Assembly (NCBI GenBank): GCA_963703345.1
Contig: OY969814.1
Span: forward strand, 448,001-512,000
Source of the DNA: an uncultured Chloroflexia bacterium
GTDB taxonomy: Bacteria; Chloroflexota; Dehalococcoidia; DSTF01; JALHUB01
DNA length: 64,000 bases
Reading direction: 5' to 3'
Shown: piece by piece, positions 1 through 64,000 of the stretch
How the letters are laid out: the number at the start of each line of letters is the position of its first letter
Position numbering within the stretch: the stretch's first letter is position 1
Program-made: the position numbers and the translations under genes
Notes under the pieces: model-generated
What the model saw: the letters and a program-made list of their open reading frames with translations, nothing else
The model's database searches: none
What the model was told of the DNA's origin: nothing

Positions 1-1188
1 GTCCACTATCTCGCGCCGACCGTCGGCGCCAACCACTTCGGGCCCGTGGACGAGATGGCGACGAAGTCACCTCTGCCGCAGATACCCAACGTCACCTTCA
101 CTCGCTTCGAGGTGCCCGGCCTGCCGCGCCGCCTGCCTGCCGGTAGGCATGGTCTGCCCTGGCCGTCGCTGGCGCTCAAGCTCGACCAGAAGATGCGGTT
201 CGCCGCCGCCTTCCCGTTCGTCGCCGCCCGTCGTGCCGAGGAGGCCCTTCGCGCGTCACCGTTCGACCTGATCTACGGCTATGAGGTGCACGGCGTCCTG
301 GCGGCGCGCCTTCTGCGACGCCGCTGGAAGCTGCCGGCCGTCTCGCGTTTCCAGGGTACGGTGATGTACCCGGCGCTGGACAACGTCCTCCTCCGCTTCC
401 GTCGCTACGAGGAAGCGCTCGCCCTGCGCGCGCCCGCCGGCCTCTACATCATGACCAACGACGGTACCCGCGGCGACGAAGTCCTGGCCCGCCTCAACCC
501 GGGCTCTCGGGGCCGCGTCCGCTTCTGGCGCAACGGCCTGGACATGGTCAATCTGAAGCCCGCGGCGCCGCGACAGGCTGTTGCTGCCCGCGAGGCGCTC
601 GGGATCGCCGGAGATCGCTTCATGCTGCTGACGGCCTGCGTCCTGCTGCCCTGGAAGCGTGTCGACCGAGCGATCCGCGCCCTTTCCGCGATTCGCCGCC
701 GGTTGCCGGAGGCGCTGCTGGTGGTGTTGGGCGACGGTGAAGAGCGTGGGCACCTCGAGACACTGGCGCGCGAGCTGCGCGTCGGCGATGCTGTCCGTTT
801 CGAGGGCGCGGTGCCGCAGGCGGACGTCCGCCGCTACCTCTGGGCCGCCGATGTCTTTCTCTCGCTGAACGACCTCTCGAACGCCGGCAACCCGCTCCTG
901 GAGGCGATGGCCTGTGGCAAGCCGATCGTCACCATCGACAACGGCGCCACGGCTGAGCTTATCCGCGACGGCGAGACGGGGTTGCTGCTGCCGTCGGGCG
1001 GGCCGCGGCGCGTCGCTGAAGCCGTCCTGCGCCTCGCGGCGGAGAAGACGGTCCGCCGGCAAGTGGCCAAGGGCGCGCGCTCCTACGCGACGGCGAACTT
1101 CTGGACGTGGGAGCAGCGTCTGGCGGCGGAGCTGGAGGAGGTAGAGCGCCTCGTCGCCAAGCCGCCCCAGGCGCCTGCCCGCCGGTAG
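1..1188 (+). CDS. Glycosyltransferase family 4 (GT-B), 5'-truncated by the window edge
   Basis: Frame is open from base 1. C-terminal GT-B motifs WKRVD and GNPLLEAMACGKP. Confidence 0.9.
   Translation, partial: VHYLAPTVGANHFGPVDEMATKSPLPQIPNVTFTRFEVPGLPRRLPAGRHGLPWPSLALKLDQKMRFAAAFPFVAARRAEEALRASPFDLIYGYEVHGVLAARLLRRRWKLPAVSRFQGTVMYPALDNVLLRFRRYEEALALRAPAGLYIMTNDGTRGDEVLARLNPGSRGRVRFWRNGLDMVNLKPAAPRQAVAAREALGIAGDRFMLLTACVLLPWKRVDRAIRALSAIRRRLPEALLVVLGDGEERGHLETLARELRVGDAVRFEGAVPQADVRRYLWAADVFLSLNDLSNAGNPLLEAMACGKPIVTIDNGATAELIRDGETGLLLPSGGPRRVAEAVLRLAAEKTVRRQVAKGARSYATANFWTWEQRLAAELEEVERLVAKPPQAPARR
132..152. repeat. Palindromic micro-insertion copy 1 (CCTGCCTGCCGGTAGGCATGG, 21 bp), in frame in GT4
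   Basis: Near self-complementary and matches the copies at 1174 and 22218. Removing it gives in-frame LPRRLPW. Confidence 0.7.
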
Positions 1189-1193
1189 GCAGG
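1174..1193. repeat. Palindromic micro-insertion copy 2 (CCTGCCCGCCGGTAGGCAGG)
   Basis: Supplies the current TAG stop of GT4. Removing it leaves in-frame GCG TGA. Confidence 0.7.
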
Positions 1194-1221
1194 TGACTTC
1201 GCCGCCGGAGCCTCGTACACT
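1193..1221 (+). promoter_or_regulatory. Putative sigma70 promoter, leaderless, for the flippase
   Basis: GTGACT-N17-TACACT ending 6 nt before ATG 1228. No clear SD. Confidence 0.4.
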
Positions 1222-1227
1222 AGGGGC

Positions 1228-2603
1228 ATGACAAGGCACGGCGCTCCGGCCCTCCTGAAGTCCCTTCGCGACATCAACTTCGTCTTCGCCACCTACGTCG
1301 CCGGCTACCTGCTGGCGTTTGTGCTGCAGGTGCTCGTGGCGCGCGGTCTGGGCACGAGCGGTCGCGGGACGTACGAGATCGTGCTTCTCACGATGTCGCT
1401 AACGCAGGCCGTGCTGAGCATGGGCGTCGGCGTCGCCAGCCTCTACTACGTCGGCAAGCATGCCTACCCCCTGCGCGATCTCCTGTCGAACAGCCAGTGG
1501 GTCGTCCTGGCGTCGACGCTGCTGAGCGCGCTGGTCGTCCTGGTGGCCGCCGCCACCTTCGGCCCCGGGCTCCTGTCGACCGTGGCGTGCCTTACTGGAT
1601 ATTCGTCTTCGGTATGCCGCTCTTCCTCAACTTCAACCTGCTGATCGCCTTCCTCCAGGCGCAGAACCGCTTCCTGGCAATGAACTCCGTGATCCTCGTA
1701 CGGCCGGCCTTGTTGCTTGCCCTGCTGGTCGGCGGCGTCTTTGCAGGCGGTCTTACGACGACGAACGTCTTCGTCTTCTGGTCGGTCGCGCTGCTCTTCT
1801 CCGTCCTCCTGGCTCTGTCGCTGCTCGGGCTGCGCAACCTGCACCTTCCGACGATTCTGTGGCCGCGGTGGCCCGTGTTAAAGGCGCAGGTGAAGTTCGG
1901 CGTCCAGGGACAGGCCGGGAACATCCTCCAGCTCCTCAACTATCGCGTCGACAAGTACGTGGCGCTTGCTTTCGTTGGCACATCCGGTGTCGGCATCTAC
2001 GCCATCGCCGTCGGCGTCACCGAGAGCATCTGGTTCATCGCCAACGCGGTCTCCGTCGTCCTGGTGCCGCGCCTCACCCGCGCTCATAGGGACGAGGCCG
2101 CGGAGTTGACCCCGCTTTTCTGCCGTCACACCGTCTTCCTGAGCCTGCTGGGCGCCGCCGCAGTGGGCGTGGCCTCGCCCGTGCTGCTGCCGCTCATGTT
2201 CGGCGATGCCTTCTCGCCGGCGGTCGCGGCGGTCTGGTGGCTGTTGCCCGGCACCGTCGCCCTTGCCGCGACGAAGGTCCTGGCCGGCTACATCTTCAGC
2301 CAGGGCAAGCCACTCATCAACAGCTACATCACCGTCGCCAGTTTGGTCGTAACCATCGCTGCGGACCTGGCACTGATCCCGATCTTCGGCGTGCCCGGCG
2401 CGGCGGCAGCCTCATCGCTCGCCTACACGACCTCCCTCGTCCTTAGCCTGGCGGCCTACCAGCGCCTTTCCGGCCGGTCCGCCTGGCGGACGCTCGCCAT
2501 CAACGCCGGCGACCTACGCCTTTACCTGCTTGCCGCCCGCTTCGTCCTGACGCGACGCCCGCCGGCGCAGCCTGTTGCCGGCGACCTGGAGGGCGAAGCT
2601 TGA
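1228..2603 (+). pseudogene. Wzx/MOP-type polysaccharide flippase with a 1-nt frameshift near 1575 (real lesion or assembly error)
   Basis: Hydrophobic N-part in ORF 1228-1644 (ARGLGTSGRGTY) continues in ORF 1497-2603 (NYRVD, VGIYAIA). One added G at ctcctg^tcgac joins them. Confidence 0.8.
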
Positions 2604-3808
2604 GCGAAAGCGCCGATCAGTTGCGGCTCTGCGTTCTGGGCGACTTCGACAGTATCCACACGCGGCGCTGGCTGGAGCCCTTCGTCGAGCGTGGCCACGA
2701 CGTGCACGCCATCTCTTACTACCGGCCGCTGGCGTCGCTCCACGGCGTCACGCTCCACGTCCTCGACGACCGCGGCAATCGGACTACCGGATCGGCCACC
2801 GAGGCGCGAACAAGGACTTCCGCGCGAGTCCCGCCCAACCTGTTACGTCTCGTCAACGCCCTGCGCTATCGACGCCGTGGCCTCGCCCACATGGTACGCC
2901 AGATACAGCCGGACGTCCTGCATGCTCACTACCTGCCGGAATACGGCTTTTTCGCCGCGGCCACCGGCTTCCATCCGCTGGTCGTCAGCGCCTGGGGCTC
3001 CGACGTGCTCGTCGACGCCGACGCGTCGCCGCTGGCCCGCCTGATCACCGCCTACACGCTGCGTCGCGCCGACCTCATCACCTCGAACAACGAGTACATG
3101 AGCGGCAGGCTGCGGGAGATGGGCGTGCCGGCGGAAAAAGTGGCGACGATCGTCTTTGGGCCCGACGCCTTCTATCTGGAAGGCCCGGAAAGCGTTAACG
3201 CACGACAGCCCGAGGCCTCGCATTCGCCGACCGTAATCAGCACGCGTTCGCTGGACTCGCCGCTCTACAACGTCGATCTCATCCTGCGGGCGATGGCGCT
3301 GCTCTGCGCTCGCATTCCGACGGCGCGCTTGCTTGTTGCCGGCGCCGGACGGCTCCGGCCGCGATTGGAGGCGCTGACGCAGGAGATCGGCCTCGGCGAC
3401 AGCGTCTGCTTCCTCGGCTTTCTCGACGCCGCGGCCCTGCGCGACGCCTTCGCCTCGTCGGAAGTTTACGTCTCGGTCCCCAGCTCCGACGGCACATCCG
3501 TCGCGACGCTCTCGGCGATGGCCGCCGGCTGCTTTCCAGTCGTCTCGGACCTACCGACGCAGCACGAGTGGATTCAGGACGGCGTGAACGGCTTCCTCGT
3601 GCCGCCGGGGAATGCGCACGCCCTGGCGCGGCGCCTCGGCGATGCGCTGGACAACGCGGCGTTGCGACGAGAGGCCGCCGCGCGCAATCGTCGCATCGTC
3701 GAAGAGCGTGGCGTCTGGCAGAAGAACGCCCTGCTGATGGAAGAGTGGTACCGGCGCCTGGCGCAGCGAAAGGAAACGCAGGCCGATGCGTCTCTGCTAC
3801 CTGGCTGA
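2600..3808 (+). CDS. Glycosyltransferase family 4
   Basis: SIHTRRW, PDVLHAH, AWGSD and SDGTSVATLSAMAAG motifs. Confidence 0.9.
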   Translation: MSESADQLRLCVLGDFDSIHTRRWLEPFVERGHDVHAISYYRPLASLHGVTLHVLDDRGNRTTGSATEARTRTSARVPPNLLRLVNALRYRRRGLAHMVRQIQPDVLHAHYLPEYGFFAAATGFHPLVVSAWGSDVLVDADASPLARLITAYTLRRADLITSNNEYMSGRLREMGVPAEKVATIVFGPDAFYLEGPESVNARQPEASHSPTVISTRSLDSPLYNVDLILRAMALLCARIPTARLLVAGAGRLRPRLEALTQEIGLGDSVCFLGFLDAAALRDAFASSEVYVSVPSSDGTSVATLSAMAAGCFPVVSDLPTQHEWIQDGVNGFLVPPGNAHALARRLGDALDNAALRREAAARNRRIVEERGVWQKNALLMEEWYRRLAQRKETQADASLLPG

Positions 3809-4856
3809 TGCGCCGTATGTCCACACGGAGCGCTGGGTGCGGCACTTCGTCGATCGAGGCGACGCCGTCAACGTCATCTCCTTCCGGCCGGCGGAGATCG
3901 AGGGCGCCCGCGTCCACTACGTCGACGGCTGGGAGCGAGCGGGTAAGCTGCGCTATCTCATCCACGCCCGACGCGTTCGTCGCCTGGTCCGTTCCCTCGA
4001 GCCGGACCTTGTGCACGCGCTCCACCTGACCAGCTACGGCTTCCTGGCCGCTTTCGCCGGCGTCCATCCGCTGGTCACCTCAGTCTGGGGCACCGACGTC
4101 CTCGAGGCGCCGCGTCTGACGCCGTTCCACTGGCTGATCACCCGTTACGCTCTCGCCCGCGCCGACCGCGTGTCCGCCACGGGCCTGCGGCTGGCCGAGG
4201 CGACGCTGCGCTACATGCCGCAGGGCAAGGACGTCGCCGTTGTCCCTTACGGCGTCGACCTGAGCCAGTTCTCGCCAAGAGAGCGGGGCAGCGACGATTC
4301 CCTGGTCGTCGGCAGCGTCGGCAGACTGTCGCCGGAGAAAGGGCTGAAGTACCTCCTGCAGGCGATGGCGCTGGTTACGCGCGAGGAGCCCCGCGTGCGC
4401 GTACTCCTCGCCGGCGACGGTCCCGAGCGCGGCGCGCTGGAAAGGCTGGCTTCGCGGCTGGGGCTGACCGTCGAGTTCGCGGGCGAGGTGAAGCACGAGC
4501 GTGTGCCCGACGTTCTTGCCCGCATGGACGTCTTCGCTATGCCGTCGACGTGGGAAGGGTTCGGCGTCGCGGCGCTGGAGGCGGAGGCGATGGAAGTGCC
4601 GGTGGTCGCCTCGAACATCCACGGCATACCGGACGTCGTGGAGGACAGCGTCAGCGGCATCCTCGTCCCGCCGAAGGACGTCGACGCCCTCTCGCGCGCC
4701 CTTCTACGCCTGCTGCGCGATGCCGAGGAGAGGCGGCGCACGGGCCGCGCCGGCCGCGAGCTCGTCGCGTCCCGCTACTCCTGGACGGAGAGCACTCGCC
4801 GCATGGAAGCGCTCTACGACGAGCTGCTCTCCGCGCCCGCGGAGCATCGTTCGTAG
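3786..4856 (+). CDS. Glycosyltransferase family 4
   Basis: VGRLSPEKG and EGFGVAALEAEA motifs. Confidence 0.92.
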   Translation: MRLCYLADAPYVHTERWVRHFVDRGDAVNVISFRPAEIEGARVHYVDGWERAGKLRYLIHARRVRRLVRSLEPDLVHALHLTSYGFLAAFAGVHPLVTSVWGTDVLEAPRLTPFHWLITRYALARADRVSATGLRLAEATLRYMPQGKDVAVVPYGVDLSQFSPRERGSDDSLVVGSVGRLSPEKGLKYLLQAMALVTREEPRVRVLLAGDGPERGALERLASRLGLTVEFAGEVKHERVPDVLARMDVFAMPSTWEGFGVAALEAEAMEVPVVASNIHGIPDVVEDSVSGILVPPKDVDALSRALLRLLRDAEERRRTGRAGRELVASRYSWTESTRRMEALYDELLSAPAEHRS

Positions 4857-4958
4857 CTTCGTCGCGGCGCCCCATTGCTTGATCCGCCGCGGCGCCCCAT
4901 GCTAATCTTCAGACGCCCTCGCCGGAAGCTTTGATGGCCACGACTTGACGATAACGAG

Positions 4959-5999
4959 GTGCGCCCCCGAACGATGACGAACGGCACGAAGCCCCTCGTC
5001 TCAGTGCTTGTCCCGATGCGCAACGAGGAGCGCTACATCGAGGCCTGCCTGCGCAGCCTCGCCGAGCAGGATTATCCGCGCGACCGCTTCGAAGTGCTGG
5101 TTATCGACGGCGACTCGACCGACCGCTCGCGAGAGCTGGCGCAGCGCTTCGCCGCTGTTGCCGGAATCGACCTCCGCCTTCTCGACAACCCGGCGCGGAG
5201 GACGGCGCCCGGCCTCAACGTCGGGCTGGTGGCCGCCCGCGGCGAGGTCATCGTCCGCGTCGACGCCCACGCCGAGGTCTACTCGGACTTCCTCAGCGAG
5301 AGCGTCACGACCCTGGAGGAGACCGGCGCCGACGCTGTGGGCGGGCCAATCGAGAGCGTCGCCGAAGGGCTGGTCGGCGAGGCGATAGCGCTGGCTATGT
5401 CCTCCCCGTTCGGCATCGGCAACGCCCACTTCCGTTACAGCCACGAAGCCTGCTACACGGACACGGTCGCCTTCGCCGCCTACCGTCGCGACGTTTTCGA
5501 GCGCATCGGCGTCTTCGCCGAGGATATCGACTACGGCGAGGACGATGAGTTCAACTACCGCCTCGGCGAGCACGGGGGCCGGATTCTCCTCACCCCGCGC
5601 ATCCGCTCCATCTACCACACGCGTTCCGACCTGCCGGCGCTGTTCCGTCAATACAGGGCCTACGGTCGTGCCAAGTTCCACGTTCTGCGCCGCCACCCCG
5701 GCCAGGCGCGGCTGCGGCAGTTCGTGCCGGCGTCGTTTCTTGGGACCCTGGTCGGCCTGTCGCTAACGTCGCGAATCGTCCGCCCCTTGCGACGGGCGCT
5801 GCCGCTGGTGCTGGGCCTCTATGCCGTCGTGGCCGTCGCCGCGTCGCTGCGGATCGCCTCGCGGAACGGCTGGCGATACGCGCCGGTGCTGCCGCTGGCC
5901 TTTGTTTGCCTGCACGTGTCGTATGGCCTGGGCTTCCTGGAGAGCCTGCTCGCCGCAAGGCTGTCCACGTCCACGCCGGACGTTCGAGGGGAGGAATGA
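4959..5999 (+). CDS. Glycosyltransferase family 2 (ExoA-like); alternative start ATG 4974
   Basis: VLVPMRNEE, IDGDSTD, RVDAH and GEDDEFN motifs, with C-terminal TM helices. Confidence 0.9.
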   Translation: MRPRTMTNGTKPLVSVLVPMRNEERYIEACLRSLAEQDYPRDRFEVLVIDGDSTDRSRELAQRFAAVAGIDLRLLDNPARRTAPGLNVGLVAARGEVIVRVDAHAEVYSDFLSESVTTLEETGADAVGGPIESVAEGLVGEAIALAMSSPFGIGNAHFRYSHEACYTDTVAFAAYRRDVFERIGVFAEDIDYGEDDEFNYRLGEHGGRILLTPRIRSIYHTRSDLPALFRQYRAYGRAKFHVLRRHPGQARLRQFVPASFLGTLVGLSLTSRIVRPLRRALPLVLGLYAVVAVAASLRIASRNGWRYAPVLPLAFVCLHVSYGLGFLESLLAARLSTSTPDVRGEE

Positions 6000-6000
6000 C

Positions 6001-7197
6001 ATGACGCAATCGCAGCCCGGCGAGGCGGCGACGCGGCAGGAGCTTCCGCCGCTGCCCTTTTGCCGGCCCGACATAACCGAGGACGAGATCAACGAAGTCG
6101 TCGACACCATCCGCTCCGGCTGGCTGACGACCGGTCCAAAGACGCGTCTTTTCGAGGAGCGCTTCCGCGACTACGTCGGCAGCCGCTACGCCGTAGCCGT
6201 CAGCTCCTGCACGGCGGGATTGCATCTCATGCTCATGGCCGCCGGCATCGGCGAGGGCGACGAGGTGATAACGACGCCGCTTACCTTCTGCGCTACCGTC
6301 AACACCATCATCCTCCAGCGCGCGACGCCGGTCCTCGCCGACATCTGCCTGGACGACTACAACATCGATCCGCAGCAGGTCGAGGCGAAGATCACGCCGC
6401 GGACGAAGGCGATTGTCGCCGTCCACTACGGCGGTCAGCCCTGTCGCATGGACGAGCTGGCGGAGATTGCCCGCCGTCACAACCTCCTGCTGTTCGAGGA
6501 TGCCGCCCACGCCTCCGGCGCGTCCTATCGCGGCAAGATGATCGGCTCCATCGGCGACGCCACGGCTTTCAGCTTTTACGTCATCAAGAACATGACCACC
6601 GGCGAAGGCGGCATGGTCACCACCAACAACCCGGAGCTCGAAGACAAGGTGCGCCTGCTGCGGCTGCACGGCATGAGCCACGACGCCTGGAAGCGCTATG
6701 ACGCCAAGGGCTCCTGGTACTATGAGATCCTCGCCTGCGGCCTCAACTACAAGATGACTGACGTGCAGGCCTCGCTGGGCCTTCACCAGCTCGCCCGGCT
6801 GGACGGCTTCATCGAGCGCCGGGCGCAGATCGTCGCGGAGTACAACCGGCGGCTGGCGCGACTGCCGGAGCTCGTCCTGCCGAAAGCCCGCCCGGAGATC
6901 CACCACGCCTGGCACCTCTACCCGGTCTGGCTGCAAGGCGAGGGGCTACGCATCGGCCGCGACGAGTTGATCGAGGAGCTGAAGGCGCGCGGCATCGGCA
7001 CGTCGGTGCACTTCATCCCGATTCACTACCATCCCTACTATCAGCAGACGCTCGGCCTCAAGCAGGGGGACTACCCGAACACTGACCGCCTGTTCGCCGG
7101 CTTGCTCTCGCTGCCGCTTTTCCCGCTGATGACGGACGGAGACGTCGCCCGCGTGAGCGACGCCGTAGAGGAGATCATTGTCAACAACCGACGCTGA
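6001..7197 (+). CDS. DegT/DnrJ/EryC1/StrS PLP sugar aminotransferase
   Basis: SSCTAGLHL, EDAAHA and FSFYVIKNMTTGEGG (PLP lysine). ATG at 6001 follows GAGGA. Confidence 0.93.
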   Translation: MTQSQPGEAATRQELPPLPFCRPDITEDEINEVVDTIRSGWLTTGPKTRLFEERFRDYVGSRYAVAVSSCTAGLHLMLMAAGIGEGDEVITTPLTFCATVNTIILQRATPVLADICLDDYNIDPQQVEAKITPRTKAIVAVHYGGQPCRMDELAEIARRHNLLLFEDAAHASGASYRGKMIGSIGDATAFSFYVIKNMTTGEGGMVTTNNPELEDKVRLLRLHGMSHDAWKRYDAKGSWYYEILACGLNYKMTDVQASLGLHQLARLDGFIERRAQIVAEYNRRLARLPELVLPKARPEIHHAWHLYPVWLQGEGLRIGRDELIEELKARGIGTSVHFIPIHYHPYYQQTLGLKQGDYPNTDRLFAGLLSLPLFPLMTDGDVARVSDAVEEIIVNNRR

Positions 7198-7801
7198 AGG
7201 CCCGTCGCTCGGGCCGGAGCTCTTTGATCGCGTCGCCGCTATGCTGGGCATCGCCGCCGCGGCGCCGGTAATGGTGCTCCTGGCGCTGCTCATAAAGCTC
7301 GACTCGCCGGGCCCGGTGCTGTTCACGCAGAAGCGCATCGGCCTCAAGGGCAAGCCCTTCACGATGTACAAGTTCCGCACGATGACGGCCAACGCCCACA
7401 AAGAATGGCACCCGCCACAGCGCGTGAACGACTTCTCGAGTTTCGTCTTCCACTCCATCTGGCCGGACAAGCGGGTGACGCGTCTCGGCCGCATCCTGCG
7501 CAACAGCAGTCTCGACGAGTTGCCTCAGCTAATCAACGTCGCCCGCGGCGACATGCGCCTGGTCGGGCCGCGTCCGGACGAGCCCTACCTCGTCGAACAG
7601 TACCGGCAGGAGTTCCACCGCCGCCACGACGTCAAGCCGGGCATAACGGGACTAGCTCAAGTGAACGGCCGCTCAGATTTGACCTACTCTCAAATGATGG
7701 CGTACGATCTCGACTACGTAGACGATCACTCCTTCCGCCGGGACCTGTCGATCCTTGCTCGGACGCTGGCGGTGGTCGCACGCAAGGAAGGAGCCCGTTG
7801 A
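7178..7801 (+). CDS. Priming sugar-phosphate transferase (PglC/WcaJ-type)
   Basis: YKFRTM, SLDELPQL, VGPRP and KPGITGLAQV motifs. Confidence 0.92.
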   Translation: MSTTDAEGPSLGPELFDRVAAMLGIAAAAPVMVLLALLIKLDSPGPVLFTQKRIGLKGKPFTMYKFRTMTANAHKEWHPPQRVNDFSSFVFHSIWPDKRVTRLGRILRNSSLDELPQLINVARGDMRLVGPRPDEPYLVEQYRQEFHRRHDVKPGITGLAQVNGRSDLTYSQMMAYDLDYVDDHSFRRDLSILARTLAVVARKEGAR

Positions 7802-7851
7802 CCCCCTAGCCCGTGACGCAACCCCCTGGGGAGTGAGGAGGGGACGGCTAG

Positions 7852-9750
7852 ATGAGATTGCTTCCTTCGGACCAGCTCAGGCTGTTTGTGCGCGCTCTGC
7901 CGGCGCTGGCCATCGACTTCGTCATCGTGATGGGGAGCTACGCCGCTGGCCTGCTCCTCCGCTTCGACGCCCACGTCCCCCGCGAGTCCTGGCACTGGCT
8001 TTTCTGGGCCGTACCCGTCATAGCCGCGGCGTACCTTCTCGCGAATCTCGTTTTTGGCGTTTATCGGACCGTCTGGCTCTACGGCGGCATCATGGACGCC
8101 ATCTACCTGGCGCTGCCCGTGAGCCTGGTCACCGTCGCCGTCTTTGGCGTCAACGCCATGCTGCGACACCGTCCGCTGCCGCTGAGCGTTAACCTCATCA
8201 GCGGCGCCATCATCCTCCTGGCGATGGGCCTCGTTAAGCTCGCGCCGCGTCTCATCTCCGGCAACGACACGCCTCTGCGCGGCTGGGGCGGAAGGCGGAC
8301 GCAACAGGTTCTGATCGTCGGCGCGGGCAGCACCGGCCAGCTCCTGGCCAGCGAGCTTTTGCGCAATCGCCACTGGCAGTACCGCCCTCTCGGCTTTGTG
8401 GACGACGACCCCCGCAAGCTGCACACCCGCATCCACAGCGTGCCCGTACTCGGCAATCGCTACGACATTCCTTCGCTCGTCGACAAGCACAATGCCGATC
8501 TCGTCGCCCTGGCGATACCCTCCGCCAGCGGTGCCAGCATTCACGAGCTGCTCTCGCTCTGTGAGTCGACTCACGTGCCGGTGCGCATCGTGCCCGGCCT
8601 GGACGCCATCGTCAGTGGCAAGGCGAAGCCCGGCGAGATGCGCGAGGTGACAATCGAGGACCTCATCGAGCGCGACCCCGTGGACATCGACAAGCAGGGC
8701 TGTCGCGAGCTCATCGCCGGGCGCTCCGTTCTGATCACCGGCGCGGCGGGATCGATCGGCTCCGAGCTGGCCCGGCGACTGCTCAGCTTCGGTCCGGCAA
8801 GCCTCCACCTCTTCGACGCCAACGAGGGCGGCCTGCACGAGTTGCGCGTGGAGCTCAGCCAGCGCTCGGAAGACTGCCTGATTAAGCCCTGGATGGGCAG
8901 CATAGGCGACCGCAACAAGGTGTTCCAGGCGTTCGAGGCCGCGCGGCCGCACGTCGTGTTCCACTCCGCCGCCTACAAGCACGTCCCGCTGCTCGAAGAG
9001 AACCCCGACCAGGGATTCTTCGTTAACGTCCTCGGCACGCTGAACGTCCTTCAGGCGGCCAACCAGGTCGGCACGGAGAAGGTCATCTACCTCTCGAGCC
9101 ATGCCGCCATGAACCCTTCCAGCGTCATGGGAGCGACGAAGCGGATCGGCGAGCTCATGGTGCGCTCGCTCGGCCGGCGCGGCACGACTTTCGCTGCGGT
9201 GCGCCTCGCCAACGTCATCGACAGCCGCGGCGGCGTGGTCAGCACTTTCTGGCGCCAGATCCAGAAAGGCGGCCCCGTTTCCGTCACACACCCGGACGTC
9301 GCCCGCTACTTCCTGACCGTGCACGAAGTCGCCAGCCTCATCATCCAGGTCGCGCTCGTGGCCGAGCCCGGCGGTATCTACGTGCTGGACGTCGGCGAGG
9401 AGATCAAGATAGCCGACCTGGCGGAGCGCATGATCCGCGCCAAGGGCATGGAGCCCGGCCGCGAGGTGGAGATCGTCTTCACCGGCCTGCGCCCGGGCGA
9501 GAAGCTCCGCGATGACCTCCTCGGCGAAGGCGAAGAGTTGATGCCGACCTCGCATCCGAAGGTATTCAGCGCCCGCGGGCCATCCGCTTGTCCGCCGGAA
9601 GACCTCCTGCGCCGCATCGGCGAGATGGAGGTCGGCCTCCACCGCACGCCGGAGGCGATAACAGTGCGACTACACGAGCTGGCCCGCCTCGACCTCGCGG
9701 AAGGCCGGCGAGAGTCACCCGCCCGTACGCCTCCTAGCAGCCCTAACTAG
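7852..9750 (+). CDS. CapD/PglF-like membrane nucleotide-sugar dehydratase-family protein
   Basis: 4 N-terminal TMs, a CoA-binding-like domain, TGAAGSIGSEL, AAYKHVP, MGATKR and GLRPGEKL. Confidence 0.9.
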   Translation: MRLLPSDQLRLFVRALPALAIDFVIVMGSYAAGLLLRFDAHVPRESWHWLFWAVPVIAAAYLLANLVFGVYRTVWLYGGIMDAIYLALPVSLVTVAVFGVNAMLRHRPLPLSVNLISGAIILLAMGLVKLAPRLISGNDTPLRGWGGRRTQQVLIVGAGSTGQLLASELLRNRHWQYRPLGFVDDDPRKLHTRIHSVPVLGNRYDIPSLVDKHNADLVALAIPSASGASIHELLSLCESTHVPVRIVPGLDAIVSGKAKPGEMREVTIEDLIERDPVDIDKQGCRELIAGRSVLITGAAGSIGSELARRLLSFGPASLHLFDANEGGLHELRVELSQRSEDCLIKPWMGSIGDRNKVFQAFEAARPHVVFHSAAYKHVPLLEENPDQGFFVNVLGTLNVLQAANQVGTEKVIYLSSHAAMNPSSVMGATKRIGELMVRSLGRRGTTFAAVRLANVIDSRGGVVSTFWRQIQKGGPVSVTHPDVARYFLTVHEVASLIIQVALVAEPGGIYVLDVGEEIKIADLAERMIRAKGMEPGREVEIVFTGLRPGEKLRDDLLGEGEELMPTSHPKVFSARGPSACPPEDLLRRIGEMEVGLHRTPEAITVRLHELARLDLAEGRRESPARTPPSSPN

Positions 9751-9758
9751 GCTTTGCC

Positions 9759-10805
9759 GTGAAGATCGTCTCCGTCGTGGGGGCGCGACCCCAGTTCATC
9801 AAGGCCGCCGCGGTCTCGCGCGTTCTGCGCCGCCATCACGAGGAGATACTCGTCCACACCGGCCAGCACTACGACCCGCTGCTCTCCGACGTCTTCTTCG
9901 CCGAGCTCGACCTGCCCGCGCCGGACCATCACCTCGGCGTCGGCTCCGACAGCCACGCCCGCCAGACCGCGCGCATGCTGGAAGGCGTCGAGGAAGTGCT
10001 CCTCGCCGAGCGGCCCGACCGCGTACTCGTCTACGGCGACACGAACTCGACTCTTTCCGGCGCGCTGGCCGCCGCTAAGCTTGGCTTACCGCTCGCTCAC
10101 GTCGAGGCCGGCCTGCGCAGCTACGACCGCTCGATGCCGGAGGAGCTGAACCGCGTCCTCACCGACCACTGCGCCGACCTCCTCTTCTGCCCCAGCGCCG
10201 TCGCCGTCGACAACCTGGCGCGCGAGGGGATCAGCGCCGGCGTCCACCTCGTGGGCGACGTCATGTACGACTCGCTGCTCCGGCAGGTGGAGGCCCTGCA
10301 TGGCGCGTCGCTTTCCCGCTGGGAGCTTGAGGTGGGGCAGTACGCCCTGGCCACCGTTCACCGCGCCGCAAACACCGACGACCCGTCGCGCCTCGGCTCC
10401 ATCCTTGCGGCGCTGGGTCGGCTGGCGGGGACGGTCGTCCTTCCGGTTCATCCGCGCACGCGCAAAGCGATGCTCGATGCTGGCCTGGAGGCGCCGGGCA
10501 ACGTGCGCCTCCTCGACCCGCTGGGCTACCGCGACATGCTTCTCCTGGAGAAGAACGCCCGCTGCGTCCTCACCGACTCCGGCGGCGTCCAGAAAGAGGC
10601 CTTTTTCTTCGCCGTTCCCTGCGTTACTCTGAGGGACGAAACGGAGTGGCCGGAAACCGTCGACTGCGGCTGGAACGTGCTTGCCGGCTGCGACGCGGAG
10701 CGAATCGTCGCGGCCGCGGACCGTCCGCTGCCGGAAGGCAGGCCGCCGCAGCTCTTCGGCGATGGACACGCCGTTGAGCGAATCATTGAGGTCCTGGACA
10801 GTTGA
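9759..10805 (+). CDS. wecB: UDP-N-acetylglucosamine 2-epimerase, non-hydrolysing (WecB/WbpI family)
   Basis: GARPQFIK, HTGQHYD, HVEAGLRS and TDSGGVQKEA motifs. Confidence 0.93.
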   Translation: MKIVSVVGARPQFIKAAAVSRVLRRHHEEILVHTGQHYDPLLSDVFFAELDLPAPDHHLGVGSDSHARQTARMLEGVEEVLLAERPDRVLVYGDTNSTLSGALAAAKLGLPLAHVEAGLRSYDRSMPEELNRVLTDHCADLLFCPSAVAVDNLAREGISAGVHLVGDVMYDSLLRQVEALHGASLSRWELEVGQYALATVHRAANTDDPSRLGSILAALGRLAGTVVLPVHPRTRKAMLDAGLEAPGNVRLLDPLGYRDMLLLEKNARCVLTDSGGVQKEAFFFAVPCVTLRDETEWPETVDCGWNVLAGCDAERIVAAADRPLPEGRPPQLFGDGHAVERIIEVLDS

Positions 10806-11392
10806 TGATCCATCCCACCGCTGACGTCTCGCCCGAGGCGACAATCGGCGCCGGCACGCGCATCTGGAACGACGCTCAGGTCCGCGAGGGCGCCGTCGTC
10901 GGCGAAGAGTGCATCCTCGGCAAGGACGTCTACATCGACAGGGACGTCGTCGTAGGCAATAGGGTGAAGATTGAGAACCACGCCAGCCTCTATCGCGGCG
11001 TCCGGGTCGAGGACGGCGTCTTCATCGGTCCGCACGCCGTCTTCGCCAACGACCGCTATCCTCGCGCCATCAACCGGGAAGGCCGCCTTCTAGACGACGA
11101 CGACTGGCGTCCCAAACCGACGCTGGTCCGTTACGGCGCGTCGGTTGGCGCCGGCTCCGTCATCCTGCCCGGCGTCACTATCGGCCGCTGGGCGATGGTC
11201 GGCGCCGGCTCGCTCGTCACTCGCGACGTGCCCGATCGCGCGCTGGTCATCGGACGGCCGGCGCGGCTGGCCGGCTATGTCTGCGAGTGCGGCCGACCTC
11301 TGGACAGCAACGAATCAGAGGCGGCCGGCTGGCGATGCCCGGCATGCGGCGCCACCTATAGCCTTCCCGCCGACAGGACAAGACAGACGTGA
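10802..11392 (+). CDS. Hexapeptide N-acetyltransferase (WbpD-like) with C-terminal Cys4 ribbon
   Basis: Left-handed beta-helix repeats, VFANDRYPRA and CECG...CPACG. Confidence 0.88.
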   Translation: MMIHPTADVSPEATIGAGTRIWNDAQVREGAVVGEECILGKDVYIDRDVVVGNRVKIENHASLYRGVRVEDGVFIGPHAVFANDRYPRAINREGRLLDDDDWRPKPTLVRYGASVGAGSVILPGVTIGRWAMVGAGSLVTRDVPDRALVIGRPARLAGYVCECGRPLDSNESEAAGWRCPACGATYSLPADRTRQT

Positions 11393-12492
11393 TCCCCATC
11401 GCCAGGCCGCTCATCGGCGACGAAGAGAAGGCCGCCGTCCTGGCCGTCCTCGATTCCGGGCACCTGGCTCAGGGCCCGCGCGTCCGCGAGCTGGAGGAGC
11501 GCTTCGCCGCGATGTGCGGCACGCGGGAGGCCGTCGCCGTCTCCTCCGGCACCTCCGCGCTGATGGTCGCTTTCGCCGTCCAAGGCATCGGCTCCGGCGA
11601 CGAAGTCATCACGACACCCTTCACCTTCGCCGCGACCGCCAACGCCGTCCTGTTCACCGGCGCCCGCCCCGTCTTCGTCGACGTGCGCGACGACTTCAAC
11701 ATCGACCCCTCGCTCATCGAGGCGGCGATAACGCCGCGGACGCGCGCGGTACTGCCCGTCCACCTCTACGGCCAGCCCTGCGACATGGCCGCGATCGAGG
11801 TTGTCGCCCGGAAGCACAGCCTCCTCATCGTCGAGGACGCCTGCCAGGCGCACGGCGCGAGCGTCGGCGGCAGGATGGCCGGCAGCTTCGGCACCGGCTG
11901 CTTCTCCTTCTACGCGACGAAAAACATGACGACCGGGGAAGGCGGCATGATAACGACGGACGATTCCGCCATCGCCGAGAAGGCGCGCCGCTTCCGCAAC
12001 CACGGCGAGAGGTCGCGCTACGTCTCCGAAACCCTGGGCTACAACTTCCGCATGAGCGACATCCTGGCCGCCATCGGCCTCGTGCAGCTCGAAAAGCTGG
12101 CAGCGCGGAACGAGCAGCGGCGGGCCAACGCCGCCTTCCTCTCCGAACGCCTCCGGGGTGTCGTCCCTCCGCGCGAATTGCCCGGCCGGCGCCACGTCTT
12201 CCACCATTACACCGTCCGCGTCCCCTCGACCGACGGCACGGCCTCCGCCCGCGATGCCCTGGCGGCGGGGCTGGCCGAAATGGGCATCGAGACCGGCGTC
12301 TACTATCCGACGCCCGTTCACCGGCAGCCTTTGTACCGCAATTTGGGCTATCGCGACGAGCTTCCCGTGGCCGAACGGCTCAGCCGCGAGGTCCTCTCTC
12401 TGCCGGTGCACCCGGCGCTCAGCCGCGACGACCTGGGGGCCATCGTCAGCGCTGTCAACGAGGTAACCGCGGCGGCGGGAGGCGGCTCGTGA
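11389..12492 (+). CDS. DegT-family aminotransferase (WbpE-like)
   Basis: SSGTSAL, EDACQAHGA and SFYATKNMTTGEGG motifs. Confidence 0.92.
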   Translation: MIPIARPLIGDEEKAAVLAVLDSGHLAQGPRVRELEERFAAMCGTREAVAVSSGTSALMVAFAVQGIGSGDEVITTPFTFAATANAVLFTGARPVFVDVRDDFNIDPSLIEAAITPRTRAVLPVHLYGQPCDMAAIEVVARKHSLLIVEDACQAHGASVGGRMAGSFGTGCFSFYATKNMTTGEGGMITTDDSAIAEKARRFRNHGERSRYVSETLGYNFRMSDILAAIGLVQLEKLAARNEQRRANAAFLSERLRGVVPPRELPGRRHVFHHYTVRVPSTDGTASARDALAAGLAEMGIETGVYYPTPVHRQPLYRNLGYRDELPVAERLSREVLSLPVHPALSRDDLGAIVSAVNEVTAAAGGGS

Positions 12493-13484
12493 CGGCGGCA
12501 AACGGGAAGCGCAAGCTCCGCGCCGGTGTCATCGGCTTCGGTTCGATGGGAGCGAACCACGCCCGCGTCTACGCCGAGATGGAAGGCGTGGAGCTGGCTG
12601 CCGTCGCCGACGTGTCACCCGAACGTCTAGCGCGGGCCGCGACCGCCGCGACAATCTATGACGACTACCGCCGAATGCTCGCCGAAGAGCGCCTCGACCT
12701 CGTTTCCGTCTGCGTCCCGACGCTGCTGCACCACGAGGTCGCGCTCGCGACGATTCGAAGCGGCATCGCCCTGCTCGTCGAGAAGCCGATAGCGGCGACG
12801 CTGGAAGAGGGGCGGAACATGGCGCGGGCGGCGCGAGAGGCGGGCGTCCCGCTGATGGTCGGCCACGTCGAGCGCTTCAACCCCGCGGTGCTGGAGGTCA
12901 AGCGCCTGCTAGCCGCGGGCCGGCTCGGGCGCGTCTTCCAGGTGTACGCCCGTCGCACCGGCCCCTTCCCGCAGCGCGTCCGCGACGTAGGCGTCGTCCA
13001 CGACCTGGCGCCGCACGACATCGACATCATGTCTTTCCTGCTGGAATCGCCGGTGGAGCGGGTCTACGCGGAGACCTTGCGCGGCATAAGCACCGAGCAT
13101 GAGGACCTACTCTCCGGCGTCTTGCGCTTTCTCAGCGGCGTCATTGGCATCCTCGACGTCAACTGGCTAACGCCGCTGAAGGTCCGGCAACTGGCGGTCC
13201 TGGGCGAAAAAGGCCAGCTCCAGGCCGACTACCTCTCGCAGGAGGTGCGCTTCCATCCGAAGGAAGGCGAGGCTGCAAGAGCCGCGTCGCCGGAGCTGGT
13301 CCGGGTCGAAAACAAGGAGCCGTTGCGTCTGGAGATGGAGGCGTTCGTGGAGGCCGTGCGCAGCGGCCGCGAACCGCCGGTCACGGCCGAGGACGGCCTG
13401 TCGGCGCTGGAGATCGCCTCGCTGCTCGTGGAATCGGCGCGCCGGGGCGAGGTGATGACGTTGGAACCGCGGAGAGCCGGCTGA
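12489..13484 (+). CDS. Gfo/Idh/MocA oxidoreductase (WbpB-like)
   Basis: GFGSMG, EKP, GHVERFNPA and DLAPHDID motifs. GTG start overlaps the upstream TGA. Confidence 0.9.
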   Translation: MTAANGKRKLRAGVIGFGSMGANHARVYAEMEGVELAAVADVSPERLARAATAATIYDDYRRMLAEERLDLVSVCVPTLLHHEVALATIRSGIALLVEKPIAATLEEGRNMARAAREAGVPLMVGHVERFNPAVLEVKRLLAAGRLGRVFQVYARRTGPFPQRVRDVGVVHDLAPHDIDIMSFLLESPVERVYAETLRGISTEHEDLLSGVLRFLSGVIGILDVNWLTPLKVRQLAVLGEKGQLQADYLSQEVRFHPKEGEAARAASPELVRVENKEPLRLEMEAFVEAVRSGREPPVTAEDGLSALEIASLLVESARRGEVMTLEPRRAG

Positions 13485-14755
13485 TGGGCGAGTTTTCGGT
13501 GTGCGTTATCGGGCTGGGCAGGATTGGCCTGCCGCTCGCCGTCCAGTGTGCTTCGAAAGGGATGCGCGTGACCGGTGCCGACATTGACGCCGCCCTTGTC
13601 GAGAAGATCGACGCCGGCGTCTGTCCCTATCCGGACGAGGCCGGCCTCGCGGAGGCGATGCGGTCCGCTCACGAAGCGAGCCGCCTGAGCGCGACGACCG
13701 ATACGACGGAGGCGGTGCGCCGGAGCAACTTCGTCGTCATCGTCGTGCCGGTGGGCCTCACGGTAGAGAAGCATGCCGACTTCGCCGCCCTCGACGCTGC
13801 TGCCCGGGCTGTTTCCGCCGGCCTTCAGCCGCAGACGCTGGTCTTGCTGGAGACTACCGTTCCCCTCGGCACGACGCGCCGTCGGCTGGGTGCAGCGCTG
13901 GAGGCGTCCGGCCTGCGGCTCGGGAGCGACCTCTTTCTTACCTACAGCCCGGAGCGGGTCTTCGTCGGCCGCGTCCTTATGGACCTGCGCCGCTACCCCA
14001 AGATCGTCGGCGGCGTGGACGACGAGAGCGCGCGTCGCGGCGTCGCCTTCTACGAGAGCGCCCTCGATGCGCCCGTCCTCAGGCTCGCGAGCTGTGAGGC
14101 GGCAGAGCTCGTGAAGCTGGCCGAGACCACGTACCGCGACGTAAACATCGCCCTCGCCAACGAGTTCGCCCGCATCGCCGATGAGCATGGCGTGGACGTT
14201 ACGGAGGTGATAGCGGCCGCCAACTCGCAGCCGTTCTCACACATCCACCAGCCGGGCGTGGGCGTCGGCGGCCACTGCATCCCCGTCTACCCGCGCTTCC
14301 TGCTTGAAGGCGCAGCGGCAAGGCTGCCGGAGGCGGCGCGCGAGATCAACGACGGCATGGCCGCCTACGCCGTCGAAAAGCTGGCGCAGGCGCTGGGCGG
14401 ACTGAAGGGCAAGACTGTTATAATCCTCGGTCTCTCCTACCGGCCCGACGTGAAAGAAGCCGCGTTCTCCAGCGCTTTCCTCTTGGCGAATGAGCTTACG
14501 GCGCGAGGAGCGCGCGTTCTAGTCCACGATCCGCTTTTCAGCGTCGACGAGGTGCGGGCGCTGGCATTGGAGCCGTCGGAGCCCTTTCCGCCCACGCACG
14601 CCGACGCCGTCATCGTCCAGGCTTTCCACGAGGCATATCGGGAGCTTGACTTTCGCGCCTTCCCCGGCTGTCGGATCGTCCTGGACGGGCGCGATGCGCT
14701 GTCGCGGGAGAGGGTCGAAGCGATGGGGTTGCGCTATCTGGGGATCGGGCGCTAG
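13484..14755 (+). CDS. UDP-N-acetylhexosamine 6-dehydrogenase (WbpA/WecC family)
   Basis: GLGRIG, YSPER, KLAETTYRDVNIALANE and GVGGHCIP motifs. Confidence 0.92.
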   Translation: MGEFSVCVIGLGRIGLPLAVQCASKGMRVTGADIDAALVEKIDAGVCPYPDEAGLAEAMRSAHEASRLSATTDTTEAVRRSNFVVIVVPVGLTVEKHADFAALDAAARAVSAGLQPQTLVLLETTVPLGTTRRRLGAALEASGLRLGSDLFLTYSPERVFVGRVLMDLRRYPKIVGGVDDESARRGVAFYESALDAPVLRLASCEAAELVKLAETTYRDVNIALANEFARIADEHGVDVTEVIAAANSQPFSHIHQPGVGVGGHCIPVYPRFLLEGAAARLPEAAREINDGMAAYAVEKLAQALGGLKGKTVIILGLSYRPDVKEAAFSSAFLLANELTARGARVLVHDPLFSVDEVRALALEPSEPFPPTHADAVIVQAFHEAYRELDFRAFPGCRIVLDGRDALSRERVEAMGLRYLGIGR

Positions 14756-14851
14756 GCCAATCCGCGAGGATATCAAGAGGTCGCAAAGACGCAGCGACAC
14801 ACGCCACACCGACGCGATTCGTGTTTGCCCTAGACCAGGCGGCTGGAGAAC

Positions 14852-15064
14852 CTACCGGTAGCGGGGAGTGTGCAGCGCGCCGCTAGTAATGGGTTCGTCC
14901 ACATAAAGGTCCCCGTTGCGGATCTTGATGTTGAAGCCGCAATCGGGGTTCGTGCAGGCCCATGCCTTGTAGTGAATAGGTGCGCCCTGACTGCCGAAGT
15001 CAGAAAGTGGCACCAGGTCTCCTGCCTTGCACTTCTGACACTTGGGTAATACCGGGATGTCCAC
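14852..15064 (-). CDS. Small Cys4 (CxxC...CxxxxC) putative zinc-ribbon protein, 70 aa
   Basis: GGAGGTGG SD before GTG, own promoter, CQKC and CTNPDC. Confidence 0.75.
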   Translation of the reverse strand: MDIPVLPKCQKCKAGDLVPLSDFGSQGAPIHYKAWACTNPDCGFNIKIRNGDLYVDEPITSGALHTPRYR

Positions 15065-15175
15065 GAACCACCTCCCCAGCCAGCATCGCCCTTGCCACCC
15101 ACCTCATGTCCTCTGGCACGGGCGACAGGCGGGCCTTCGCGTCCCCGCCCCCGCGGCAGGTCTTACGATGGCCGG

Positions 15176-15205
15176 AGTATAGCAGAGCAGATCGCAATTT
15201 GGCAA
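15176..15205 (-). promoter_or_regulatory. Promoter of the Cys4 gene
   Basis: TTGCCA-N18-TATACT with extended -10 TG. Confidence 0.55.
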
Positions 15206-15416
15206 CAGTTTCCCATGCGGCGGTATTTAGGAAGGGCATCTTTTTCGCCAAATCCGGTCGTGACAGCACGCGAGATCGGCGTCGGTGTTCAGACTCCTGT
15301 TAGCACTCTCTTAACAATTCCTTGTTGCTGGTTTATCCCTTTCGGCCCGATAATCTAAACACGTGGCAGGCATGCCTTCGCCTGATTGCGCGTGCCTACC
15401 CCTCTATTTAACGCTG

Positions 15417-15445
15417 TTGATAGTGTACAATTGTTGCGATAGGTT
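15417..15445 (+). promoter_or_regulatory. Putative leaderless promoter of the response regulator
   Basis: TTGATA-N17-TAGGTT ending 6 nt before ATG 15452. No SD. Confidence 0.45.
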
Positions 15446-15451
15446 GTAAGC

Positions 15452-16150
15452 ATGCCATCACGCGTCTTGGTCGTCGACGACGAACGCAACATCGTCCAAC
15501 TCGTGCGCCTCTACCTGAGCAAGGAGGGGTTCGACGTCGACAGCGCCTTCGACGGCAAGCAGGCCCTCGACAAGGTCCACAGCCATCGCCCGGACATTAT
15601 CGTCCTCGACATCATGATGCCGGAGATGGACGGCCTCAGCGTTTGCCGGGAGCTGCGCAAGACCAGCAACGTGCCAATCATTATCCTTACGGCCCGCACC
15701 GACGACGTCGACAAGGTCGTCGGGCTGGAGCTGGGTGCCGACGACTACGTGACGAAGCCCTTCAACCCGCGCGAGCTCGTCGCCCGCGTCAAGGCCGTTC
15801 TCCGTCGCAGCCAGGGCGCCGCTGAGCCCGCTCTCGTCCTGGAATCCGGCGACGTGCGCCTCGATGTCCCCCGCCGTGAGGCGACGCTCAAGGGCGAGCC
15901 GCTCAATTTGCGCGCCAAGGAGTTCGACCTGCTTGCCGCTTTCATGCAAAACGAAGGCCTCGTGATGGACCGCGAGAGGCTGATCCAGCGCGTATGGGGC
16001 CACGACTTCTACGGCGACAGCCGGACGATAGACGTGCACGTCGCCTGGCTCAGAGAGAAGCTTGCCGGCTCCAGCGTACAGATCCAGACGGTCTGGGGTA
16101 TTGGCTACAAGCTCGTGGTGACATCAGATGTTGGCGAGCCTCAGAAGTAA
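15452..16150 (+). CDS. OmpR/PhoB-family response regulator
   Basis: VVDDE, LDIMMP, GADDYVTKPF and winged helix RTIDVHV...TVWGIGY. Confidence 0.95.
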   Translation: MPSRVLVVDDERNIVQLVRLYLSKEGFDVDSAFDGKQALDKVHSHRPDIIVLDIMMPEMDGLSVCRELRKTSNVPIIILTARTDDVDKVVGLELGADDYVTKPFNPRELVARVKAVLRRSQGAAEPALVLESGDVRLDVPRREATLKGEPLNLRAKEFDLLAAFMQNEGLVMDRERLIQRVWGHDFYGDSRTIDVHVAWLREKLAGSSVQIQTVWGIGYKLVVTSDVGEPQK

Positions 16151-17582
16151 ACTCATCCTGGCGTTTGCCGCCGTCATCTTCCTTTGCCTCCTGTCGGCGG
16201 GCAGCGCCTTCGTGCTCTTCCTTCGCAATCATGAGACCGAGCAAGCGCGGGAGAAAGTCGGCCGTCTGGCGCAGCCTATCGCCCTGCGCGTGACCTACCT
16301 TGAGTGGAACGGCCTCTCGCCGGAAGATATGCGGCCCTACCTCCAGGACTACGCCTCCAGCGTCGACGTCCGCATCCTGCTGGTCGACAAGGTGACCTCG
16401 AGCGTCCTCGTCGACACCGAACAGCGGCTGGAGGGTCAAACGGTGCAGCCGCTGGAAACTTCCGGCGGCAACGAGCGCGTGGGCCCGATCTGGGTCCGAC
16501 AGGTGAAATTCGACGCCGGCGGTGAACACCTTCTCCTCTACACGCCGCTCGATAGCGTAACCACGCAGCCGCCGAGCGCCGAGCTCCTCAGTCGCTATCG
16601 CGCGGTGGTGGCCGTCCCCGAAGCGACGATCAACTCCGCCTGGCGCGATGTCTTTCCCGGCGTCGGTATCGCCGGCGGAATAGCGCTTCTCATCTCGGTG
16701 GTAATCGCATTCATCCTCTCCCGCTCCATCTCCGGCCCCCTCGACGAGATCACCCGCGCTTCCGAGGAGATGGCGTGCGGCAACTTCGACCAGCAGATCG
16801 CCGTGCGCGGCCGCGACGAGGTCGCCCGCCTGGCGACGGCCTTCAACGCTATGGCCCGGGAGGTCAACCAATCGCAGGCGACGCTGCGTCAGTTCCTCGC
16901 AGACGCCTCCCACGAGCTGCGTACGCCGCTCACGTCCATTCAAGGCTTCAGCCAGGCCATGGCGGAGGGCGCCATCGATCAGCCGGCGGAGATGTCGGAT
17001 TCGGCTCGCATAATAAACGAGGAGACGCAGCGAATGCGCGCCCTCGTCGACGATCTTCTCTACCTGTCGCAGATCGAAGGCGGGCAGGCCAGGATACAGC
17101 CCGAGCCGCTGAAGCTGGACAACCTCCTGCGCGACTGCGTCGAGCGATTTCAGCGGCGGGCGCAGGAGAAGGGTCTTCAGGTCAAGACCGACCTGCCGCC
17201 GCTTCCTCCGCTGCAGGGCGACGTGCGCCGCCTGGAGCGCGTCTTCTCCAACCTGCTCGACAACGCCATCAGGCACACGCCGAAAGAGGGCGCCATAACC
17301 GTCGCCGCGGAAGCCGCCAACGGCAGCGTGCGCGTCGGCATCCACAACACCGGCTCCTGGATACCGCCGGAACATCTGCCCCACGTTTGCGAGCGCTTCT
17401 ACCAGGTCAACAAGTCGACGAACGACGAGGGGCACACCGGCCTCGGCCTGGCGATCGCCTCCGAAGTCGTCCACGAGCACGGCGGCACGCTGTCGGCGCA
17501 GAGCTCGCAGCGCGACGGGACGGAGTTCAGCGTAACCCTGCCGCTGACAGGCCCATCTCCGGCGTCACCGACTCCAGCCTAG
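16128..17582 (+). CDS. Sensor histidine kinase (2 TM, HAMP, HisKA, HATPase)
   Basis: ASHELRTPL, NLLDNAI and GLGLAI motifs. Confidence 0.95.
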   Translation: MLASLRSKLILAFAAVIFLCLLSAGSAFVLFLRNHETEQAREKVGRLAQPIALRVTYLEWNGLSPEDMRPYLQDYASSVDVRILLVDKVTSSVLVDTEQRLEGQTVQPLETSGGNERVGPIWVRQVKFDAGGEHLLLYTPLDSVTTQPPSAELLSRYRAVVAVPEATINSAWRDVFPGVGIAGGIALLISVVIAFILSRSISGPLDEITRASEEMACGNFDQQIAVRGRDEVARLATAFNAMAREVNQSQATLRQFLADASHELRTPLTSIQGFSQAMAEGAIDQPAEMSDSARIINEETQRMRALVDDLLYLSQIEGGQARIQPEPLKLDNLLRDCVERFQRRAQEKGLQVKTDLPPLPPLQGDVRRLERVFSNLLDNAIRHTPKEGAITVAAEAANGSVRVGIHNTGSWIPPEHLPHVCERFYQVNKSTNDEGHTGLGLAIASEVVHEHGGTLSAQSSQRDGTEFSVTLPLTGPSPASPTPA

Positions 17583-17696
17583 CCGCCGCAATCCGGCACG
17601 GGACTTGACCGGTTCCGCCTTGACTGGCATTCTGGTGACGAATTCCAATTCTTCCATCTGACTTGATCGGACCCAATTTGCGGAGGAAAGGCTACC

Positions 17697-19253
17697 ATGA
17701 TTGTCACCAGCTACTGGCCCAGTCAGGCGCCCTACGAGGAGATACCGCTCTACGAGTTGCTTAGGCGAACGGCGAGCACACAGGGCGGCAAAACGGGCGT
17801 GATAGGGGCGGATGGTACTACCCGCACCTACGAGCGCATCTGGAGCGACGCCCGCAAGGTGGCGCGCCTCCTTCAGGACAACGGCATCCAGAAGGGCGAC
17901 AAGGTCGGCATCTTCTCACCCAACCATATCGATTTCCCCGCCGTGTTCTTCGGCTCGCTCCTCGCCGGCGCAACCGTCACCACGCTCAACCCGTTGTATA
18001 CGCCGCATGAGATTGAGCACCAGCTCTTGGACGCCGAAGCGGTGATCCTGTTCGCCTTCTCGTTTATGAGGCCCGCTGCCGAGGAGGCCCGCAAGAACCT
18101 CCCTCTGCTCCGCGACATCTTCACCATCGACGCGCTGCCAGGGCTCCTGGAGGGCGTGTCCGAAGAGTACCGTCCGGTAACCATTAACCCCCGAGAGGAC
18201 GTCGCGGCCCTCCCCTATTCCAGCGGCACAACCGGTCTCCCCAAGGGGGTCATGCTCACACACTACAATATCACCTGCGATGTCAAGCAAGGGCACGGGA
18301 CGAGGGAGATACCGCCGGACATGATAGGCCTCTGGTTGCTCCCCTTGTTTCACATCTATGGGATGACCGTGCTCATGAGCAGTGGCATCGCGAGCGCCAA
18401 CACGGGCGTTGTTATGTTGCGCTTCGACGTCGAGCAGATGATGCAGCTCATCGAGAGGTACCGGATCACCGACCTCTATCTCGCCCCGCCGGCGATACTA
18501 GCGATGGTCAACCTGCCGGATCCTTCCCGCTACGACACGTCGTCGCTGCGGCTCATCAGCTCAGGGGCGGCGCCGCTGGCGCTGGAGCTGGGCGAGCGGG
18601 CGAAGGCGATGTTCAAGTGCATCGTCTCGCAAGGGTATGGCATGACGGAGACTAGCCCCACGGTCAACACCCAGCCGTTCGAAAAGATAAAGCTGGAGTC
18701 GGTCGGTCCGCCCTTCCCGGACACTCTGGAGAAGATCGTTAGCCTGGATAGCGGCGAAGAGCTGCCCGTCGGCGGCGTCGGCGAGCTGATGGTGAAGGGT
18801 CCGCAGGTCATGAAGGGCTACTGGAACAACCCGAAGGAGACGGCGGACTGCCTGACGGACGACGGCTGGCTGCACACCGGCGACATCGCCCGCTTCGACG
18901 AGGACGGTTATCTGTACCTCATCGAGCGGAAGAAAGAGATGATCAAATACAAGGGCTATCAAGTAGCGCCGGCGGAGTTGGAGGCATTGCTCTACCAGCA
19001 TCCCGCGGTGCTTGACGCGGCGGTTATACCGAAGCCGGACGAGGCGGGCGGTGAGATACCGAAAGCGTGCGTCGTGCTAAGGCCGGAGAAACAGGCGAGC
19101 GCCGAAGAGCTGATGGCGTTCATCGCTGGGAAAGTGGCGCCGTACAAGAAGATCCGCGAAGTTGAGTTCATGGACGCCATACCGAAGACGCTATCGGGCA
19201 AGATACTGCGTCGCGACCTGATCCAGCGGGAGAAAGAGCGCCTGGCCAAGTAG
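17697..19253 (+). CDS. Acyl-CoA ligase (4-coumarate-CoA ligase-like), copy 1
   Basis: YSSGTTGLPKG, GYGMTE, WLHTGD and GKILRR motifs. Confidence 0.93.
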   Translation: MIVTSYWPSQAPYEEIPLYELLRRTASTQGGKTGVIGADGTTRTYERIWSDARKVARLLQDNGIQKGDKVGIFSPNHIDFPAVFFGSLLAGATVTTLNPLYTPHEIEHQLLDAEAVILFAFSFMRPAAEEARKNLPLLRDIFTIDALPGLLEGVSEEYRPVTINPREDVAALPYSSGTTGLPKGVMLTHYNITCDVKQGHGTREIPPDMIGLWLLPLFHIYGMTVLMSSGIASANTGVVMLRFDVEQMMQLIERYRITDLYLAPPAILAMVNLPDPSRYDTSSLRLISSGAAPLALELGERAKAMFKCIVSQGYGMTETSPTVNTQPFEKIKLESVGPPFPDTLEKIVSLDSGEELPVGGVGELMVKGPQVMKGYWNNPKETADCLTDDGWLHTGDIARFDEDGYLYLIERKKEMIKYKGYQVAPAELEALLYQHPAVLDAAVIPKPDEAGGEIPKACVVLRPEKQASAEELMAFIAGKVAPYKKIREVEFMDAIPKTLSGKILRRDLIQREKERLAK

Positions 19254-19293
19254 GGGAGGTTCGCGTCCTCGATGAGTGGAGGGAGGTGACGGC

Positions 19294-20847
19294 ATGATCG
19301 TCTCCAGTTACTGGCCCAGTCAAGCGCCGTACCAGGAAGCCCCGCTGCCGGACATCCTCCGCAAGTCCGCGGAGACCTTCGGCGAGAAGACCGCGCTGAT
19401 CAGCGCCGATGGCTCGACGCGCACTTACGCCCGCGTTCTCAGCGACGCCCGCAAGGTGGCACGCCTCCTCCAGGACAACGGCGTCCAGAAGGGCGACAAG
19501 GTCGGCATCTTCTCGCCCAACCACATCGAATACCCGGCCGTCTTCTACGGCTCGCTCCTCGCGGGCGCCACGGTTACGACGCTCAACCCGCTCTACACGG
19601 CGCACGAGATCGCGACCCAGCTCAGCGACGCGCAGGCCGTCTTGCTGTTTGCCTTCACGCCGATGGCCGCCGCCGTCGAAGAAGCGCGCAAGGACCTGCC
19701 GCTCCTCCGCAAGGTCTTCCCGATAGACGACCTCCCTTCGGTCCTGGAAGGCGTTTCGGAGGGCTTCCAGCCGGTAGAGATTGTTCCCAAAGAAGACATC
19801 GCTGCCCTTCCCTACTCCAGCGGCACCACCGGCCTGCCCAAAGGCGTGATGCTAACCCACTACAACATCTTCTCCAACGTCACCCAGGGGCTGGCCACGC
19901 GCTTCTTTAGCTCGGACATGGTGGGCCTCTGGACGCTGCCCCTCTTCCACATCTACGGCATGACGGTGCTGATGAGCGCCGCCGTGGCCCGCGGCGGCAC
20001 CGGCGTGGTGATGGCGCGCTTCGACGTCGAACTGATGCTCCAGCTCATCCAGCAGCACAGGATAACCGACCTCTATCTGGCGCCGCCGGCCATCCTGGCG
20101 ATGGTGAACGCTCATCCCGAGCGCTACGACACGTCGTCGCTCCAGGTGATCGGTTCGGGCGCGGCGCCGCTGCCGCTGGAGATAGGCGAGCGCGCCAAAT
20201 CGCTGTTCAAGTGCATCGTCTCGCAAGGGTATGGCATGACGGAGACGAGCCCGACGGTCAACACGAACCCCTTCGAACGCATCAAGCTGGAGTCGGTCGG
20301 CCCACCCTTTCCGGACACCCTGGAGAAGATCGTCAGCCTGGACAGCGGCGAAGAGTTGCCCGTCGGCGGCGTCGGCGAGCTGATGGTGAAGGGTCCGCAG
20401 GTCATGAAGGGCTACTGGAACAACGCCAAGGAGACGGCGGACTGTCTTACCGACGACGGCTGGCTGCACACCGGTGACATCGCCCGCTTCGACGAGGACG
20501 GCTACCTGTACCTCATCGAGCGGAAGAAAGAGATGATCAAGTACAAGGGCTACCAGGTAGCGCCGGCGGAGCTGGAGGCGCTCTTGCACCAACATCCCGC
20601 GGTGCTTGACGCGGCGGTTATACCGAAGCCGGACGAGGCGGGCGGAGAGATACCGAAGGCCTGTGTCGTCCTGAAGCCGGAGAGCAAGGCGAGCGCCGAA
20701 GAGTTGATGGCGTTCATCGCCGGGAAAGTGGCGCCGTACAAGAAGATCCGGGAAGTGGAGTTCATGGACGCCATACCGAAGACGCTATCGGGCAAGATAC
20801 TGCGTCGCGACCTGATCCAGCGGGAGAAAGAGCGGCTGGCCAAGTAG
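19294..20847 (+). CDS. Acyl-CoA ligase (4-coumarate-CoA ligase-like), copy 2
   Basis: Same motifs. GGAGG SD before ATG 19294. Close paralogue of copy 1. Confidence 0.93.
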   Translation: MIVSSYWPSQAPYQEAPLPDILRKSAETFGEKTALISADGSTRTYARVLSDARKVARLLQDNGVQKGDKVGIFSPNHIEYPAVFYGSLLAGATVTTLNPLYTAHEIATQLSDAQAVLLFAFTPMAAAVEEARKDLPLLRKVFPIDDLPSVLEGVSEGFQPVEIVPKEDIAALPYSSGTTGLPKGVMLTHYNIFSNVTQGLATRFFSSDMVGLWTLPLFHIYGMTVLMSAAVARGGTGVVMARFDVELMLQLIQQHRITDLYLAPPAILAMVNAHPERYDTSSLQVIGSGAAPLPLEIGERAKSLFKCIVSQGYGMTETSPTVNTNPFERIKLESVGPPFPDTLEKIVSLDSGEELPVGGVGELMVKGPQVMKGYWNNAKETADCLTDDGWLHTGDIARFDEDGYLYLIERKKEMIKYKGYQVAPAELEALLHQHPAVLDAAVIPKPDEAGGEIPKACVVLKPESKASAEELMAFIAGKVAPYKKIREVEFMDAIPKTLSGKILRRDLIQREKERLAK

Positions 20848-20884
20848 GCACCCGTTTCTCCCGATCCGCCTGCGATTCCGAAGA

Positions 20885-20961
20885 GTAGAGGAAGGCTTCA
20901 GCCTTCCACATCGAGTGTGCGCGGACGAGGCGTGAGGTGGAGGGCTAAAGCCCTCCTCTAC
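20885..20961. repeat. Inverted pair of GTAG-type REP-like palindromes
   Basis: GTAGAGGAAGGCTTCAGCCTTCCAC ... GTGGAGGGCTAAAGCCCTCCTCTAC. Confidence 0.7.
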
Positions 20962-20977
20962 TTTTGTCCGTCGGCAG

Positions 20978-21013
20978 AAAAAGAAGAGAGGCGGGACAAC
21001 TCCCGCCTCTCTT
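20978..21013 (-). terminator. Intrinsic terminator between convergent genes
   Basis: 13-bp stem AAGAGAGGCGGGA-caac-TCCCGCCTCTCTT. The A-run on + gives a U-tail on -. Confidence 0.75.
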
Positions 21014-21086
21014 GCAATTTCTAACAGAGTCCCTTCCTGCCCTTACGCAGGCCTTGATTTCGCTTTCCCGTGATCGCTAGGCTATC

Positions 21087-21917
21087 CTAGCGTGCCCGCT
21101 TGACGAGCACCGTGCCCGAGGCCAGCAGCAGGACGCCGCCCAGCAGACCCAACGCAATCGGCAGCGTGTTTGAGCCGCCGGACGATGGTCCCGTGCCGGT
21201 GGTCGGTACCGTTACCGACGGGGCAATAACCGGCGGAATCACCGGCCGGGCCGTCGGGATCACGACCGTCGGCATGGGCGTTGACGTTGGGCCGGCCGTC
21301 GGCGTCTCAGTGGCGCCCGATACCGTGATTCTGGCGCTGTCGCACTTCAGGTTGGCGGGCTCGGTGATGCACGCCTCGTTGGTTATCCTGTCGCCGTCGC
21401 TCGCGCCGGAGGTCAGGTCAAGGGACAGATCGACGACAATCTGGTCACCACTGTTGAGGGTGGAGGTGGTGCTCCACGTAACTGTCCCCGAGGTGTCGCA
21501 GCCGTCGATCGTAAAGTGGCTGTCGGAGATGTCGGAGGACGAATCGACGCTGGCGTCAGAGCAGTCAGTGTCGCTCGGTATGACATCGCTGACTTCCATC
21601 GTCGGCGTGCAGTCGTTGTCGCCGTCGTTGGTCACTGTGATGGTGTAGTCAGCGGTGCCGCCTTCCGGCACGGTCGAGTCTGAGACGTCCTTGGTGATAC
21701 TAAGGTCGCAGACGGGAGTTGCCGTCGGCGTCACCGGCGTGTTCGTGCTTGTCGGAGCCGTCGTGTTCGTCGGGGTAGCCGTCTCGCCCTGGGCGTTCGC
21801 GACGGGCGGGCTGATCGACCCGCTGCCTGACGACAGCATGACCGCTACCATAACTAGGGCGAGCCCCGCTCCCGCGGCCACCGCCCACAACCAGGATCCC
21901 TTCCATAGTCTTTCCAT
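21087..21917 (-). CDS. Secreted DUF11/Ig-like domain protein with Pro/Thr linkers and sortase-like C-terminal signal
   Basis: Signal peptide, DLSITKDVSD..YTITVTNDG..VSDVIP, then VPTTG + TM + KRAR. AAGGAG SD before ATG 21917. Confidence 0.8.
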   Translation of the reverse strand: MERLWKGSWLWAVAAGAGLALVMVAVMLSSGSGSISPPVANAQGETATPTNTTAPTSTNTPVTPTATPVCDLSITKDVSDSTVPEGGTADYTITVTNDGDNDCTPTMEVSDVIPSDTDCSDASVDSSSDISDSHFTIDGCDTSGTVTWSTTSTLNSGDQIVVDLSLDLTSGASDGDRITNEACITEPANLKCDSARITVSGATETPTAGPTSTPMPTVVIPTARPVIPPVIAPSVTVPTTGTGPSSGGSNTLPIALGLLGGVLLLASGTVLVKRAR

Positions 21918-22161
21918 ACTGAGTCTCCTTCTCAACTAGTGTCCGCCGCGGCGGACGCATGCGGTCCCCGCCTTTTACAAACGATATTGTGAACGATGAG
22001 CGGAATCTTTGTCAAGTCCGCTGCATCGGGGATGAATAGCTCCTGATCCGTTGCTGTTCCCCGGCAGAGCCGGGACAGAAGGGAAAGTCGGAATTTGTAA
22101 CAAATTCTGAGAGAAAATCGCTTGCCGTAGCCGAGAAGACTGCCTGCCTACGCTGTGGCAA

Positions 22162-22398
22162 TTCTGAGGGATAAATCCCTCAGCCTGTGTCCGGCACAGC
22201 TTCTGCCGAAGGCTGAGCCTGCCTGCCGGTAGACAGGGCTTCCAACCCTCAGAACCGTTTCCCCTCCCCACGTCGCCCCTAAGCGATTGGAATGCCCGGC
22301 GCCGCGAAGGCGGCGCAGAGAATCAGTTCTGAGGGTTAAAACCCTCAGCCTTCGCCAACAACGTTCTTCTGGGAGGCTGAGGGACTCATCCCTCAGAG
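22162..22398. repeat. Cluster of four CTGAGGG-N6-CCCTCAG hairpins arranged as two inverted pairs (BIME-like)
   Basis: Units at 22162-22186, 22210-22255 (interrupted), 22326-22352 and 22374-22398. Confidence 0.75.
22218..22237. repeat. Palindromic micro-insertion copy 3 (CCTGCCTGCCGGTAGACAGG) nested in a hairpin unit
   Basis: Splits the left arm of hairpin unit 2. Removing it restores a unit like its three siblings. Confidence 0.7.
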
Positions 22399-22465
22399 GT
22401 GTTCTTCTCACCATGGTCCGGAGGGATTTATACGCTGCGGCTTCGACGGACGGGTGCAGGCGTCG

Positions 22466-23713
22466 CTACGCGACCGGAATGCCCGGCGCCGGGAAAGCCG
22501 AGCAGAACTCCTTCACCTCGTTGCGCACACGCTCCAGCGTCTGCTCATCGTCCACGTTGGCGATGACTTCGTCCATCCAGGCGACGACGCGGCGCATCTC
22601 CGGCTCCTTCATGCCGCGCGAGGTGACGGCCGGGCTGCCGATGCGAATGCCGCTGGGGCTGAACGGCTTGCGCGGGTCGAAAGGGACCGTGTTGGCGTTG
22701 ACGACGATGCCCGCCTGGTCCAACGCCCTCGACGCCTTCTTCCCCGTCACGCCCTTGTTCGTCAGGTCGATCAGGATTAGATGGTTGTCGGTGCCGCCGG
22801 AGACGAGCTGGAAGCCGCGCTCCAGCAGCTCGCCGGCCATCGCCTTGGCGTTGCGCACCACCTGCACGCCGTACTCCTTGAACTCCGGCGTCGACGCTTC
22901 CTTCAGGGCGACGGCGATGGCGGCCGTGGTGTGGTCGTGCGGGCCGCCCTGGAGCGCCGGGAAGACCGCGCGGTCGATGCTCTGGGCGAATCGCTCACGG
23001 CACATGATCATGGCGCCGCGGGGGCCGCGCAGAGTCTTATGCGTCGTTGTGGTGATGACGTCGGCGTAGGGCGCCGGGTCGGGATGGACACCGGCGGCGA
23101 TGAGCCCGGCGACGTGGGCGATGTCGGCCAGGAAATAGGCGTCCACCTCCTTCGCGATGTCGGCGAAGGCCTTGAAGTCCCACAGGCGCGGATAGGCCGT
23201 GGCGCCGCAGACGATGACCTTCGGCCGCGCCTCCTTCGCCAGCGCCCGCACGGCGTCGTAGTCTACCAGGTTCGTCTGTCTGTCGACGGTGTACTGGACG
23301 GAGCGATAGAAGCGGGCGGAGAAGTTGACTTCCCAGCCGTGCGTCAGGTGGCCGCCGTGAGGGAGGCTGAGGCCCATTATCGTCTCGCCGGGCTCCAGGA
23401 GCGCGTAGTAGGCGGCCATGTTCGCCGGCGAGCCGGAGTAAGGCTGGACGTTGGCGTGCTCGACGCCGAAGAGGCTCTTCGCCCGCTGGATCGCCAGCTC
23501 CTCGATGGCGTCGACGTAGCGCTGCCCTTCATAGTAGCGCTTGCCGGCGTACCCCTCGGAGTACTTGTTCGTCAGAACGGAGCCCAGCGCCTCCATGACC
23601 GCTGCGGACGCATAGTTCTCCGATGGGATGAGGCGCAGCGTCTCGAACTCGTAGCGCGTCTCCGCCTCGATGAGCGCGTAGACCTCCGGGTCGACCTGCT
23701 GCAACTGCTTCAA
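22466..23713 (-). CDS. glyA: Serine hydroxymethyltransferase
   Basis: LIPSEN, NKYSEGY, HGGHLTHG and TTTTHKTLRGPRG motifs. Confidence 0.97.
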   Translation of the reverse strand: MKQLQQVDPEVYALIEAETRYEFETLRLIPSENYASAAVMEALGSVLTNKYSEGYAGKRYYEGQRYVDAIEELAIQRAKSLFGVEHANVQPYSGSPANMAAYYALLEPGETIMGLSLPHGGHLTHGWEVNFSARFYRSVQYTVDRQTNLVDYDAVRALAKEARPKVIVCGATAYPRLWDFKAFADIAKEVDAYFLADIAHVAGLIAAGVHPDPAPYADVITTTTHKTLRGPRGAMIMCRERFAQSIDRAVFPALQGGPHDHTTAAIAVALKEASTPEFKEYGVQVVRNAKAMAGELLERGFQLVSGGTDNHLILIDLTNKGVTGKKASRALDQAGIVVNANTVPFDPRKPFSPSGIRIGSPAVTSRGMKEPEMRRVVAWMDEVIANVDDEQTLERVRNEVKEFCSAFPAPGIPVA

Positions 23714-23803
23714 ATCAACCTCCTCGGCGCTCTGCTACGACGGTTGAGCCGGTCCCTCGCTTCGCGGGCCCTGGTTCTTGCGGCCGCGCCCGCCTCGACG
23801 GCG

Positions 23804-24751
23804 TCAACGGCGTCTTGGCTGGCCTTCGCTCTTTTCGCCGGCGGGCTGCTCCGGCGGCTGCGACTGAGGCGCCCTCTCCACGGCCCGTAGCTCTTCCTTC
23901 ACCAGCTCGGCGGGCCGCACCACCGTGCCGTACTGCCCACGCAGCTCCTCGATCGGCATTTCGACGATGGTGAGGCTGTCTGCGACACGGAGCGATACGG
24001 TCTGCTTGAGAACGTGCACGGCTACGAGCTTCGCCTCCCCGGCGGGCGTCGAAAGCAACTGCCCCACCTTCGGCAGCTTGCCTCGGAGTTCGCGGTATTG
24101 CTCGTGCTCGTAGGCCAGGCAGCAGAGGAGGCGGCCACAAACGCCGGATATCTTGGACGGGTTCAGCGGCACGTCCTGTTCCTTCGCCATCCGGATCGAG
24201 ATCGATGGGAAGGCGGCGAGCCAGGAGCGGCAGCAGAGCGTGTAGCCGCACTGGCCGATATCGCCGACCAGCTTAGCGCGGTCGCGCTCGCCCACCTGCA
24301 GGAGCTGCACCCGCTTCTGGAGCGCGGACGAGAGGTCGCGCACCAGGGCTCGGAAGTCCACCCGCTGCTGGGCGGTGAAGTAGAGCGTCAGGCGGGAGCC
24401 CTCGAGGTTGGAATCGCCGCCGACGAGGTGCATGTCCAGGCCGTGCTCTTCCACTTTGCGGCGGGCGAGCGTCAGGTCCTCGTGCACGGCGCCTCGGAGC
24501 GACTCCGTCTTCGCGATATCTTCGTCTGTGGCGATGCGGAGGATCGGATCGAGCGGATCGCCGATCTCTTCGGCGACCACCTGCTCCGGGGCGATGACCA
24601 CTCGCCCTAGGGAGGAGCCGTGGGTCGTCTGAACGACGACCTGCTGGCCAATCTTCAACTCGATGTCTTTGGCGTCGAAGTAAATTACTCTTCCGGCGCC
24701 GTCGAAGCGTACACCGGCAATGCGACGCGCTGTCGCGGATTCTTCGGTCAT
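23804..24751 (-). CDS. PSP1/YaaT (RicT) family protein
   Basis: RVDFRALVRDL, GQCGYTLCC and KISGVCGRLLCCLAYE. Downstream of holB as in Bacillus. Confidence 0.9.
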   Translation of the reverse strand: MTEESATARRIAGVRFDGAGRVIYFDAKDIELKIGQQVVVQTTHGSSLGRVVIAPEQVVAEEIGDPLDPILRIATDEDIAKTESLRGAVHEDLTLARRKVEEHGLDMHLVGGDSNLEGSRLTLYFTAQQRVDFRALVRDLSSALQKRVQLLQVGERDRAKLVGDIGQCGYTLCCRSWLAAFPSISIRMAKEQDVPLNPSKISGVCGRLLCCLAYEHEQYRELRGKLPKVGQLLSTPAGEAKLVAVHVLKQTVSLRVADSLTIVEMPIEELRGQYGTVVRPAELVKEELRAVERAPQSQPPEQPAGEKSEGQPRRR

Positions 24752-24774
24752 ATCTGCAAGCTCTCCGGTCCGTC

Positions 24775-25848
24775 TCAGCCCGGCCTCGCGGCGGCCCCGG
24801 CGAGCTGTCTCTCCTTTCTTGGTGCCGGCATCTGGAGCGTCAGCGCCTCCAGCGCCAGTTGCGGGTTCACGTTGTCGGACAGGTACTCCGCCGTCCGTCC
24901 CAGCGCCCGCAGAAATGACACAATGTCTCTTATCATATATTTTCCGGCCATCAGGGCCAGTCTGTCCAGAAGACCGGCGTTGATGACGATATCCGACTGA
25001 CCGGCCGCCGTCAGCAGCACGTCGCGCCACCACTCACGCCACAGTTCTAGCACAGCGAAAACGTTGCAACGGTCGCGGTAGAAGCGCCTCGACATCTCCG
25101 CCGCCCAGGCGAAGCGCTCATCGCGGCCGGCGGCGCTCAGGCGGTAGACGTCCTCCAGCACCGACTCGCGGGCTGGCAGCACCGTTTCGTCCTCCCACGC
25201 CGCCACCGCCCAGCCGAGTCGCCCGCTGCTCAGCCTGGCGAGCACCGCCGCGTCCTCGGGCGGCACCTCCCAGGTCTCCCGCAGCGCCGTCACCACCGCG
25301 GCTGCGGACATCGTGCTGAAGGGCACCAGGCGGCAGCGCGAGCGGACCGTCGGCAGCAGCGCCTCCTCGCGGCTCGTCACGAGGACGAGCACGAGGGAGG
25401 ATACGGGCTCCTCCAGCGTCTTCAGCAGCGCGTTCGACGACTCGGCGTTCAGGGCGTCCGCCGGATCAATTATGGCGACGCGGAAGCGGCCCTCGAACGG
25501 CGCTCTGCTGGCGATCCGCTTCAGCCGCCGTATCTGGCAGATGCGTATCTCCTTCGAGCCGTCCGCCGCGTGGTCCTTGTGCTCCGGGCCCGCCTCTTCG
25601 CAGAGGCCGCCGATGCCGATGACCTCGACGTCGGGATGTCTACCTTCCTCGATCAGACGGCACTGGCGGCAGCGGTGACAGGGCGGGTCTTCGCCGCGGC
25701 AGTTCAGCGCCTGCGCGAACTCCAGCGCCGTCGTCGCCTTGCCGACCTGCGGCGGTCCAACGAAGAGATAGGCGTGAGCAGCGCGCCCTTCCGCCAGCGC
25801 GCGGCTTAGTGACGCCTTCGCCCGCTCTTGACCGATGATCTTCCACAT
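24775..25848 (-). CDS. holB: DNA polymerase III delta-prime subunit
   Basis: HAYLFVGPPQVGK, Zn module, NALLKTLEEP and TVRSRC. Confidence 0.92.
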   Translation of the reverse strand: MWKIIGQERAKASLSRALAEGRAAHAYLFVGPPQVGKATTALEFAQALNCRGEDPPCHRCRQCRLIEEGRHPDVEVIGIGGLCEEAGPEHKDHAADGSKEIRICQIRRLKRIASRAPFEGRFRVAIIDPADALNAESSNALLKTLEEPVSSLVLVLVTSREEALLPTVRSRCRLVPFSTMSAAAVVTALRETWEVPPEDAAVLARLSSGRLGWAVAAWEDETVLPARESVLEDVYRLSAAGRDERFAWAAEMSRRFYRDRCNVFAVLELWREWWRDVLLTAAGQSDIVINAGLLDRLALMAGKYMIRDIVSFLRALGRTAEYLSDNVNPQLALEALTLQMPAPRKERQLAGAAARPG

Positions 25849-25852
25849 GACG

Positions 25853-27187
25853 CTAACCCACCGGTCCGTCGCCGCACTCGCAGCGCAGCAGGTCGTCGTA
25901 GCTCTCGCGACGGCGCACGAGGCGGGCCCATCCATCCTTCACGAAGACGACGGCCGGCCGCAAAGAGGCGTTGTAGTTGCTGGCGAGCGGCAGGCAGTAG
26001 GCGCCGGCGACGGGGATGGCTAGAAGGTCGTCAGACTGCAGCTTCGGCAGCTCGACGTCGCGGACGAGCACGTCGCCGGACTCGCAGTACTTGCCGGCGA
26101 TCGTCACGCGCTCCAGCGGCCCTTCTTCGTCGGCGCGATTGGCTAGGAGCGCTTCATAAGCGGCGCCGTAGAGGGCGGGACGGATGTTGTCCGCCATCCC
26201 TCCGTCAACGCAGGCGTACGTGCGCACGCCGGCGATCTCTTTGCGCCCGCCCACGCTGTAGAGCGCTAAGCCAGCGCGGGCGACCAGCGACCGTCCGGGC
26301 TCGATGACGAGCCGTGGCGGCGGCAGGTCGAATGCCTGGCACGACTCCTTGAGCGTCGTGACCAGCGCCTCGGCGTACTCACGTCGAGAGGGCGCGGGCA
26401 GGCCGCGCTGGTATTGGACGGCAAAGCCGCCGCCGGCGTTGATCTGCGCGAACTGGTGGCGCCCCTTCAAGCGTGCGGCGAACTCGACGAGGGCCCCGAG
26501 CGACTGCTGGAAGGGCTCAATCTCGAATATCTGCGAGCCGATGTGAGCGTGCAGGCCAGCGAGGTCGAGCGCCCTGGATGCTGCAATCGCTTCGATGGCC
26601 TCTTCCGCCTGTCCCGTTGCGAGCGGCACGCCGAACTTCGAGTCGAGCGCGCCGGTCGAGATGTAGCGGTGCGTGTGCGGATCGACGTTCGGCGAGACGC
26701 GCAGGAGCACCGCCTGCCGCTTTGCCATCGTGGCAGCCAACTCGTCCAGAAGGGCTATCTCGCGGAAGTTGTCGATGACGATGTGGCCGACGCCGGCGTC
26801 CAGCGCTTCGCGCAACTCCTGCGGCGACTTGTTGTTGCCGTGCACGTAGATGCGCTCCGCGGGGAAACCGGCCGCCAGGGCAATCGCCAGCTCGCCGCCG
26901 GAGGCAACGTCCAGGCTTAGCCCTTCTTCGGCGAAAAGCGAAGCGATAGCGCGCCCGAGGTAGGCCTTCGCGGCATAGACAACGGTTGTCTCGGGGTACG
27001 ACGGGTCGAAGGCGGCGAGCCATTCGCGGGTGCCCTCCCGCAGCTCAGTCTCGTCGAACACGTAGAGCGGCGTCCCGAACTCCCGCGCCAGATCGACAGC
27101 GTCGCAGCCGCCGAGGCTGAGATGGCCCTGCGGCGTCAGACCGGCGGTGCGCGGCAGTATTGGAACCAGGGCGGGATCGAGAGACAT
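25853..27187 (-). CDS. lysA: Diaminopimelate decarboxylase
   Basis: FGTPLYV, YAAKA, HAHIGSQI, EPGRSL and KYCESGD motifs. Confidence 0.95.
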   Translation of the reverse strand: MSLDPALVPILPRTAGLTPQGHLSLGGCDAVDLAREFGTPLYVFDETELREGTREWLAAFDPSYPETTVVYAAKAYLGRAIASLFAEEGLSLDVASGGELAIALAAGFPAERIYVHGNNKSPQELREALDAGVGHIVIDNFREIALLDELAATMAKRQAVLLRVSPNVDPHTHRYISTGALDSKFGVPLATGQAEEAIEAIAASRALDLAGLHAHIGSQIFEIEPFQQSLGALVEFAARLKGRHQFAQINAGGGFAVQYQRGLPAPSRREYAEALVTTLKESCQAFDLPPPRLVIEPGRSLVARAGLALYSVGGRKEIAGVRTYACVDGGMADNIRPALYGAAYEALLANRADEEGPLERVTIAGKYCESGDVLVRDVELPKLQSDDLLAIPVAGAYCLPLASNYNASLRPAVVFVKDGWARLVRRRESYDDLLRCECGDGPVG

Positions 27188-27246
27188 GGCTTTTCCTGAA
27201 AGATGCGTTTCCTACGAATGATTATACGGTGCTGAAATGGGAGGGT

Positions 27247-28110
27247 CTAGGCGAGCCGCCCGCCGGGCAATGCGGCGAGGATCTCGCTGTCTTCCGTCCG
27301 CAGGCTCACTCTGCCTTCGTCGCGAAGCTTGCAGAGATGGGATATCAACTGGCCCGCGGCCATCCCTTTCAGGTGCGACGATAGCTCCGGGTAGATCCGC
27401 CGCCGCAGCGTGGACACACTCAACTCGCCTTCGCGCAGCAACGACAGCAGTTGCTCTTCACGCTCATGGCGGTGGTCGATGAGCTCCTGTATTTTGCGCT
27501 CCGGCTCCCGCACCGGCGGGCCGTGGCCCGGGCAAAGCAGCGCAGCGCCGAGCGTTTTCATGTGCTCCAGGGAGCGGACGTAGAGGGTCATGTCGCCTTC
27601 GGGAGGCGGTGGTATCGCCGTCGTGCCCAGGCCAAGCACGTTGTCGCCGCTGAAGAGCACCGCTTCCTCTTCCAGGAAGAAGCAGAGATGGCCGGCGCTG
27701 TGGCCGGGGGTTAGGACAACCCGCAGCCGGAGATGCCCCGCCGACAACGTCTCGCCGTCTGCAAGCGGCGGGCCGAAGCGGACGTCGGGATGCCGTCGCT
27801 TCAGGTCGTCGCGGAGGAGGCGTTCCTCTTCGGCGTGCATCCGAATCGGTGCGCCTGTGGCCGCGGCGAGCAGGAAGGCGCCGCCGGCGTGGTCGCGGTG
27901 GTGGTGCGTTACCGCGATCAGCTCGACCTGCGGTCCGCCGAGCTCCGCCAGGTATGTCAGCCGCTCGTTTGTCCCCGTTTCGTCTTCAAGGCCGCCGTCG
28001 ATAATGATCGCCCTCCCGCCGTCGACGACAAGGTACACATTCGGCTCATAGGGGCCGGCATAGCGAGCGGAGGGAGCTCGCAAGACGTGAATGTTGGCCG
28101 TGAGCTGCAA
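27247..28110 (-). CDS. MBL-fold hydrolase (LACTB2-like) with C-terminal winged helix; start uncertain (28110 or 28125)
   Basis: THHHRDHAGG, TPGHS, FSGD and PGHG motifs. Confidence 0.88.
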   Translation of the reverse strand: MQLTANIHVLRAPSARYAGPYEPNVYLVVDGGRAIIIDGGLEDETGTNERLTYLAELGGPQVELIAVTHHHRDHAGGAFLLAAATGAPIRMHAEEERLLRDDLKRRHPDVRFGPPLADGETLSAGHLRLRVVLTPGHSAGHLCFFLEEEAVLFSGDNVLGLGTTAIPPPPEGDMTLYVRSLEHMKTLGAALLCPGHGPPVREPERKIQELIDHRHEREEQLLSLLREGELSVSTLRRRIYPELSSHLKGMAAGQLISHLCKLRDEGRVSLRTEDSEILAALPGGRLA

Positions 28111-28321
28111 GTCGCTACCTCGCAAACAGTCGCGAGATCATTGTACAGGCGTCCACTTGCTGCTGCGACGGGTGCGCCAGGCGCCGTTCGTTGGCTGGGA
28201 GCCACGTGCGATGGTCGCGCTCTCGGTGCGCCCGCCGCAGGCGGGCGCCTAAGAGAAACGAACAAAGTGTGGGAGCGAGGGGACCTTGACCGAGTATGTG
28301 AGTCGTTGGGTTAGGGGACGC

Positions 28322-29911
28322 CTAAGCTACCTGCACCGCCTGAGAGCGCGAGCAGACGATGTTCCCGCCGCTGGATTTCGCCTCGTAGAGGGCCGCATCG
28401 GCCGTCGCGATCAGATCCGGCGCCTCCGGCAGCGCCCGGCAGTTCGCTTCGGCAACGCCCAGGCTTACGTTGAGGGCCAGCGTACAGCCGCGCGGGAGAT
28501 GGAAGGGCTGTCTCTCCACCCTGCTGCGGAACCGCTCGCCGAAGCGCAGCGCAGCGCCTAGGTCGGCCTCGGGCAGCACGAATAGGAACTCATCGCCGCC
28601 GTAGCGTCCGACGACGTCTCCCTTGCGACAGCTCTGACGGGCAAGTCGCGCCAGTTGCAGGAGCACTTTGTCGCCGGCGTCGTGGCCGAACTCGTCATTG
28701 ACGGCTTTCAGCTTGTCCACGTCCAGAAGGCCCACGCTCAGCGCCCTGCCATGGCGAAGGGCGCGGGCGCGCTCCGCCTCGATCACCTCTTCGACGTAGC
28801 GGCGGTTGGGGATGCCGGTAAGGGCGTCCGTGCGCGCCAGCCGGTGTTCGATCTCCGTGTTTTCCTGGAGTTGTCGGGAGTACCTTTCGAGTTGTTGCTT
28901 CGATTCCGCCAGCGCCGCGTAGATGTTCCTTGCCTTCAAGCCCACCGCCAGTTGAGTGGCGATCGTCTTAAAGCCCTCCACCTCCTCCGGCGGGAACGTG
29001 CGCGGGCGGAAGCTGGCAAAGGCGATCAGTCCCAGCATCTCGTCGGCGAAAAGTATAGGCACACGCGCCGCCGAGACCAGCATAACCCACTTGAAGTACT
29101 CGCGCTCGTCCGCCGTGACTATCGGGTCGTTTTGAATGTCGCGCATGAGCACGGGTTCGCGCGTGCGGATAACCTCCAGCAGCGGCCCGTCGACCAGCGA
29201 CGTATCTCGCCACCGCTGACCGACCGGAGTGCTCTGCCAGCGGGGGCTGTTGAGGGCCTGCGTTACCATACGCTGCGACGCCTCGTCCCAGATATCGATC
29301 CGCACTATCTCATAGCCCATGTTGTCGGAGATGGCGCTGGCCAAGTTCGACAACAATGAATCCGTGTCCTCCGCCTGCGTCAGCACCTCGGCCGCGTTCG
29401 CCAGGGCGGACATCTGCTGGCGCTGGCGCTCTGACCAGCGCGCGTTCAGCATCCGCTCGAGGAACATGATGAGCGAGGGTCGCGCGGCTTCGATGAACGT
29501 GAGCAGATTTTGGTCTATTCCCTCGTCCCAGGGGCCGCGGATGATCACCATTTCGGCAGGGCTCTCTCGGGTCGGAATCCTGACGCCCAGGCATTCGCGC
29601 TCCGGTCCGCCGGTAGCGCTCACGAGGTCTTGAACGCGCCCCGCCCGAATGTTGAAAGCGACGGGCTCCTTTTGCGTTTGTGTGCGCTGCTGCACCAGCC
29701 AGAGCCCTTTCTCGCCGGTGCCGATCTCATCGCCGCAGTGGGAATCGCCGCAGCGCAGCCAGTCCAGACCTTCGGCGTAGACAAAGCACACCTGTTCCGC
29801 GCCGAGCGCTTCCTTGAGGGCGTCGGCTATGCGCGTAAGTCCCAGCCTGCTGGCCGGTCCCCTGGCGGCGAGATCGGCGAGTTGCTGGAGGGTATCAAGG
29901 CCGGGCTTCAC
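28322..29911 (-). CDS. GAF-GGDEF diguanylate cyclase
   Basis: TDALTGIPNRR, RKGD I-site and RYGGDEF. GTG at 29911 follows GGAGAG. Confidence 0.9.
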   Translation of the reverse strand: MKPGLDTLQQLADLAARGPASRLGLTRIADALKEALGAEQVCFVYAEGLDWLRCGDSHCGDEIGTGEKGLWLVQQRTQTQKEPVAFNIRAGRVQDLVSATGGPERECLGVRIPTRESPAEMVIIRGPWDEGIDQNLLTFIEAARPSLIMFLERMLNARWSERQRQQMSALANAAEVLTQAEDTDSLLSNLASAISDNMGYEIVRIDIWDEASQRMVTQALNSPRWQSTPVGQRWRDTSLVDGPLLEVIRTREPVLMRDIQNDPIVTADEREYFKWVMLVSAARVPILFADEMLGLIAFASFRPRTFPPEEVEGFKTIATQLAVGLKARNIYAALAESKQQLERYSRQLQENTEIEHRLARTDALTGIPNRRYVEEVIEAERARALRHGRALSVGLLDVDKLKAVNDEFGHDAGDKVLLQLARLARQSCRKGDVVGRYGGDEFLFVLPEADLGAALRFGERFRSRVERQPFHLPRGCTLALNVSLGVAEANCRALPEAPDLIATADAALYEAKSSGGNIVCSRSQAVQVA

Positions 29912-30003
29912 AACTACTCTCTCCGAATCGACATCATCAACCCGTCCAATTATTACATTCGGCAGGGCGGCTGGCTTTCTAAATACCGATATACGACCTG
30001 CCC

Positions 30004-31599
30004 TCAAGCGGCATTTTTCCGAGTCGCCAGCGAGCACGTCTTGTTGCCGCCCTTGGCCTTCGCTTGATAGAGGGCTTCGTCGGCCTTCTTGATCAGCGCG
30101 AAGGGCTTCTGGGCCTTTCCGGGGTCAAGTTGGGCGACGCCGATGCTGATGCTCAATTTCGCGCTGCCGTCGCTGGCGAAATCAAGGACCTCTCTGGCGA
30201 CCACCGTGCGGAAGCGGTTTGCGAATCTCTCCGCAGCGGCAAGGTCCGCCCGGGGCAGGACGAAGATGAACTCATCGCCGCCGTAGCGCCCGACGACATC
30301 GCCGCGCCGGCACGTCCGCCTGGCAAGGTCGGCAAGCTGCACAAGAGCGGCGTCTCCCGCTTTATGGCCGTAGTTATCGTTTATTCCTTTGAACTTGTCG
30401 AGATCGGCCAGCGCAACGCAAAGGAACGTCTTGTGGCGGATCGCCCGCGAGCACTCGCCCTTTATTACCTCATCGATATAGCGCCGATTTGGAATGCCGG
30501 TTAGAGCGTCCGTCCGGGCGAGGCGGTGCTGTACCTCCATGCTGGACTGCAGCTCCTCAGAGTATTCCCGTAGCTGTCTTTCTGACTGAGCTAGCGATCT
30601 GTACATCTCCAGCGCCTTGAGAGCCGCGCCCAACTGGCTGGCGAAGCCGTTCAACACCTCCACTTCTGTCTCGCTGAAGTTTCGCGGCCGCTGGCTGCCG
30701 ACTCTTAATACGCCCAGGAACTCGTCGCGGAAAGTGATCGGGAACTGGGCGGCAGAGAATATGTGAGCCTGCTTGAAGAACTGCCGTCCTCGTTCCGGTA
30801 TCCTCTCGTCGTTTTGAAGATCGGGGAGCAACAGCGGCTGGCGCATGACCATCGCCGCCTTAAGAAGCGCTTCGGGATAAAGAGTGACGGTCTGTCGCCG
30901 CTTCCATTCGTCGCCGAGAGACGTGTCTATTTGCGGTCCGCGGTTCAAGACGCTGAGCACAAAAGACCGCGATTCCTTGTCAAAAACGTCTATCGTCACG
31001 AGGTCGTAGCCGGTGGAATCGGAGATCGCGTTCGCCAGGTCTCTAAGGACCGGCGATATGTGCTCCGCCTGGATTAGCAATTGAGCGGCATCGGCCACAG
31101 CGGACATTTGCTTCCTCTGGCGGTCGGCCTTGGCTACGCTGAGCACGCGACCGAGGACGAGGGCCATGGCCGGTGTTGCGGCCTCGATGAAGGCGAAGAC
31201 GCCAGCGTCCGCGGGGGAATTGGGACGGGTCCTGACTACGAGCATCTCGCCGCTGCCGCTGTCAAGCTGGAAGGCGAGATGTCGCCTCTCGGCGGCCTGC
31301 GGAGCGCCCACTATGTCGCTGACGCGCCCGCCCGCTATGTCGAAGGCAACGGGCCCTTCCACGATCTCGCACTGGTGCTGGACCAGCCACAATCCCATCT
31401 GGTTTGTGCCCAGTCCTTCCCCAGCGCTCGAATCGCCGCAGACCAGGAAATCCTTATCTTCGGGATAGACGAGAAAGACGCGTTCCGCCGCCACCGCATC
31501 ACGAACCAGGTCGGCGATGCGCACGAGTGATTGCTCGTCCGCCTGGCCGTCGATGGCAGCGCCCGCCAGCTTACGAAGAGAAGTGACCTTGTCAGTCAC
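30004..31599 (-). CDS. GAF-GGDEF diguanylate cyclase (paralogue)
   Basis: TDALTGIPNRR, RRGD I-site and RYGGDEF. Confidence 0.9.
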   Translation of the reverse strand: MTDKVTSLRKLAGAAIDGQADEQSLVRIADLVRDAVAAERVFLVYPEDKDFLVCGDSSAGEGLGTNQMGLWLVQHQCEIVEGPVAFDIAGGRVSDIVGAPQAAERRHLAFQLDSGSGEMLVVRTRPNSPADAGVFAFIEAATPAMALVLGRVLSVAKADRQRKQMSAVADAAQLLIQAEHISPVLRDLANAISDSTGYDLVTIDVFDKESRSFVLSVLNRGPQIDTSLGDEWKRRQTVTLYPEALLKAAMVMRQPLLLPDLQNDERIPERGRQFFKQAHIFSAAQFPITFRDEFLGVLRVGSQRPRNFSETEVEVLNGFASQLGAALKALEMYRSLAQSERQLREYSEELQSSMEVQHRLARTDALTGIPNRRYIDEVIKGECSRAIRHKTFLCVALADLDKFKGINDNYGHKAGDAALVQLADLARRTCRRGDVVGRYGGDEFIFVLPRADLAAAERFANRFRTVVAREVLDFASDGSAKLSISIGVAQLDPGKAQKPFALIKKADEALYQAKAKGGNKTCSLATRKNAA

Positions 31600-31683
31600 C
31601 GCGCGAATCCCAAAGAGATTGGCCTCTCAGGCCTCTGCTATTAGGTTCGGCAAGCGAAGACCGATCCAGCAGATGCAGAAAAC

Positions 31684-31708
31684 GTGGAGGAGGGCTTTAG
31701 CCCTCCAC
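31684..31708. repeat. Single REP-like palindrome
   Basis: GTGGAGGAGGGCTTTAGCCCTCCAC, 24/25 identical to the reverse complement of 20937-20961. Confidence 0.7.
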
Positions 31709-31839
31709 GTCGCCGCTTGTCCACGGCGCATTGCCTTGCCTGCGGAGGGGAGGAAAAGTCTGACGGCTGAACCTCGACCTTCGTCAGTTAGTTGAAAAGG
31801 TCGCCTGGCCGCCTTTAGAATGACCTCAAGGGCAAATAG

Positions 31840-33114
31840 ATGGGCGACGAAGATTACCAGCGGACGACTCTGAGCAATGGGCTGCGTGTCGTAACGGCAC
31901 CGATGCCCTTCACGCGCTCGGTCAGCGTCAGCATCTATCTCGGTGCCGGCTCGCGCTATGAAGACGCCGCTCACGCCGGCATCTCCCATATGGTAGAGCA
32001 CCTCTGCTTCAAGGGAACGGAGCGTCGTCCCACCTCGCGTGAGATCTCGCAGATTGTGGACAGCGTCGGCGGTGTCCTGAACGCGGCCACGGACCGCGAG
32101 CTTACCGTCTACTACGGCAAAGTCGCGACGCCGCATTTCGCGATGCTCGGCGACATCCTCAGCGACTTGCTGCGTCATTCCCTGCTCGCGCCGCCAGAGA
32201 TGGAGAAGGAACGCGGCGTGATCCTGGAGGAGCTGGCCGCTGTGGCCGACTCGCCGCCGCAGCTTGTCGATCAGCTTATCGACCAGGTGATGTGGCCCGA
32301 GCAGCCGCTGGGTCGTGACGTGGGCGGCAGCCGCGAGACGGTGTCGGCGCTGACGCGGGACATGGTGCTGGACTACATGGGAAAGCAGTACGTCGCGGGC
32401 AATGCCGTGGTGAGCATAGCCGGCAATGTCAGCCACGGCGACGCACTGGGTCTCGTTGAGCGGGAGATGGGCGATTGGCAGCGTGGACTGCCGGGAGGAT
32501 GGTGTCCCGCGTGGAGCCCGGGGGAGGGGCCGCGGCTATCGGTGCTGTACAAAAAGACGGAGCAAGCGCACATCTCGCTCGCCGTCGAAGGGGTGGCGAT
32601 GGAGCACCCGGACCGCCCGGCGCTGGACCTTCTGAGTGTGATCCTGGGCGAAGGGATGAGCAGCCGGCTGTTCCTGGAGCTACGCGAGCGCTTAGGCCTC
32701 TGCTACGACGTGCACAGCTATACCAGCCACTACCAGGATGCGGGCTCGCTGGCTGTGTACGCTGCGGTCGATCCGAAGAACATCTTTAAGGCGCTAACCG
32801 CCTTGATGGGGGAGCTGGCGCGGATTCGCGAGACAGTCGACGAGGAGGAGTTGGCGCGCGCGAAGGAACTTTCCCGAGGGCGGCTTCTTCTCCGCATGGA
32901 GGACACACGCAGCGTCTCCGGCTGGACCGGTGTCCAGGAGTTGCTCACGGGGAAGGTGCTGACGGTAGACGAGGTGCTGGAGCGGGTGATGGCGGTGTCG
33001 TCGGCGGACCTGCTGCGGGTCGCAAAGCGGTCACTGCGGCGGGAAGCGTTGGATCTGGCGGTCGTTGGGCCCTTCCGGAGCGACGGCCGTTTTATACCGC
33101 TGCTCGATCTGTGA
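31840..33114 (+). CDS. M16 (pitrilysin) family zinc peptidase
   Basis: HMVEH inverted zincin motif, LNAAT and GMSSRLF. Confidence 0.93.
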   Translation: MGDEDYQRTTLSNGLRVVTAPMPFTRSVSVSIYLGAGSRYEDAAHAGISHMVEHLCFKGTERRPTSREISQIVDSVGGVLNAATDRELTVYYGKVATPHFAMLGDILSDLLRHSLLAPPEMEKERGVILEELAAVADSPPQLVDQLIDQVMWPEQPLGRDVGGSRETVSALTRDMVLDYMGKQYVAGNAVVSIAGNVSHGDALGLVEREMGDWQRGLPGGWCPAWSPGEGPRLSVLYKKTEQAHISLAVEGVAMEHPDRPALDLLSVILGEGMSSRLFLELRERLGLCYDVHSYTSHYQDAGSLAVYAAVDPKNIFKALTALMGELARIRETVDEEELARAKELSRGRLLLRMEDTRSVSGWTGVQELLTGKVLTVDEVLERVMAVSSADLLRVAKRSLRREALDLAVVGPFRSDGRFIPLLDL

Positions 33115-33250
33115 CGAGGGGGTGCCGCAGGTCGCTCTCGACGTGCCGGACCGCTGGATGGATATTGCGTCTAGCGCGCAAGGCGGGGCCGCTCGGGTTG
33201 CCGAGCGGCCCTACCGCGAACTCCATTCCTGGGAAGTTGTCCTCTTCTCC

Positions 33251-35243
<1,993 letters not shown>

Positions 35244-35326
35244 CCGAGGGTCCTCCTTCTCTAGAGACTTGTGGGTCTGGGCCGCGGAGAGGCGAAGGGG
35301 GTACCGGGATCAAGCCTCTCTCGTGG

Positions 35327-35353
35327 TTAGCACTCTCGTTTCGAGAGTGCTAA
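35327..35353. promoter_or_regulatory. CIRCE (HrcA operator)
   Basis: Perfect TTAGCACTC-N9-GAGTGCTAA upstream of groES. Confidence 0.97.
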
Positions 35354-35357
35354 GGCA

Positions 35358-35386
35358 ATATTAGCTCAGTCTGCGACGCGATGCAA
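35358..35386 (-). promoter_or_regulatory. groESL promoter
   Basis: TTGCAT-N17-TAATAT directly upstream of CIRCE. Confidence 0.7.
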
Positions 35387-35460
35387 CAAGCAGTGGTCCC
35401 TCCTCCTGTTTGTTTTGTTGTTGTGTTTGTTGTTGTAGCCTGTTGCGAAACCCCCGGTTG

Positions 35461-35489
35461 TTGACTTTCTACACGGTAGCGTGTAAGAT
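35461..35489 (+). promoter_or_regulatory. Leaderless promoter with embedded palindrome TACACG-N4-CGTGTA
   Basis: TTGACT-N17-TAAGAT ending 6 nt before ATG 35496. Palindrome at 35470-35485. Confidence 0.65.
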
Positions 35490-35495
35490 GGCGGC

Positions 35496-35753
35496 ATGGC
35501 AAGAAGGAAACGAAAGCCCGCCTGGGACGCCGGTGGTATCCACCAGTTGCGCGATCACCTGGGGCTGACGCAGGCGCAGATGGCGGAAGAGATGGGCACC
35601 CGCCAGCAGACGATAAGCGAGTGGGAGACGGGACAGTACCAACCGCGTGGGGCGTCAGCGCAGCTCCTGACGCTTATCGCCGAGCGCGCCGGCTTCGTCT
35701 ACCAGGCGAAAGGCGCCGACGCCGAGGCCGTCGAAGAGGAGCACGAAGGCTAG
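35496..35753 (+). CDS. XRE-family helix-turn-helix protein
   Basis: LRDHLGLTQAQMAEEMGTRQQTISEWETG. Confidence 0.9.
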   Translation: MARRKRKPAWDAGGIHQLRDHLGLTQAQMAEEMGTRQQTISEWETGQYQPRGASAQLLTLIAERAGFVYQAKGADAEAVEEEHEG

Positions 35754-35754
35754 G

Positions 35755-37221
35755 ATGCCGCTGCTTCTGCGGGAAAGACAGGTCCGCTACGAGGCGCTGC
35801 GGCCGGGGGAGCTGCCGGAGGAAGGGGTGTGTCCGGAAGAGGCGAAGGGCGAAAACGGTCTCCTCCTCGATTTCCCGGCCAGCGCGCCGCAGCTCCATGA
35901 AGAAGAGTTGGTGCGCCTCTGGGAAGGACAGCGCTTTCCCCGCGAGGCGTTTCGTCTGCGTGACGGGCAGGCGCTGCAGATAATCTACCGTGGTCGCCGC
36001 AACCTGTCTGCGGGCCCGGACTTCCTCGGGGCCATCGTCGCCGACGAGCGGGGCCGCTTGCTGAAGGGAGATGTGGAGCTGCACGTCCGCTCCAGCGCCT
36101 TCGTCGCGCACGGTCATCACCTTGACCCGCGCTACGACAACCTCATCCTCCACGTCGTCTTCCACGACGACGCCGGCGCTCCCACGTTGCTCCGCTGCGG
36201 CCGCCGCGTCGCCGTCGTCGCCCTTGCCCCATGGGTGGCGCGCCGGGCCGAGGAGCTCCGGCTCTGGCTGGCCCAGCCGTCCGCCTGGTCGGAGCCCTGT
36301 CGCAGCGCCGTCGTCCGAGAGGGCTGGCCGGAGGTGAGGGCTCTCCTGGAGCGGCTGGGGCAGATGCGCTTTCGTCAGAAGCAGGCCCGCTTTGCCGTCG
36401 CTCTCCGGCGCGAAGGCGCCAATCAGGCGCTCTATGAAGGACTGCTGCGGGCGCTGGGCTACAGCAAGAACCAGGAGGCCTTCTCTCGTCTCGCCCGGGC
36501 CGTTCCCTACGAAGAGCTGCGCCGTATTCTTGACCACGAGGGCCAGATGGCAGCCGAGGCCCTGCTCCTCGGCATGGCCGGCCTTCTGCCCAGCCAGCGC
36601 CGCCTGAGGGCGGCCGGCTTGCCCTATGTCTTGCGTCTGGAGGAGCTCTGGGCGCGCCAACGCCTCGAGCCGCTGTCGCCGGAGCTGTGGCAGTTGAGCG
36701 GCCTGCGTCCGAACAACCTGCCTGCGCGCCGCCTGGCCGGCTTCGTGCGCCTCCTCTCGCGCTGGCCCAGCCTTGTCTCCGGTCTCTCTGCCCTGGAGGA
36801 AGCGGACCGCGCTCCCGTCTCGCGCCTGCTCGCCGCCTGGCAGGTGCCGGCGGAGGGCTTCTGGCGCAGCCATCACGACCTCGCGGGCGGGAGCGTTTCC
36901 CCTGCCGGCGCCCTGATCGGCCGGGCCAGAGCGCTGGAGATGCTCATCAACGTCGTGCTTCCGTTCGCCGCTGCCTGGGGCGAGACCCGCTCCCTCGACG
37001 GCCTCTCGCGGCAGGCGCGGGCGGTCTTTCTGCGCCTACCCTCGGCCGGCTCCTACGGTGGTACGCGCTTCCTGGAATCGACTTTCCGGCCGCTTCCCGG
37101 CTCAGACCGCGGCTGTGGCGGCGCCTGCCTTCAACAGGGGCGCCTTTATCTCTATCAGCAGTACTGCGCCGCCGGAGAGTGCGCCATCTGTCCGGCCTCA
37201 GGCGCGGGGCCGTCAGACTAG
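35755..37221 (+). CDS. DUF2851-family protein
   Basis: GPDF, GDVELH, HGHHLDPRYDNLILHVV, LGYSKN, RPNNLPARR and a C-terminal Cys cluster. Confidence 0.8.
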   Translation: MPLLLRERQVRYEALRPGELPEEGVCPEEAKGENGLLLDFPASAPQLHEEELVRLWEGQRFPREAFRLRDGQALQIIYRGRRNLSAGPDFLGAIVADERGRLLKGDVELHVRSSAFVAHGHHLDPRYDNLILHVVFHDDAGAPTLLRCGRRVAVVALAPWVARRAEELRLWLAQPSAWSEPCRSAVVREGWPEVRALLERLGQMRFRQKQARFAVALRREGANQALYEGLLRALGYSKNQEAFSRLARAVPYEELRRILDHEGQMAAEALLLGMAGLLPSQRRLRAAGLPYVLRLEELWARQRLEPLSPELWQLSGLRPNNLPARRLAGFVRLLSRWPSLVSGLSALEEADRAPVSRLLAAWQVPAEGFWRSHHDLAGGSVSPAGALIGRARALEMLINVVLPFAAAWGETRSLDGLSRQARAVFLRLPSAGSYGGTRFLESTFRPLPGSDRGCGGACLQQGRLYLYQQYCAAGECAICPASGAGPSD

Positions 37222-37236
37222 GCGAAGGGGAGGGCG

Positions 37237-37630
37237 ATGCCCTGGTGGGCCTGGCTGTTGGCGGGGCTGATAACCGCGGCGATGTCGCTGACGGGAGCCG
37301 GATTCCTGCTGCGACGCCCGTTGGGACGACTGCGACAGGACCCCCTCGCCCGACGAATTGCCGCTCTGTCGCTGGGAGCGAAGGCAAGGCTGGTGGGGCG
37401 CCTTCTTCGGGACGGACGCATGCCCTGGTGGGCGAAGGCGCTGTTGCCCGCGCTGGCGCTCTACCTGGCCATGCCTTTCGACCTGATTCCGGACTTCATC
37501 CCGGTTGTCGGTTATCTGGACGACCTGCTCCTCCTGCTGCTGGTCGTCTGGTTGCTCAGGCGCGCGCTGCCAGGCGAGATCTTCGAGGAAAACTTGAGAG
37601 CGCTGGAGGACGCCCGCAGCGACGGGACGA

Positions 37631-37659
<29 letters not shown>
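37237..37659 (+). CDS. DUF1232/YkvA membrane protein
   Basis: [21 protein letters not shown]. Confidence 0.88.
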
Positions 37660-38647
<988 letters not shown>

Positions 38648-38658
38648 CGACTGCGTCT

Positions 38659-40749
38659 TCAGGGGTTAGCGTCTTGCGGGCCGGTCGTGGACGGAAGGCC
38701 GGCGACGAAGAGGGAATCGCCGTTGAGAACGTAGAGGCGAGCGGTCACTTCGTCGACGGCCACAGCCTGCGGGTCGGTCAGTTGGCTGCTGACGAACTGG
38801 CGCTGGAAACGGCCGTCGCCGCTGAAGAGGACGATGCGCTTGTTACCCCGGTCCACCACCAGCAGTCCGCCGTCGGACAGCGGCAGCAACGACGCCGCGG
38901 AGGTCAGCGGCCTGTCCAGTCCCGCCATATCGAAGGCGACCTCTTGTCCGGCGGAGAAGCGGCGTATGCGCCCGTCTTCGCCGAGAACGTAGATGTCGCC
39001 GTTCACCGCCAGCCCGGTCGCGCCGGAGAGGTCGGACCCTTCGAGCGAAGCCTTCGGCTCCCGTGCCGTGCCGTCTTCGGCCGCCGGATAGTGCCACACC
39101 TGGCCGCTCTGCTTGTCGAGGACGTAGAGGCCATCGTCGCCGGCCGAGAGGCTGTCAAGAGAACGCCATTCGCCGTCGCCGCCCAGCGTGAGCGGCCGTG
39201 GCTCGGCGTCAGGGCGCAGTGAGAAGAGTTGGTGCTCGCTGTCGAGGACGAGCAAGCTGCCGCCGTCGACATCCGGCAGCCAGGCGATCTGGGCGGGCGT
39301 GGCTGCCTTCACCATTCCGACGAGGTCGCCTTCGTGCAGCACTTCCTTCGTCTCGCCTTCCGGAGCGCTCAGCTTGACCGAGACGACCCGGTTCTTCTTG
39401 GCGTCAAGGAGATATGCCTGCCCACCCCCGACGACGAGCTGCTGGAGCGCGAGGTCGCCCGTGAGCTGCGTCTTCAAGTCGGCGAGCAGCCGCAGGTCGG
39501 TGAGCTCCTGGACGCCGTTCATCGTCGCCACGGCCGCGGCCACTTCGCTTTTCAAGCTGAGAAGCCCGACATCGCCGGCGCGAATGCCCTCGGCCTCGGC
39601 CACGCTGCTGCTCGCCTCGTTGAGTAGACGGCGCTGCTCCGACGGGTCGGAGGCGGAAACCGAGGAGTTGTAGTCATTCCTGGCCGTCGTCAGCAGGGAG
39701 TCGAACTTCTGGTCGCGCGTCCCCTGGATCGAGCTGGGCATCACCCACCAGGCAAGCAGCCCGATGACGAAGACGAGGAGAGCGGCCGGCAGCAGCCAGA
39801 CGGGGAATCGTTTCGTGAGGCGGCTCACCGGCGCCGGCCCGTTGTGACGAAGCCCCGGCTGCGAAGCCCTCAACCGCACCGTCTGACGACCGGGCTCCGG
39901 CGCGCCGACGGCTACCGGCGCCAGCTCCAGGGGCGACAGCAGATGGAAGTCCGTTTCGTTGTCCTCTTCGTATGGCTCCGGCTCGCGGCGAAGAGATGAC
40001 GGCGGCGAGGGATCGGCAGCCGGCGAGACGGCGATGGGCGCTGCCTCTGCGGGCAGGCAGGCCGGCGCGGTTTCCCTCACTCCAGCCTCCTCTTCCGCCT
40101 CGAAGCAGCTCAGGAGGAATACGGAGAAGTCCGGTTGGTCGCGGGTGAGGAGATAGAGCTCGGAGAGCGTCTCTTCCGCGTCCAGCGCCAGCAGCGAGCG
40201 AACGTGCTCATCGTCGACAACTTCGGCCAGCGCCGGCGAAGAGACGAGGAGGAGGTCGCCGGGCGAGAGCTCGTAACGCCGCAGTTGCGGCCGCAGCTCG
40301 TCGCCGAGGCCGAGAGTGACGGCGGCCTGCGGGTCTTCGGCGATGAGGCGGGTAACCGAGTCCTCATGGCGGAAGTAGGCCAGGCTGGGTCCGGCCTGGG
40401 CGAGATAAGCGACCGTCCCGCGAAGGACAAGACAACTCAGGCCCGCGCCTACCTGGTGCTCGCGCAGGCTGCGGCGGTTCCAGTCGCGCAGGTTCTCGTG
40501 GGCGGCGCTTATCGCCTTCGTCAGGGCGCCGGTTATAGAGAGGTTCTGCCGCTCGAAGAGGTGGCCGACGACGGCGACGAGCTGGCCGCAGAACTCCTCG
40601 CTGCCGGGAAGGGCGGGCTGCGCCAGGACGTAGAGGTCGATGGGTTCTTCGCCGGAGGGATTAAGGCTGAACTTCCCTTGCCAGGGTCCGGCTTGCTGCG
40701 CCTGACCCCGCACGATGCCGAACTGCCCCACCCAGGTCCTGACAGCCAT
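38659..40749 (-). CDS. Membrane protein: degenerate PP2C-like domain, TM, extracellular NHL-like beta-propeller
   Basis: [12 protein letters not shown] and [11 protein letters not shown] resemble PP2C. One TM, then repeated YVLD/LVVD strands. Confidence 0.65.
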
Positions 40750-40885
40750 CGGTTGCAGATTATACCATCATTTCCCGCGGTACAAGGCGGGAGGCAGCAT
40801 TTTCTTGCCCTGTCGACGCCATTTTCCGACTTGCCACGAGGCGCCGGCCTGCCGTCAAGTGTCCCCCTGAAGAACTGCCAGCTTA

Positions 40886-40915
40886 TTGCGTGGCGTCCGT
40901 TCGCCATGCTATTAT
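40886..40915 (+). promoter_or_regulatory. Putative promoter of the polyamine operon
   Basis: TTGCGT-N18-TATTAT with extended -10 TG. Confidence 0.45.
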
Positions 40916-41067
40916 GCCGGTTGCTGTGTCTTTCGGTCGCTGCGGCCTGCGGCACCTTCGACTCCACGTACTGAAGCTGTCAAGGACGCTGTTTGCCGCC
41001 TCGACCGTTCGCCGTCGCGAATAGGGGCCCCGCTGCGATGGTGGGGCAGCATGGAAAGGGGGGATTG

Positions 41068-41547
41068 ATGCACGTTACAATCGACGGGTACGGCGGTGAC
41101 CCCCAGAAGCTGGCCGACGAGAACCTGGTGCGCGCGTTCTTGGACCTCTGCCCTTCGGCTATCGGGATGACCAAGATCGCGCCACCTTACGTTTGCCGCT
41201 ACGTTGGGGCGAAGCCGGAAGACTGGGGCGTATCGGGCTTCGTCCTCATCGCTGAAAGCCACATCTCTGCCCACACCTTCCCCGACCACGGCTACATCTG
41301 GGTGGACGTCTTCTCCTGCAAGAGCTTCAACGCCGAGCAGGCCATCGACGAAATACGGCAGCGATTCCAGCTCAGCGATTGGCGCGTCCACACCCTGCTG
41401 CGCGGCCTGGAGTTTCCGCACAGCGTGACGGAAGCCCTGCCGCTTGCCAACTCGGAACGCCATCGGGTCGCCGACTCCCTGCAGGACCTGTCTGACCGCA
41501 GGCGAAGCGTGGGGGCCAACGCGGCCCGCCCCTTGTTACCATCCTGA
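41068..41547 (+). CDS. Pyruvoyl-dependent decarboxylase of the S-adenosylmethionine decarboxylase (SpeD/SpeH class 1b) family; substrate uncertain
   Basis: [19 protein letters not shown] (ESH self-cleavage site) and DVFSC. Confidence 0.88.
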
Positions 41548-41576
41548 CGGCTGCTCATCTCCCGGGAGACTCGCTC

Positions 41577-42629
41577 GTGGACGACCTCTTCCATTCTCGC
41601 GTCCGGCCGTTCTCCGTCGGCTGTCCCATGACCGCGGCGCAGCTTCTCGACGCTATGGGCGGCACGGCCTTCCAGGCGCGCAACCTGGCGGACGCCGCGC
41701 GCATCTGGTCGCGCATGCTCGAGGACGACGTCGTCATCATGTTCGGGCTGGCCGGCGCGATGGTGCCGGGAGGAATGCGGAAGCTCGTCGCCTATCTGAT
41801 CGAGAACCGGCTGATCGACGTCCTAGTGAGCACGGGCGCCAACCTGTTTCACGACGTCTACGAGACGCTGGGCAAGCCGCACTATCAGGGAAGCGCCGAG
41901 TGCGACGACCACGAGCTCGGCCGCCGCCGCATCAATCGCTTCTACGACGTGCTGGCCCCTGAGGCCGATTTCTCCGCCGCCGAAGAGTTCATCACCCAGT
42001 TCTCGTTCACCCTTGATGGCTCGCGCCCCTACAGCACCCGCGAGTACTTCCAGCTTCTCGGCGAGGCGCTCCTGCCGGTGGCGCAGGAGGAAGGCATCCT
42101 TACCGCCGCTGCCCGTCGCGGCCTGCCGGTCTATTCGCCCGCCCTCGGCGACAGCGTCCACGGCCTGGCGATAGCCGTTGGACGCGTGCGCAGCGCCCGT
42201 TCCGGCCAAACGCGCCCGCCCGTCCTCTTCGATATCATCGGCGACGTGCTGGAGACTGCGCACATCGCCGCCACCGCGCCGGCGACCGGCGTTATCTACG
42301 TCGGCGGGGGCACGCCGAAGAACTTCATCCAGCAGGCGGAGGTCGGCGGCTACATCTTCCGGCGGGAGCTTCCCGGCCACAAGTACGCCATTCAGGTGAC
42401 GATGGACCAGCCGCAGTGGGGCGGCCTGTCCGGCTGCACGTTCGAAGAGGCGCAGTCCTGGCGCAAGATCGCATCCGATGCGACGATGGTGACCGTGAAC
42501 GTGGAGGCGACCGTCGCGCTGCCGCTCATCGTCAGCGCCCTGGTCGAGAGCAGCGCCGCGATCATCGAGAAGCGCCGCCCGCCGGCGATCAGCTTCGACG
42601 GCATGCTCGGCGCCTGGCGCGAAGGGTGA
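41577..42629 (+). CDS. Deoxyhypusine synthase-like protein (SpeY-like)
   Basis: GLAGAM, STGAN, GGGTPKNF, GGLSG and EAQSWRK (catalytic Lys). Confidence 0.92.
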   Translation: MDDLFHSRVRPFSVGCPMTAAQLLDAMGGTAFQARNLADAARIWSRMLEDDVVIMFGLAGAMVPGGMRKLVAYLIENRLIDVLVSTGANLFHDVYETLGKPHYQGSAECDDHELGRRRINRFYDVLAPEADFSAAEEFITQFSFTLDGSRPYSTREYFQLLGEALLPVAQEEGILTAAARRGLPVYSPALGDSVHGLAIAVGRVRSARSGQTRPPVLFDIIGDVLETAHIAATAPATGVIYVGGGTPKNFIQQAEVGGYIFRRELPGHKYAIQVTMDQPQWGGLSGCTFEEAQSWRKIASDATMVTVNVEATVALPLIVSALVESSAAIIEKRRPPAISFDGMLGAWREG

Positions 42630-42637
42630 GCGCGACG

Positions 42638-43519
42638 ATGCGGAAGGAGTTATTCTACCCGCCGTTCGGCTTCCTCGCGCCCGAGCCCGACTTCACTGCT
42701 TTCGAGACCGCCCGCGTCGCCGTCCTGCCCGTGCCCTATGACGCCACAACGACGGCCCGCGCCGGCGCCCGCAACGGTCCAGCCGCCATCATCCATGCCT
42801 CGCAGGACCTGGAGCCGTACGACTTGACCATGGGCTTCGATACCACACGTCACGGCATTCACACCCTGCCGGAGCTGGCGCCTCACAGCGGCAGCCCGGA
42901 CGCGATGGTCGCCAGAGTCGAAGCGGCTGTGAGCGACCTCCTGGCGGCCGGCAAGTTCGTCGTGACGCTCGGCGGCGAGCATACCGTCGCGGTGGGCGCC
43001 GTGCGCGCTCACGCCCGTCGCTATCCCGACCTCTCGGTGCTCGCCATCGACGCTCATGCTGACTTGCGCGACACGTACCTGGACTCGTCGTACAACCACG
43101 CCTGCGTATTGCGGCGTGTCGTCGAGACCTGTCCCGTCGTTATGGTGGGCATGCGGAGCGTTAGCGCCGACCAGGTCGAGTTCATCCGCGAGCGCGGCTT
43201 GACGTTCCTCACCCCCGCGGCCTATCGTGCCCTCCCCGACGGGCCCGGCGAAGTCGCCCGGCATCTGTCACCGAACGTTTATGTCGACATCGACCTCGAC
43301 GGCATCGACCCGGCGCAGATGGCGGCGGTGGGCACGCCGGAGCCGGGCGGCCTCTTCTGGGATGAAGTGATCGCGCTCCTGACGGGGCTGGCCGTGACGA
43401 AGAGGATCGTCGGCTGCGACCTGACGGAGCTGGCGCCCGACCTGGGTCCGCCGGCCTGCGCGACGCTGGCCGCGAGGCTCGCGCAGCGGCTCATCGGCCT
43501 GGCGTTGGGGCCGCCTTAG
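42638..43519 (+). CDS. speB: Agmatinase/ureohydrolase
   Basis: GGEHT, DAHAD, DIDLDGIDP and GTPEPGG motifs. Confidence 0.9.
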   Translation: MRKELFYPPFGFLAPEPDFTAFETARVAVLPVPYDATTTARAGARNGPAAIIHASQDLEPYDLTMGFDTTRHGIHTLPELAPHSGSPDAMVARVEAAVSDLLAAGKFVVTLGGEHTVAVGAVRAHARRYPDLSVLAIDAHADLRDTYLDSSYNHACVLRRVVETCPVVMVGMRSVSADQVEFIRERGLTFLTPAAYRALPDGPGEVARHLSPNVYVDIDLDGIDPAQMAAVGTPEPGGLFWDEVIALLTGLAVTKRIVGCDLTELAPDLGPPACATLAARLAQRLIGLALGPP

Positions 43520-44001
43520 CTTACGGCGCCCTTCGCTTCTTCCTTCATTGCCCGCAACTGCTCCAGGTGGCCTTCGGTGTGGGCGATCATGAGCTCCATG
43601 CCTGTCCGAATCGTACGCGGGCCGTGCTCTGGATGGATTCCGGCGCGCTCCCAGTCGCTCGGCGCCAGCGACGACAGTTGCCCCGCGATCTCCTGTCGAT
43701 TACGCTTGAAATCGGCGAGGACGGCGGCGAGATCGGCGTCCTGGTAGGCGCGCTCGCGGACGAGCTCTTCCTGCTCGTAGGTCGGCAACGTGGGGTTGTC
43801 CTGGGTCAGCATCAGCGCGAGCCGCCGCCGCCACATTTCCGAGTCGTCGCAGAGGTGGCCGCAGACCTCCTTAATCGACCACTCGTCCTCGGCCGGCCGC
43901 CGCCGCAGCTCTTGCTCCGACAGTCCGGCTACAACCGCGGCCACGCGATCGGGCAGCGTCCTGACCTTCTCGACGATCTCCTCGTTCTCCGACGTCATCA
44001 T
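43516..44001 (-). CDS. DinB/YfiT-family protein
   Basis: WSIKEVCGHL, GIHP and HTEGHLEQL motifs. Confidence 0.88.
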   Translation of the reverse strand: MMTSENEEIVEKVRTLPDRVAAVVAGLSEQELRRRPAEDEWSIKEVCGHLCDDSEMWRRRLALMLTQDNPTLPTYEQEELVRERAYQDADLAAVLADFKRNRQEIAGQLSSLAPSDWERAGIHPEHGPRTIRTGMELMIAHTEGHLEQLRAMKEEAKGAVS

Positions 44002-44012
44002 TTCGCCTCCAA

Positions 44013-44873
44013 CTATCTTTCCAGCGCGCCGAGACGTTCCAGCAGGCCGTCCAACTCCTCGTCGCTGTAGAAGTGAATCGTGATTCGACCGCCGCGCCGT
44101 CCCTTGACTAGGCTGACGCGCGTCCCCAACGAGGCCCGGAGCCGCTCTTCCAGGGCCTCCATTTCGACGTTGTGGGGCCTTTCCCGTCGCGCCGCCTTTT
44201 CGCCGCCGACCGGCCAGGTGCGCACCATCTCTTCCGTCTGCCGCACCGACAGCCCCTTCTGCACCACCCGCTCCCAGGCCTGCCGCCGGCACTCCTCGGG
44301 CAGGCTGAGAATGGCGCGGGCGTGGCCCTCGCTAATCTCGTCGCGCGCCAGGCTTGCCCGCAGTTCTTCGCTGAGATTCAGTAGACGCAATGCGTTCGCC
44401 ACCGCCGAGCGGCTGCGGCCGACCCGCGTCGATACCTCCGTCTGGGTCAGGCCGAACTCCTCCAGCAGCCGCCGATAGGCCTGCGCCTCCTCCAGCGCGT
44501 TCAGGTCCTGGCGCATCAGGTTCTCGACCAGCGCCAGCTCCAGCCCCTGCCGCGGCGTCGTTTCCTTGATGACGACCGGCACCTGCGTCAGTCCGGCCAG
44601 CTTCGCCGCCTCGAGTCGGCGCGCGCCCGCGATGACCTGGTACGTCGGCGCCCCGGAATCGCTGTCCATTCGGCTAACGAGCAGCGGCTGAAGGACGCCG
44701 TGCTGCCGAACGCTTTCCGCCAGGTCCTGCAGCGTCGCCTCGTTCATCTCGAAGCGCGGCTGGAAAGGATTAGAGACGATAAGATCGATGTCTACGGACT
44801 CCGGCGGCGCCGACGCTATGTCGGGAATGAGCGCACCGAGCCCTCTGCCGAGTCCTGTCTTTGCCCTTGCCAT
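44013..44873 (-). CDS. parB: Chromosome partitioning protein ParB/Spo0J
   Basis: GLGRGLGAL, NPFQPR, IAGARR, ALVENL and RSAVANALR motifs. Confidence 0.95.
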   Translation of the reverse strand: MARAKTGLGRGLGALIPDIASAPPESVDIDLIVSNPFQPRFEMNEATLQDLAESVRQHGVLQPLLVSRMDSDSGAPTYQVIAGARRLEAAKLAGLTQVPVVIKETTPRQGLELALVENLMRQDLNALEEAQAYRRLLEEFGLTQTEVSTRVGRSRSAVANALRLLNLSEELRASLARDEISEGHARAILSLPEECRRQAWERVVQKGLSVRQTEEMVRTWPVGGEKAARRERPHNVEMEALEERLRASLGTRVSLVKGRRGGRITIHFYSDEELDGLLERLGALER

Positions 44874-44885
44874 CGGCCTTTCTCC

Positions 44886-45649
<764 letters not shown>

Positions 45650-45653
<4 letters not shown>

Positions 45654-46501
45654 GCCAGAACGATCTCCTTGTGCTCCGCCAGCACCCGCTCCACGTCTGC
45701 CCGCGTCGGCGCTTTTGTCGTGCCGACGCCCTCGACACTGAGGCCGGCGGCGGCGTCCGCGAACCTGGCTGCGGCCGCGACATCGCGCGTTTCGTCGAAC
45801 GCGGCCATGAACGCGGCAGCGAAGACGTCGCCGGCGCCCGTAGGATCGACTTCCACGTGCGGGAAAGCGGCGATTCGACGCTGCTTCCGTTCCGTCCACA
45901 CCGTCGCGCCGCCTCTGCCGTTGGTCACGACGACTATATCCGCTTCCCGCTGCCAGCGAGCAAGTGCGTTCGCATCGTCTTGCATGTCCTCTTCCGAGAC
46001 GAAGGCAACATTGGCCCCACTTAGCGAAGCTTCTTGCGGCCACGGCCGCCGGCGGACTAGGCCGTCGCCGCTGGCGTCCCGGAGCCAGCCCTGGAGGCAG
46101 CAGCCGACGAGACTGCCGGAGAACAGAGCGGCCATGGCAGGCATCACTTCGCTCAGCAGCGGCCCCAGCAAGACGATTCTAGCGCTGTGGAGCGCTTGTG
46201 GCACGTCCTCGGTGCTGATCGCCGGCGCCTGCGACCATACGCGCTGGACGCGTCGCCCTTCCTGGTAGCGATTCTCGAAGGTTGTCGTCGTTTCCGAAGG
46301 GATACAGTGGATTCGAATGTGGGGAAGAAGGCGGGCGAGGTCGACGTCGGCGGAAGCACACGTGACGATAGCTGCGTTCAGCCCAAGGCGGGAGGCCTGC
46401 GTGGCAGCATAAGCGACCGTGCCGCCGAGGCGCCAGCCGTTCGCGTCCACGTCCTTCGCCACGTGGCCGACAACGAGGAAGTCAGGGATGCTCATTGGCA
46501 T
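45650..46501 (-). CDS. PfkB-family carbohydrate kinase
   Basis: LGGTVAY and DPTGAGDVF motifs. Confidence 0.88.
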
Positions 46502-46528
46502 GGCCGGAGGGTATGCAAATGAAAGGGG

Positions 46529-47245
46529 CTAGCGGCTGGGGCGAATGATAACCTTACGATTCTCGCCCTCGCCGATACTCTCCGTTATTACCGTCTCGTC
46601 CTGCGCCAGCGCCAGGTGGACGATTCGCCGTTCGTTCGGCGGCATCGGCTCCAGCGTCATCACCTGGTGCGTCGCCCGGACGCGCTCCGCCATGTGCTCC
46701 GCCAGGCTCTTCAGCGACTGCTCTCGCCGTCGCCGGTAGCCCGCGACGTCGACGCCGAACGACGCTTTCGCCTTCAGCTTGCGCCCGACGATCAGGTTGA
46801 CGAGGTATTGAAGCGAACCAAGCGTGTCGCCGCGACGGCCGATGAGGATGCCCAGGTCGTCGCCGCTGATGTCCAGCACTGTCTTGACGACGGCGGCGCC
46901 GTCGCCGAGCGTCTCCGGCTGGCGTACCCGCACCGTGGCGTCGACGTTCATGAGTTCGAGGAGCTGCTCCAACACCTCGACGGCCAGCGCGATATCGTCT
47001 TCGGTCTCTTCCAGCCGCGGCCGCTCGTCGACAGGCGCTGCCTCCGACTTCGTCCGCACGACAACGCGCGCGTCTTCGCCGCCGATGCCCAGGATGCCGG
47101 TGCGTCCTTCCTTGACCACCTCCACCTCCACCTGCGTCCGCGCCAGACCGAGCTCTGCCAGTGCCTTCTCTATCGCCTCTTCGACAGTCTTACCGCTTGC
47201 GTCTACGCTTTCCACGACGGGACCTCTTCCTGTAACGGCGTTCAT
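46529..47245 (-). CDS. jag: Jag/KhpB (EloR) RNA-binding protein; start uncertain
   Basis: GKTVEEAI (Jag_N), KH domain LIGRRGDTL and R3H ERRIVH. Confidence 0.92.
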   Translation of the reverse strand: MNAVTGRGPVVESVDASGKTVEEAIEKALAELGLARTQVEVEVVKEGRTGILGIGGEDARVVVRTKSEAAPVDERPRLEETEDDIALAVEVLEQLLELMNVDATVRVRQPETLGDGAAVVKTVLDISGDDLGILIGRRGDTLGSLQYLVNLIVGRKLKAKASFGVDVAGYRRRREQSLKSLAEHMAERVRATHQVMTLEPMPPNERRIVHLALAQDETVITESIGEGENRKVIIRPSR

Positions 47246-48086
47246 CCCCGACCGCTTCCGCCGCTTCATCCTCTTCGTCCGCCTCATGTTCCTCTACCGC
47301 TTCCGGCGCCGGCGCCGGCGATCTCGTGGCAGCCGTCTTTGCCGGGACCGGCTGGAGCGTGAACAGAGTCTTCCACGTCAGTCCGCCCGAACCGACGTAA
47401 ATGTACTGAAGGACGATGCTGACGACGCTCGACAGGACCCAGTATAGGGCAAGGCCGCTGGGGAATGAAATCGCGAAGTAGGTGAACATCAGCGGCATCA
47501 TCCACAGCATCGTGCTGTTCATCGACGCCGACTTCTCGTCGAGCGCCGGCGGCGAGGTCATCTTCTGCTGCACGAACATGCTCGCGCCGACCATCAGCGC
47601 CAGGGGCAAGTTCGGCGCGCCCAGGCTCAGGCCGAGGAAGTGGTCGCTCAGCGGCACTGCTTTTTGGATGAAAGACCAGGGATAGAGGTGGTGCGAAAGG
47701 TTGATCGTGCTCTCCGGGACGTCGCCCACAGTCAGACGGATCACCTGGTAAAGCGCGATCCAGATCGGGATCTGGGCGACCATCGGCAGCAGGCAGCCGA
47801 GAGGATTGACGCCCGCTTCCCGGTAGATCTTCATCGTCTCTTCGGAGCGACGCTTGGGGTCTTTGTACTTCTTCTGTATCTCCGCCAGCCGTCCCTGCAT
47901 CGCCGAGAGCGCCCGCGACGAGCGAAGCTGGCGCAACGTCAGCGGGAACGTTATGCCGCGCATGAACACCGTGAGGACGATGATGGCGAGGCCGAAGCTG
48001 CCGAAGAAGACGTTGTTCAACAACACGAGGGCGTTCGCCATCGGATTGACGAGCACCGCGTTCCAGATGAAACTGATGATTTCCAC
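47190..48086 (-). CDS. yidC: YidC/Oxa1 membrane insertase (short form)
   Basis: FGLAIIVLT, NPLGCLL and PSGLALYW motifs. Confidence 0.95.
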   Translation of the reverse strand: MEIISFIWNAVLVNPMANALVLLNNVFFGSFGLAIIVLTVFMRGITFPLTLRQLRSSRALSAMQGRLAEIQKKYKDPKRRSEETMKIYREAGVNPLGCLLPMVAQIPIWIALYQVIRLTVGDVPESTINLSHHLYPWSFIQKAVPLSDHFLGLSLGAPNLPLALMVGASMFVQQKMTSPPALDEKSASMNSTMLWMMPLMFTYFAISFPSGLALYWVLSSVVSIVLQYIYVGSGGLTWKTLFTLQPVPAKTAATRSPAPAPEAVEEHEADEEDEAAEAVGDERRYRKRSRRGKRRRKR

Positions 48087-48104
48087 GACTCTATTGACCT
48101 GCTC

Positions 48105-49175
48105 TTACTTCGAGACCGGCACGTCGCTTATCGTCCCGGCTGTCGGGTCGACCTTCTGCACGTTGCCGTTCTTTGTGCTGTAGTACACCGCGCCGTTGTC
48201 GACGACGAGGTCCGAGAGGACGCCGGCACTGGCCTGCGAGAACCACGCCTGGCTACCGCTCGCCGCGTCAAGCCCGTAGACGGATCCGTTGTCGGTGGCG
48301 ACGACGAGCGTCGAGCCGACCAACGCCGGGCCGCCGCGTACGACGCCGCTGCCCTGGAACGGCTTGTCCCAGCGCGATTGTCCCGTCGCGGCGTCCAGGC
48401 TGTACACTTTGCCGCCGAGGGAGCCGAAAAAGACCGCGCCGCCGCTCACCACCGCGCGGTTCCAGATCCAGTCGTCCGCGGTGAACGACCACCGCGCTTC
48501 GCCGCTGGAAGCGTCGACGGCGTAGAACTTGTCGTCGAAGGCGCCCACGTAGACCGTGCCGCTGTCCACCACCGGCGTCGAGGCGAGGGCGCCGCCCGTC
48601 TGGAACGGCTTCGGCCAGACCGGCGTGCCGCTGGTAGCGCCGATGGCGTACAGCTTCTTGTCCATGGAAGCTACGTAGACCGTGCTGCCGTTGAACGTCG
48701 GCGTGGACCAGATCTTGGCGCCGGTGCAGAACGGGCTGAAGCGCTGGTCTCCGGTGGCGACGGCGAATGCATGGAGGCACTGGTCGGCTGAACCGACGTA
48801 GACGGTGTCGTCGCTCGTCACCGGCCCGCCGACGATGTGACCTCCCGCAGGCTGCGACCACTTCTGGCTGCCGTCGGCCAAGTTCAACGCGTAGAGATTG
48901 CCGTTGTAGCCGCCGAGCAGCGCCAGTCCCTGTGATATCGCGGGCGTGCCGTAGATCGCCTTCAGCGCCACGTTGGAGTTGCTCCCGGGAAATGTCCAGT
49001 TTCTGGTCCCGCTGCTAAGGTCGGCGGAGGCCAGCGTCTGATGGTTGGGTTCCGCAAGGAGGGTGCCGTCGCTGATGAGCGGGCTCGCCCAGCCCTGGGG
49101 GTTAGTTATACGGGAACAGGCCGCCAAAACGAGGACGAGGGGCAGGAAGAGAAGGCCCAGCATCAGGGCCCTCAC
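48105..49175 (-). CDS. PQQ-like (BamB-like) beta-propeller lipoprotein
   Basis: Lipobox LAAC and about 8 repeats of VYxGSxDxxxYAxDAxxG..W. Confidence 0.85.
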   Translation of the reverse strand: MRALMLGLLFLPLVLVLAACSRITNPQGWASPLISDGTLLAEPNHQTLASADLSSGTRNWTFPGSNSNVALKAIYGTPAISQGLALLGGYNGNLYALNLADGSQKWSQPAGGHIVGGPVTSDDTVYVGSADQCLHAFAVATGDQRFSPFCTGAKIWSTPTFNGSTVYVASMDKKLYAIGATSGTPVWPKPFQTGGALASTPVVDSGTVYVGAFDDKFYAVDASSGEARWSFTADDWIWNRAVVSGGAVFFGSLGGKVYSLDAATGQSRWDKPFQGSGVVRGGPALVGSTLVVATDNGSVYGLDAASGSQAWFSQASAGVLSDLVVDNGAVYYSTKNGNVQKVDPTAGTISDVPVSK

Positions 49176-49194
49176 GCTACGCGATGTCTGAATC

Positions 49195-49467
49195 TCACTC
49201 CTCCGGTAAGTCCCGCAAAGCGGGACGTTGTTTCACGTGAAACAGTGCTTGCTCCGGCACCGGGTCGTAGCCGCCCTTCTGGAAGGGATGGCAGCGGCCC
49301 AGGCGACGAACGGTCAGCCAACTGCCCTTCAGCAGGCCGTGGCGGGCTATCGCCTCGTAGCCGTATTCCGAGCACGTCGGCAGGAAGCGACAGGACGGCG
49401 GCCGGTACGGCGAAAACGACCGCTGATAGAATCTAATTACGCTAAGCGCCAGTTTCTTCACTTTCAA
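49195..49467 (-). CDS. yidD: Membrane protein insertion efficiency factor YidD
   Basis: [10 protein letters not shown] and [14 protein letters not shown]. Confidence 0.93.
49229..49244. other. parS centromere-like site
   Basis: Perfect TGTTTCACGTGAAACA palindrome near parAB. Confidence 0.93.
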
Positions 49468-49828
49468 TGGACCCTTTTCGCACCTCGTTCAGCGTCGACT
49501 TGGGCGCGATGCCCGCCCGCTCCAGCAGCGACGCCAGCGACAGCCGTAGCTCCCAGTACGTCGCTTCCGCCGCCGATCTGCGAGCAATCACCACGATGTC
49601 CCACCCATTCGCCAGAGAAAGCGAGCGCACCGCCTCACGCAGGCGGCGTCGCACCCTGTTTCGTACTACCGCCTTGCCGACGGCGCGCGCCGTTACGAAG
49701 CCATAGCGATTGTGGGGCAGACCGTTGGCCCGCGGCCGTATCGCCAGCAGCCTGTTAGAGAAGGATCGCCCTTCTCGATAGGCGGCGGCGAAATCGCTGC
49801 TCTTCCTGAGACGCTGTTCCCTTCGCAT
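49442..49828 (-). CDS. rnpA: RNase P protein component
   Basis: RLRKSSDF and [15 protein letters not shown] motifs. Confidence 0.95.
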
Positions 49829-49857
49829 CTGGCCCCGGCCAAGGCCCGGGCCGCGCT

Positions 49858-49995
49858 CTAGACCGTCAGCCGGTAGCGGCCCTTCGAGCGGCGTGCGCGC
49901 AGCACGAGGCGTCCGCCGCGGGTGCTCATACGGGCGAGAAATCCGTGGACTCGTTTCCGCGGAATACGTTTCGGCTGGTAGGTGCGTTTAGGCAC
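49858..49995 (-). CDS. rpmH: 50S ribosomal protein L34 (absent from the ORF track)
   Basis: Hand translation: [45 protein letters not shown]. Confidence 0.96.
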
Positions 49996-50027
49996 TTCAC
50001 TTCCTTCCGGTTGTGTTTCCGAACACA

Positions 50028-50056
50028 ATGATAGATTAGCGGCTTGGGGGTGTCAA
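50028..50056 (-). promoter_or_regulatory. rpmH operon promoter
   Basis: TTGACA-N17-TATCAT. Confidence 0.75.
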
Positions 50057-50085
50057 TCGTCGCGGAGGGATGGCGGGGCAGAGCG

Positions 50086-52347
50086 TCAGCGGGGCAGGGA
50101 AGGCCGCGGCGCGCCTTCGTAGAGATAGCGGTAGACGGCCAGGTTCTGCATGACGAGGCGCACGTACAAATTCGCCTCGCCGACGTCCACCTGCTCGAGG
50201 AAGAGGTCGACGTCGCCGGCGGCGGCATCGGCCCATCCCTGCGCCGTGCCCGGGCCGGCGTTGTAGGCGGCAAGGGCGAAGTAGAGGTTGCCTTTGAAGT
50301 CGGCGAGCTGCTGCTGGAGGTAGTAGGCCCCGAAGCGAATGCTCACGACCGGCCGCAGGAGGTCGTCGTTCGTGAAGTCGGTGACTCCCAGTTCGCTCGC
50401 GATCGCGCTGCCCGTCGAGGGGATGACCTGCGTGAGGCCGGTCGCGCCGGCACCGGAGCCGGCCAGCGGGTCGAAAAAGCTCTCCTGACGCATCAGCGCC
50501 AGCATCACGTCCGGTGATACGCTCTCTGCCTTCTGCGCGTCCTGCAGCAGCGACATGTAGTCGCGTGGATAGGCGAGACGCAGCAGTGCCTTCGGCGCGA
50601 CGACCCGTTGTTCCGGCGAAAGCGTCTCCAGAACGAGCTGGGCACTCCGCGACGACATCTCCGTGAGACCCAGCCGGTCATAGGCCTGCGCCAACGCCCA
50701 GAGCATCGATGGGTCGCCGGCGTTCGCCCACATCAGGTCGCGCAGGTCTGCCGCCGCCGAACGGGGGAAGCCTACGGCGGTGAGCTCCTGGGCCTTCGTC
50801 CAGCGCGGGTCGAGCCAGACCTTCCAGAGGGGCACCGGCTGGCCGCCGCTTATCGACGCCAGCCAGGAAGTAGCACCGGTGGCGGCTTCGTTGACGGCGG
50901 GAACGGGCGTGGCCTTTTTGTCAGCGGAGAGCAGTTGCGCCGCCCGAAGGCCGTAGTAGTCGAGGGGATAGTCCCGGACGAGCGTTCCGAGGTGAACTCG
51001 GGCGTTGTCGCCGTCGCCCGCTGCCAGCTCCGCTTTTGCCGCCCAGTAGACGGCGTGCGACGTTGCTTCCGCGTCCGTCATCCCGGAAGCGAAGTCGCGC
51101 CAGGCGGTCGCGGCGTCCTCATAGCGTTGCTGCTCGTAGAGGACCATCCCGCGCCGGAAGGCAGCGTCGTCCGCCCACGTCGACCGCGGGTTCATCGCCA
51201 GGATGGCCGAATAGGCTTCGTCCGCCTCATCCCAGCGCGACTGCTTCTCCAAAATCAGACCGCGCCACCAGAGCGCGTCGTCCGCCAGGTCGCCGGTTGG
51301 GTCCAGTTCGAGCGATTTGGCATACTCGTCCAGCGCGGCGTTGTTATCGCCCAGGCGCTCGTCTAGCGCGGCGATATAGTAGTGCGCCGCGGCCGCCCGC
51401 GGACCGGTCGACTCGGCGGCGAGGAAGCGTTGGAACGATTGCATCGCCACGTCGTTCTCGAAGTGGCGGTAATGGACCAGCGCCTCGACGTAGGGGTCGA
51501 CTGCCACACCGGCCTGCAAGAGCTCGGTCAGGGCATCGGATGCCGCGGCGGTGATTGGATAATCCGCGATAACCTTCTGGAGATCCGTCTGCCAGCCGCC
51601 CTCGCCGAGAAGGTGCTCCAGCGCGCCGGTCCGCTCCAGGGCCAGCGCCTTGTCCGACGACGAGTCGCTCTCCTTGCCCAGCCGCGCGTACCAGTTGAGC
51701 GCCGCGCCCGTCGCGCCCGCCGCTTCCAGCTCCTGCGCCATTGAAAGGAGGATGCCCGGGCGAAGGCTGTCCGGCAGCGCTTTGAGCGCGGCTTCCTCCT
51801 GCCGCTGGGCCTCGTCGAAACGGTTGAGCTTGACCAGCAGGTCCGCCATCTCCGATTCGGCGTTCGGGGCAGCGACGCCCCCCAGGTCGACGTAGCGGGT
51901 GTAGGCTGCAAGCGCTTCCTCTGTGCTGCCGATCCCGGCCAGGGCGCGCGCGAGGAGGAATTCCGACTCGGCGTCCTCGCCGCCGGCGCTCTGGTAGGCC
52001 AGCACCTGGTCCTGCGCCGCCTGGTATTCGTTCGTTGCCAGATAGCGGCGGGCCAGCGCCAGCCTTGCCGTCTGGCGGTCGGCGTCTGTCCCATTCGCCA
52101 GAACGGCCTGGTACGCCGTCACCGCCTCGTCGTACTGGCCGTTGCGTTCGTAGCTTTGGGCGAGACCCAGGTCGGCCGGAGCGGGCGTCGCGGTAGCACC
52201 TGTCGCATCGCCGGCGGCAGGTGTGGAAGCCGTGCTCCCTCCGATGCCGCAGCCTGCGGAGATGAGAGCCGTGGCGGCACACAGGAGGGTCGCGCAGCAC
52301 AGGCAGTAAACAGAGAGGCGATTCTCTGGTATGATGGACTTGCTCAT
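50086..52347 (-). CDS. TPR-repeat soluble lytic transglycosylase (SLT), probable lipoprotein; start uncertain
   Basis: SAGC lipobox-like, TPRs, RQES, GATGLTQV and AAYNAGPG. Confidence 0.88.
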   Translation of the reverse strand: MSKSIIPENRLSVYCLCCATLLCAATALISAGCGIGGSTASTPAAGDATGATATPAPADLGLAQSYERNGQYDEAVTAYQAVLANGTDADRQTARLALARRYLATNEYQAAQDQVLAYQSAGGEDAESEFLLARALAGIGSTEEALAAYTRYVDLGGVAAPNAESEMADLLVKLNRFDEAQRQEEAALKALPDSLRPGILLSMAQELEAAGATGAALNWYARLGKESDSSSDKALALERTGALEHLLGEGGWQTDLQKVIADYPITAAASDALTELLQAGVAVDPYVEALVHYRHFENDVAMQSFQRFLAAESTGPRAAAAHYYIAALDERLGDNNAALDEYAKSLELDPTGDLADDALWWRGLILEKQSRWDEADEAYSAILAMNPRSTWADDAAFRRGMVLYEQQRYEDAATAWRDFASGMTDAEATSHAVYWAAKAELAAGDGDNARVHLGTLVRDYPLDYYGLRAAQLLSADKKATPVPAVNEAATGATSWLASISGGQPVPLWKVWLDPRWTKAQELTAVGFPRSAAADLRDLMWANAGDPSMLWALAQAYDRLGLTEMSSRSAQLVLETLSPEQRVVAPKALLRLAYPRDYMSLLQDAQKAESVSPDVMLALMRQESFFDPLAGSGAGATGLTQVIPSTGSAIASELGVTDFTNDDLLRPVVSIRFGAYYLQQQLADFKGNLYFALAAYNAGPGTAQGWADAAAGDVDLFLEQVDVGEANLYVRLVMQNLAVYRYLYEGAPRPSLPR

Positions 52348-52521
52348 CCGGCGGGGCCTTCCCGGGCAGAAGATGCGCCGCTGAGGAACACGCTCATCGA
52401 CGGCTGACCTGTTCAATGGTACTATCCGCCGACGGCGCCGTCAAAGCCGCGAACGCGTTCCGTGACGCCCGGCGGATCCATTGGTTCGATAGGGCTACGA
52501 CCAGGATAGGGAGGTTGAGAG

Positions 52522-53721
52522 ATCGGAGAGGAATCCGTCTGGCAAGGGCGGCCGGTCTGGGCCGAGATCGACCTTGACGCGCTCGAGCACAACGTGCGGC
52601 AGCTCAAGCGACAGGCAGGCGGCGCTCTGCTGATGGCGGTGGTCAAGGCGAATGCCTACGGCCACGGCGCCGTTATGGTGGCAAAGGCCGTTCTCGCCGC
52701 CGGCGCCGATCGCCTGGGCGTCGTCTGCGTCGACGAGGGCGAAGAGCTGCGTCGTGCTGGCATCGATGCCCCGGTCCTCATCATGGGCCACACCCCGGCC
52801 GCGCAGGCGGAACGGGTCGTCGGCCTCTCCCTCACGCCAACCGTCAGCACGCGCCGGTTCGCCGAGGCGCTCTCGCAAGCGGCGATTTCCAGCGGCGTGA
52901 CGCTGCCTGTGCACCTGAAGCTTGAAACAGGACTCAATCGCTACGGCCTGCCGCGCGAGCAGCTTCTGCCGCTGGCAGAGGCCACGCGCCATTTGCCGGG
53001 CCTCGACGTCGAAGGGCTGTGGACTCACTTCGCGACTGGCGACGAGGCCGACAAGAGCTACGTCCGGCGTCAGTTCAGCGCTTTCAGCGAGGTAGCAGGC
53101 CGGCTGTCCTGGATCCGCCTGCTCCACGTCGCGAACACGGCCACCGTGCTCGACATGCCTGAGCTTTCGCTGGGCATGGTGCGCGTCGGCATCGGCATCT
53201 ACGGCTGCTACCCCTCGGCGCAGGTGGAGCGCGACATTGCTCTACGGCCGGTCCTCTCGCTGAAGAGCCGCGTCGGCCGGCTGCGTCGGCTGGAGGCAGG
53301 GGAGAGCGTCGGCTACGGCTGCACCTGGACGGCAGCGCGACCGAGCGTGGTCGCCCTGGTCATGGCCGGCTACGGCGATGGGCTGCGACGCGCTCTCTCC
53401 AATCGGGGCAACGTCCTCGTTCGCGGCCGCCGCGCGCCGCTTGTAGGACGTATCGCTATGGACATGTGCGTAGCCGATGTCACTGACATCCCCTACGTCG
53501 CCCTCGACGACGAGGTGGTGCTGATAGGCCGCCAGCGCGACGAAGAGGTTACGGCGGACGAGGTGGCGCGGCTCTGCGATACGATAAGCTACGAGCTGCT
53601 CACCGGCATTACGGCGCGCGTGCCCCGGCTGTACGTTCGCGGCGGACGGGTCGTTGCCGTGCAGACGCTGGTGGACGCGGCGTCGCCGGAAGCGCCTGTC
53701 GTCGCCGCAGAAGAGGCTTGA
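52522..53721 (+). CDS. alr: Alanine racemase (no canonical start upstream of the conserved N-terminus)
   Basis: RPVWAEIDL, VVKANAYGHG, GYGDG, GRIAMD and TISYE motifs. Confidence 0.92.
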   Translation: MGEESVWQGRPVWAEIDLDALEHNVRQLKRQAGGALLMAVVKANAYGHGAVMVAKAVLAAGADRLGVVCVDEGEELRRAGIDAPVLIMGHTPAAQAERVVGLSLTPTVSTRRFAEALSQAAISSGVTLPVHLKLETGLNRYGLPREQLLPLAEATRHLPGLDVEGLWTHFATGDEADKSYVRRQFSAFSEVAGRLSWIRLLHVANTATVLDMPELSLGMVRVGIGIYGCYPSAQVERDIALRPVLSLKSRVGRLRRLEAGESVGYGCTWTAARPSVVALVMAGYGDGLRRALSNRGNVLVRGRRAPLVGRIAMDMCVADVTDIPYVALDDEVVLIGRQRDEEVTADEVARLCDTISYELLTGITARVPRLYVRGGRVVAVQTLVDAASPEAPVVAAEEA

Positions 53722-53760
53722 CATAACGCCTGTGTGAGTGGAATCTGAGAGTGCATTGGG

Positions 53761-53964
53761 ATGAAACGGAGCTGTGGCGGGATAAGAGAGAACGTAGTCG
53801 CTGTGGCTGCTGTCGCCCCGCTGACGATCAGCGCGGGCCACCTGCAATTATGGGCGCTGGCGGTCGCGGTTGCGGCGGCGTTTGTCGCTTCGCTCGCCTA
53901 CCTCCTGCGGCGCGCCCTCGGCCTCGTGAAACCGCCACCGCCTGAGGAAGATACGCCTCACTAG
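53761..53964 (+). CDS. Small putative membrane protein
   Basis: 67 aa with a hydrophobic helix. Fills the gap between genes. Confidence 0.45.
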   Translation: MKRSCGGIRENVVAVAAVAPLTISAGHLQLWALAVAVAAAFVASLAYLLRRALGLVKPPPPEEDTPH

Positions 53965-53980
53965 AGCGGCCGCTGGTCAC

Positions 53981-54736
53981 CTATTCTTCTTCCTCTTCTT
54001 CCTCTTCTTCCTCCGCCGCCATCTCCGCCGCCCGCGGCAGCAGCACCTCCAGCGTCGTCTCGCGGTGCCGTCGCGGCCCGGGCAGCGCCTCGATAGTCTT
54101 GATCAACGCCGGCAGCTCCTCCAACGTCTTCCTGTCGCCTCCGTCGAGCAACAGGATCGAGACACCGGCGTCGCGCAGGCACTCCAGGTCGTCGCTCTCG
54201 ACCGGCAACTCCATCGGCAGCAGCAGCGGTTTGCGTGCTAGGGCGGCGATGCGACGCAGTTGGAGCTGCAGCTTGAGGGTGAGCGGGCCTTTCCAGTCGG
54301 GCAGAAGAATGGCGTCGAGCGCGACCGACTCCAGCACGCGCAGATAGGTGTCGTCCTCGCCGTCTCTCAGCGCCAGCACGTAGCCGAGCTTGTCTTCCAG
54401 GAGGGCCGTCGCTGGCGTCGATTCCGCCTCGAAGACGATGAAGTCCACCGACGCCGCGATCAGCGCCTTCGTGTCCGCCGCCTCCATGCGCTGCGGCCAG
54501 ACGCCCAGCGGCGTCTCACCCGCTGCCTGCAGGGCCGATTCGACGTCCTCTGCCCTGGCGTCCTTCAAGATTACGACGCCGGCACCCGCCGCGACCGCCT
54601 GCGCCACCTTGTCCCCATCGTCGAGGAGCAGCGCCGCCAGCAGCGAAGGCGTCTTCGCCGGTCTCACCGCCCGGAAACCGATGGGCGCCGCTTCCGTGCG
54701 CATCGTCTTGCGTATCCTGTCGCCAAGCTTGCTCAT
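53981..54736 (-). CDS. Hypothetical protein, possible degenerate HpcH/HpaI-like TIM barrel, with acidic tail
   Basis: GGAAGGGA SD, alternating beta/alpha pattern, PIGF, VDFIVF and poly-Glu end. Confidence 0.6.
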   Translation of the reverse strand: MSKLGDRIRKTMRTEAAPIGFRAVRPAKTPSLLAALLLDDGDKVAQAVAAGAGVVILKDARAEDVESALQAAGETPLGVWPQRMEAADTKALIAASVDFIVFEAESTPATALLEDKLGYVLALRDGEDDTYLRVLESVALDAILLPDWKGPLTLKLQLQLRRIAALARKPLLLPMELPVESDDLECLRDAGVSILLLDGGDRKTLEELPALIKTIEALPGPRRHRETTLEVLLPRAAEMAAEEEEEEEEEE

Positions 54737-54904
54737 AGTCGTCCCTTCCGGATTCGGAGTACTGAACGGGATGATATCTGCGCCGGGGAGGCTCTGTCAA
54801 TTCAACTATAGCGCATCGGTCCGCCCGAATGTCAGCCGCCGCCCACAGCAACGGCCGCCCCACTCAGAGCGAGAGGAGCGGCCGCTGGATTGACGGGCGA
54901 GAGT

Positions 54905-55888
54905 CTATGCCTTCAGCTTCCGGCAGGCCTCGACGAGCGCGGGCAGAACCTTCTTGTAGTCGTCGACGATGCCGAAGCGGGAGGACTTGAAGATTATCGC
55001 CTCCGGGTCCTTGTTGATGGCGACGATGTTCTTTGCTCCGGCGCAGCCCGCCATGTGCTGGCTGGCGCCGGAGATGGCGACGGCGAAGTAGAGCGTCGGT
55101 CCGACTATCTTGCCGGTGAGGCCGATCTGCTCCGAGACAGGCCGCCAGCCGTTGTCGCAGGCCGCGCGCGTGGCGCCGACAGCGCCGCCCAGGGCCTTGG
55201 CCAGCTCCTCGAGCACCGCGAACCCTTCCGCGCTACCGATGCCGCGGCCACCGGCGACGACGACATCGGCATCCTCGAGCCGCATGCCTTCCTCAGCTAC
55301 TTCCTGGTGACCGGTTATCTTGTCGCGGATCGCCGACGCGTCGATACCGGCGTCGACCTTCGTTACCTGCCCCTGGCGCGAGTCGTCGCGGGCCAGCGGC
55401 TCCTGCGCCTTTGATCGAATGGAGATGACGGCGGGCGAGGTGCTGAAAGAATAGGCCGCCCGCGCGTTGCCGCCGTAGCAGGGGCGCTCGGCGATAACCT
55501 TGCCGCCCTGCGCCGAGACGCTCAGGCAGTCCATCGCCGCCGTACTACCCAGCCGGAAGGCCAGGCGCGGCCCCAGGTCGCGGCCCATGTCGCTCTGGCC
55601 CATGAGTATGGCGCTGGGGCTTGCCGCCGCGTTCACTTTCTCCATCGCCGCGACGTAGCCGTCGCAACTGTACTTTGCCAGCGCCGGCTCGTCGACGACG
55701 AACACCTGGTCCGCGCCGTGAGCGATGAGCTCTTTGGCCAGACCTTCGACGCCGGAGCCGACGAGTGCTGCCTGCACCGGCTGGCCGTTCTGATCGGCGA
55801 GACGGCGGGCTGCGCCCAATACTTCCAGGCTGATCGAGGCGACTGCGCCGCCGCTTACCTCGGCTGCCACCAAAATTCCGTTAGCCAT
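54905..55888 (-). CDS. etfA: Electron transfer flavoprotein alpha
   Basis: [21 protein letters not shown] and AINKD motifs. Confidence 0.96.
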
Positions 55889-55920
55889 GTCAACGCTCCT
55901 TATCTATGGTAGGGCAAAGC

Positions 55921-56730
55921 CTAGATTATCTTCTGATCGCGCAGGCGTTGCGCCAGCTTCTGTGCGACCTCGTCGGGCGTCTCGCCCTCGACAACCTCGC
56001 ACTCGACTTCGCTGACCGGCTGGAAAAGCCGCTCCAGGTTGGCTCGAACGCCGGCCGCCCCGACCTTCGAGGCGTCAAGGCCGATGTCGCTCGCTCCCCA
56101 GACGGTGACCTGCTTGCGCGCGGCCATCATGATCTGCTGCAGCTTCGGGTATCGGGGCTCGCCCAGCTCGTTGCTGACGGTCACCAGCGCCGGCAGGGGC
56201 GCCTCGACAGTGTCATAGCCCTCCATCAGCACGCGCTCGACGACGACCTTGCCATCCTGGATGGTGACGGCCTTGGCGAGGCTGACGCTGGGCACGCTCA
56301 GAAGCTCGGCGATGCCGTATCCGACGACGCCCGCGTCCCAGTCGGTCGCCTGGCGACCGCAGATGATGAGATTGTAGTCGCCGACCTTCTCGATCGCCTT
56401 CGACAGCGCCAGCGCCGTGGTGTAGCTGTCGCCGTTGTCGAAAGCGCTGTCCGTGAGGAGCACTCCCTCGTCGGCGCCCATCGCCAGGCTGTGCTTGATA
56501 ACGTCGCGGGCGCCTTCCGGACCAAGGCTGATGACCGTAACCTTGGCGTCTCCGGCCGTATCCTTAATCCGTAGGGCCGCTTCGACTGCCAGCGCGTCGA
56601 ACTGGCTTATTACAGGCGTCACTCCCGCTGCCGTGACGACTTTCTTTGCCGCCTCGTCGACCCTGAACGATGATGCCGGGGCCTCCGGGTCTGGCACCTG
56701 TTTGACGCAAGTTATGATGTGCAAAGGCAT
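55921..56730 (-). CDS. etfB: Electron transfer flavoprotein beta
   Basis: CVKQVPD, AMGAD, GRQATD and EPRYP motifs. Confidence 0.96.
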   Translation of the reverse strand: MPLHIITCVKQVPDPEAPASSFRVDEAAKKVVTAAGVTPVISQFDALAVEAALRIKDTAGDAKVTVISLGPEGARDVIKHSLAMGADEGVLLTDSAFDNGDSYTTALALSKAIEKVGDYNLIICGRQATDWDAGVVGYGIAELLSVPSVSLAKAVTIQDGKVVVERVLMEGYDTVEAPLPALVTVSNELGEPRYPKLQQIMMAARKQVTVWGASDIGLDASKVGAAGVRANLERLFQPVSEVECEVVEGETPDEVAQKLAQRLRDQKII

Positions 56731-56806
56731 CTTTCTGCTTCCTCCTTATGTCCGCATCTTTCTTGTAGCTGTATGCTGGTCCCGGCCTTGCCGTGAACAG
56801 TCGTGA

Positions 56807-58885
56807 TTAGAGGCTGGCGCTCACCTCTTCGCCCTGGGTAGCCGCGGGCGGCGGCTCTGTGGCGCCACCTACGGCAGCTTCCAGCAGCTCGGCGACGTCC
56901 TGCGCCCGCATGCGCTTCTCTTCGTCGGGCTCCAGGGCTGGAATGCCGTCCTCGAACATCTGGATGCAGAACGGGCAGGCGGTAGCGACGATCTTGGCGC
57001 CGGTGCCCATCGCTTCCTCGGTGCGGGCGTGGTTGATGTGCCGTCCCTTGCTCTCCTCGACCCACATGTGGCCGCCGCCGGCGCCGCAGCAGAACGTTGT
57101 CTTGCGTGACCGCTCCATCTCCACCACGCGCGCCTGCGGGATGTTCTCCAGGATGCGCCTGGGCGCGCCCTCGATCTCGTTGTGACGCGCCAGGTAACAG
57201 GAGTCGTGGTAGACGATGGTCTCGGCGATGCCCTGCTTCGGCTGGAGCTTGCCTTCCTTGAGAAGCCGGTCGAGCAGCTCCGTGTGGTGCAGCACTTCGA
57301 ACTTGCCGTCGAACTGCGGGTACTCGTTGCGCATCGTGTTATAGCCGTGCGGGCAGGCGGTGACGATCTTCTTGACGCCCTTCGACTTCATGATCTCGAT
57401 CGCCTGCTGCGCCTGCATCTGGAAGAGGTACTCGTTGCCCAGACGCCGTGCGGGGTCGCCACAGCACGGCTCTTCCTCGCCGAGGACGCCGAAGCTGACG
57501 CCGGCCTGCAACAGCAGCCTGGCCAGCGACTGCGTGATAGGGACGTTGCGCTCGGAGAGGGAGCCGGAGCAGCCGACCCACAGCAGGTACTCCTGCGAGC
57601 CGTCGAAGAGGGGCACGTTCAGCCCCTGCATCCAGTCGGAGCGCGAGAACTGCGTGCCGCGCCAGGGGTGGCCGCGCTGCTCTATCTGCATCAGCGTCGC
57701 CTGCGCCGTCTCCGGCATGCGCGCCTCGTCCATGACGAGATAGCGGCGCACGTCCATAATTTCGGGCACGTGTTCGATGCAGACGGGGCACCAGTACATG
57801 CAGGAGCCGCAGGTGACGCAGTCCCAGATCGAATCGAATCCCATCGTGTCGACCAGGTTCAGCGGCTCACCCTCGGGCGCCGGCTTCCCCTTCAGCAGCG
57901 AGCCAAGGGTCGGCGTCTTCGAAAGGAGGGCCATGCGCCCGTGATGCTCGATATCCTTCGGAGAGAGTTCCTTGTCCGTGAGGTAGGCGGGGCAGTTCGA
58001 CTGGCAGCGACCGCATTCGGTGCAGGTCATGAAGTCGAGCAGCGACTTCCAGTTGAAGTCTGTCACCTTGCCGACGCCGAAGGTCGCGCCCTCCTCGGCG
58101 TTCTCCATCATCGCTTCGATGTTGATCGGCTGCAGCACGCCGGTGCGCTCGCGGCTGTGGAAGAAGACGTTGAAGGCCACCGTCAGCACGTGCGAGTGCT
58201 TGGAATAGGGCAGGTAGCAGAGGAATCCGAACAGGATGATGAGGTGCAGGTACCAGAAGGTGGCGTGCAGCATGCCGGTGGCGTTGTGGGACAGGCCGAT
58301 GCCGGTCCAGATACCCGAAACGCCGTAGGCGACGAACGACCAGGCTTCCTTCTTGGTCTCCAGGTCCAACTCGAAGCTGTTGGCGAGGATGTCGGTGACC
58401 ATCAGGAAAAAGATGAGGCCGATGATCCGCCAGGCGTCCAGGTTCAGCGTCAGGCGCTGTGGCTTGACGAAGAAGCGCTCGTAGGCGCCCATCGCCAGAC
58501 CGACCATGACCAGCACGTTGAACACGTCCATGACCGGCCGCCAGTAGTTGAATATGTCGCCGGGCAGATGCTGCAGGCTGAGCGGGTCGGCGACGCCGCT
58601 CAGCAGCAAGTTCAGGCTGCGAATCAGCAGGACAAGGAATCCCCAGAAGATAAGCGGATGCAGAATACCGGAATACCAATACTTCTGACGGAAAAACTTC
58701 GATTGCCCCACCATTATCAGCATGAAGTCGCTGATGCGCTGCGGCAGGTGGTCGAAGCGTGGCGCGCCCTTCGCCTGAAGGAACGGGATCAGCCGCGCCA
58801 CGATCGTCAGCACGAAAAAGGCGGAGAACCCAACGATTATGAGATAGAAGAAGATGTTCCCTGGTAACTCGTTTGAAGGTGCCAC
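56807..58885 (-). CDS. Membrane Fe-S oxidoreductase (FadF/EMO-like: TM domain, 2x[4Fe-4S], 2 CCG domains)
   Basis: TM helices with His, CTECGRCQSNCP, CVTCGSCMYWCP, CCG and CCGAGGG. Confidence 0.9.
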   Translation of the reverse strand: MAPSNELPGNIFFYLIIVGFSAFFVLTIVARLIPFLQAKGAPRFDHLPQRISDFMLIMVGQSKFFRQKYWYSGILHPLIFWGFLVLLIRSLNLLLSGVADPLSLQHLPGDIFNYWRPVMDVFNVLVMVGLAMGAYERFFVKPQRLTLNLDAWRIIGLIFFLMVTDILANSFELDLETKKEAWSFVAYGVSGIWTGIGLSHNATGMLHATFWYLHLIILFGFLCYLPYSKHSHVLTVAFNVFFHSRERTGVLQPINIEAMMENAEEGATFGVGKVTDFNWKSLLDFMTCTECGRCQSNCPAYLTDKELSPKDIEHHGRMALLSKTPTLGSLLKGKPAPEGEPLNLVDTMGFDSIWDCVTCGSCMYWCPVCIEHVPEIMDVRRYLVMDEARMPETAQATLMQIEQRGHPWRGTQFSRSDWMQGLNVPLFDGSQEYLLWVGCSGSLSERNVPITQSLARLLLQAGVSFGVLGEEEPCCGDPARRLGNEYLFQMQAQQAIEIMKSKGVKKIVTACPHGYNTMRNEYPQFDGKFEVLHHTELLDRLLKEGKLQPKQGIAETIVYHDSCYLARHNEIEGAPRRILENIPQARVVEMERSRKTTFCCGAGGGHMWVEESKGRHINHARTEEAMGTGAKIVATACPFCIQMFEDGIPALEPDEEKRMRAQDVAELLEAAVGGATEPPPAATQGEEVSASL

Positions 58886-59116
58886 TGTGTGCCTCCTCTA
58901 AGCCACAGCGCCAGGACGCGACATCACCGCTGAACGGCGGTATGTGCTTATCTTCACAGTCGAACCCATCATAACCCTAGCTTCAAATAGGAAGCAACGC
59001 CCCTGCCACCGTGATCGGAGGGGCGAGCGAAATCGTAGCAAGCATCAAATATCAAGTCAACAATGCCCCCTAGCCGCTCATGGCCGCTATGCTATATTGA
59101 CAGCGAGGAAGCTGAG

Positions 59117-59875
59117 ATGGACCTCGGTCTGAAGGGCAAGGCGGCTATCGTCACGGGCTCAAGCCGCGGCATCGGCCGGGCGATAGCGCTTCAGCTCGCT
59201 GAGGAGGCCTGCAACGTCGTCCTGTGCGCCCGCGGCGAAGAGCGGCTGCGCGAGACCGAGGCTGAGGTGCGCGCGAAAGGCGTGGAGACGCTCGCCGTCG
59301 TAGCCGACGTGACGCGCAGCGACGATGTCACCAGGCTGGTCGACGAGACGCTTGACCGCTTCCGACGCATCGATGTTCTGGTGAACAACGCCGGCGGCGG
59401 CTTCCCGGGCGATGACGACGAGGCCTGGGAGAGGACCTATCGCGTCAACCTCATGGCCGCCGTCCTCGCCACGCGAGCCGTCATCTCGCAGATGCAGCGC
59501 CAGGGCGGCGGCAGCATCATTCACATCGCTTCCGTCTTCGGGCGGGAGTCAGGCGGACCGGCGACGTACAATGCGATGAAGGCGGCCCTCATAAGCCACG
59601 CCAAGGCGACGGCGCTGGCCTTCGCGAAGGACGGCATTCGCGCCAACTCTGTCGCGCCGGGCTCGATCATCTTTCCCGGCGGCTCCTGGCAACGCCGCGT
59701 CGACGCCGACCCGGAAGGGATGCGCGCCTTCGTGAACGCCAACATTCCTATGGGGCGCTTCGGCACGCCCGAGGAAGCGGCGGTTGTCGTCGCGTTTCTG
59801 GCTTCCGAGAGGGCGAGCTGGGTGACCGGCGCCTGCGTCAACGTCGACGGTGGCCAATCGCGGTCGAACATCTAG
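59117..59875 (+). CDS. Short-chain dehydrogenase/reductase
   Basis: TGSSRGIG, NNAG, YNAMK and VDGG motifs. Confidence 0.92.
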   Translation: MDLGLKGKAAIVTGSSRGIGRAIALQLAEEACNVVLCARGEERLRETEAEVRAKGVETLAVVADVTRSDDVTRLVDETLDRFRRIDVLVNNAGGGFPGDDDEAWERTYRVNLMAAVLATRAVISQMQRQGGGSIIHIASVFGRESGGPATYNAMKAALISHAKATALAFAKDGIRANSVAPGSIIFPGGSWQRRVDADPEGMRAFVNANIPMGRFGTPEEAAVVVAFLASERASWVTGACVNVDGGQSRSNI

Positions 59876-59887
59876 GAAGGCCTTTCA

Positions 59888-60556
59888 ATGACCGAACCGC
59901 CGCTCGGCGAGCTGCTGGTCGTGGAGCTCGGCCGGCAGGTCTCCGTGCGCTACTGCGGCCTGCTCTTTCGCTATCTCGGCGCGACAGTCTTGAGGGTCGA
60001 GCCGCCCGGCAGCGACGAGCCATCCAGCAATCTTAACGCCGGCAAGAAATCGATGACGCTGGACGTGGCGCGCGCCGAGAGTGCGGCGCTCCTCTGTCGC
60101 CTCGCCGGGCAGGCGGACGTGCTGGTCGTTGACGATGGGTTGCCGCCGGACCTCGACTACGCGGCGCTCAGCCGGCAAAACCCGCGCCTGATCCTGACGT
60201 GCGTCACGAACGCGCCGCCTTCCGATGATGGGCAGTGTTTTATCGGACTCAACGCTTTCGCGGCGACGCTGCTGCCGCTCATTACCATGTCGGTGCTGGG
60301 GCGTGGCCAGCGGATCGAGATCGACGGCGAGGAGTGCCTGGCCGCGGCGGCAATGATTGTCGACGACGGTGAGATGCGCCTTAAGCGAGTTGACGAGGAG
60401 CCGCCGGAAACGGTGTCGCTGCCTTTCCGCGTCGAAGGCCTGGCGTCGCTGGGGCCGGCGCCGCGCCCGGGCGAGCATAACGACGAAGTCTACGGCGAGC
60501 TTCTTGGCCTGACCGGCGAGGAGCTGGCGCGTCTGAGGGGGGAAGCGATTGTCTGA
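59888..60556 (+). CDS. Shortened class III CoA-transferase-like subunit
   Basis: LGATVLRVEPP, NAGKKSMTLD, NPRLI and APRPGEHN. Only 222 aa. Confidence 0.75.
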   Translation: MTEPPLGELLVVELGRQVSVRYCGLLFRYLGATVLRVEPPGSDEPSSNLNAGKKSMTLDVARAESAALLCRLAGQADVLVVDDGLPPDLDYAALSRQNPRLILTCVTNAPPSDDGQCFIGLNAFAATLLPLITMSVLGRGQRIEIDGEECLAAAAMIVDDGEMRLKRVDEEPPETVSLPFRVEGLASLGPAPRPGEHNDEVYGELLGLTGEELARLRGEAIV

Positions 60557-61328
60557 GCCTTCGCCGATCTACCGCCTGCCGCTTGCCGCCTACCGCGTCC
60601 TCGATTTCGGCCCAGGTACGGCGGCCAGGTATGCCACGCGACTCCTCGGCGACGCGGGAGCAGAAGTCATCGCCGTCGAGCGCGAGATAGCGCCGCGGTC
60701 CAACGCGTTTCGACAGCTCAATCGCGACAAGCTGGGCTGCGCGCTCGATTTCGCGACGCCCCGGGGCGCGGAGCTCGTGCGCCGTGTGGTAGCAATCTGC
60801 GACGTCGTGGTTGAGGGTTTTGACGCACCGGAGCGCGAGCGCCTTGGTCTCGGCTATCACGCCTTGAGCGCGTTGCGGCCCGACATCGTCGTCGCGTCGA
60901 TCACCGGGACGGACGCAGACGGCGCAAACGCCACGTTTGCCGACATAGCTGCGGGGACGGCCGCGGCTGCCGCCGTATGCGTCGCCCTGCTCCACCTGCG
61001 CGACACCGGTGACGGACAGCACGTCGTCGTGGATGCCGCAGCCCTCGCCTCCGCGTTCGCGGCGCGCCTCCCTTCGCGCGAGCAGCTTCTCGCCGACTCC
61101 CGGCTGCGCGAGCGTCGCTTCTTCGAGCCTGTCTCCCATGTCGAAGGAGGCGTCATCGACATGCCGGCCCTTCCCTGGCGCCTGGGCATGACGCCCTGTC
61201 ACGTCCGCCTGCCCGCGCCGGAGCCGGGACAGCACAACCGTTACGTCCTCGCCAGCCTGCTCGGCCTCTCCGACGAAGAGATCGCGGCGCTCGAAGAAAA
61301 GGGGATTGTAGGAGCAGCGTCCGGCTAA
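60549..61328 (+). CDS. Shortened class III CoA-transferase-like subunit
   Basis: PLAAYRVLDF, GAEVIAVE, NRDKLGCALD, ADIAAG and APEPGQHN. Only 259 aa. Confidence 0.78.
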   Translation: MSEPSPIYRLPLAAYRVLDFGPGTAARYATRLLGDAGAEVIAVEREIAPRSNAFRQLNRDKLGCALDFATPRGAELVRRVVAICDVVVEGFDAPERERLGLGYHALSALRPDIVVASITGTDADGANATFADIAAGTAAAAAVCVALLHLRDTGDGQHVVVDAAALASAFAARLPSREQLLADSRLRERRFFEPVSHVEGGVIDMPALPWRLGMTPCHVRLPAPEPGQHNRYVLASLLGLSDEEIAALEEKGIVGAASG

Positions 61329-62227
61329 GCGGCCGGCTTCTCGGCGATCATCCAGATGTGGTTGGTGAACAGCCGGTTCAGCGGCGGAAGGTAGCTGAAG
61401 GGGCGAAGATAGCGGACGCTGTCCAGGAGCATCAGTTCGATTGTCATCTGCCGCGACATGTAGGGGAGCTGGTTCGGTATCTCCCAGCGTTCCTTCTTGC
61501 GAATGCGGAAGCCGGCGTCGGTTAGGGAGCGCGCAAGCGCCGACTCGGTCTGCTCGTTGACGTGCACGCGCCGCTCATCCTCCGTCCGCGGGTACTGCCT
61601 TCCGACCGGCAGGCTTGGGCCGATGACGTAGCTGCCATAGTGAGCGAGGTCGGCGATGCGGCGGATCGCCAGGTGCACCCGGCGGACGTAGAGCGGGAAC
61701 GTCACATCGTAGAAGAGTCGGTTGGGGCTGGTGTGGACGATGAGCCTTCCGCCCGGCCGCAGCACGCGCCACGTCTCGCGCAGCGCCTCCGCCAGCTCCG
61801 GCGGGTACAGGTGCTCGACGATGTCGCTCATCAAGGCCGCGTCGAATGACCCATCATCGAAGGCCAGGGCGCGGGCGTTCATAAGGCGGACCTGCGCCCG
61901 CTCCAGCACCTCGGCCGGAGAGGTCGCGAGCGACTCCGCTGCTATGCGCACCGCCTCCTCAGCGTAGTCGATGCCGACCGCTTCCGCGCCGAGCATCGCG
62001 GCATGCAGCACCATCTCGCCGCGCCCGCAGCCGACGTCGAGGACGCGCTCGCCGGGCCGAATCTTCGCAAAGCGCAGCGCCTTCTGGAAGCGGCTGCTCA
62101 GCTTGCGGCCACCCGATTCGCGGAACTCCTTGTAGCCCTCGCAGGAGGCGAAGAAGTAGCGACTGTCGTAGGCGTCGGGAGCAACGCTTTCGCTTGCCTG
62201 CGACTCTTCGTCTTCCGCTTCGCTCAT
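61325..62227 (-). CDS. Class I SAM-dependent methyltransferase
   Basis: VLDVGCGRG and RVLRPGG motifs. Confidence 0.9.
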   Translation of the reverse strand: MSEAEDEESQASESVAPDAYDSRYFFASCEGYKEFRESGGRKLSSRFQKALRFAKIRPGERVLDVGCGRGEMVLHAAMLGAEAVGIDYAEEAVRIAAESLATSPAEVLERAQVRLMNARALAFDDGSFDAALMSDIVEHLYPPELAEALRETWRVLRPGGRLIVHTSPNRLFYDVTFPLYVRRVHLAIRRIADLAHYGSYVIGPSLPVGRQYPRTEDERRVHVNEQTESALARSLTDAGFRIRKKERWEIPNQLPYMSRQMTIELMLLDSVRYLRPFSYLPPLNRLFTNHIWMIAEKPAA

Positions 62228-63045
62228 CGAACCTGGCCGCCGTCCTCGAGGAAGTCCGTGATCGTGGCCGCGAGCTCGTCCCGGTGGAGGTTGTAGTAGA
62301 AAGAGTCGGGCGCGACGACGAGCCGGGAGTTCGGGATCGTGTCGCGCAGCCGCTCGGCGGAGGCGACGGGATGGAGCTCGTCGTCGGGATGAGCGATAAG
62401 CAGCGACTCCGCCTGTATGCGCGAAAAGTCTTCCTCATCCAGCGCCGGCCCGCAGACGATGCCGCGGATCGCCGGCACCACGGCCTGCTGGTTCAGCGAT
62501 AGCAGCCACTGTCGCATGAACGAGAACATAACCGGCGCTGTCTTTTTGAGGTTGGCCCAGGGCGAGAGTTTGAGCACCGTCTCGACGGCTTTCTTCAGCC
62601 CCAGCCCTTCAATCAAGAGCGCCAGACCGCCGAACAGCGCCGCGCCCGGAGCGGACTGTTGCTGGCCGACCGGCGGCGGCGATTGCAGCACGATCTTGTT
62701 CACCATCTCCGGATGCCTGAGCGCGAAGACGAGCGCCGTGCCGCCGCCCATCGAACTGCCGCCGAGATGGGCCTGCTTAATGCCGAGATGATTGAATAGC
62801 CCCAGGAGGTCCGCCGCCAGCGATTCCCACTGATAGTCTAGGACGTCGGTGGTGAAGCCGGACTCGCCGTGACCGCGCGCATCGTAGGTCACGACGCTGA
62901 AGTGCTGGAACAGCGCGATCGGCACCTCGCCCAGGAGGTCCGCCATGATCATGCTGCTGAGGAGGCCGTGCGCTATGACCAGGGGCGGCCCGTTGCCTCG
63001 CACCTGGTAGTGCATCCGGAAGCCGTTCACGTTGGTGAAGGGCAT
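62224..63045 (-). CDS. Alpha/beta hydrolase
   Basis: HG, YDARGHGES and GSSMGG motifs. Confidence 0.88.
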   Translation of the reverse strand: MPFTNVNGFRMHYQVRGNGPPLVIAHGLLSSMIMADLLGEVPIALFQHFSVVTYDARGHGESGFTTDVLDYQWESLAADLLGLFNHLGIKQAHLGGSSMGGGTALVFALRHPEMVNKIVLQSPPPVGQQQSAPGAALFGGLALLIEGLGLKKAVETVLKLSPWANLKKTAPVMFSFMRQWLLSLNQQAVVPAIRGIVCGPALDEEDFSRIQAESLLIAHPDDELHPVASAERLRDTIPNSRLVVAPDSFYYNLHRDELAATITDFLEDGGQVR

Positions 63046-63055
63046 TCGCGGGCCT

Positions 63056-63820
63056 CTAGAGGTGCGAGAGCAAACCGCCGTCTACGAAGAGGGTCCGCCC
63101 TGTCAGATAGGCGGCGGAATCGGAGGCGACGTAGACTGCGAGAGGAGCGACCTCGTCCGCGCGGCCGGGTCGGCGCATGGGAATGTAGCGCAGGAGGCGA
63201 TTCGCCTGCGGGTCGGGATCGCCCAGGCCCGGCGTGTCCTCCAGCCAGGCCGGAGCGATGACGTTGACCGTTACGCCGGTCGCGGCCCACTCCTGAGCCA
63301 GCGCGCGCGTGAGGTTGAAGACACCGCCCTTGACGGCGCAGTACGCGGAGCAGTTCGGCAGGCCTCTCTCGCCGAGGCCGGAAGCGACGTTGATGATCCG
63401 TCCGTAGCCCTGCTTAGCCATCCGAGGGCCGACGGCGCGGCAGGCGAAAAAGACGCTGCTCAAATTGACTGCGAAGACTTTCTCCCACTCGGCATCAGAG
63501 ATAGCCTCCGCCGGCTTGGCGAGGAAAAGATCGGGGCAGGTCACGAGAATGTCCAGGCGTCCCATGCGCTGGATGGCCTCGTCAACTGCTTCGTTCACTT
63601 GTGCTGCCGACGTCGCGTCTATCGAGCGTGATGCCGAGGGCCCAAGCAGGCGAGCAGTCTCTTCCGCAGCGCCGGTGTCCGCTGCGTCCTTCCGAGTCGA
63701 CGTAACAGCGACTTCCGCGCCCGCCTCTTTCAGCGCCAGGGCGATGGCGCGTCCAACGCTGGACCCCGCACCGATGAGCAGCGCTTTCTTCCCGCTTAGA
63801 TCGAATCCTTCAAACGGCAT
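63056..63820 (-). CDS. Short-chain dehydrogenase/reductase
   Basis: GAGSSVG, INVAS, YCAVK and VDGG motifs. Confidence 0.9.
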   Translation of the reverse strand: MPFEGFDLSGKKALLIGAGSSVGRAIALALKEAGAEVAVTSTRKDAADTGAAEETARLLGPSASRSIDATSAAQVNEAVDEAIQRMGRLDILVTCPDLFLAKPAEAISDAEWEKVFAVNLSSVFFACRAVGPRMAKQGYGRIINVASGLGERGLPNCSAYCAVKGGVFNLTRALAQEWAATGVTVNVIAPAWLEDTPGLGDPDPQANRLLRYIPMRRPGRADEVAPLAVYVASDSAAYLTGRTLFVDGGLLSHL

Positions 63821-63961
63821 GGTTCTCCTCCAAGCGTGCTGCGCGCCATGATAACATAGGGCCTCTGTTCAGGGCGAATAGCCCGAAGGACGGCGAGCGC
63901 GATGCTCCGGCCGTGGTCGGGAGAGGTTCAATCTCTTCTGAGCTGCTCAGCGGCGAGGCCG

Positions 63962-64000
63962 CTAGACTTCGCGGTACTCGCCTTCGACGGTGCCTTCCTC
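63962..64000 (-). CDS. dnaK: Probable 3' end of chaperone DnaK (partial)
   Basis: Translates to EEGTVEGEYREV*, resembling DnaK C-termini. Only 12 residues are visible. Confidence 0.55.
   Translation of the reverse strand, partial: EEGTVEGEYREV

What the first reader, a model, noticed from the sequence alone, without database searches (positions are those of the whole stretch)
132..22237. A 20-bp palindromic micro-element that appears to insert without target duplication (3 copies)
Seen: CCTGCCTGCCGGTAGGCAGG-like sequences at 132-152, 1174-1193 and 22218-22237, each within one edit of that consensus. The sequence is self-complementary apart from a G.T wobble. Every copy follows a G and none has a flanking direct repeat. 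At all three sites, excision restores a sensible ancestral sequence. Inference: a minimal non-autonomous mobile hairpin, smaller than typical REPs or MITEs, mobilised in trans (for example by an HUH/RAYT-type nuclease, by analogy only) and able to land in CDSs. No mobilising gene lies in this window.
Basis: partly seen in the sequence, partly recalled or inferred. Interest (0 to 1): 0.8.

Follow-up and report, generated by a model that had tools for sequence, protein, structure and literature searches.

The report
Tiny palindrome that inserts into genes
A 20- or 21-base palindromic piece of DNA is inserted at many unrelated places in this bacterium and in bacteria of at least nine phyla, the 21-base form often in frame inside essential genes, which makes it one of the smallest DNA elements that likely move, by an enzyme not yet identified.

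Summary
Confirmed. The three copies are real, and the genome holds 21 within two differences (simulated background 0). Sister genomes lack the element at both glycosyltransferase sites. Of 23 sites filled in relatives and empty here, 19 differ by exactly the element's length, with no target duplication. There are two forms: 20 nt (copies at 1174 and 22218; mostly in REP-like hairpins, tRNA fragments and spacers) and 21 nt with one extra base (copy at 132-152; seven codons, in frame). The 21-nt form occurs in at least nine phyla, inside SecA, RpoC, DNA ligase and tRNA synthetases. Targets favour G^C and, for the 21-nt form, resemble the element's own 5' end. The mover was not found. RAYT/IS200 enzymes do not co-occur with it (12 of 18 carriers, 16 of 23 non-carriers; none found in this genome). 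Small GIY-YIG nucleases are linked only through tRNA scars. Closest known: cyanobacterial small dispersed repeats and Rickettsia palindromic elements. Nine literature searches found no description. This scan noted a similar or identical 20-mer before on other genomes.

The parts
132..152 (+). 21-nt form of the element, in frame in a GT4 glycosyltransferase gene; adds seven codons (LPAGRHG)
   Evidence: 21-nt gap in orthologues of G002, G003, G007, G008; Pfam PF00534; bases 136-450 read without a difference in a contig of run X1, which may be the source sample
1174..1193 (+). 20-nt form (one mismatch), inserted just before the ancestral TGA stop of the same gene; supplies four codons and a new TAG stop at 1186-1188
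   Evidence: 20-nt gap in G002, G003, G006; G001 carries a copy at the same point, itself interrupted by further inserts
22218..22237 (+). 20-nt form (one mismatch), inserted in the 5' arm of a REP-like hairpin
   Evidence: ten further insertions at the same position of this hairpin family in G002, G003, G007, two with an empty orthologue in G000 at net 20
22208..22252 (+). host REP-like hairpin split by copy 3; intact relatives at 22164-22183, 22329-22348 and 22377-22396, and 22 intact copies genome-wide
1..1188 (+). GT4 glycosyltransferase gene (5' end outside the window) that hosts copies 1 and 2
13906..13918 (+). empty target site in ORF 13484-14755; relative G001 carries an in-frame 21-nt copy here; the empty site matches 2+5 bases of the element's end-to-start junction
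   Evidence: L299 against G000 461911-461912

Best explanation
This is a non-coding 20/21-nt palindromic insertion element that has been added bluntly at many unrelated sites, and it is likely moved as a single-stranded DNA hairpin by a nuclease or strand-transferase encoded elsewhere, for which small stand-alone GIY-YIG proteins are my leading but unproven candidate. Shown: precise gain of 20 or 21 nt with no target duplication or loss; a preference for a purine before the cut and for G^C; many targets in hairpins, tRNA fragments, heptamer repeats and older copies; survival of the 21-nt form in genes in all five stop-free frames; head-to-tail dimers; the same sequence in at least nine phyla and in viral contigs. 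Inferred: a folded single-strand donor (8-bp stem, 4-nt loop, the 21-nt form with one bulged base next to the terminal GG) is cut at the foot of the stem and joined into a nick in single-stranded target DNA, helped by short pairing between the target and the element's ends. Selection then removes 20-nt copies from genes because they shift the frame, and tolerates 21-nt copies in variable loops.
For: Filled and empty pairs: 19 of 23 differ by exactly the element's length, and 16 of the 18 +21 cases align without gaps after excision (examples). Terminal bases belong to the element: 55 of 118 exact 21-mers do not follow G and 58 of 118 are not followed by C. G^C is 5.8 times background and C before the cut is rare (4 of 119). 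Bases after the 21-nt form match its own first six: 3.6 against 1.9 (n=37, z 9.8) in this family and 2.1 against 1.4 (n=114, z 6.6) elsewhere; 3.4 against 1.8 in 16 empty alleles. Reconstructed empty targets fold better than their shuffles. Coding sequence holds 19 of 50 21-nt copies and 1 of 53 others. At least 16 of 120 loci from other genomes have the same protein's Pfam domains on both sides in one frame. The element sits in displaced tRNA copies beside small GIY-YIG genes at 8 of 55 such loci, 1.2 expected if copies were uniform. A GIY-YIG family that cuts single-stranded DNA beside its own hairpin repeat is described (PMC11893778, abstract and passages).
Against: No enzyme is tied to the element. 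The GIY-YIG excess is not significant once copies are assumed to be intergenic (5.5 expected, P 0.19). Element-bearing GIY-YIG genes are scattered on a quick tree (9 changes for 10 rows, 224 of 500 shuffles as low). Small GIY-YIG genes occur in 13 of 18 carriers and 15 of 23 non-carriers (counted by hand), and were not found in G010 (22 copies, 97% complete). Only 1 of 204 element loci has a GIY-YIG gene nearby. The element also lies in 4 of 60 Y1-transposase loci. Hairpin support is weak: z -0.5 to -1.5; 1 same-pair double change and 0 compensatory among 147 variants, about 7 expected by chance. The end-resembling target is not general for the 20-nt form: present in this family (3.1 against 1.7, n=18), absent in a test set from other phyla (1.5 against 1.4, n=22); 31% of 21-nt sites from other genomes have no contiguous junction match. 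Sites within one genus and one repeat family are not independent.
Confidence: 0.45

Rival explanations
1. A Y1 HUH transposase (RAYT or IS200/IS605 TnpA) moves the hairpin in trans.
For: HUH enzymes insert without target duplication and recognise single-strand hairpins (established; also stated in PMC11893778 passages). The element often sits in REP-like hairpins, some of which flank Y1 genes. 42 of 50 carrier genomes from other groups have PF01797. REP-like hairpins persist in G000 without a Y1 gene, so its absence today does not exclude past action.
Against: PF01797 was not found in G000, G002, G006, G012, G015 or G037; 12 of 18 carriers and 16 of 23 non-carriers have it. Five perfect, probably young copies lie in G000. 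No GTAG/CGTC tag and no fixed target tetranucleotide. Only 4 of 60 Y1 loci hold a copy.
Confidence: 0.2
2. No dedicated enzyme: host replication captures free single-stranded copies, or switches template to a donor copy, through a few bases of microhomology, as in short-patch double illegitimate recombination.
For: Targets of the 21-nt form resemble the element's ends. Head-to-tail dimers are common: 33 of 84 distinct hits of a junction pattern, a search that selects for them. None of five tested protein families tracks the element. SPDIR is described as ectopic single strands annealing at microhomologies during replication (10.1101/2023.11.22.568220, start of abstract only).
Against: [quoted passage not shown] Many sites have no microhomology. 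Up to 113 copies per genome, and a patchy distribution (14 of 17 in the family, 0 of 300 other genomes of the phylum with an exact match), fit a lineage-limited factor better.
Confidence: 0.15
3. The element moves through an RNA copy and a reverse transcriptase, as proposed for cyanobacterial small dispersed repeats (recalled).
For: The commonest stem variant has a G-T pair at positions 8 and 13 (341 of 483 sites, many retrieved by patterns that fix this base), which would be a G-U wobble in RNA. Copies sit in tRNA loops.
Against: No PF00078 match in G000. No target duplication or untemplated tail. Both orientations occur in genes and in tRNA fragments.
Confidence: 0.12
4. An IS110-family recombinase integrates a circular form of the element.
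For: IS110 elements target REP-like sites without duplication (recalled). PF02371 is in G000 and in 8 of 18 carriers against 3 of 23 non-carriers.
Against: Not found in 10 of 18 carriers; kin are not independent. The G000 locus has only a 10-nt match to the junction, which I judge to be chance. A 20-bp double-stranded circle is physically implausible (established knowledge).
Confidence: 0.06
5. The matches are chance GC-rich palindromes or an assembly artefact.
For: The genome is 64% G+C. One 11-copy array at a viral contig end may be an assembly loop.
Against: Background is zero. Orthologous copies are shared and have diverged between separately assembled species. Length form follows reading frame.
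Confidence: 0.01

Closest known systems
Small dispersed repeats (SDR) of heterocyst-forming cyanobacteria (Elhai et al. 2008, Genome Res 18:1484; paper not held; details recalled, plus passages in PMC2884548 and PMC5861425)
   Same: About 20 nt, dispersed, apparently mobile; found inside other repeats, heptamer arrays and copies of itself; no known mover
   Different: SDRs were reported only in the Nostocaceae lineage (PMC5861425 passage); this element has one sequence across at least nine phyla and viral contigs, and has a frame-preserving 21-nt twin. I could not compare the SDR sequences.
Rickettsia palindromic elements (RPE; listed at about 105-146 nt in PMC3184786, passages)
   Same: Palindromic DNA inserted in frame into housekeeping genes and read as extra peptide
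   Different: Five to seven times shorter; all five open frames used; not confined to one genus
REP/REPIN elements with RAYT Y1 transposases (PMC3733652, PMC3116915; passages)
   Same: Short GC-rich palindrome, dispersed, mostly intergenic in its 20-nt form, no target duplication
   Different: No GTAG/CGTC tag, no flanking of a RAYT gene, no co-occurrence with PF01797; it inserts into REP-like hairpins rather than being one
Ssn nucleases and their SRM/NTS repeats (PMC11893778; abstract, outline and passages)
   Same: A short hairpin repeat and small single-domain GIY-YIG proteins in the same genomes; offers a chemistry for cutting single-stranded DNA at a hairpin
   Different: The element does not fit the SRM motif, does not flank one nuclease clade, and was seen beside only 1 of the 23 Ssn-like genes on my tree, inside that gene's own repeat

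Membership tests
REP / REPIN (RAYT-associated) | GTAG or CGTC tetranucleotide tag at one end of the palindrome | tested here: not met
   flank composition shows no fixed tag
REP / REPIN (RAYT-associated) | cognate RAYT gene in the genome, flanked by the repeat | tested here: not met
   no PF01797 match in G000; 12 of 18 against 16 of 23; 4 of 60 Y1 loci hold a copy, 2 of them inside other hairpins
REP / REPIN (RAYT-associated) | short dispersed palindrome in many copies | tested here: met
   21 copies here, up to 113 elsewhere
IS200/IS605 non-autonomous derivative | insertion 3' of a fixed tetra- or pentanucleotide | tested here: not met
   only position -1 is strongly biased
MITE (DDE-mobilised) | target-site duplication and terminal inverted repeats around a spacer, 70-300 bp | tested here: not met
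   net gain equals element length; variant first bases do not copy the downstream flank; size range from PMC3733652 passage
Ssn-related motif (SRM) | fits the degenerate SRM motif and flanks a cd10448 GIY-YIG gene | tested here: not met
   motif from PMC11893778 does not describe the element; element label scattered on the GIY-YIG tree. My SRM expression found almost no known-type flanks either, so it was not a sensitive test of the repeats themselves.
Small dispersed repeats (SDR) | 21-27 nt, dispersed, recently mobile (recalled) | tested here: met
   20-21 nt; filled and empty orthologues within one genus
Small dispersed repeats (SDR) | embedded in heptamer repeats, other small elements and copies of itself (recalled) | tested here: met
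   flanks
Small dispersed repeats (SDR) | secondary structure supported by compensatory changes (recalled) | tested here: inconclusive
   0 compensatory double changes among 147 variants; only pair 8:13 varies among G-T, G-C and A-T
Small dispersed repeats (SDR) | sequence kinship to SDR1-8 and confinement to Nostocaceae | not testable with these tools
   paper not held; host range plainly differs
Rickettsia palindromic element | in-frame insertion into conserved protein genes | tested here: met
Rickettsia palindromic element | length about 105-146 nt, Rickettsia host | tested here: not met
   20-21 nt; PMC3184786 table passage

The most novel reading that the evidence does not exclude
This is a minimal mobile element of a kind with no described machinery: a 20/21-nt single-strand hairpin that crosses phyla unchanged, chooses targets partly by pairing with its own ends, and has evolved a one-base-longer form that colonises essential genes. 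Its mover would be an undescribed short-DNA integrase, or a GIY-YIG nuclease acting as a transposase.
Probability: 0.35. Interest if true: 0.85.

Novelty: new variant of a known kind. Interest (0 to 1): 0.62.

Why it matters
How repeats shorter than 30 bases move is an open question: the cyanobacterial and Rickettsia cases have no identified enzyme that I could find. This family makes it testable, because it has one fixed sequence, exact ends, many filled and empty pairs, a measurable target bias and carriers in many phyla for profiling. It also adds seven-residue loops to essential proteins of uncultured bacteria, which affects annotation and alignment. An enzyme that inserts 20-21 bases without a scar would be a useful tool.

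Tried and rejected
Movers tested without support: Y1/RAYT; reverse transcriptase, none in G000; four-helix-bundle IVS protein, 1 of 18 carriers over cut-off against 16 of 23 non-carriers; DUF559, none in G000; IS110, 8 of 18 against 3 of 23, not followed further. No transposase or integrase family appeared among 229 open-frame fragments beside 120 genome loci or 80 ORFs beside viral copies (one further ORF was dropped after a frame error); only the longest frame per side was scanned. A cognate GIY-YIG clade was not found (quick tree, careful search unfinished, 92 columns). The idea that the 20-nt form uses the same target motif shifted by one base was rejected (z about 0). A strict G^G/G^T rule for the 20-nt form, seen in 13 of 13 viral copies, failed in a test set from other phyla (8 of 22). 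A six-base target duplication was rejected because variant first bases do not match the downstream flank. Literature: searches found no description of this sequence or its peptides (one search listed 25 of 64 papers, none relevant by title or abstract start). Most subscription papers and supplements were not searched, and Elhai 2008 and Ogata 2002 were not held. No protein structure was predicted.
Full report
Observation. The window lies in G000, one contig of 2.28 Mb, 64% G+C, 96% complete. Earlier scan notes call it a Dehalococcoidia genome; I did not test that. Genome-wide there are 17 strand-hits within 2 mismatches against 0 in six Markov-5 simulations. A scan for both length forms finds 21 sites.

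Two forms. Every copy ending in CATG is followed by G, and empty orthologues show a net gain of 21. So there is a 20-nt form, CCTGCCTGCCGG(T/C)AGGCAGG, and a 21-nt form with one extra base before the last GG (T 167, C 19, A 11, G 10 in my collection, which is biased to T by the search patterns). Copy 1 is the 21-nt form. It adds LPAGRHG to a GT4 glycosyltransferase and is missing, as a clean 21-nt gap, in G002, G003, G007 and G008. Copy 2 is the 20-nt form placed just before the old stop codon; G002, G003 and G006 lack it, and G001 has a copy at the same point with more inserts nested in it. Copy 3 splits a REP-like hairpin that has 22 intact copies in G000. Ten more insertions at the same hairpin position occur in relatives.

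Filled and empty sites. I examined 82 sites in five relatives against G000. 53 had no orthologue on both sides and 1 was too short. Of the other 28, 5 are shared and 23 are empty in G000. Of those 23, 18 differ by exactly 21 nt and 1 by exactly 20; 4 are off by 1-3 nt. Three of the 19 have junctions blurred by older or partial copies. Three further G000 copies have empty orthologues in at least one relative. The terminal bases belong to the element, since about half of exact 21-mers have neither G before nor C after. Insertion is therefore blunt.

Frame selection. With a self-trained codon model, 19 of 50 21-nt copies and 1 of 53 other copies fall in coding sequence (Fisher P 2e-6; sites are not independent and the classifier misses genes). 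The single exception is copy 2, at a stop codon. The 80 titles shown include Patescibacteria, Bacteroidota, Acidobacteriota, Omnitrophota, Methylomirabilota, Desulfobacterota, Nitrospirota, Planctomycetota and Chloroflexota. At least 16 of the 120 have the same protein's domains on both sides in one frame, among them SecA (profile 76-157 and 155-244), RpoC, NAD-dependent ligase (3-96 and 98-163), LeuRS, ProRS, Fmt, Pth and aldolase. All five stop-free frames are used, so the peptide looks like a tolerated passenger.

Distribution. Within 1 mismatch, 14 of 17 genomes of the family carry it, and 3 of 23 from other families of the order. No exact match was found in 300 other genomes of the phylum. 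Fifty carrier genomes from other groups hold 1 to 113 copies. Viral contigs gave 54 loci for the 20-nt pattern and 12 for the 21-nt pattern.

Targets. For the 21-nt form G^C is 5.8 times background and C before the cut is rare. The six bases after it resemble the element's own start in this family (z 9.8) and elsewhere (z 6.6), and also in empty alleles (3.4 against 1.8 of 6, n=16). For the 20-nt form the bases before it resemble the element's end in this family, but not in a test set from other phyla; there only the purine at -1 held (19 of 22). Common hosts are REP-like hairpins, tRNA fragments, heptamer arrays, other small hairpins and older copies. Modelled empty targets fold 0.7-2.2 kcal/mol better than base shuffles. 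Head-to-tail dimers exist, but the search selected for them. The hairpin itself is inferred: folding z-scores are weak and compensatory changes were not found.

Search for the mover. Y1 HUH enzymes do not track the element and were not found in G000. Reverse transcriptase and DUF559 were not found in G000. Four-helix-bundle proteins are rare in carriers. IS110 is present in 8 of 18 carriers and 3 of 23 non-carriers. No candidate sits next to the copies. G000 has small GIY-YIG genes beside duplicated tRNA pieces that carry other small hairpin inserts. Across carrier genomes the element lies within 500 nt of 9 of 106 small GIY-YIG genes, 8 of them tRNA-adjacent. In several the insert is exactly 20 nt relative to the intact tRNA next door. 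That is above a uniform expectation (1.2) but not above an intergenic one (5.5). The genes form no clade, and small GIY-YIG genes are as common in non-carriers. The tRNA scars may be sinks and not sources.

Mechanism. I commit to a single-stranded hairpin moved in trans by a hairpin-recognising nuclease or strand-transferase, with small GIY-YIG proteins slightly ahead of HUH enzymes. That it is an insertion element I put at about 0.95; the whole mechanism at 0.45. Rivals are HUH (0.2), host microhomology capture (0.15), an RNA route (0.12) and IS110 (0.06).

Comparison. It works most like the cyanobacterial small dispersed repeats (details recalled; citing passages seen in PMC2884548 and PMC5861425) and, in genes, like Rickettsia palindromic elements (PMC3184786 passages). 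It fails the tests for REP, IS200/IS605 derivative, MITE and SRM. Nine literature searches found no description; subscription papers and supplements were not covered. Earlier notes of this scan describe a cosmopolitan 20-base palindrome on other genomes (their letters are withheld, so identity is likely but unchecked) and hairpin inserts at GIY-YIG tRNA cassettes.

Verdict. Real, undescribed as far as I could search, and a new variant of the very-small-repeat kind. Interest 0.62; 0.85 if a new integration chemistry is found.

Noticed in passing
G000 C1:1147890-1148970 and C1:1810250-1811190 (L237, L238): Small stand-alone GIY-YIG genes sit beside tRNA-Ser and tRNA-Asn genes, with duplicated tRNA pieces interrupted by other small hairpins in the T-loop or anticodon arm. 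The tRNA-Asn locus has three tandem interrupted 5' halves. The same layout recurs at about half of 123 small GIY-YIG genes sampled.
   Followed up: partly
L243, L244, L246, L258, L263, L267, L268, L378: A second group of small GIY-YIG genes is flanked by inverted repeats beginning GTCAT or GTCGT; these look like Ssn-family loci.
   Followed up: partly
window 22164-22396: Cluster of four REP-like hairpins of one family downstream of glyA; 22 intact copies genome-wide, and a second GTAG-tagged family of 11 copies, in a genome with no Y1 transposase match.
   Followed up: partly
G000 C1:1252833-1259609, 1919384-1921883, 1981943, 2126189: Eleven copies of a tRNA-Val 3' end, many spaced about 1.2 kb apart; the element inserts at the T-loop of these copies in G001 and G006.
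   Followed up: partly
window 22140-22151: A 12-base stretch like half of the element, 66 bases before copy 3; possibly a decayed copy.
   Followed up: no
L038 (G001), orthologue of window 1174: A copy at the same site as copy 2 with further short inserts nested in its loop, in a genome less similar to G000 than the empty G002 and G003: repeated insertion or precise loss.
   Followed up: no
L637:915-1142: Eleven perfect head-to-tail 21-mers at the end of a viral contig; may be an assembly loop.
   Followed up: no
L060, L116, L121, L071, L134: In Patescibacteria genes such as leuS and pth the element sits inside in-frame heptamer repeat tracts, so several repeat families pile into the same protein loops.
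   Followed up: no

Follow-up and report, generated by a model that had tools for sequence, protein, structure and literature searches.

Gene Organization of the Locus

The window, i.e. the whole 64,000-nucleotide stretch analyzed, carries three intact and tightly spaced open reading frames on the forward (+) strand at 41068..43519, separated by gaps of 29 nt (speD-like/dhs) and 8 nt (dhs/agmatinase); the tight linkage of the three genes that was claimed in the original prediction is borne out. The first frame (41068..41547, +) encodes a 159-residue SpeD-like class 1b pyruvoyl decarboxylase (PF02675, E 3e-28), which is likely an arginine decarboxylase (SpeDA). The second (41577..42629, +) encodes a 350-residue homologue of deoxyhypusine synthase (DHS; PF01916, E 6e-87), a likely diagmatine synthase of the SpeY/CdmS-like kind. 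The third (42638..43519, +) encodes a 293-residue ureohydrolase of the agmatinase family (TIGR01230, 221 bits against a cut-off of 174), which likely trims diagmatine to homospermidine. A purine-rich stretch precedes the start codon of each gene. A longer, 169-residue start of the SpeD-like gene, given in a database entry (P0124), was rejected because a conserved ribosome-binding site directly precedes 41068.

A promoter-like site (40886..40915, +) was read approximately 150 nt 5′ of the first start codon, consisting of TTGCGT and TATTAT spaced by 18 nt with a preceding TG, and may function as the promoter of the operon. Of 12 aligned upstream regions, 10 contain it in register, and the other two appear by eye to have a similar site further upstream; a consensus scan that required at least four of six matches per hexamer missed it. 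Neither a riboswitch (Rfam search, E ≤ 1) nor a terminator-like site was detected upstream of the operon. An upstream frame of 36 codons that closes with three Arg codons was considered as an attenuator or leader peptide and rejected, since close relatives conserve neither its length nor its frame. The operon is flanked on one side by a divergent gene for a 696-residue protein (38659-40749, −), which gave weak matches only (a PP2C-like part and an NHL repeat), and on the other by a DinB_2-family gene (43519-43998, −), which converges on and abuts the agmatinase stop codon; a scan as far as 43700 revealed no terminator-like site. One soil metatranscriptome contained transcripts of relatives only, mostly 85–95% alike, among which one contig spans the dhs-agmatinase junction and none covers the speD-like coding region.

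Close homologues carry Dehalococcoidia as their source label. Among 151 genomes of the class that were searched, 39 bear DHS, and 22 of these show the same gene order with direct adjacency. In the loci titled Chloroflexota, the SpeD-like gene is found upstream in 28 of 30, both exceptions beginning at or near the end of the locus. This recurrence indicates that the arrangement of the trio is not a matter of chance.

Polyamine Genes of the Host Genome

The host genome is represented by one contig of 2.28 Mb with 95.85% completeness. The absence of speE, which the original prediction had noted for the window, was confirmed and extended to the whole genome, where PF01564 (spermidine synthase) gave no match at E ≤ 0.001; the same profile detected its family in 10 of 14 control genomes. 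The genome likewise contains no match to PF01862 (pyruvoyl arginine decarboxylase), PF01276 (AAT-fold decarboxylase), PF16653 (used as a proxy for HSS and CASDH), PF04371 (agmatine deiminase), or PF01861 (BpsA), and each of the profiles for absent families was matched in 2 to 10 of the 14 control genomes. Its sole PF02784 protein (alanine-racemase-fold decarboxylase) is LysA (452 bits, cut-off 298). The genomic check for speE and speA that had been proposed thus returned no speE and no arginine or ornithine decarboxylase other than the candidate in the operon. The SpeD-like gene is the only PF02675 match in the genome, the operon agmatinase is the only arginase-family match, and argininosuccinate synthase is encoded.

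In the available text of PMC10407285, SpeDA is defined by a SpeD homologue occurring without speE or a canonical arginine or ornithine decarboxylase (ADC/ODC), together with SpeB or AguAB, and arginine decarboxylase activity is demonstrated for proteins from speD-speY-speB clusters. The same pattern was found here, with an intact class 1b SpeD, no speE, no canonical ADC/ODC, and SpeB present in a genome of the completeness given above.

The SpeD-like Decarboxylase

The processing residues S64, H69, and C84 are intact and align with those of T. maritima AdoMetDC, and the predicted fold matches 1tmi with an rmsd of 1.7. According to PMC10407285 (Fig. 8), a proline characteristic of true AdoMetDC is no longer conserved in SpeDA. 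Of two candidate prolines in the window protein, that of the P-x-G motif is replaced by D52, and that of the HTxP motif is retained as P72, a position that is variable among relatives. The protein might be supposed to be a true AdoMetDC whose aminopropyltransferase is unrecognized or missing; its TIGR03330 score (73.1 bits, just below the cut-off of 75.65), the kept HTxP proline, and the incomplete state of the genome would agree with this. Against this stand the lack of both PF01564 and PF01861 in the genome and a tree in which the protein was forced among canonical SpeD, which was rejected by the AU test (p-AU 0.037, quick tree). Together with the class-wide distribution described below, they make this supposition extremely unlikely.

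The protein falls into one group with a SpeD of MW495066 (2477-5255), the second one in a speD-speD-speE-speB cluster, with 41% identity. That entry was deposited as Microcystis phage, places the cluster beside a glycosyltransferase gene, and may be bacterial DNA; its arrangement is like that described for Vampirovibrio.

Another possibility is that the protein is an ornithine decarboxylase (SpeDC) whose product is putrescine. It shares the FSCK ending with the SpeDC domains in Fig. S5 of PMC10407285, and one phage homologue takes both substrates according to the available part of PMC9992855. However, the SpeDC-diagnostic Gln, Thr, Phe, and Tyr around the cleavage site, whose positions were taken by eye from the text of the same Fig. 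S5, are matched in none of four cases, V59, E63, T70, and W78 being present instead. The usual neighbor of the gene is moreover an agmatinase. We therefore regard this possibility as very unlikely, and consider that the protein is likely an arginine decarboxylase (SpeDA) on the basis of its sequence and genomic setting.

Two SpeD Types Across the Class

On the basis of score and length of the match, the 148 SpeD hits in the 151 genomes were divided into 78 canonical and 63 window-type proteins; six divergent variants and one weak hit were set aside. The surrounding loci were retrieved for 57 of the 63 window-type and 39 of the 78 canonical proteins, and those displayed carry the expected motif. 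Canonical SpeD adjoins speE in 77 of 78 cases and window-type SpeD in 0 of 63. At E ≤ 1e-30, speE was matched in 78 genomes, precisely those that possess canonical SpeD; the 26 genomes with window-type SpeD only all lack speE at that threshold and all possess DHS. This threshold was set after viewing the list and drops weaker PF01564 matches in long frames in 6 of these 26 genomes, and all counts of the survey refer to related, non-independent genomes. Both types occur together in 37 genomes, where the window type is thus held on top of a canonical speD; this coexistence and the absence of adjoining speE both speak against a true AdoMetDC.

Agmatinase lies directly 3′ of window-type SpeD in 23 of the 35 fetched loci in which SpeD is not directly before dhs, and is present in 20 of 22 speD-dhs loci. 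In non-Chloroflexota loci with DHS and agmatinase, a PF01862 arginine decarboxylase takes the place of the SpeD-like gene (5 of 5), while PF01862 occurs in none of the 30 Chloroflexota-titled loci. This swap for an unrelated arginine decarboxylase is the strongest hint to function that we obtained, and argues against the SpeDC alternative. The correspondence is incomplete, as window-type SpeD is also found in 2 of 11 genomes with PF01862 and is missing from 4 of 39 DHS genomes. An arginase-family match at E ≤ 1e-30 is missing from 6 of the 63 genomes with window-type SpeD, and the occurrence of the window type with speD-speE but no such match in six genomes is a point in favor of SpeDC.

Several families depart from the common pattern. 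Nine genomes combine speD-speE with DHS (a subset of loci L004-L017: G008, G019, G027, G050, G087, G102, G117, and G146; also G083), and in eight of them the spermidine and homospermidine routes would then share the only arginase-family match present. Family f20 (L085, L087, L094, L108, L104, and L110) contains a divergent SpeD-like variant, which in four loci lies directly before a PLP-dependent decarboxylase of the alanine-racemase fold and in two forms a tandem with a window-type copy; an arginase-family match at 1e-30 is lacking in all six of its genomes. In family f38 (L088, L089, L093, and L102), window-type SpeD follows a DNA polymerase III delta′ gene; speD-speE is present, with no match to an agmatinase that would consume the agmatine. 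Family f73 (L179, L188, and L196) has a second, independent-looking dhs-speD-like-agmatinase cluster, in which the DHS is of the PRK00770 type and the SpeD variant carries Gln ahead of its cleavage serine. In family f17 (e.g., G015, G110, and G125), the genomes are approximately 3 Mb in size and each contain 10 to 14 genes of the arginase family.

The DHS Homologue

The catalytic residues K297 and E291 are kept in the DHS homologue. N249 occupies the His position of canonical eIF5A-modifying DHS, which we take to be residue 288 of human DHS. An enzyme of that canonical kind would also depend on spermidine, for whose synthesis the genome has no speE. At the two sites where CdmS differs from the human enzyme, the window protein has Leu (L197 for human Asp243, L284 for human Asp316). 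The column mapping is backed by the PRK02492-type rows, in which the Phe and Ser of CdmS are present in 5 of 5. By itself, Leu at the 316 position has no diagnostic value, because the archaeal DHS 7cmc also has Leu there. At the position of CdmS Ser67, the window protein has A61, and Ala is shared by 26 of 26 members of its clade and by 21 of 21 PRK00770-type proteins; Ser67 was proposed as the guanidino-binding residue from a model (PMC10981699, available text).

No NCBIfam model was passed at its cut-off, the scores being 365/434 for PRK00805, 228/500 for PRK02492 (G44G synthase), and 209/450 for PRK00770. The best models are of the archaeal type (PRK00805, then PRK02301), and PRK00805 is also the best one for relatives of the window DHS. 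Among the 14 control genomes, PRK00805 at E ≤ 1e-100 matches only M. acetivorans, and PRK02492 matches T. thermophilus and Caulobacter. The identity is 32–36% to PRK02492- and PRK00770-type proteins and 44–46% to the PF01862-linked relatives. In three trees, of which the first two were quick and built from different row sets, the window DHS stands apart from the PRK02492- and PRK00770-type branches; the deep order conflicts among the trees, so that no sister group or donor is claimed, and the PF01862-linked relatives may be called close by sequence identity rather than proven sisters. The synthase likely belongs to a branch of DHS that is yet to be assayed.

The genome has no match to PF01287 (eIF5A), and a motif search of the genome returned one EF-P, which has Arg at its loop tip, a position that presumably equals that of E. 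coli Lys34. With Arg at the tip, DHS could hardly modify EF-P in the usual way. These two observations disfavor the alternative, offered in the original prediction, that DHS modifies a protein target. In its most explicit form, DHS would put a guanidinobutyl group from agmatine on a protein lysine and agmatinase would trim it, as proposed for Haloferax aIF5A; the archaeal type of the best models would suit such a role, and the available part of PMC5178350 favors the two-step model in Haloferax, without in vitro demonstration. In addition to the missing eIF5A/aIF5A, the scanned loci, mainly those without the full trio, revealed no further gene conserved next to the cluster, and we judge a protein target to be most improbable. 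Equally improbable is a variant in which this branch, closest to the Methanosarcina and halophile models, transfers an agmatine-derived group to a lysine of a bacterial protein other than EF-P instead of coupling two agmatines, with agmatinase trimming it to deoxyhypusine, which would amount to bacterial deoxyhypusination.

SpeD-DHS Fusion Proteins

Among the 20 proteins listed in a search for longer homologues, eight clusters fuse window-type SpeD to a DHS domain, two of them named Ktedonobacterales; P0245 is a further fusion, in which both active sites are kept. The remaining fusion entries are P0401, P0405, P0407-P0409, P0412, P0413, and P0415, and L204 and L216-L230. The fusion was detected in frames of 492–638 residues in 34 of 34 genomes from three families of one order, likely Ktedonobacterales, and in a fourth family of the same order all 27 genomes match the decarboxylase part only. 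The segment with the catalytic Lys is missing from 24 of the 25 fusion proteins examined, which include a few near-duplicates. Their dead DHS domain is closest to the DHS branch of the window, and each of nine fusion-bearing genomes checked encodes a separate intact PRK00770-type DHS. The fusion ties the two families functionally, and hints at a possible physical coupling of the SpeD-like and DHS proteins.

Proposed Pathway

Metal-ligand motifs are present in the ureohydrolase. Taken together, we consider it probable, with good confidence, that the three genes make up a complete agmatine-dependent pathway to homospermidine, in which all three activities are assigned by homology and genomic setting. 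Self-cleavage of the SpeD-like protein at S64 would generate a pyruvoyl enzyme, which would decarboxylate arginine to agmatine. The DHS homologue, using NAD+ and K297, would join two agmatines into diagmatine (G44G), as its assayed homologues do. The ureohydrolase would then remove both amidino groups as urea, passing through aminobutylagmatine to homospermidine. Such a route would require neither SAM nor PLP.

The latter two steps follow a known chemistry. SpeY joins two agmatines into diagmatine, from which homospermidine is then formed by a ureohydrolase (PMC10981699, PMC13625781); in the available text of these papers, G44G was made by 7 of 7 SpeY genes tested (PMC13625781), diagmatine is the first intermediate for every assayed SpeY (PMC10981699), aminobutylagmatine arises only as the half-hydrolyzed product of diagmatine (PMC10981699), and G44G-specific ureohydrolases are shown, with no signature in their sequence being specified (PMC13625781). 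By this analogy, the DHS homologue is likely an agmatine-coupling diagmatine synthase of the SpeY/CdmS-like kind, and the agmatinase-family protein encoded with it likely trims diagmatine to homospermidine. The original prediction had drawn a SpeD-like arginine decarboxylase and a route from arginine through agmatine to homospermidine, which fits the genomic tests and the published clusters; the first intermediate, drawn there as aminobutylagmatine, is more likely diagmatine.

Agmatine might nevertheless be made for a different order of steps or another product. In such a scheme, agmatinase would produce putrescine, and DHS would join agmatine and putrescine into aminobutylagmatine, or yield some other polyamine. 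The window DHS indeed falls within neither of the two NCBIfam families whose names refer to homospermidine or G44G synthesis, and 28 of the 37 genomes that have speD-speE as well carry the SpeD-agmatinase pair in the absence of DHS, so that the agmatinase lineage is not tied to G44G. However, the SpeY proteins assayed in the available text of PMC13625781 and PMC10981699 all use agmatine alone, and the same sources report that G44G is hydrolyzed well by aminopropylagmatine ureohydrolases. A canonical agmatinase would also drain the agmatine substrate, and this scheme is accordingly judged unlikely.

If the diagmatine pathway is right, it extends this route to Dehalococcoidia, and a whole subfamily, which occurs in 63 of 151 genomes and which databases label “S-adenosylmethionine decarboxylase”, likely consists of arginine decarboxylases. 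The window DHS would also represent, in a bacterium without eIF5A, the branch nearest to the Methanosarcina-type model. It thereby offers a clean test of a question left open in the available text of PMC13625781, namely whether agmatine-dependent members exist among archaeal-type DHS.

Comparison with Known Systems

The canonical class 1b AdoMetDC, represented by T. maritima SpeD (PDB 1tmi/1tlu), has the same fold and the same Ser/His/Cys processing residues as the window protein. The latter differs in that a loop is inserted ahead of the cleavage site, Asp replaces the P-x-G proline, FSCK stands in place of FTCG, and a speE partner is lacking.

For the synthase, PRK00805 (Methanosarcina-type “deoxyhypusine synthase”) is the best-scoring model, yet the score is below its cut-off, and the aIF5A target of that setting is absent from the window genome. 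Our literature search found no paper giving the substrate of the PRK00805 family. Compared with Thermus thermophilus CdmS (caldomycin/diagmatine synthase; PRK02492), which works with SpeB (PMC10981699, available text), the window DHS shares the catalytic Lys and the Glu six residues before it, and both proteins have Leu at the human Asp316 position and a hydrophobic residue at the Asp243 position. Unlike CdmS, it has Ala for Ser67 and Leu for Phe204, scores less than half of the PRK02492 cut-off, and occupies a separate branch in the three trees. T. thermophilus also uses a PLP arginine decarboxylase, unlike the pyruvoyl type of the window. As in the SpeY/CdmS setting, an agmatinase gene adjoins the DHS gene, next to a putative arginine decarboxylase.

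The closest parallel is provided by the speDA-speY-speB clusters known from Ca. Marinimicrobia, Capsulimonas corticalis, Solirubrobacter, Ca. Woesearchaeota, and Ca. Sericytochromatia (PMC10407285, PMC13625781, available text). Dehalococcoidia is not named in the main text of either paper, and no report of the route in this class was found in a literature search that had most subscription papers outside its reach. The same three families are clustered in the window, with a SpeD homologue unaccompanied by speE or another Arg/Orn decarboxylase and with an agmatinase present; this match is drawn from gene content and genome pattern, and the host class differs. Since both the pathway and the gene arrangement are published, a specialist would not be surprised by the locus, and the window trio is likely an ordinary further case of these clusters in Dehalococcoidia.
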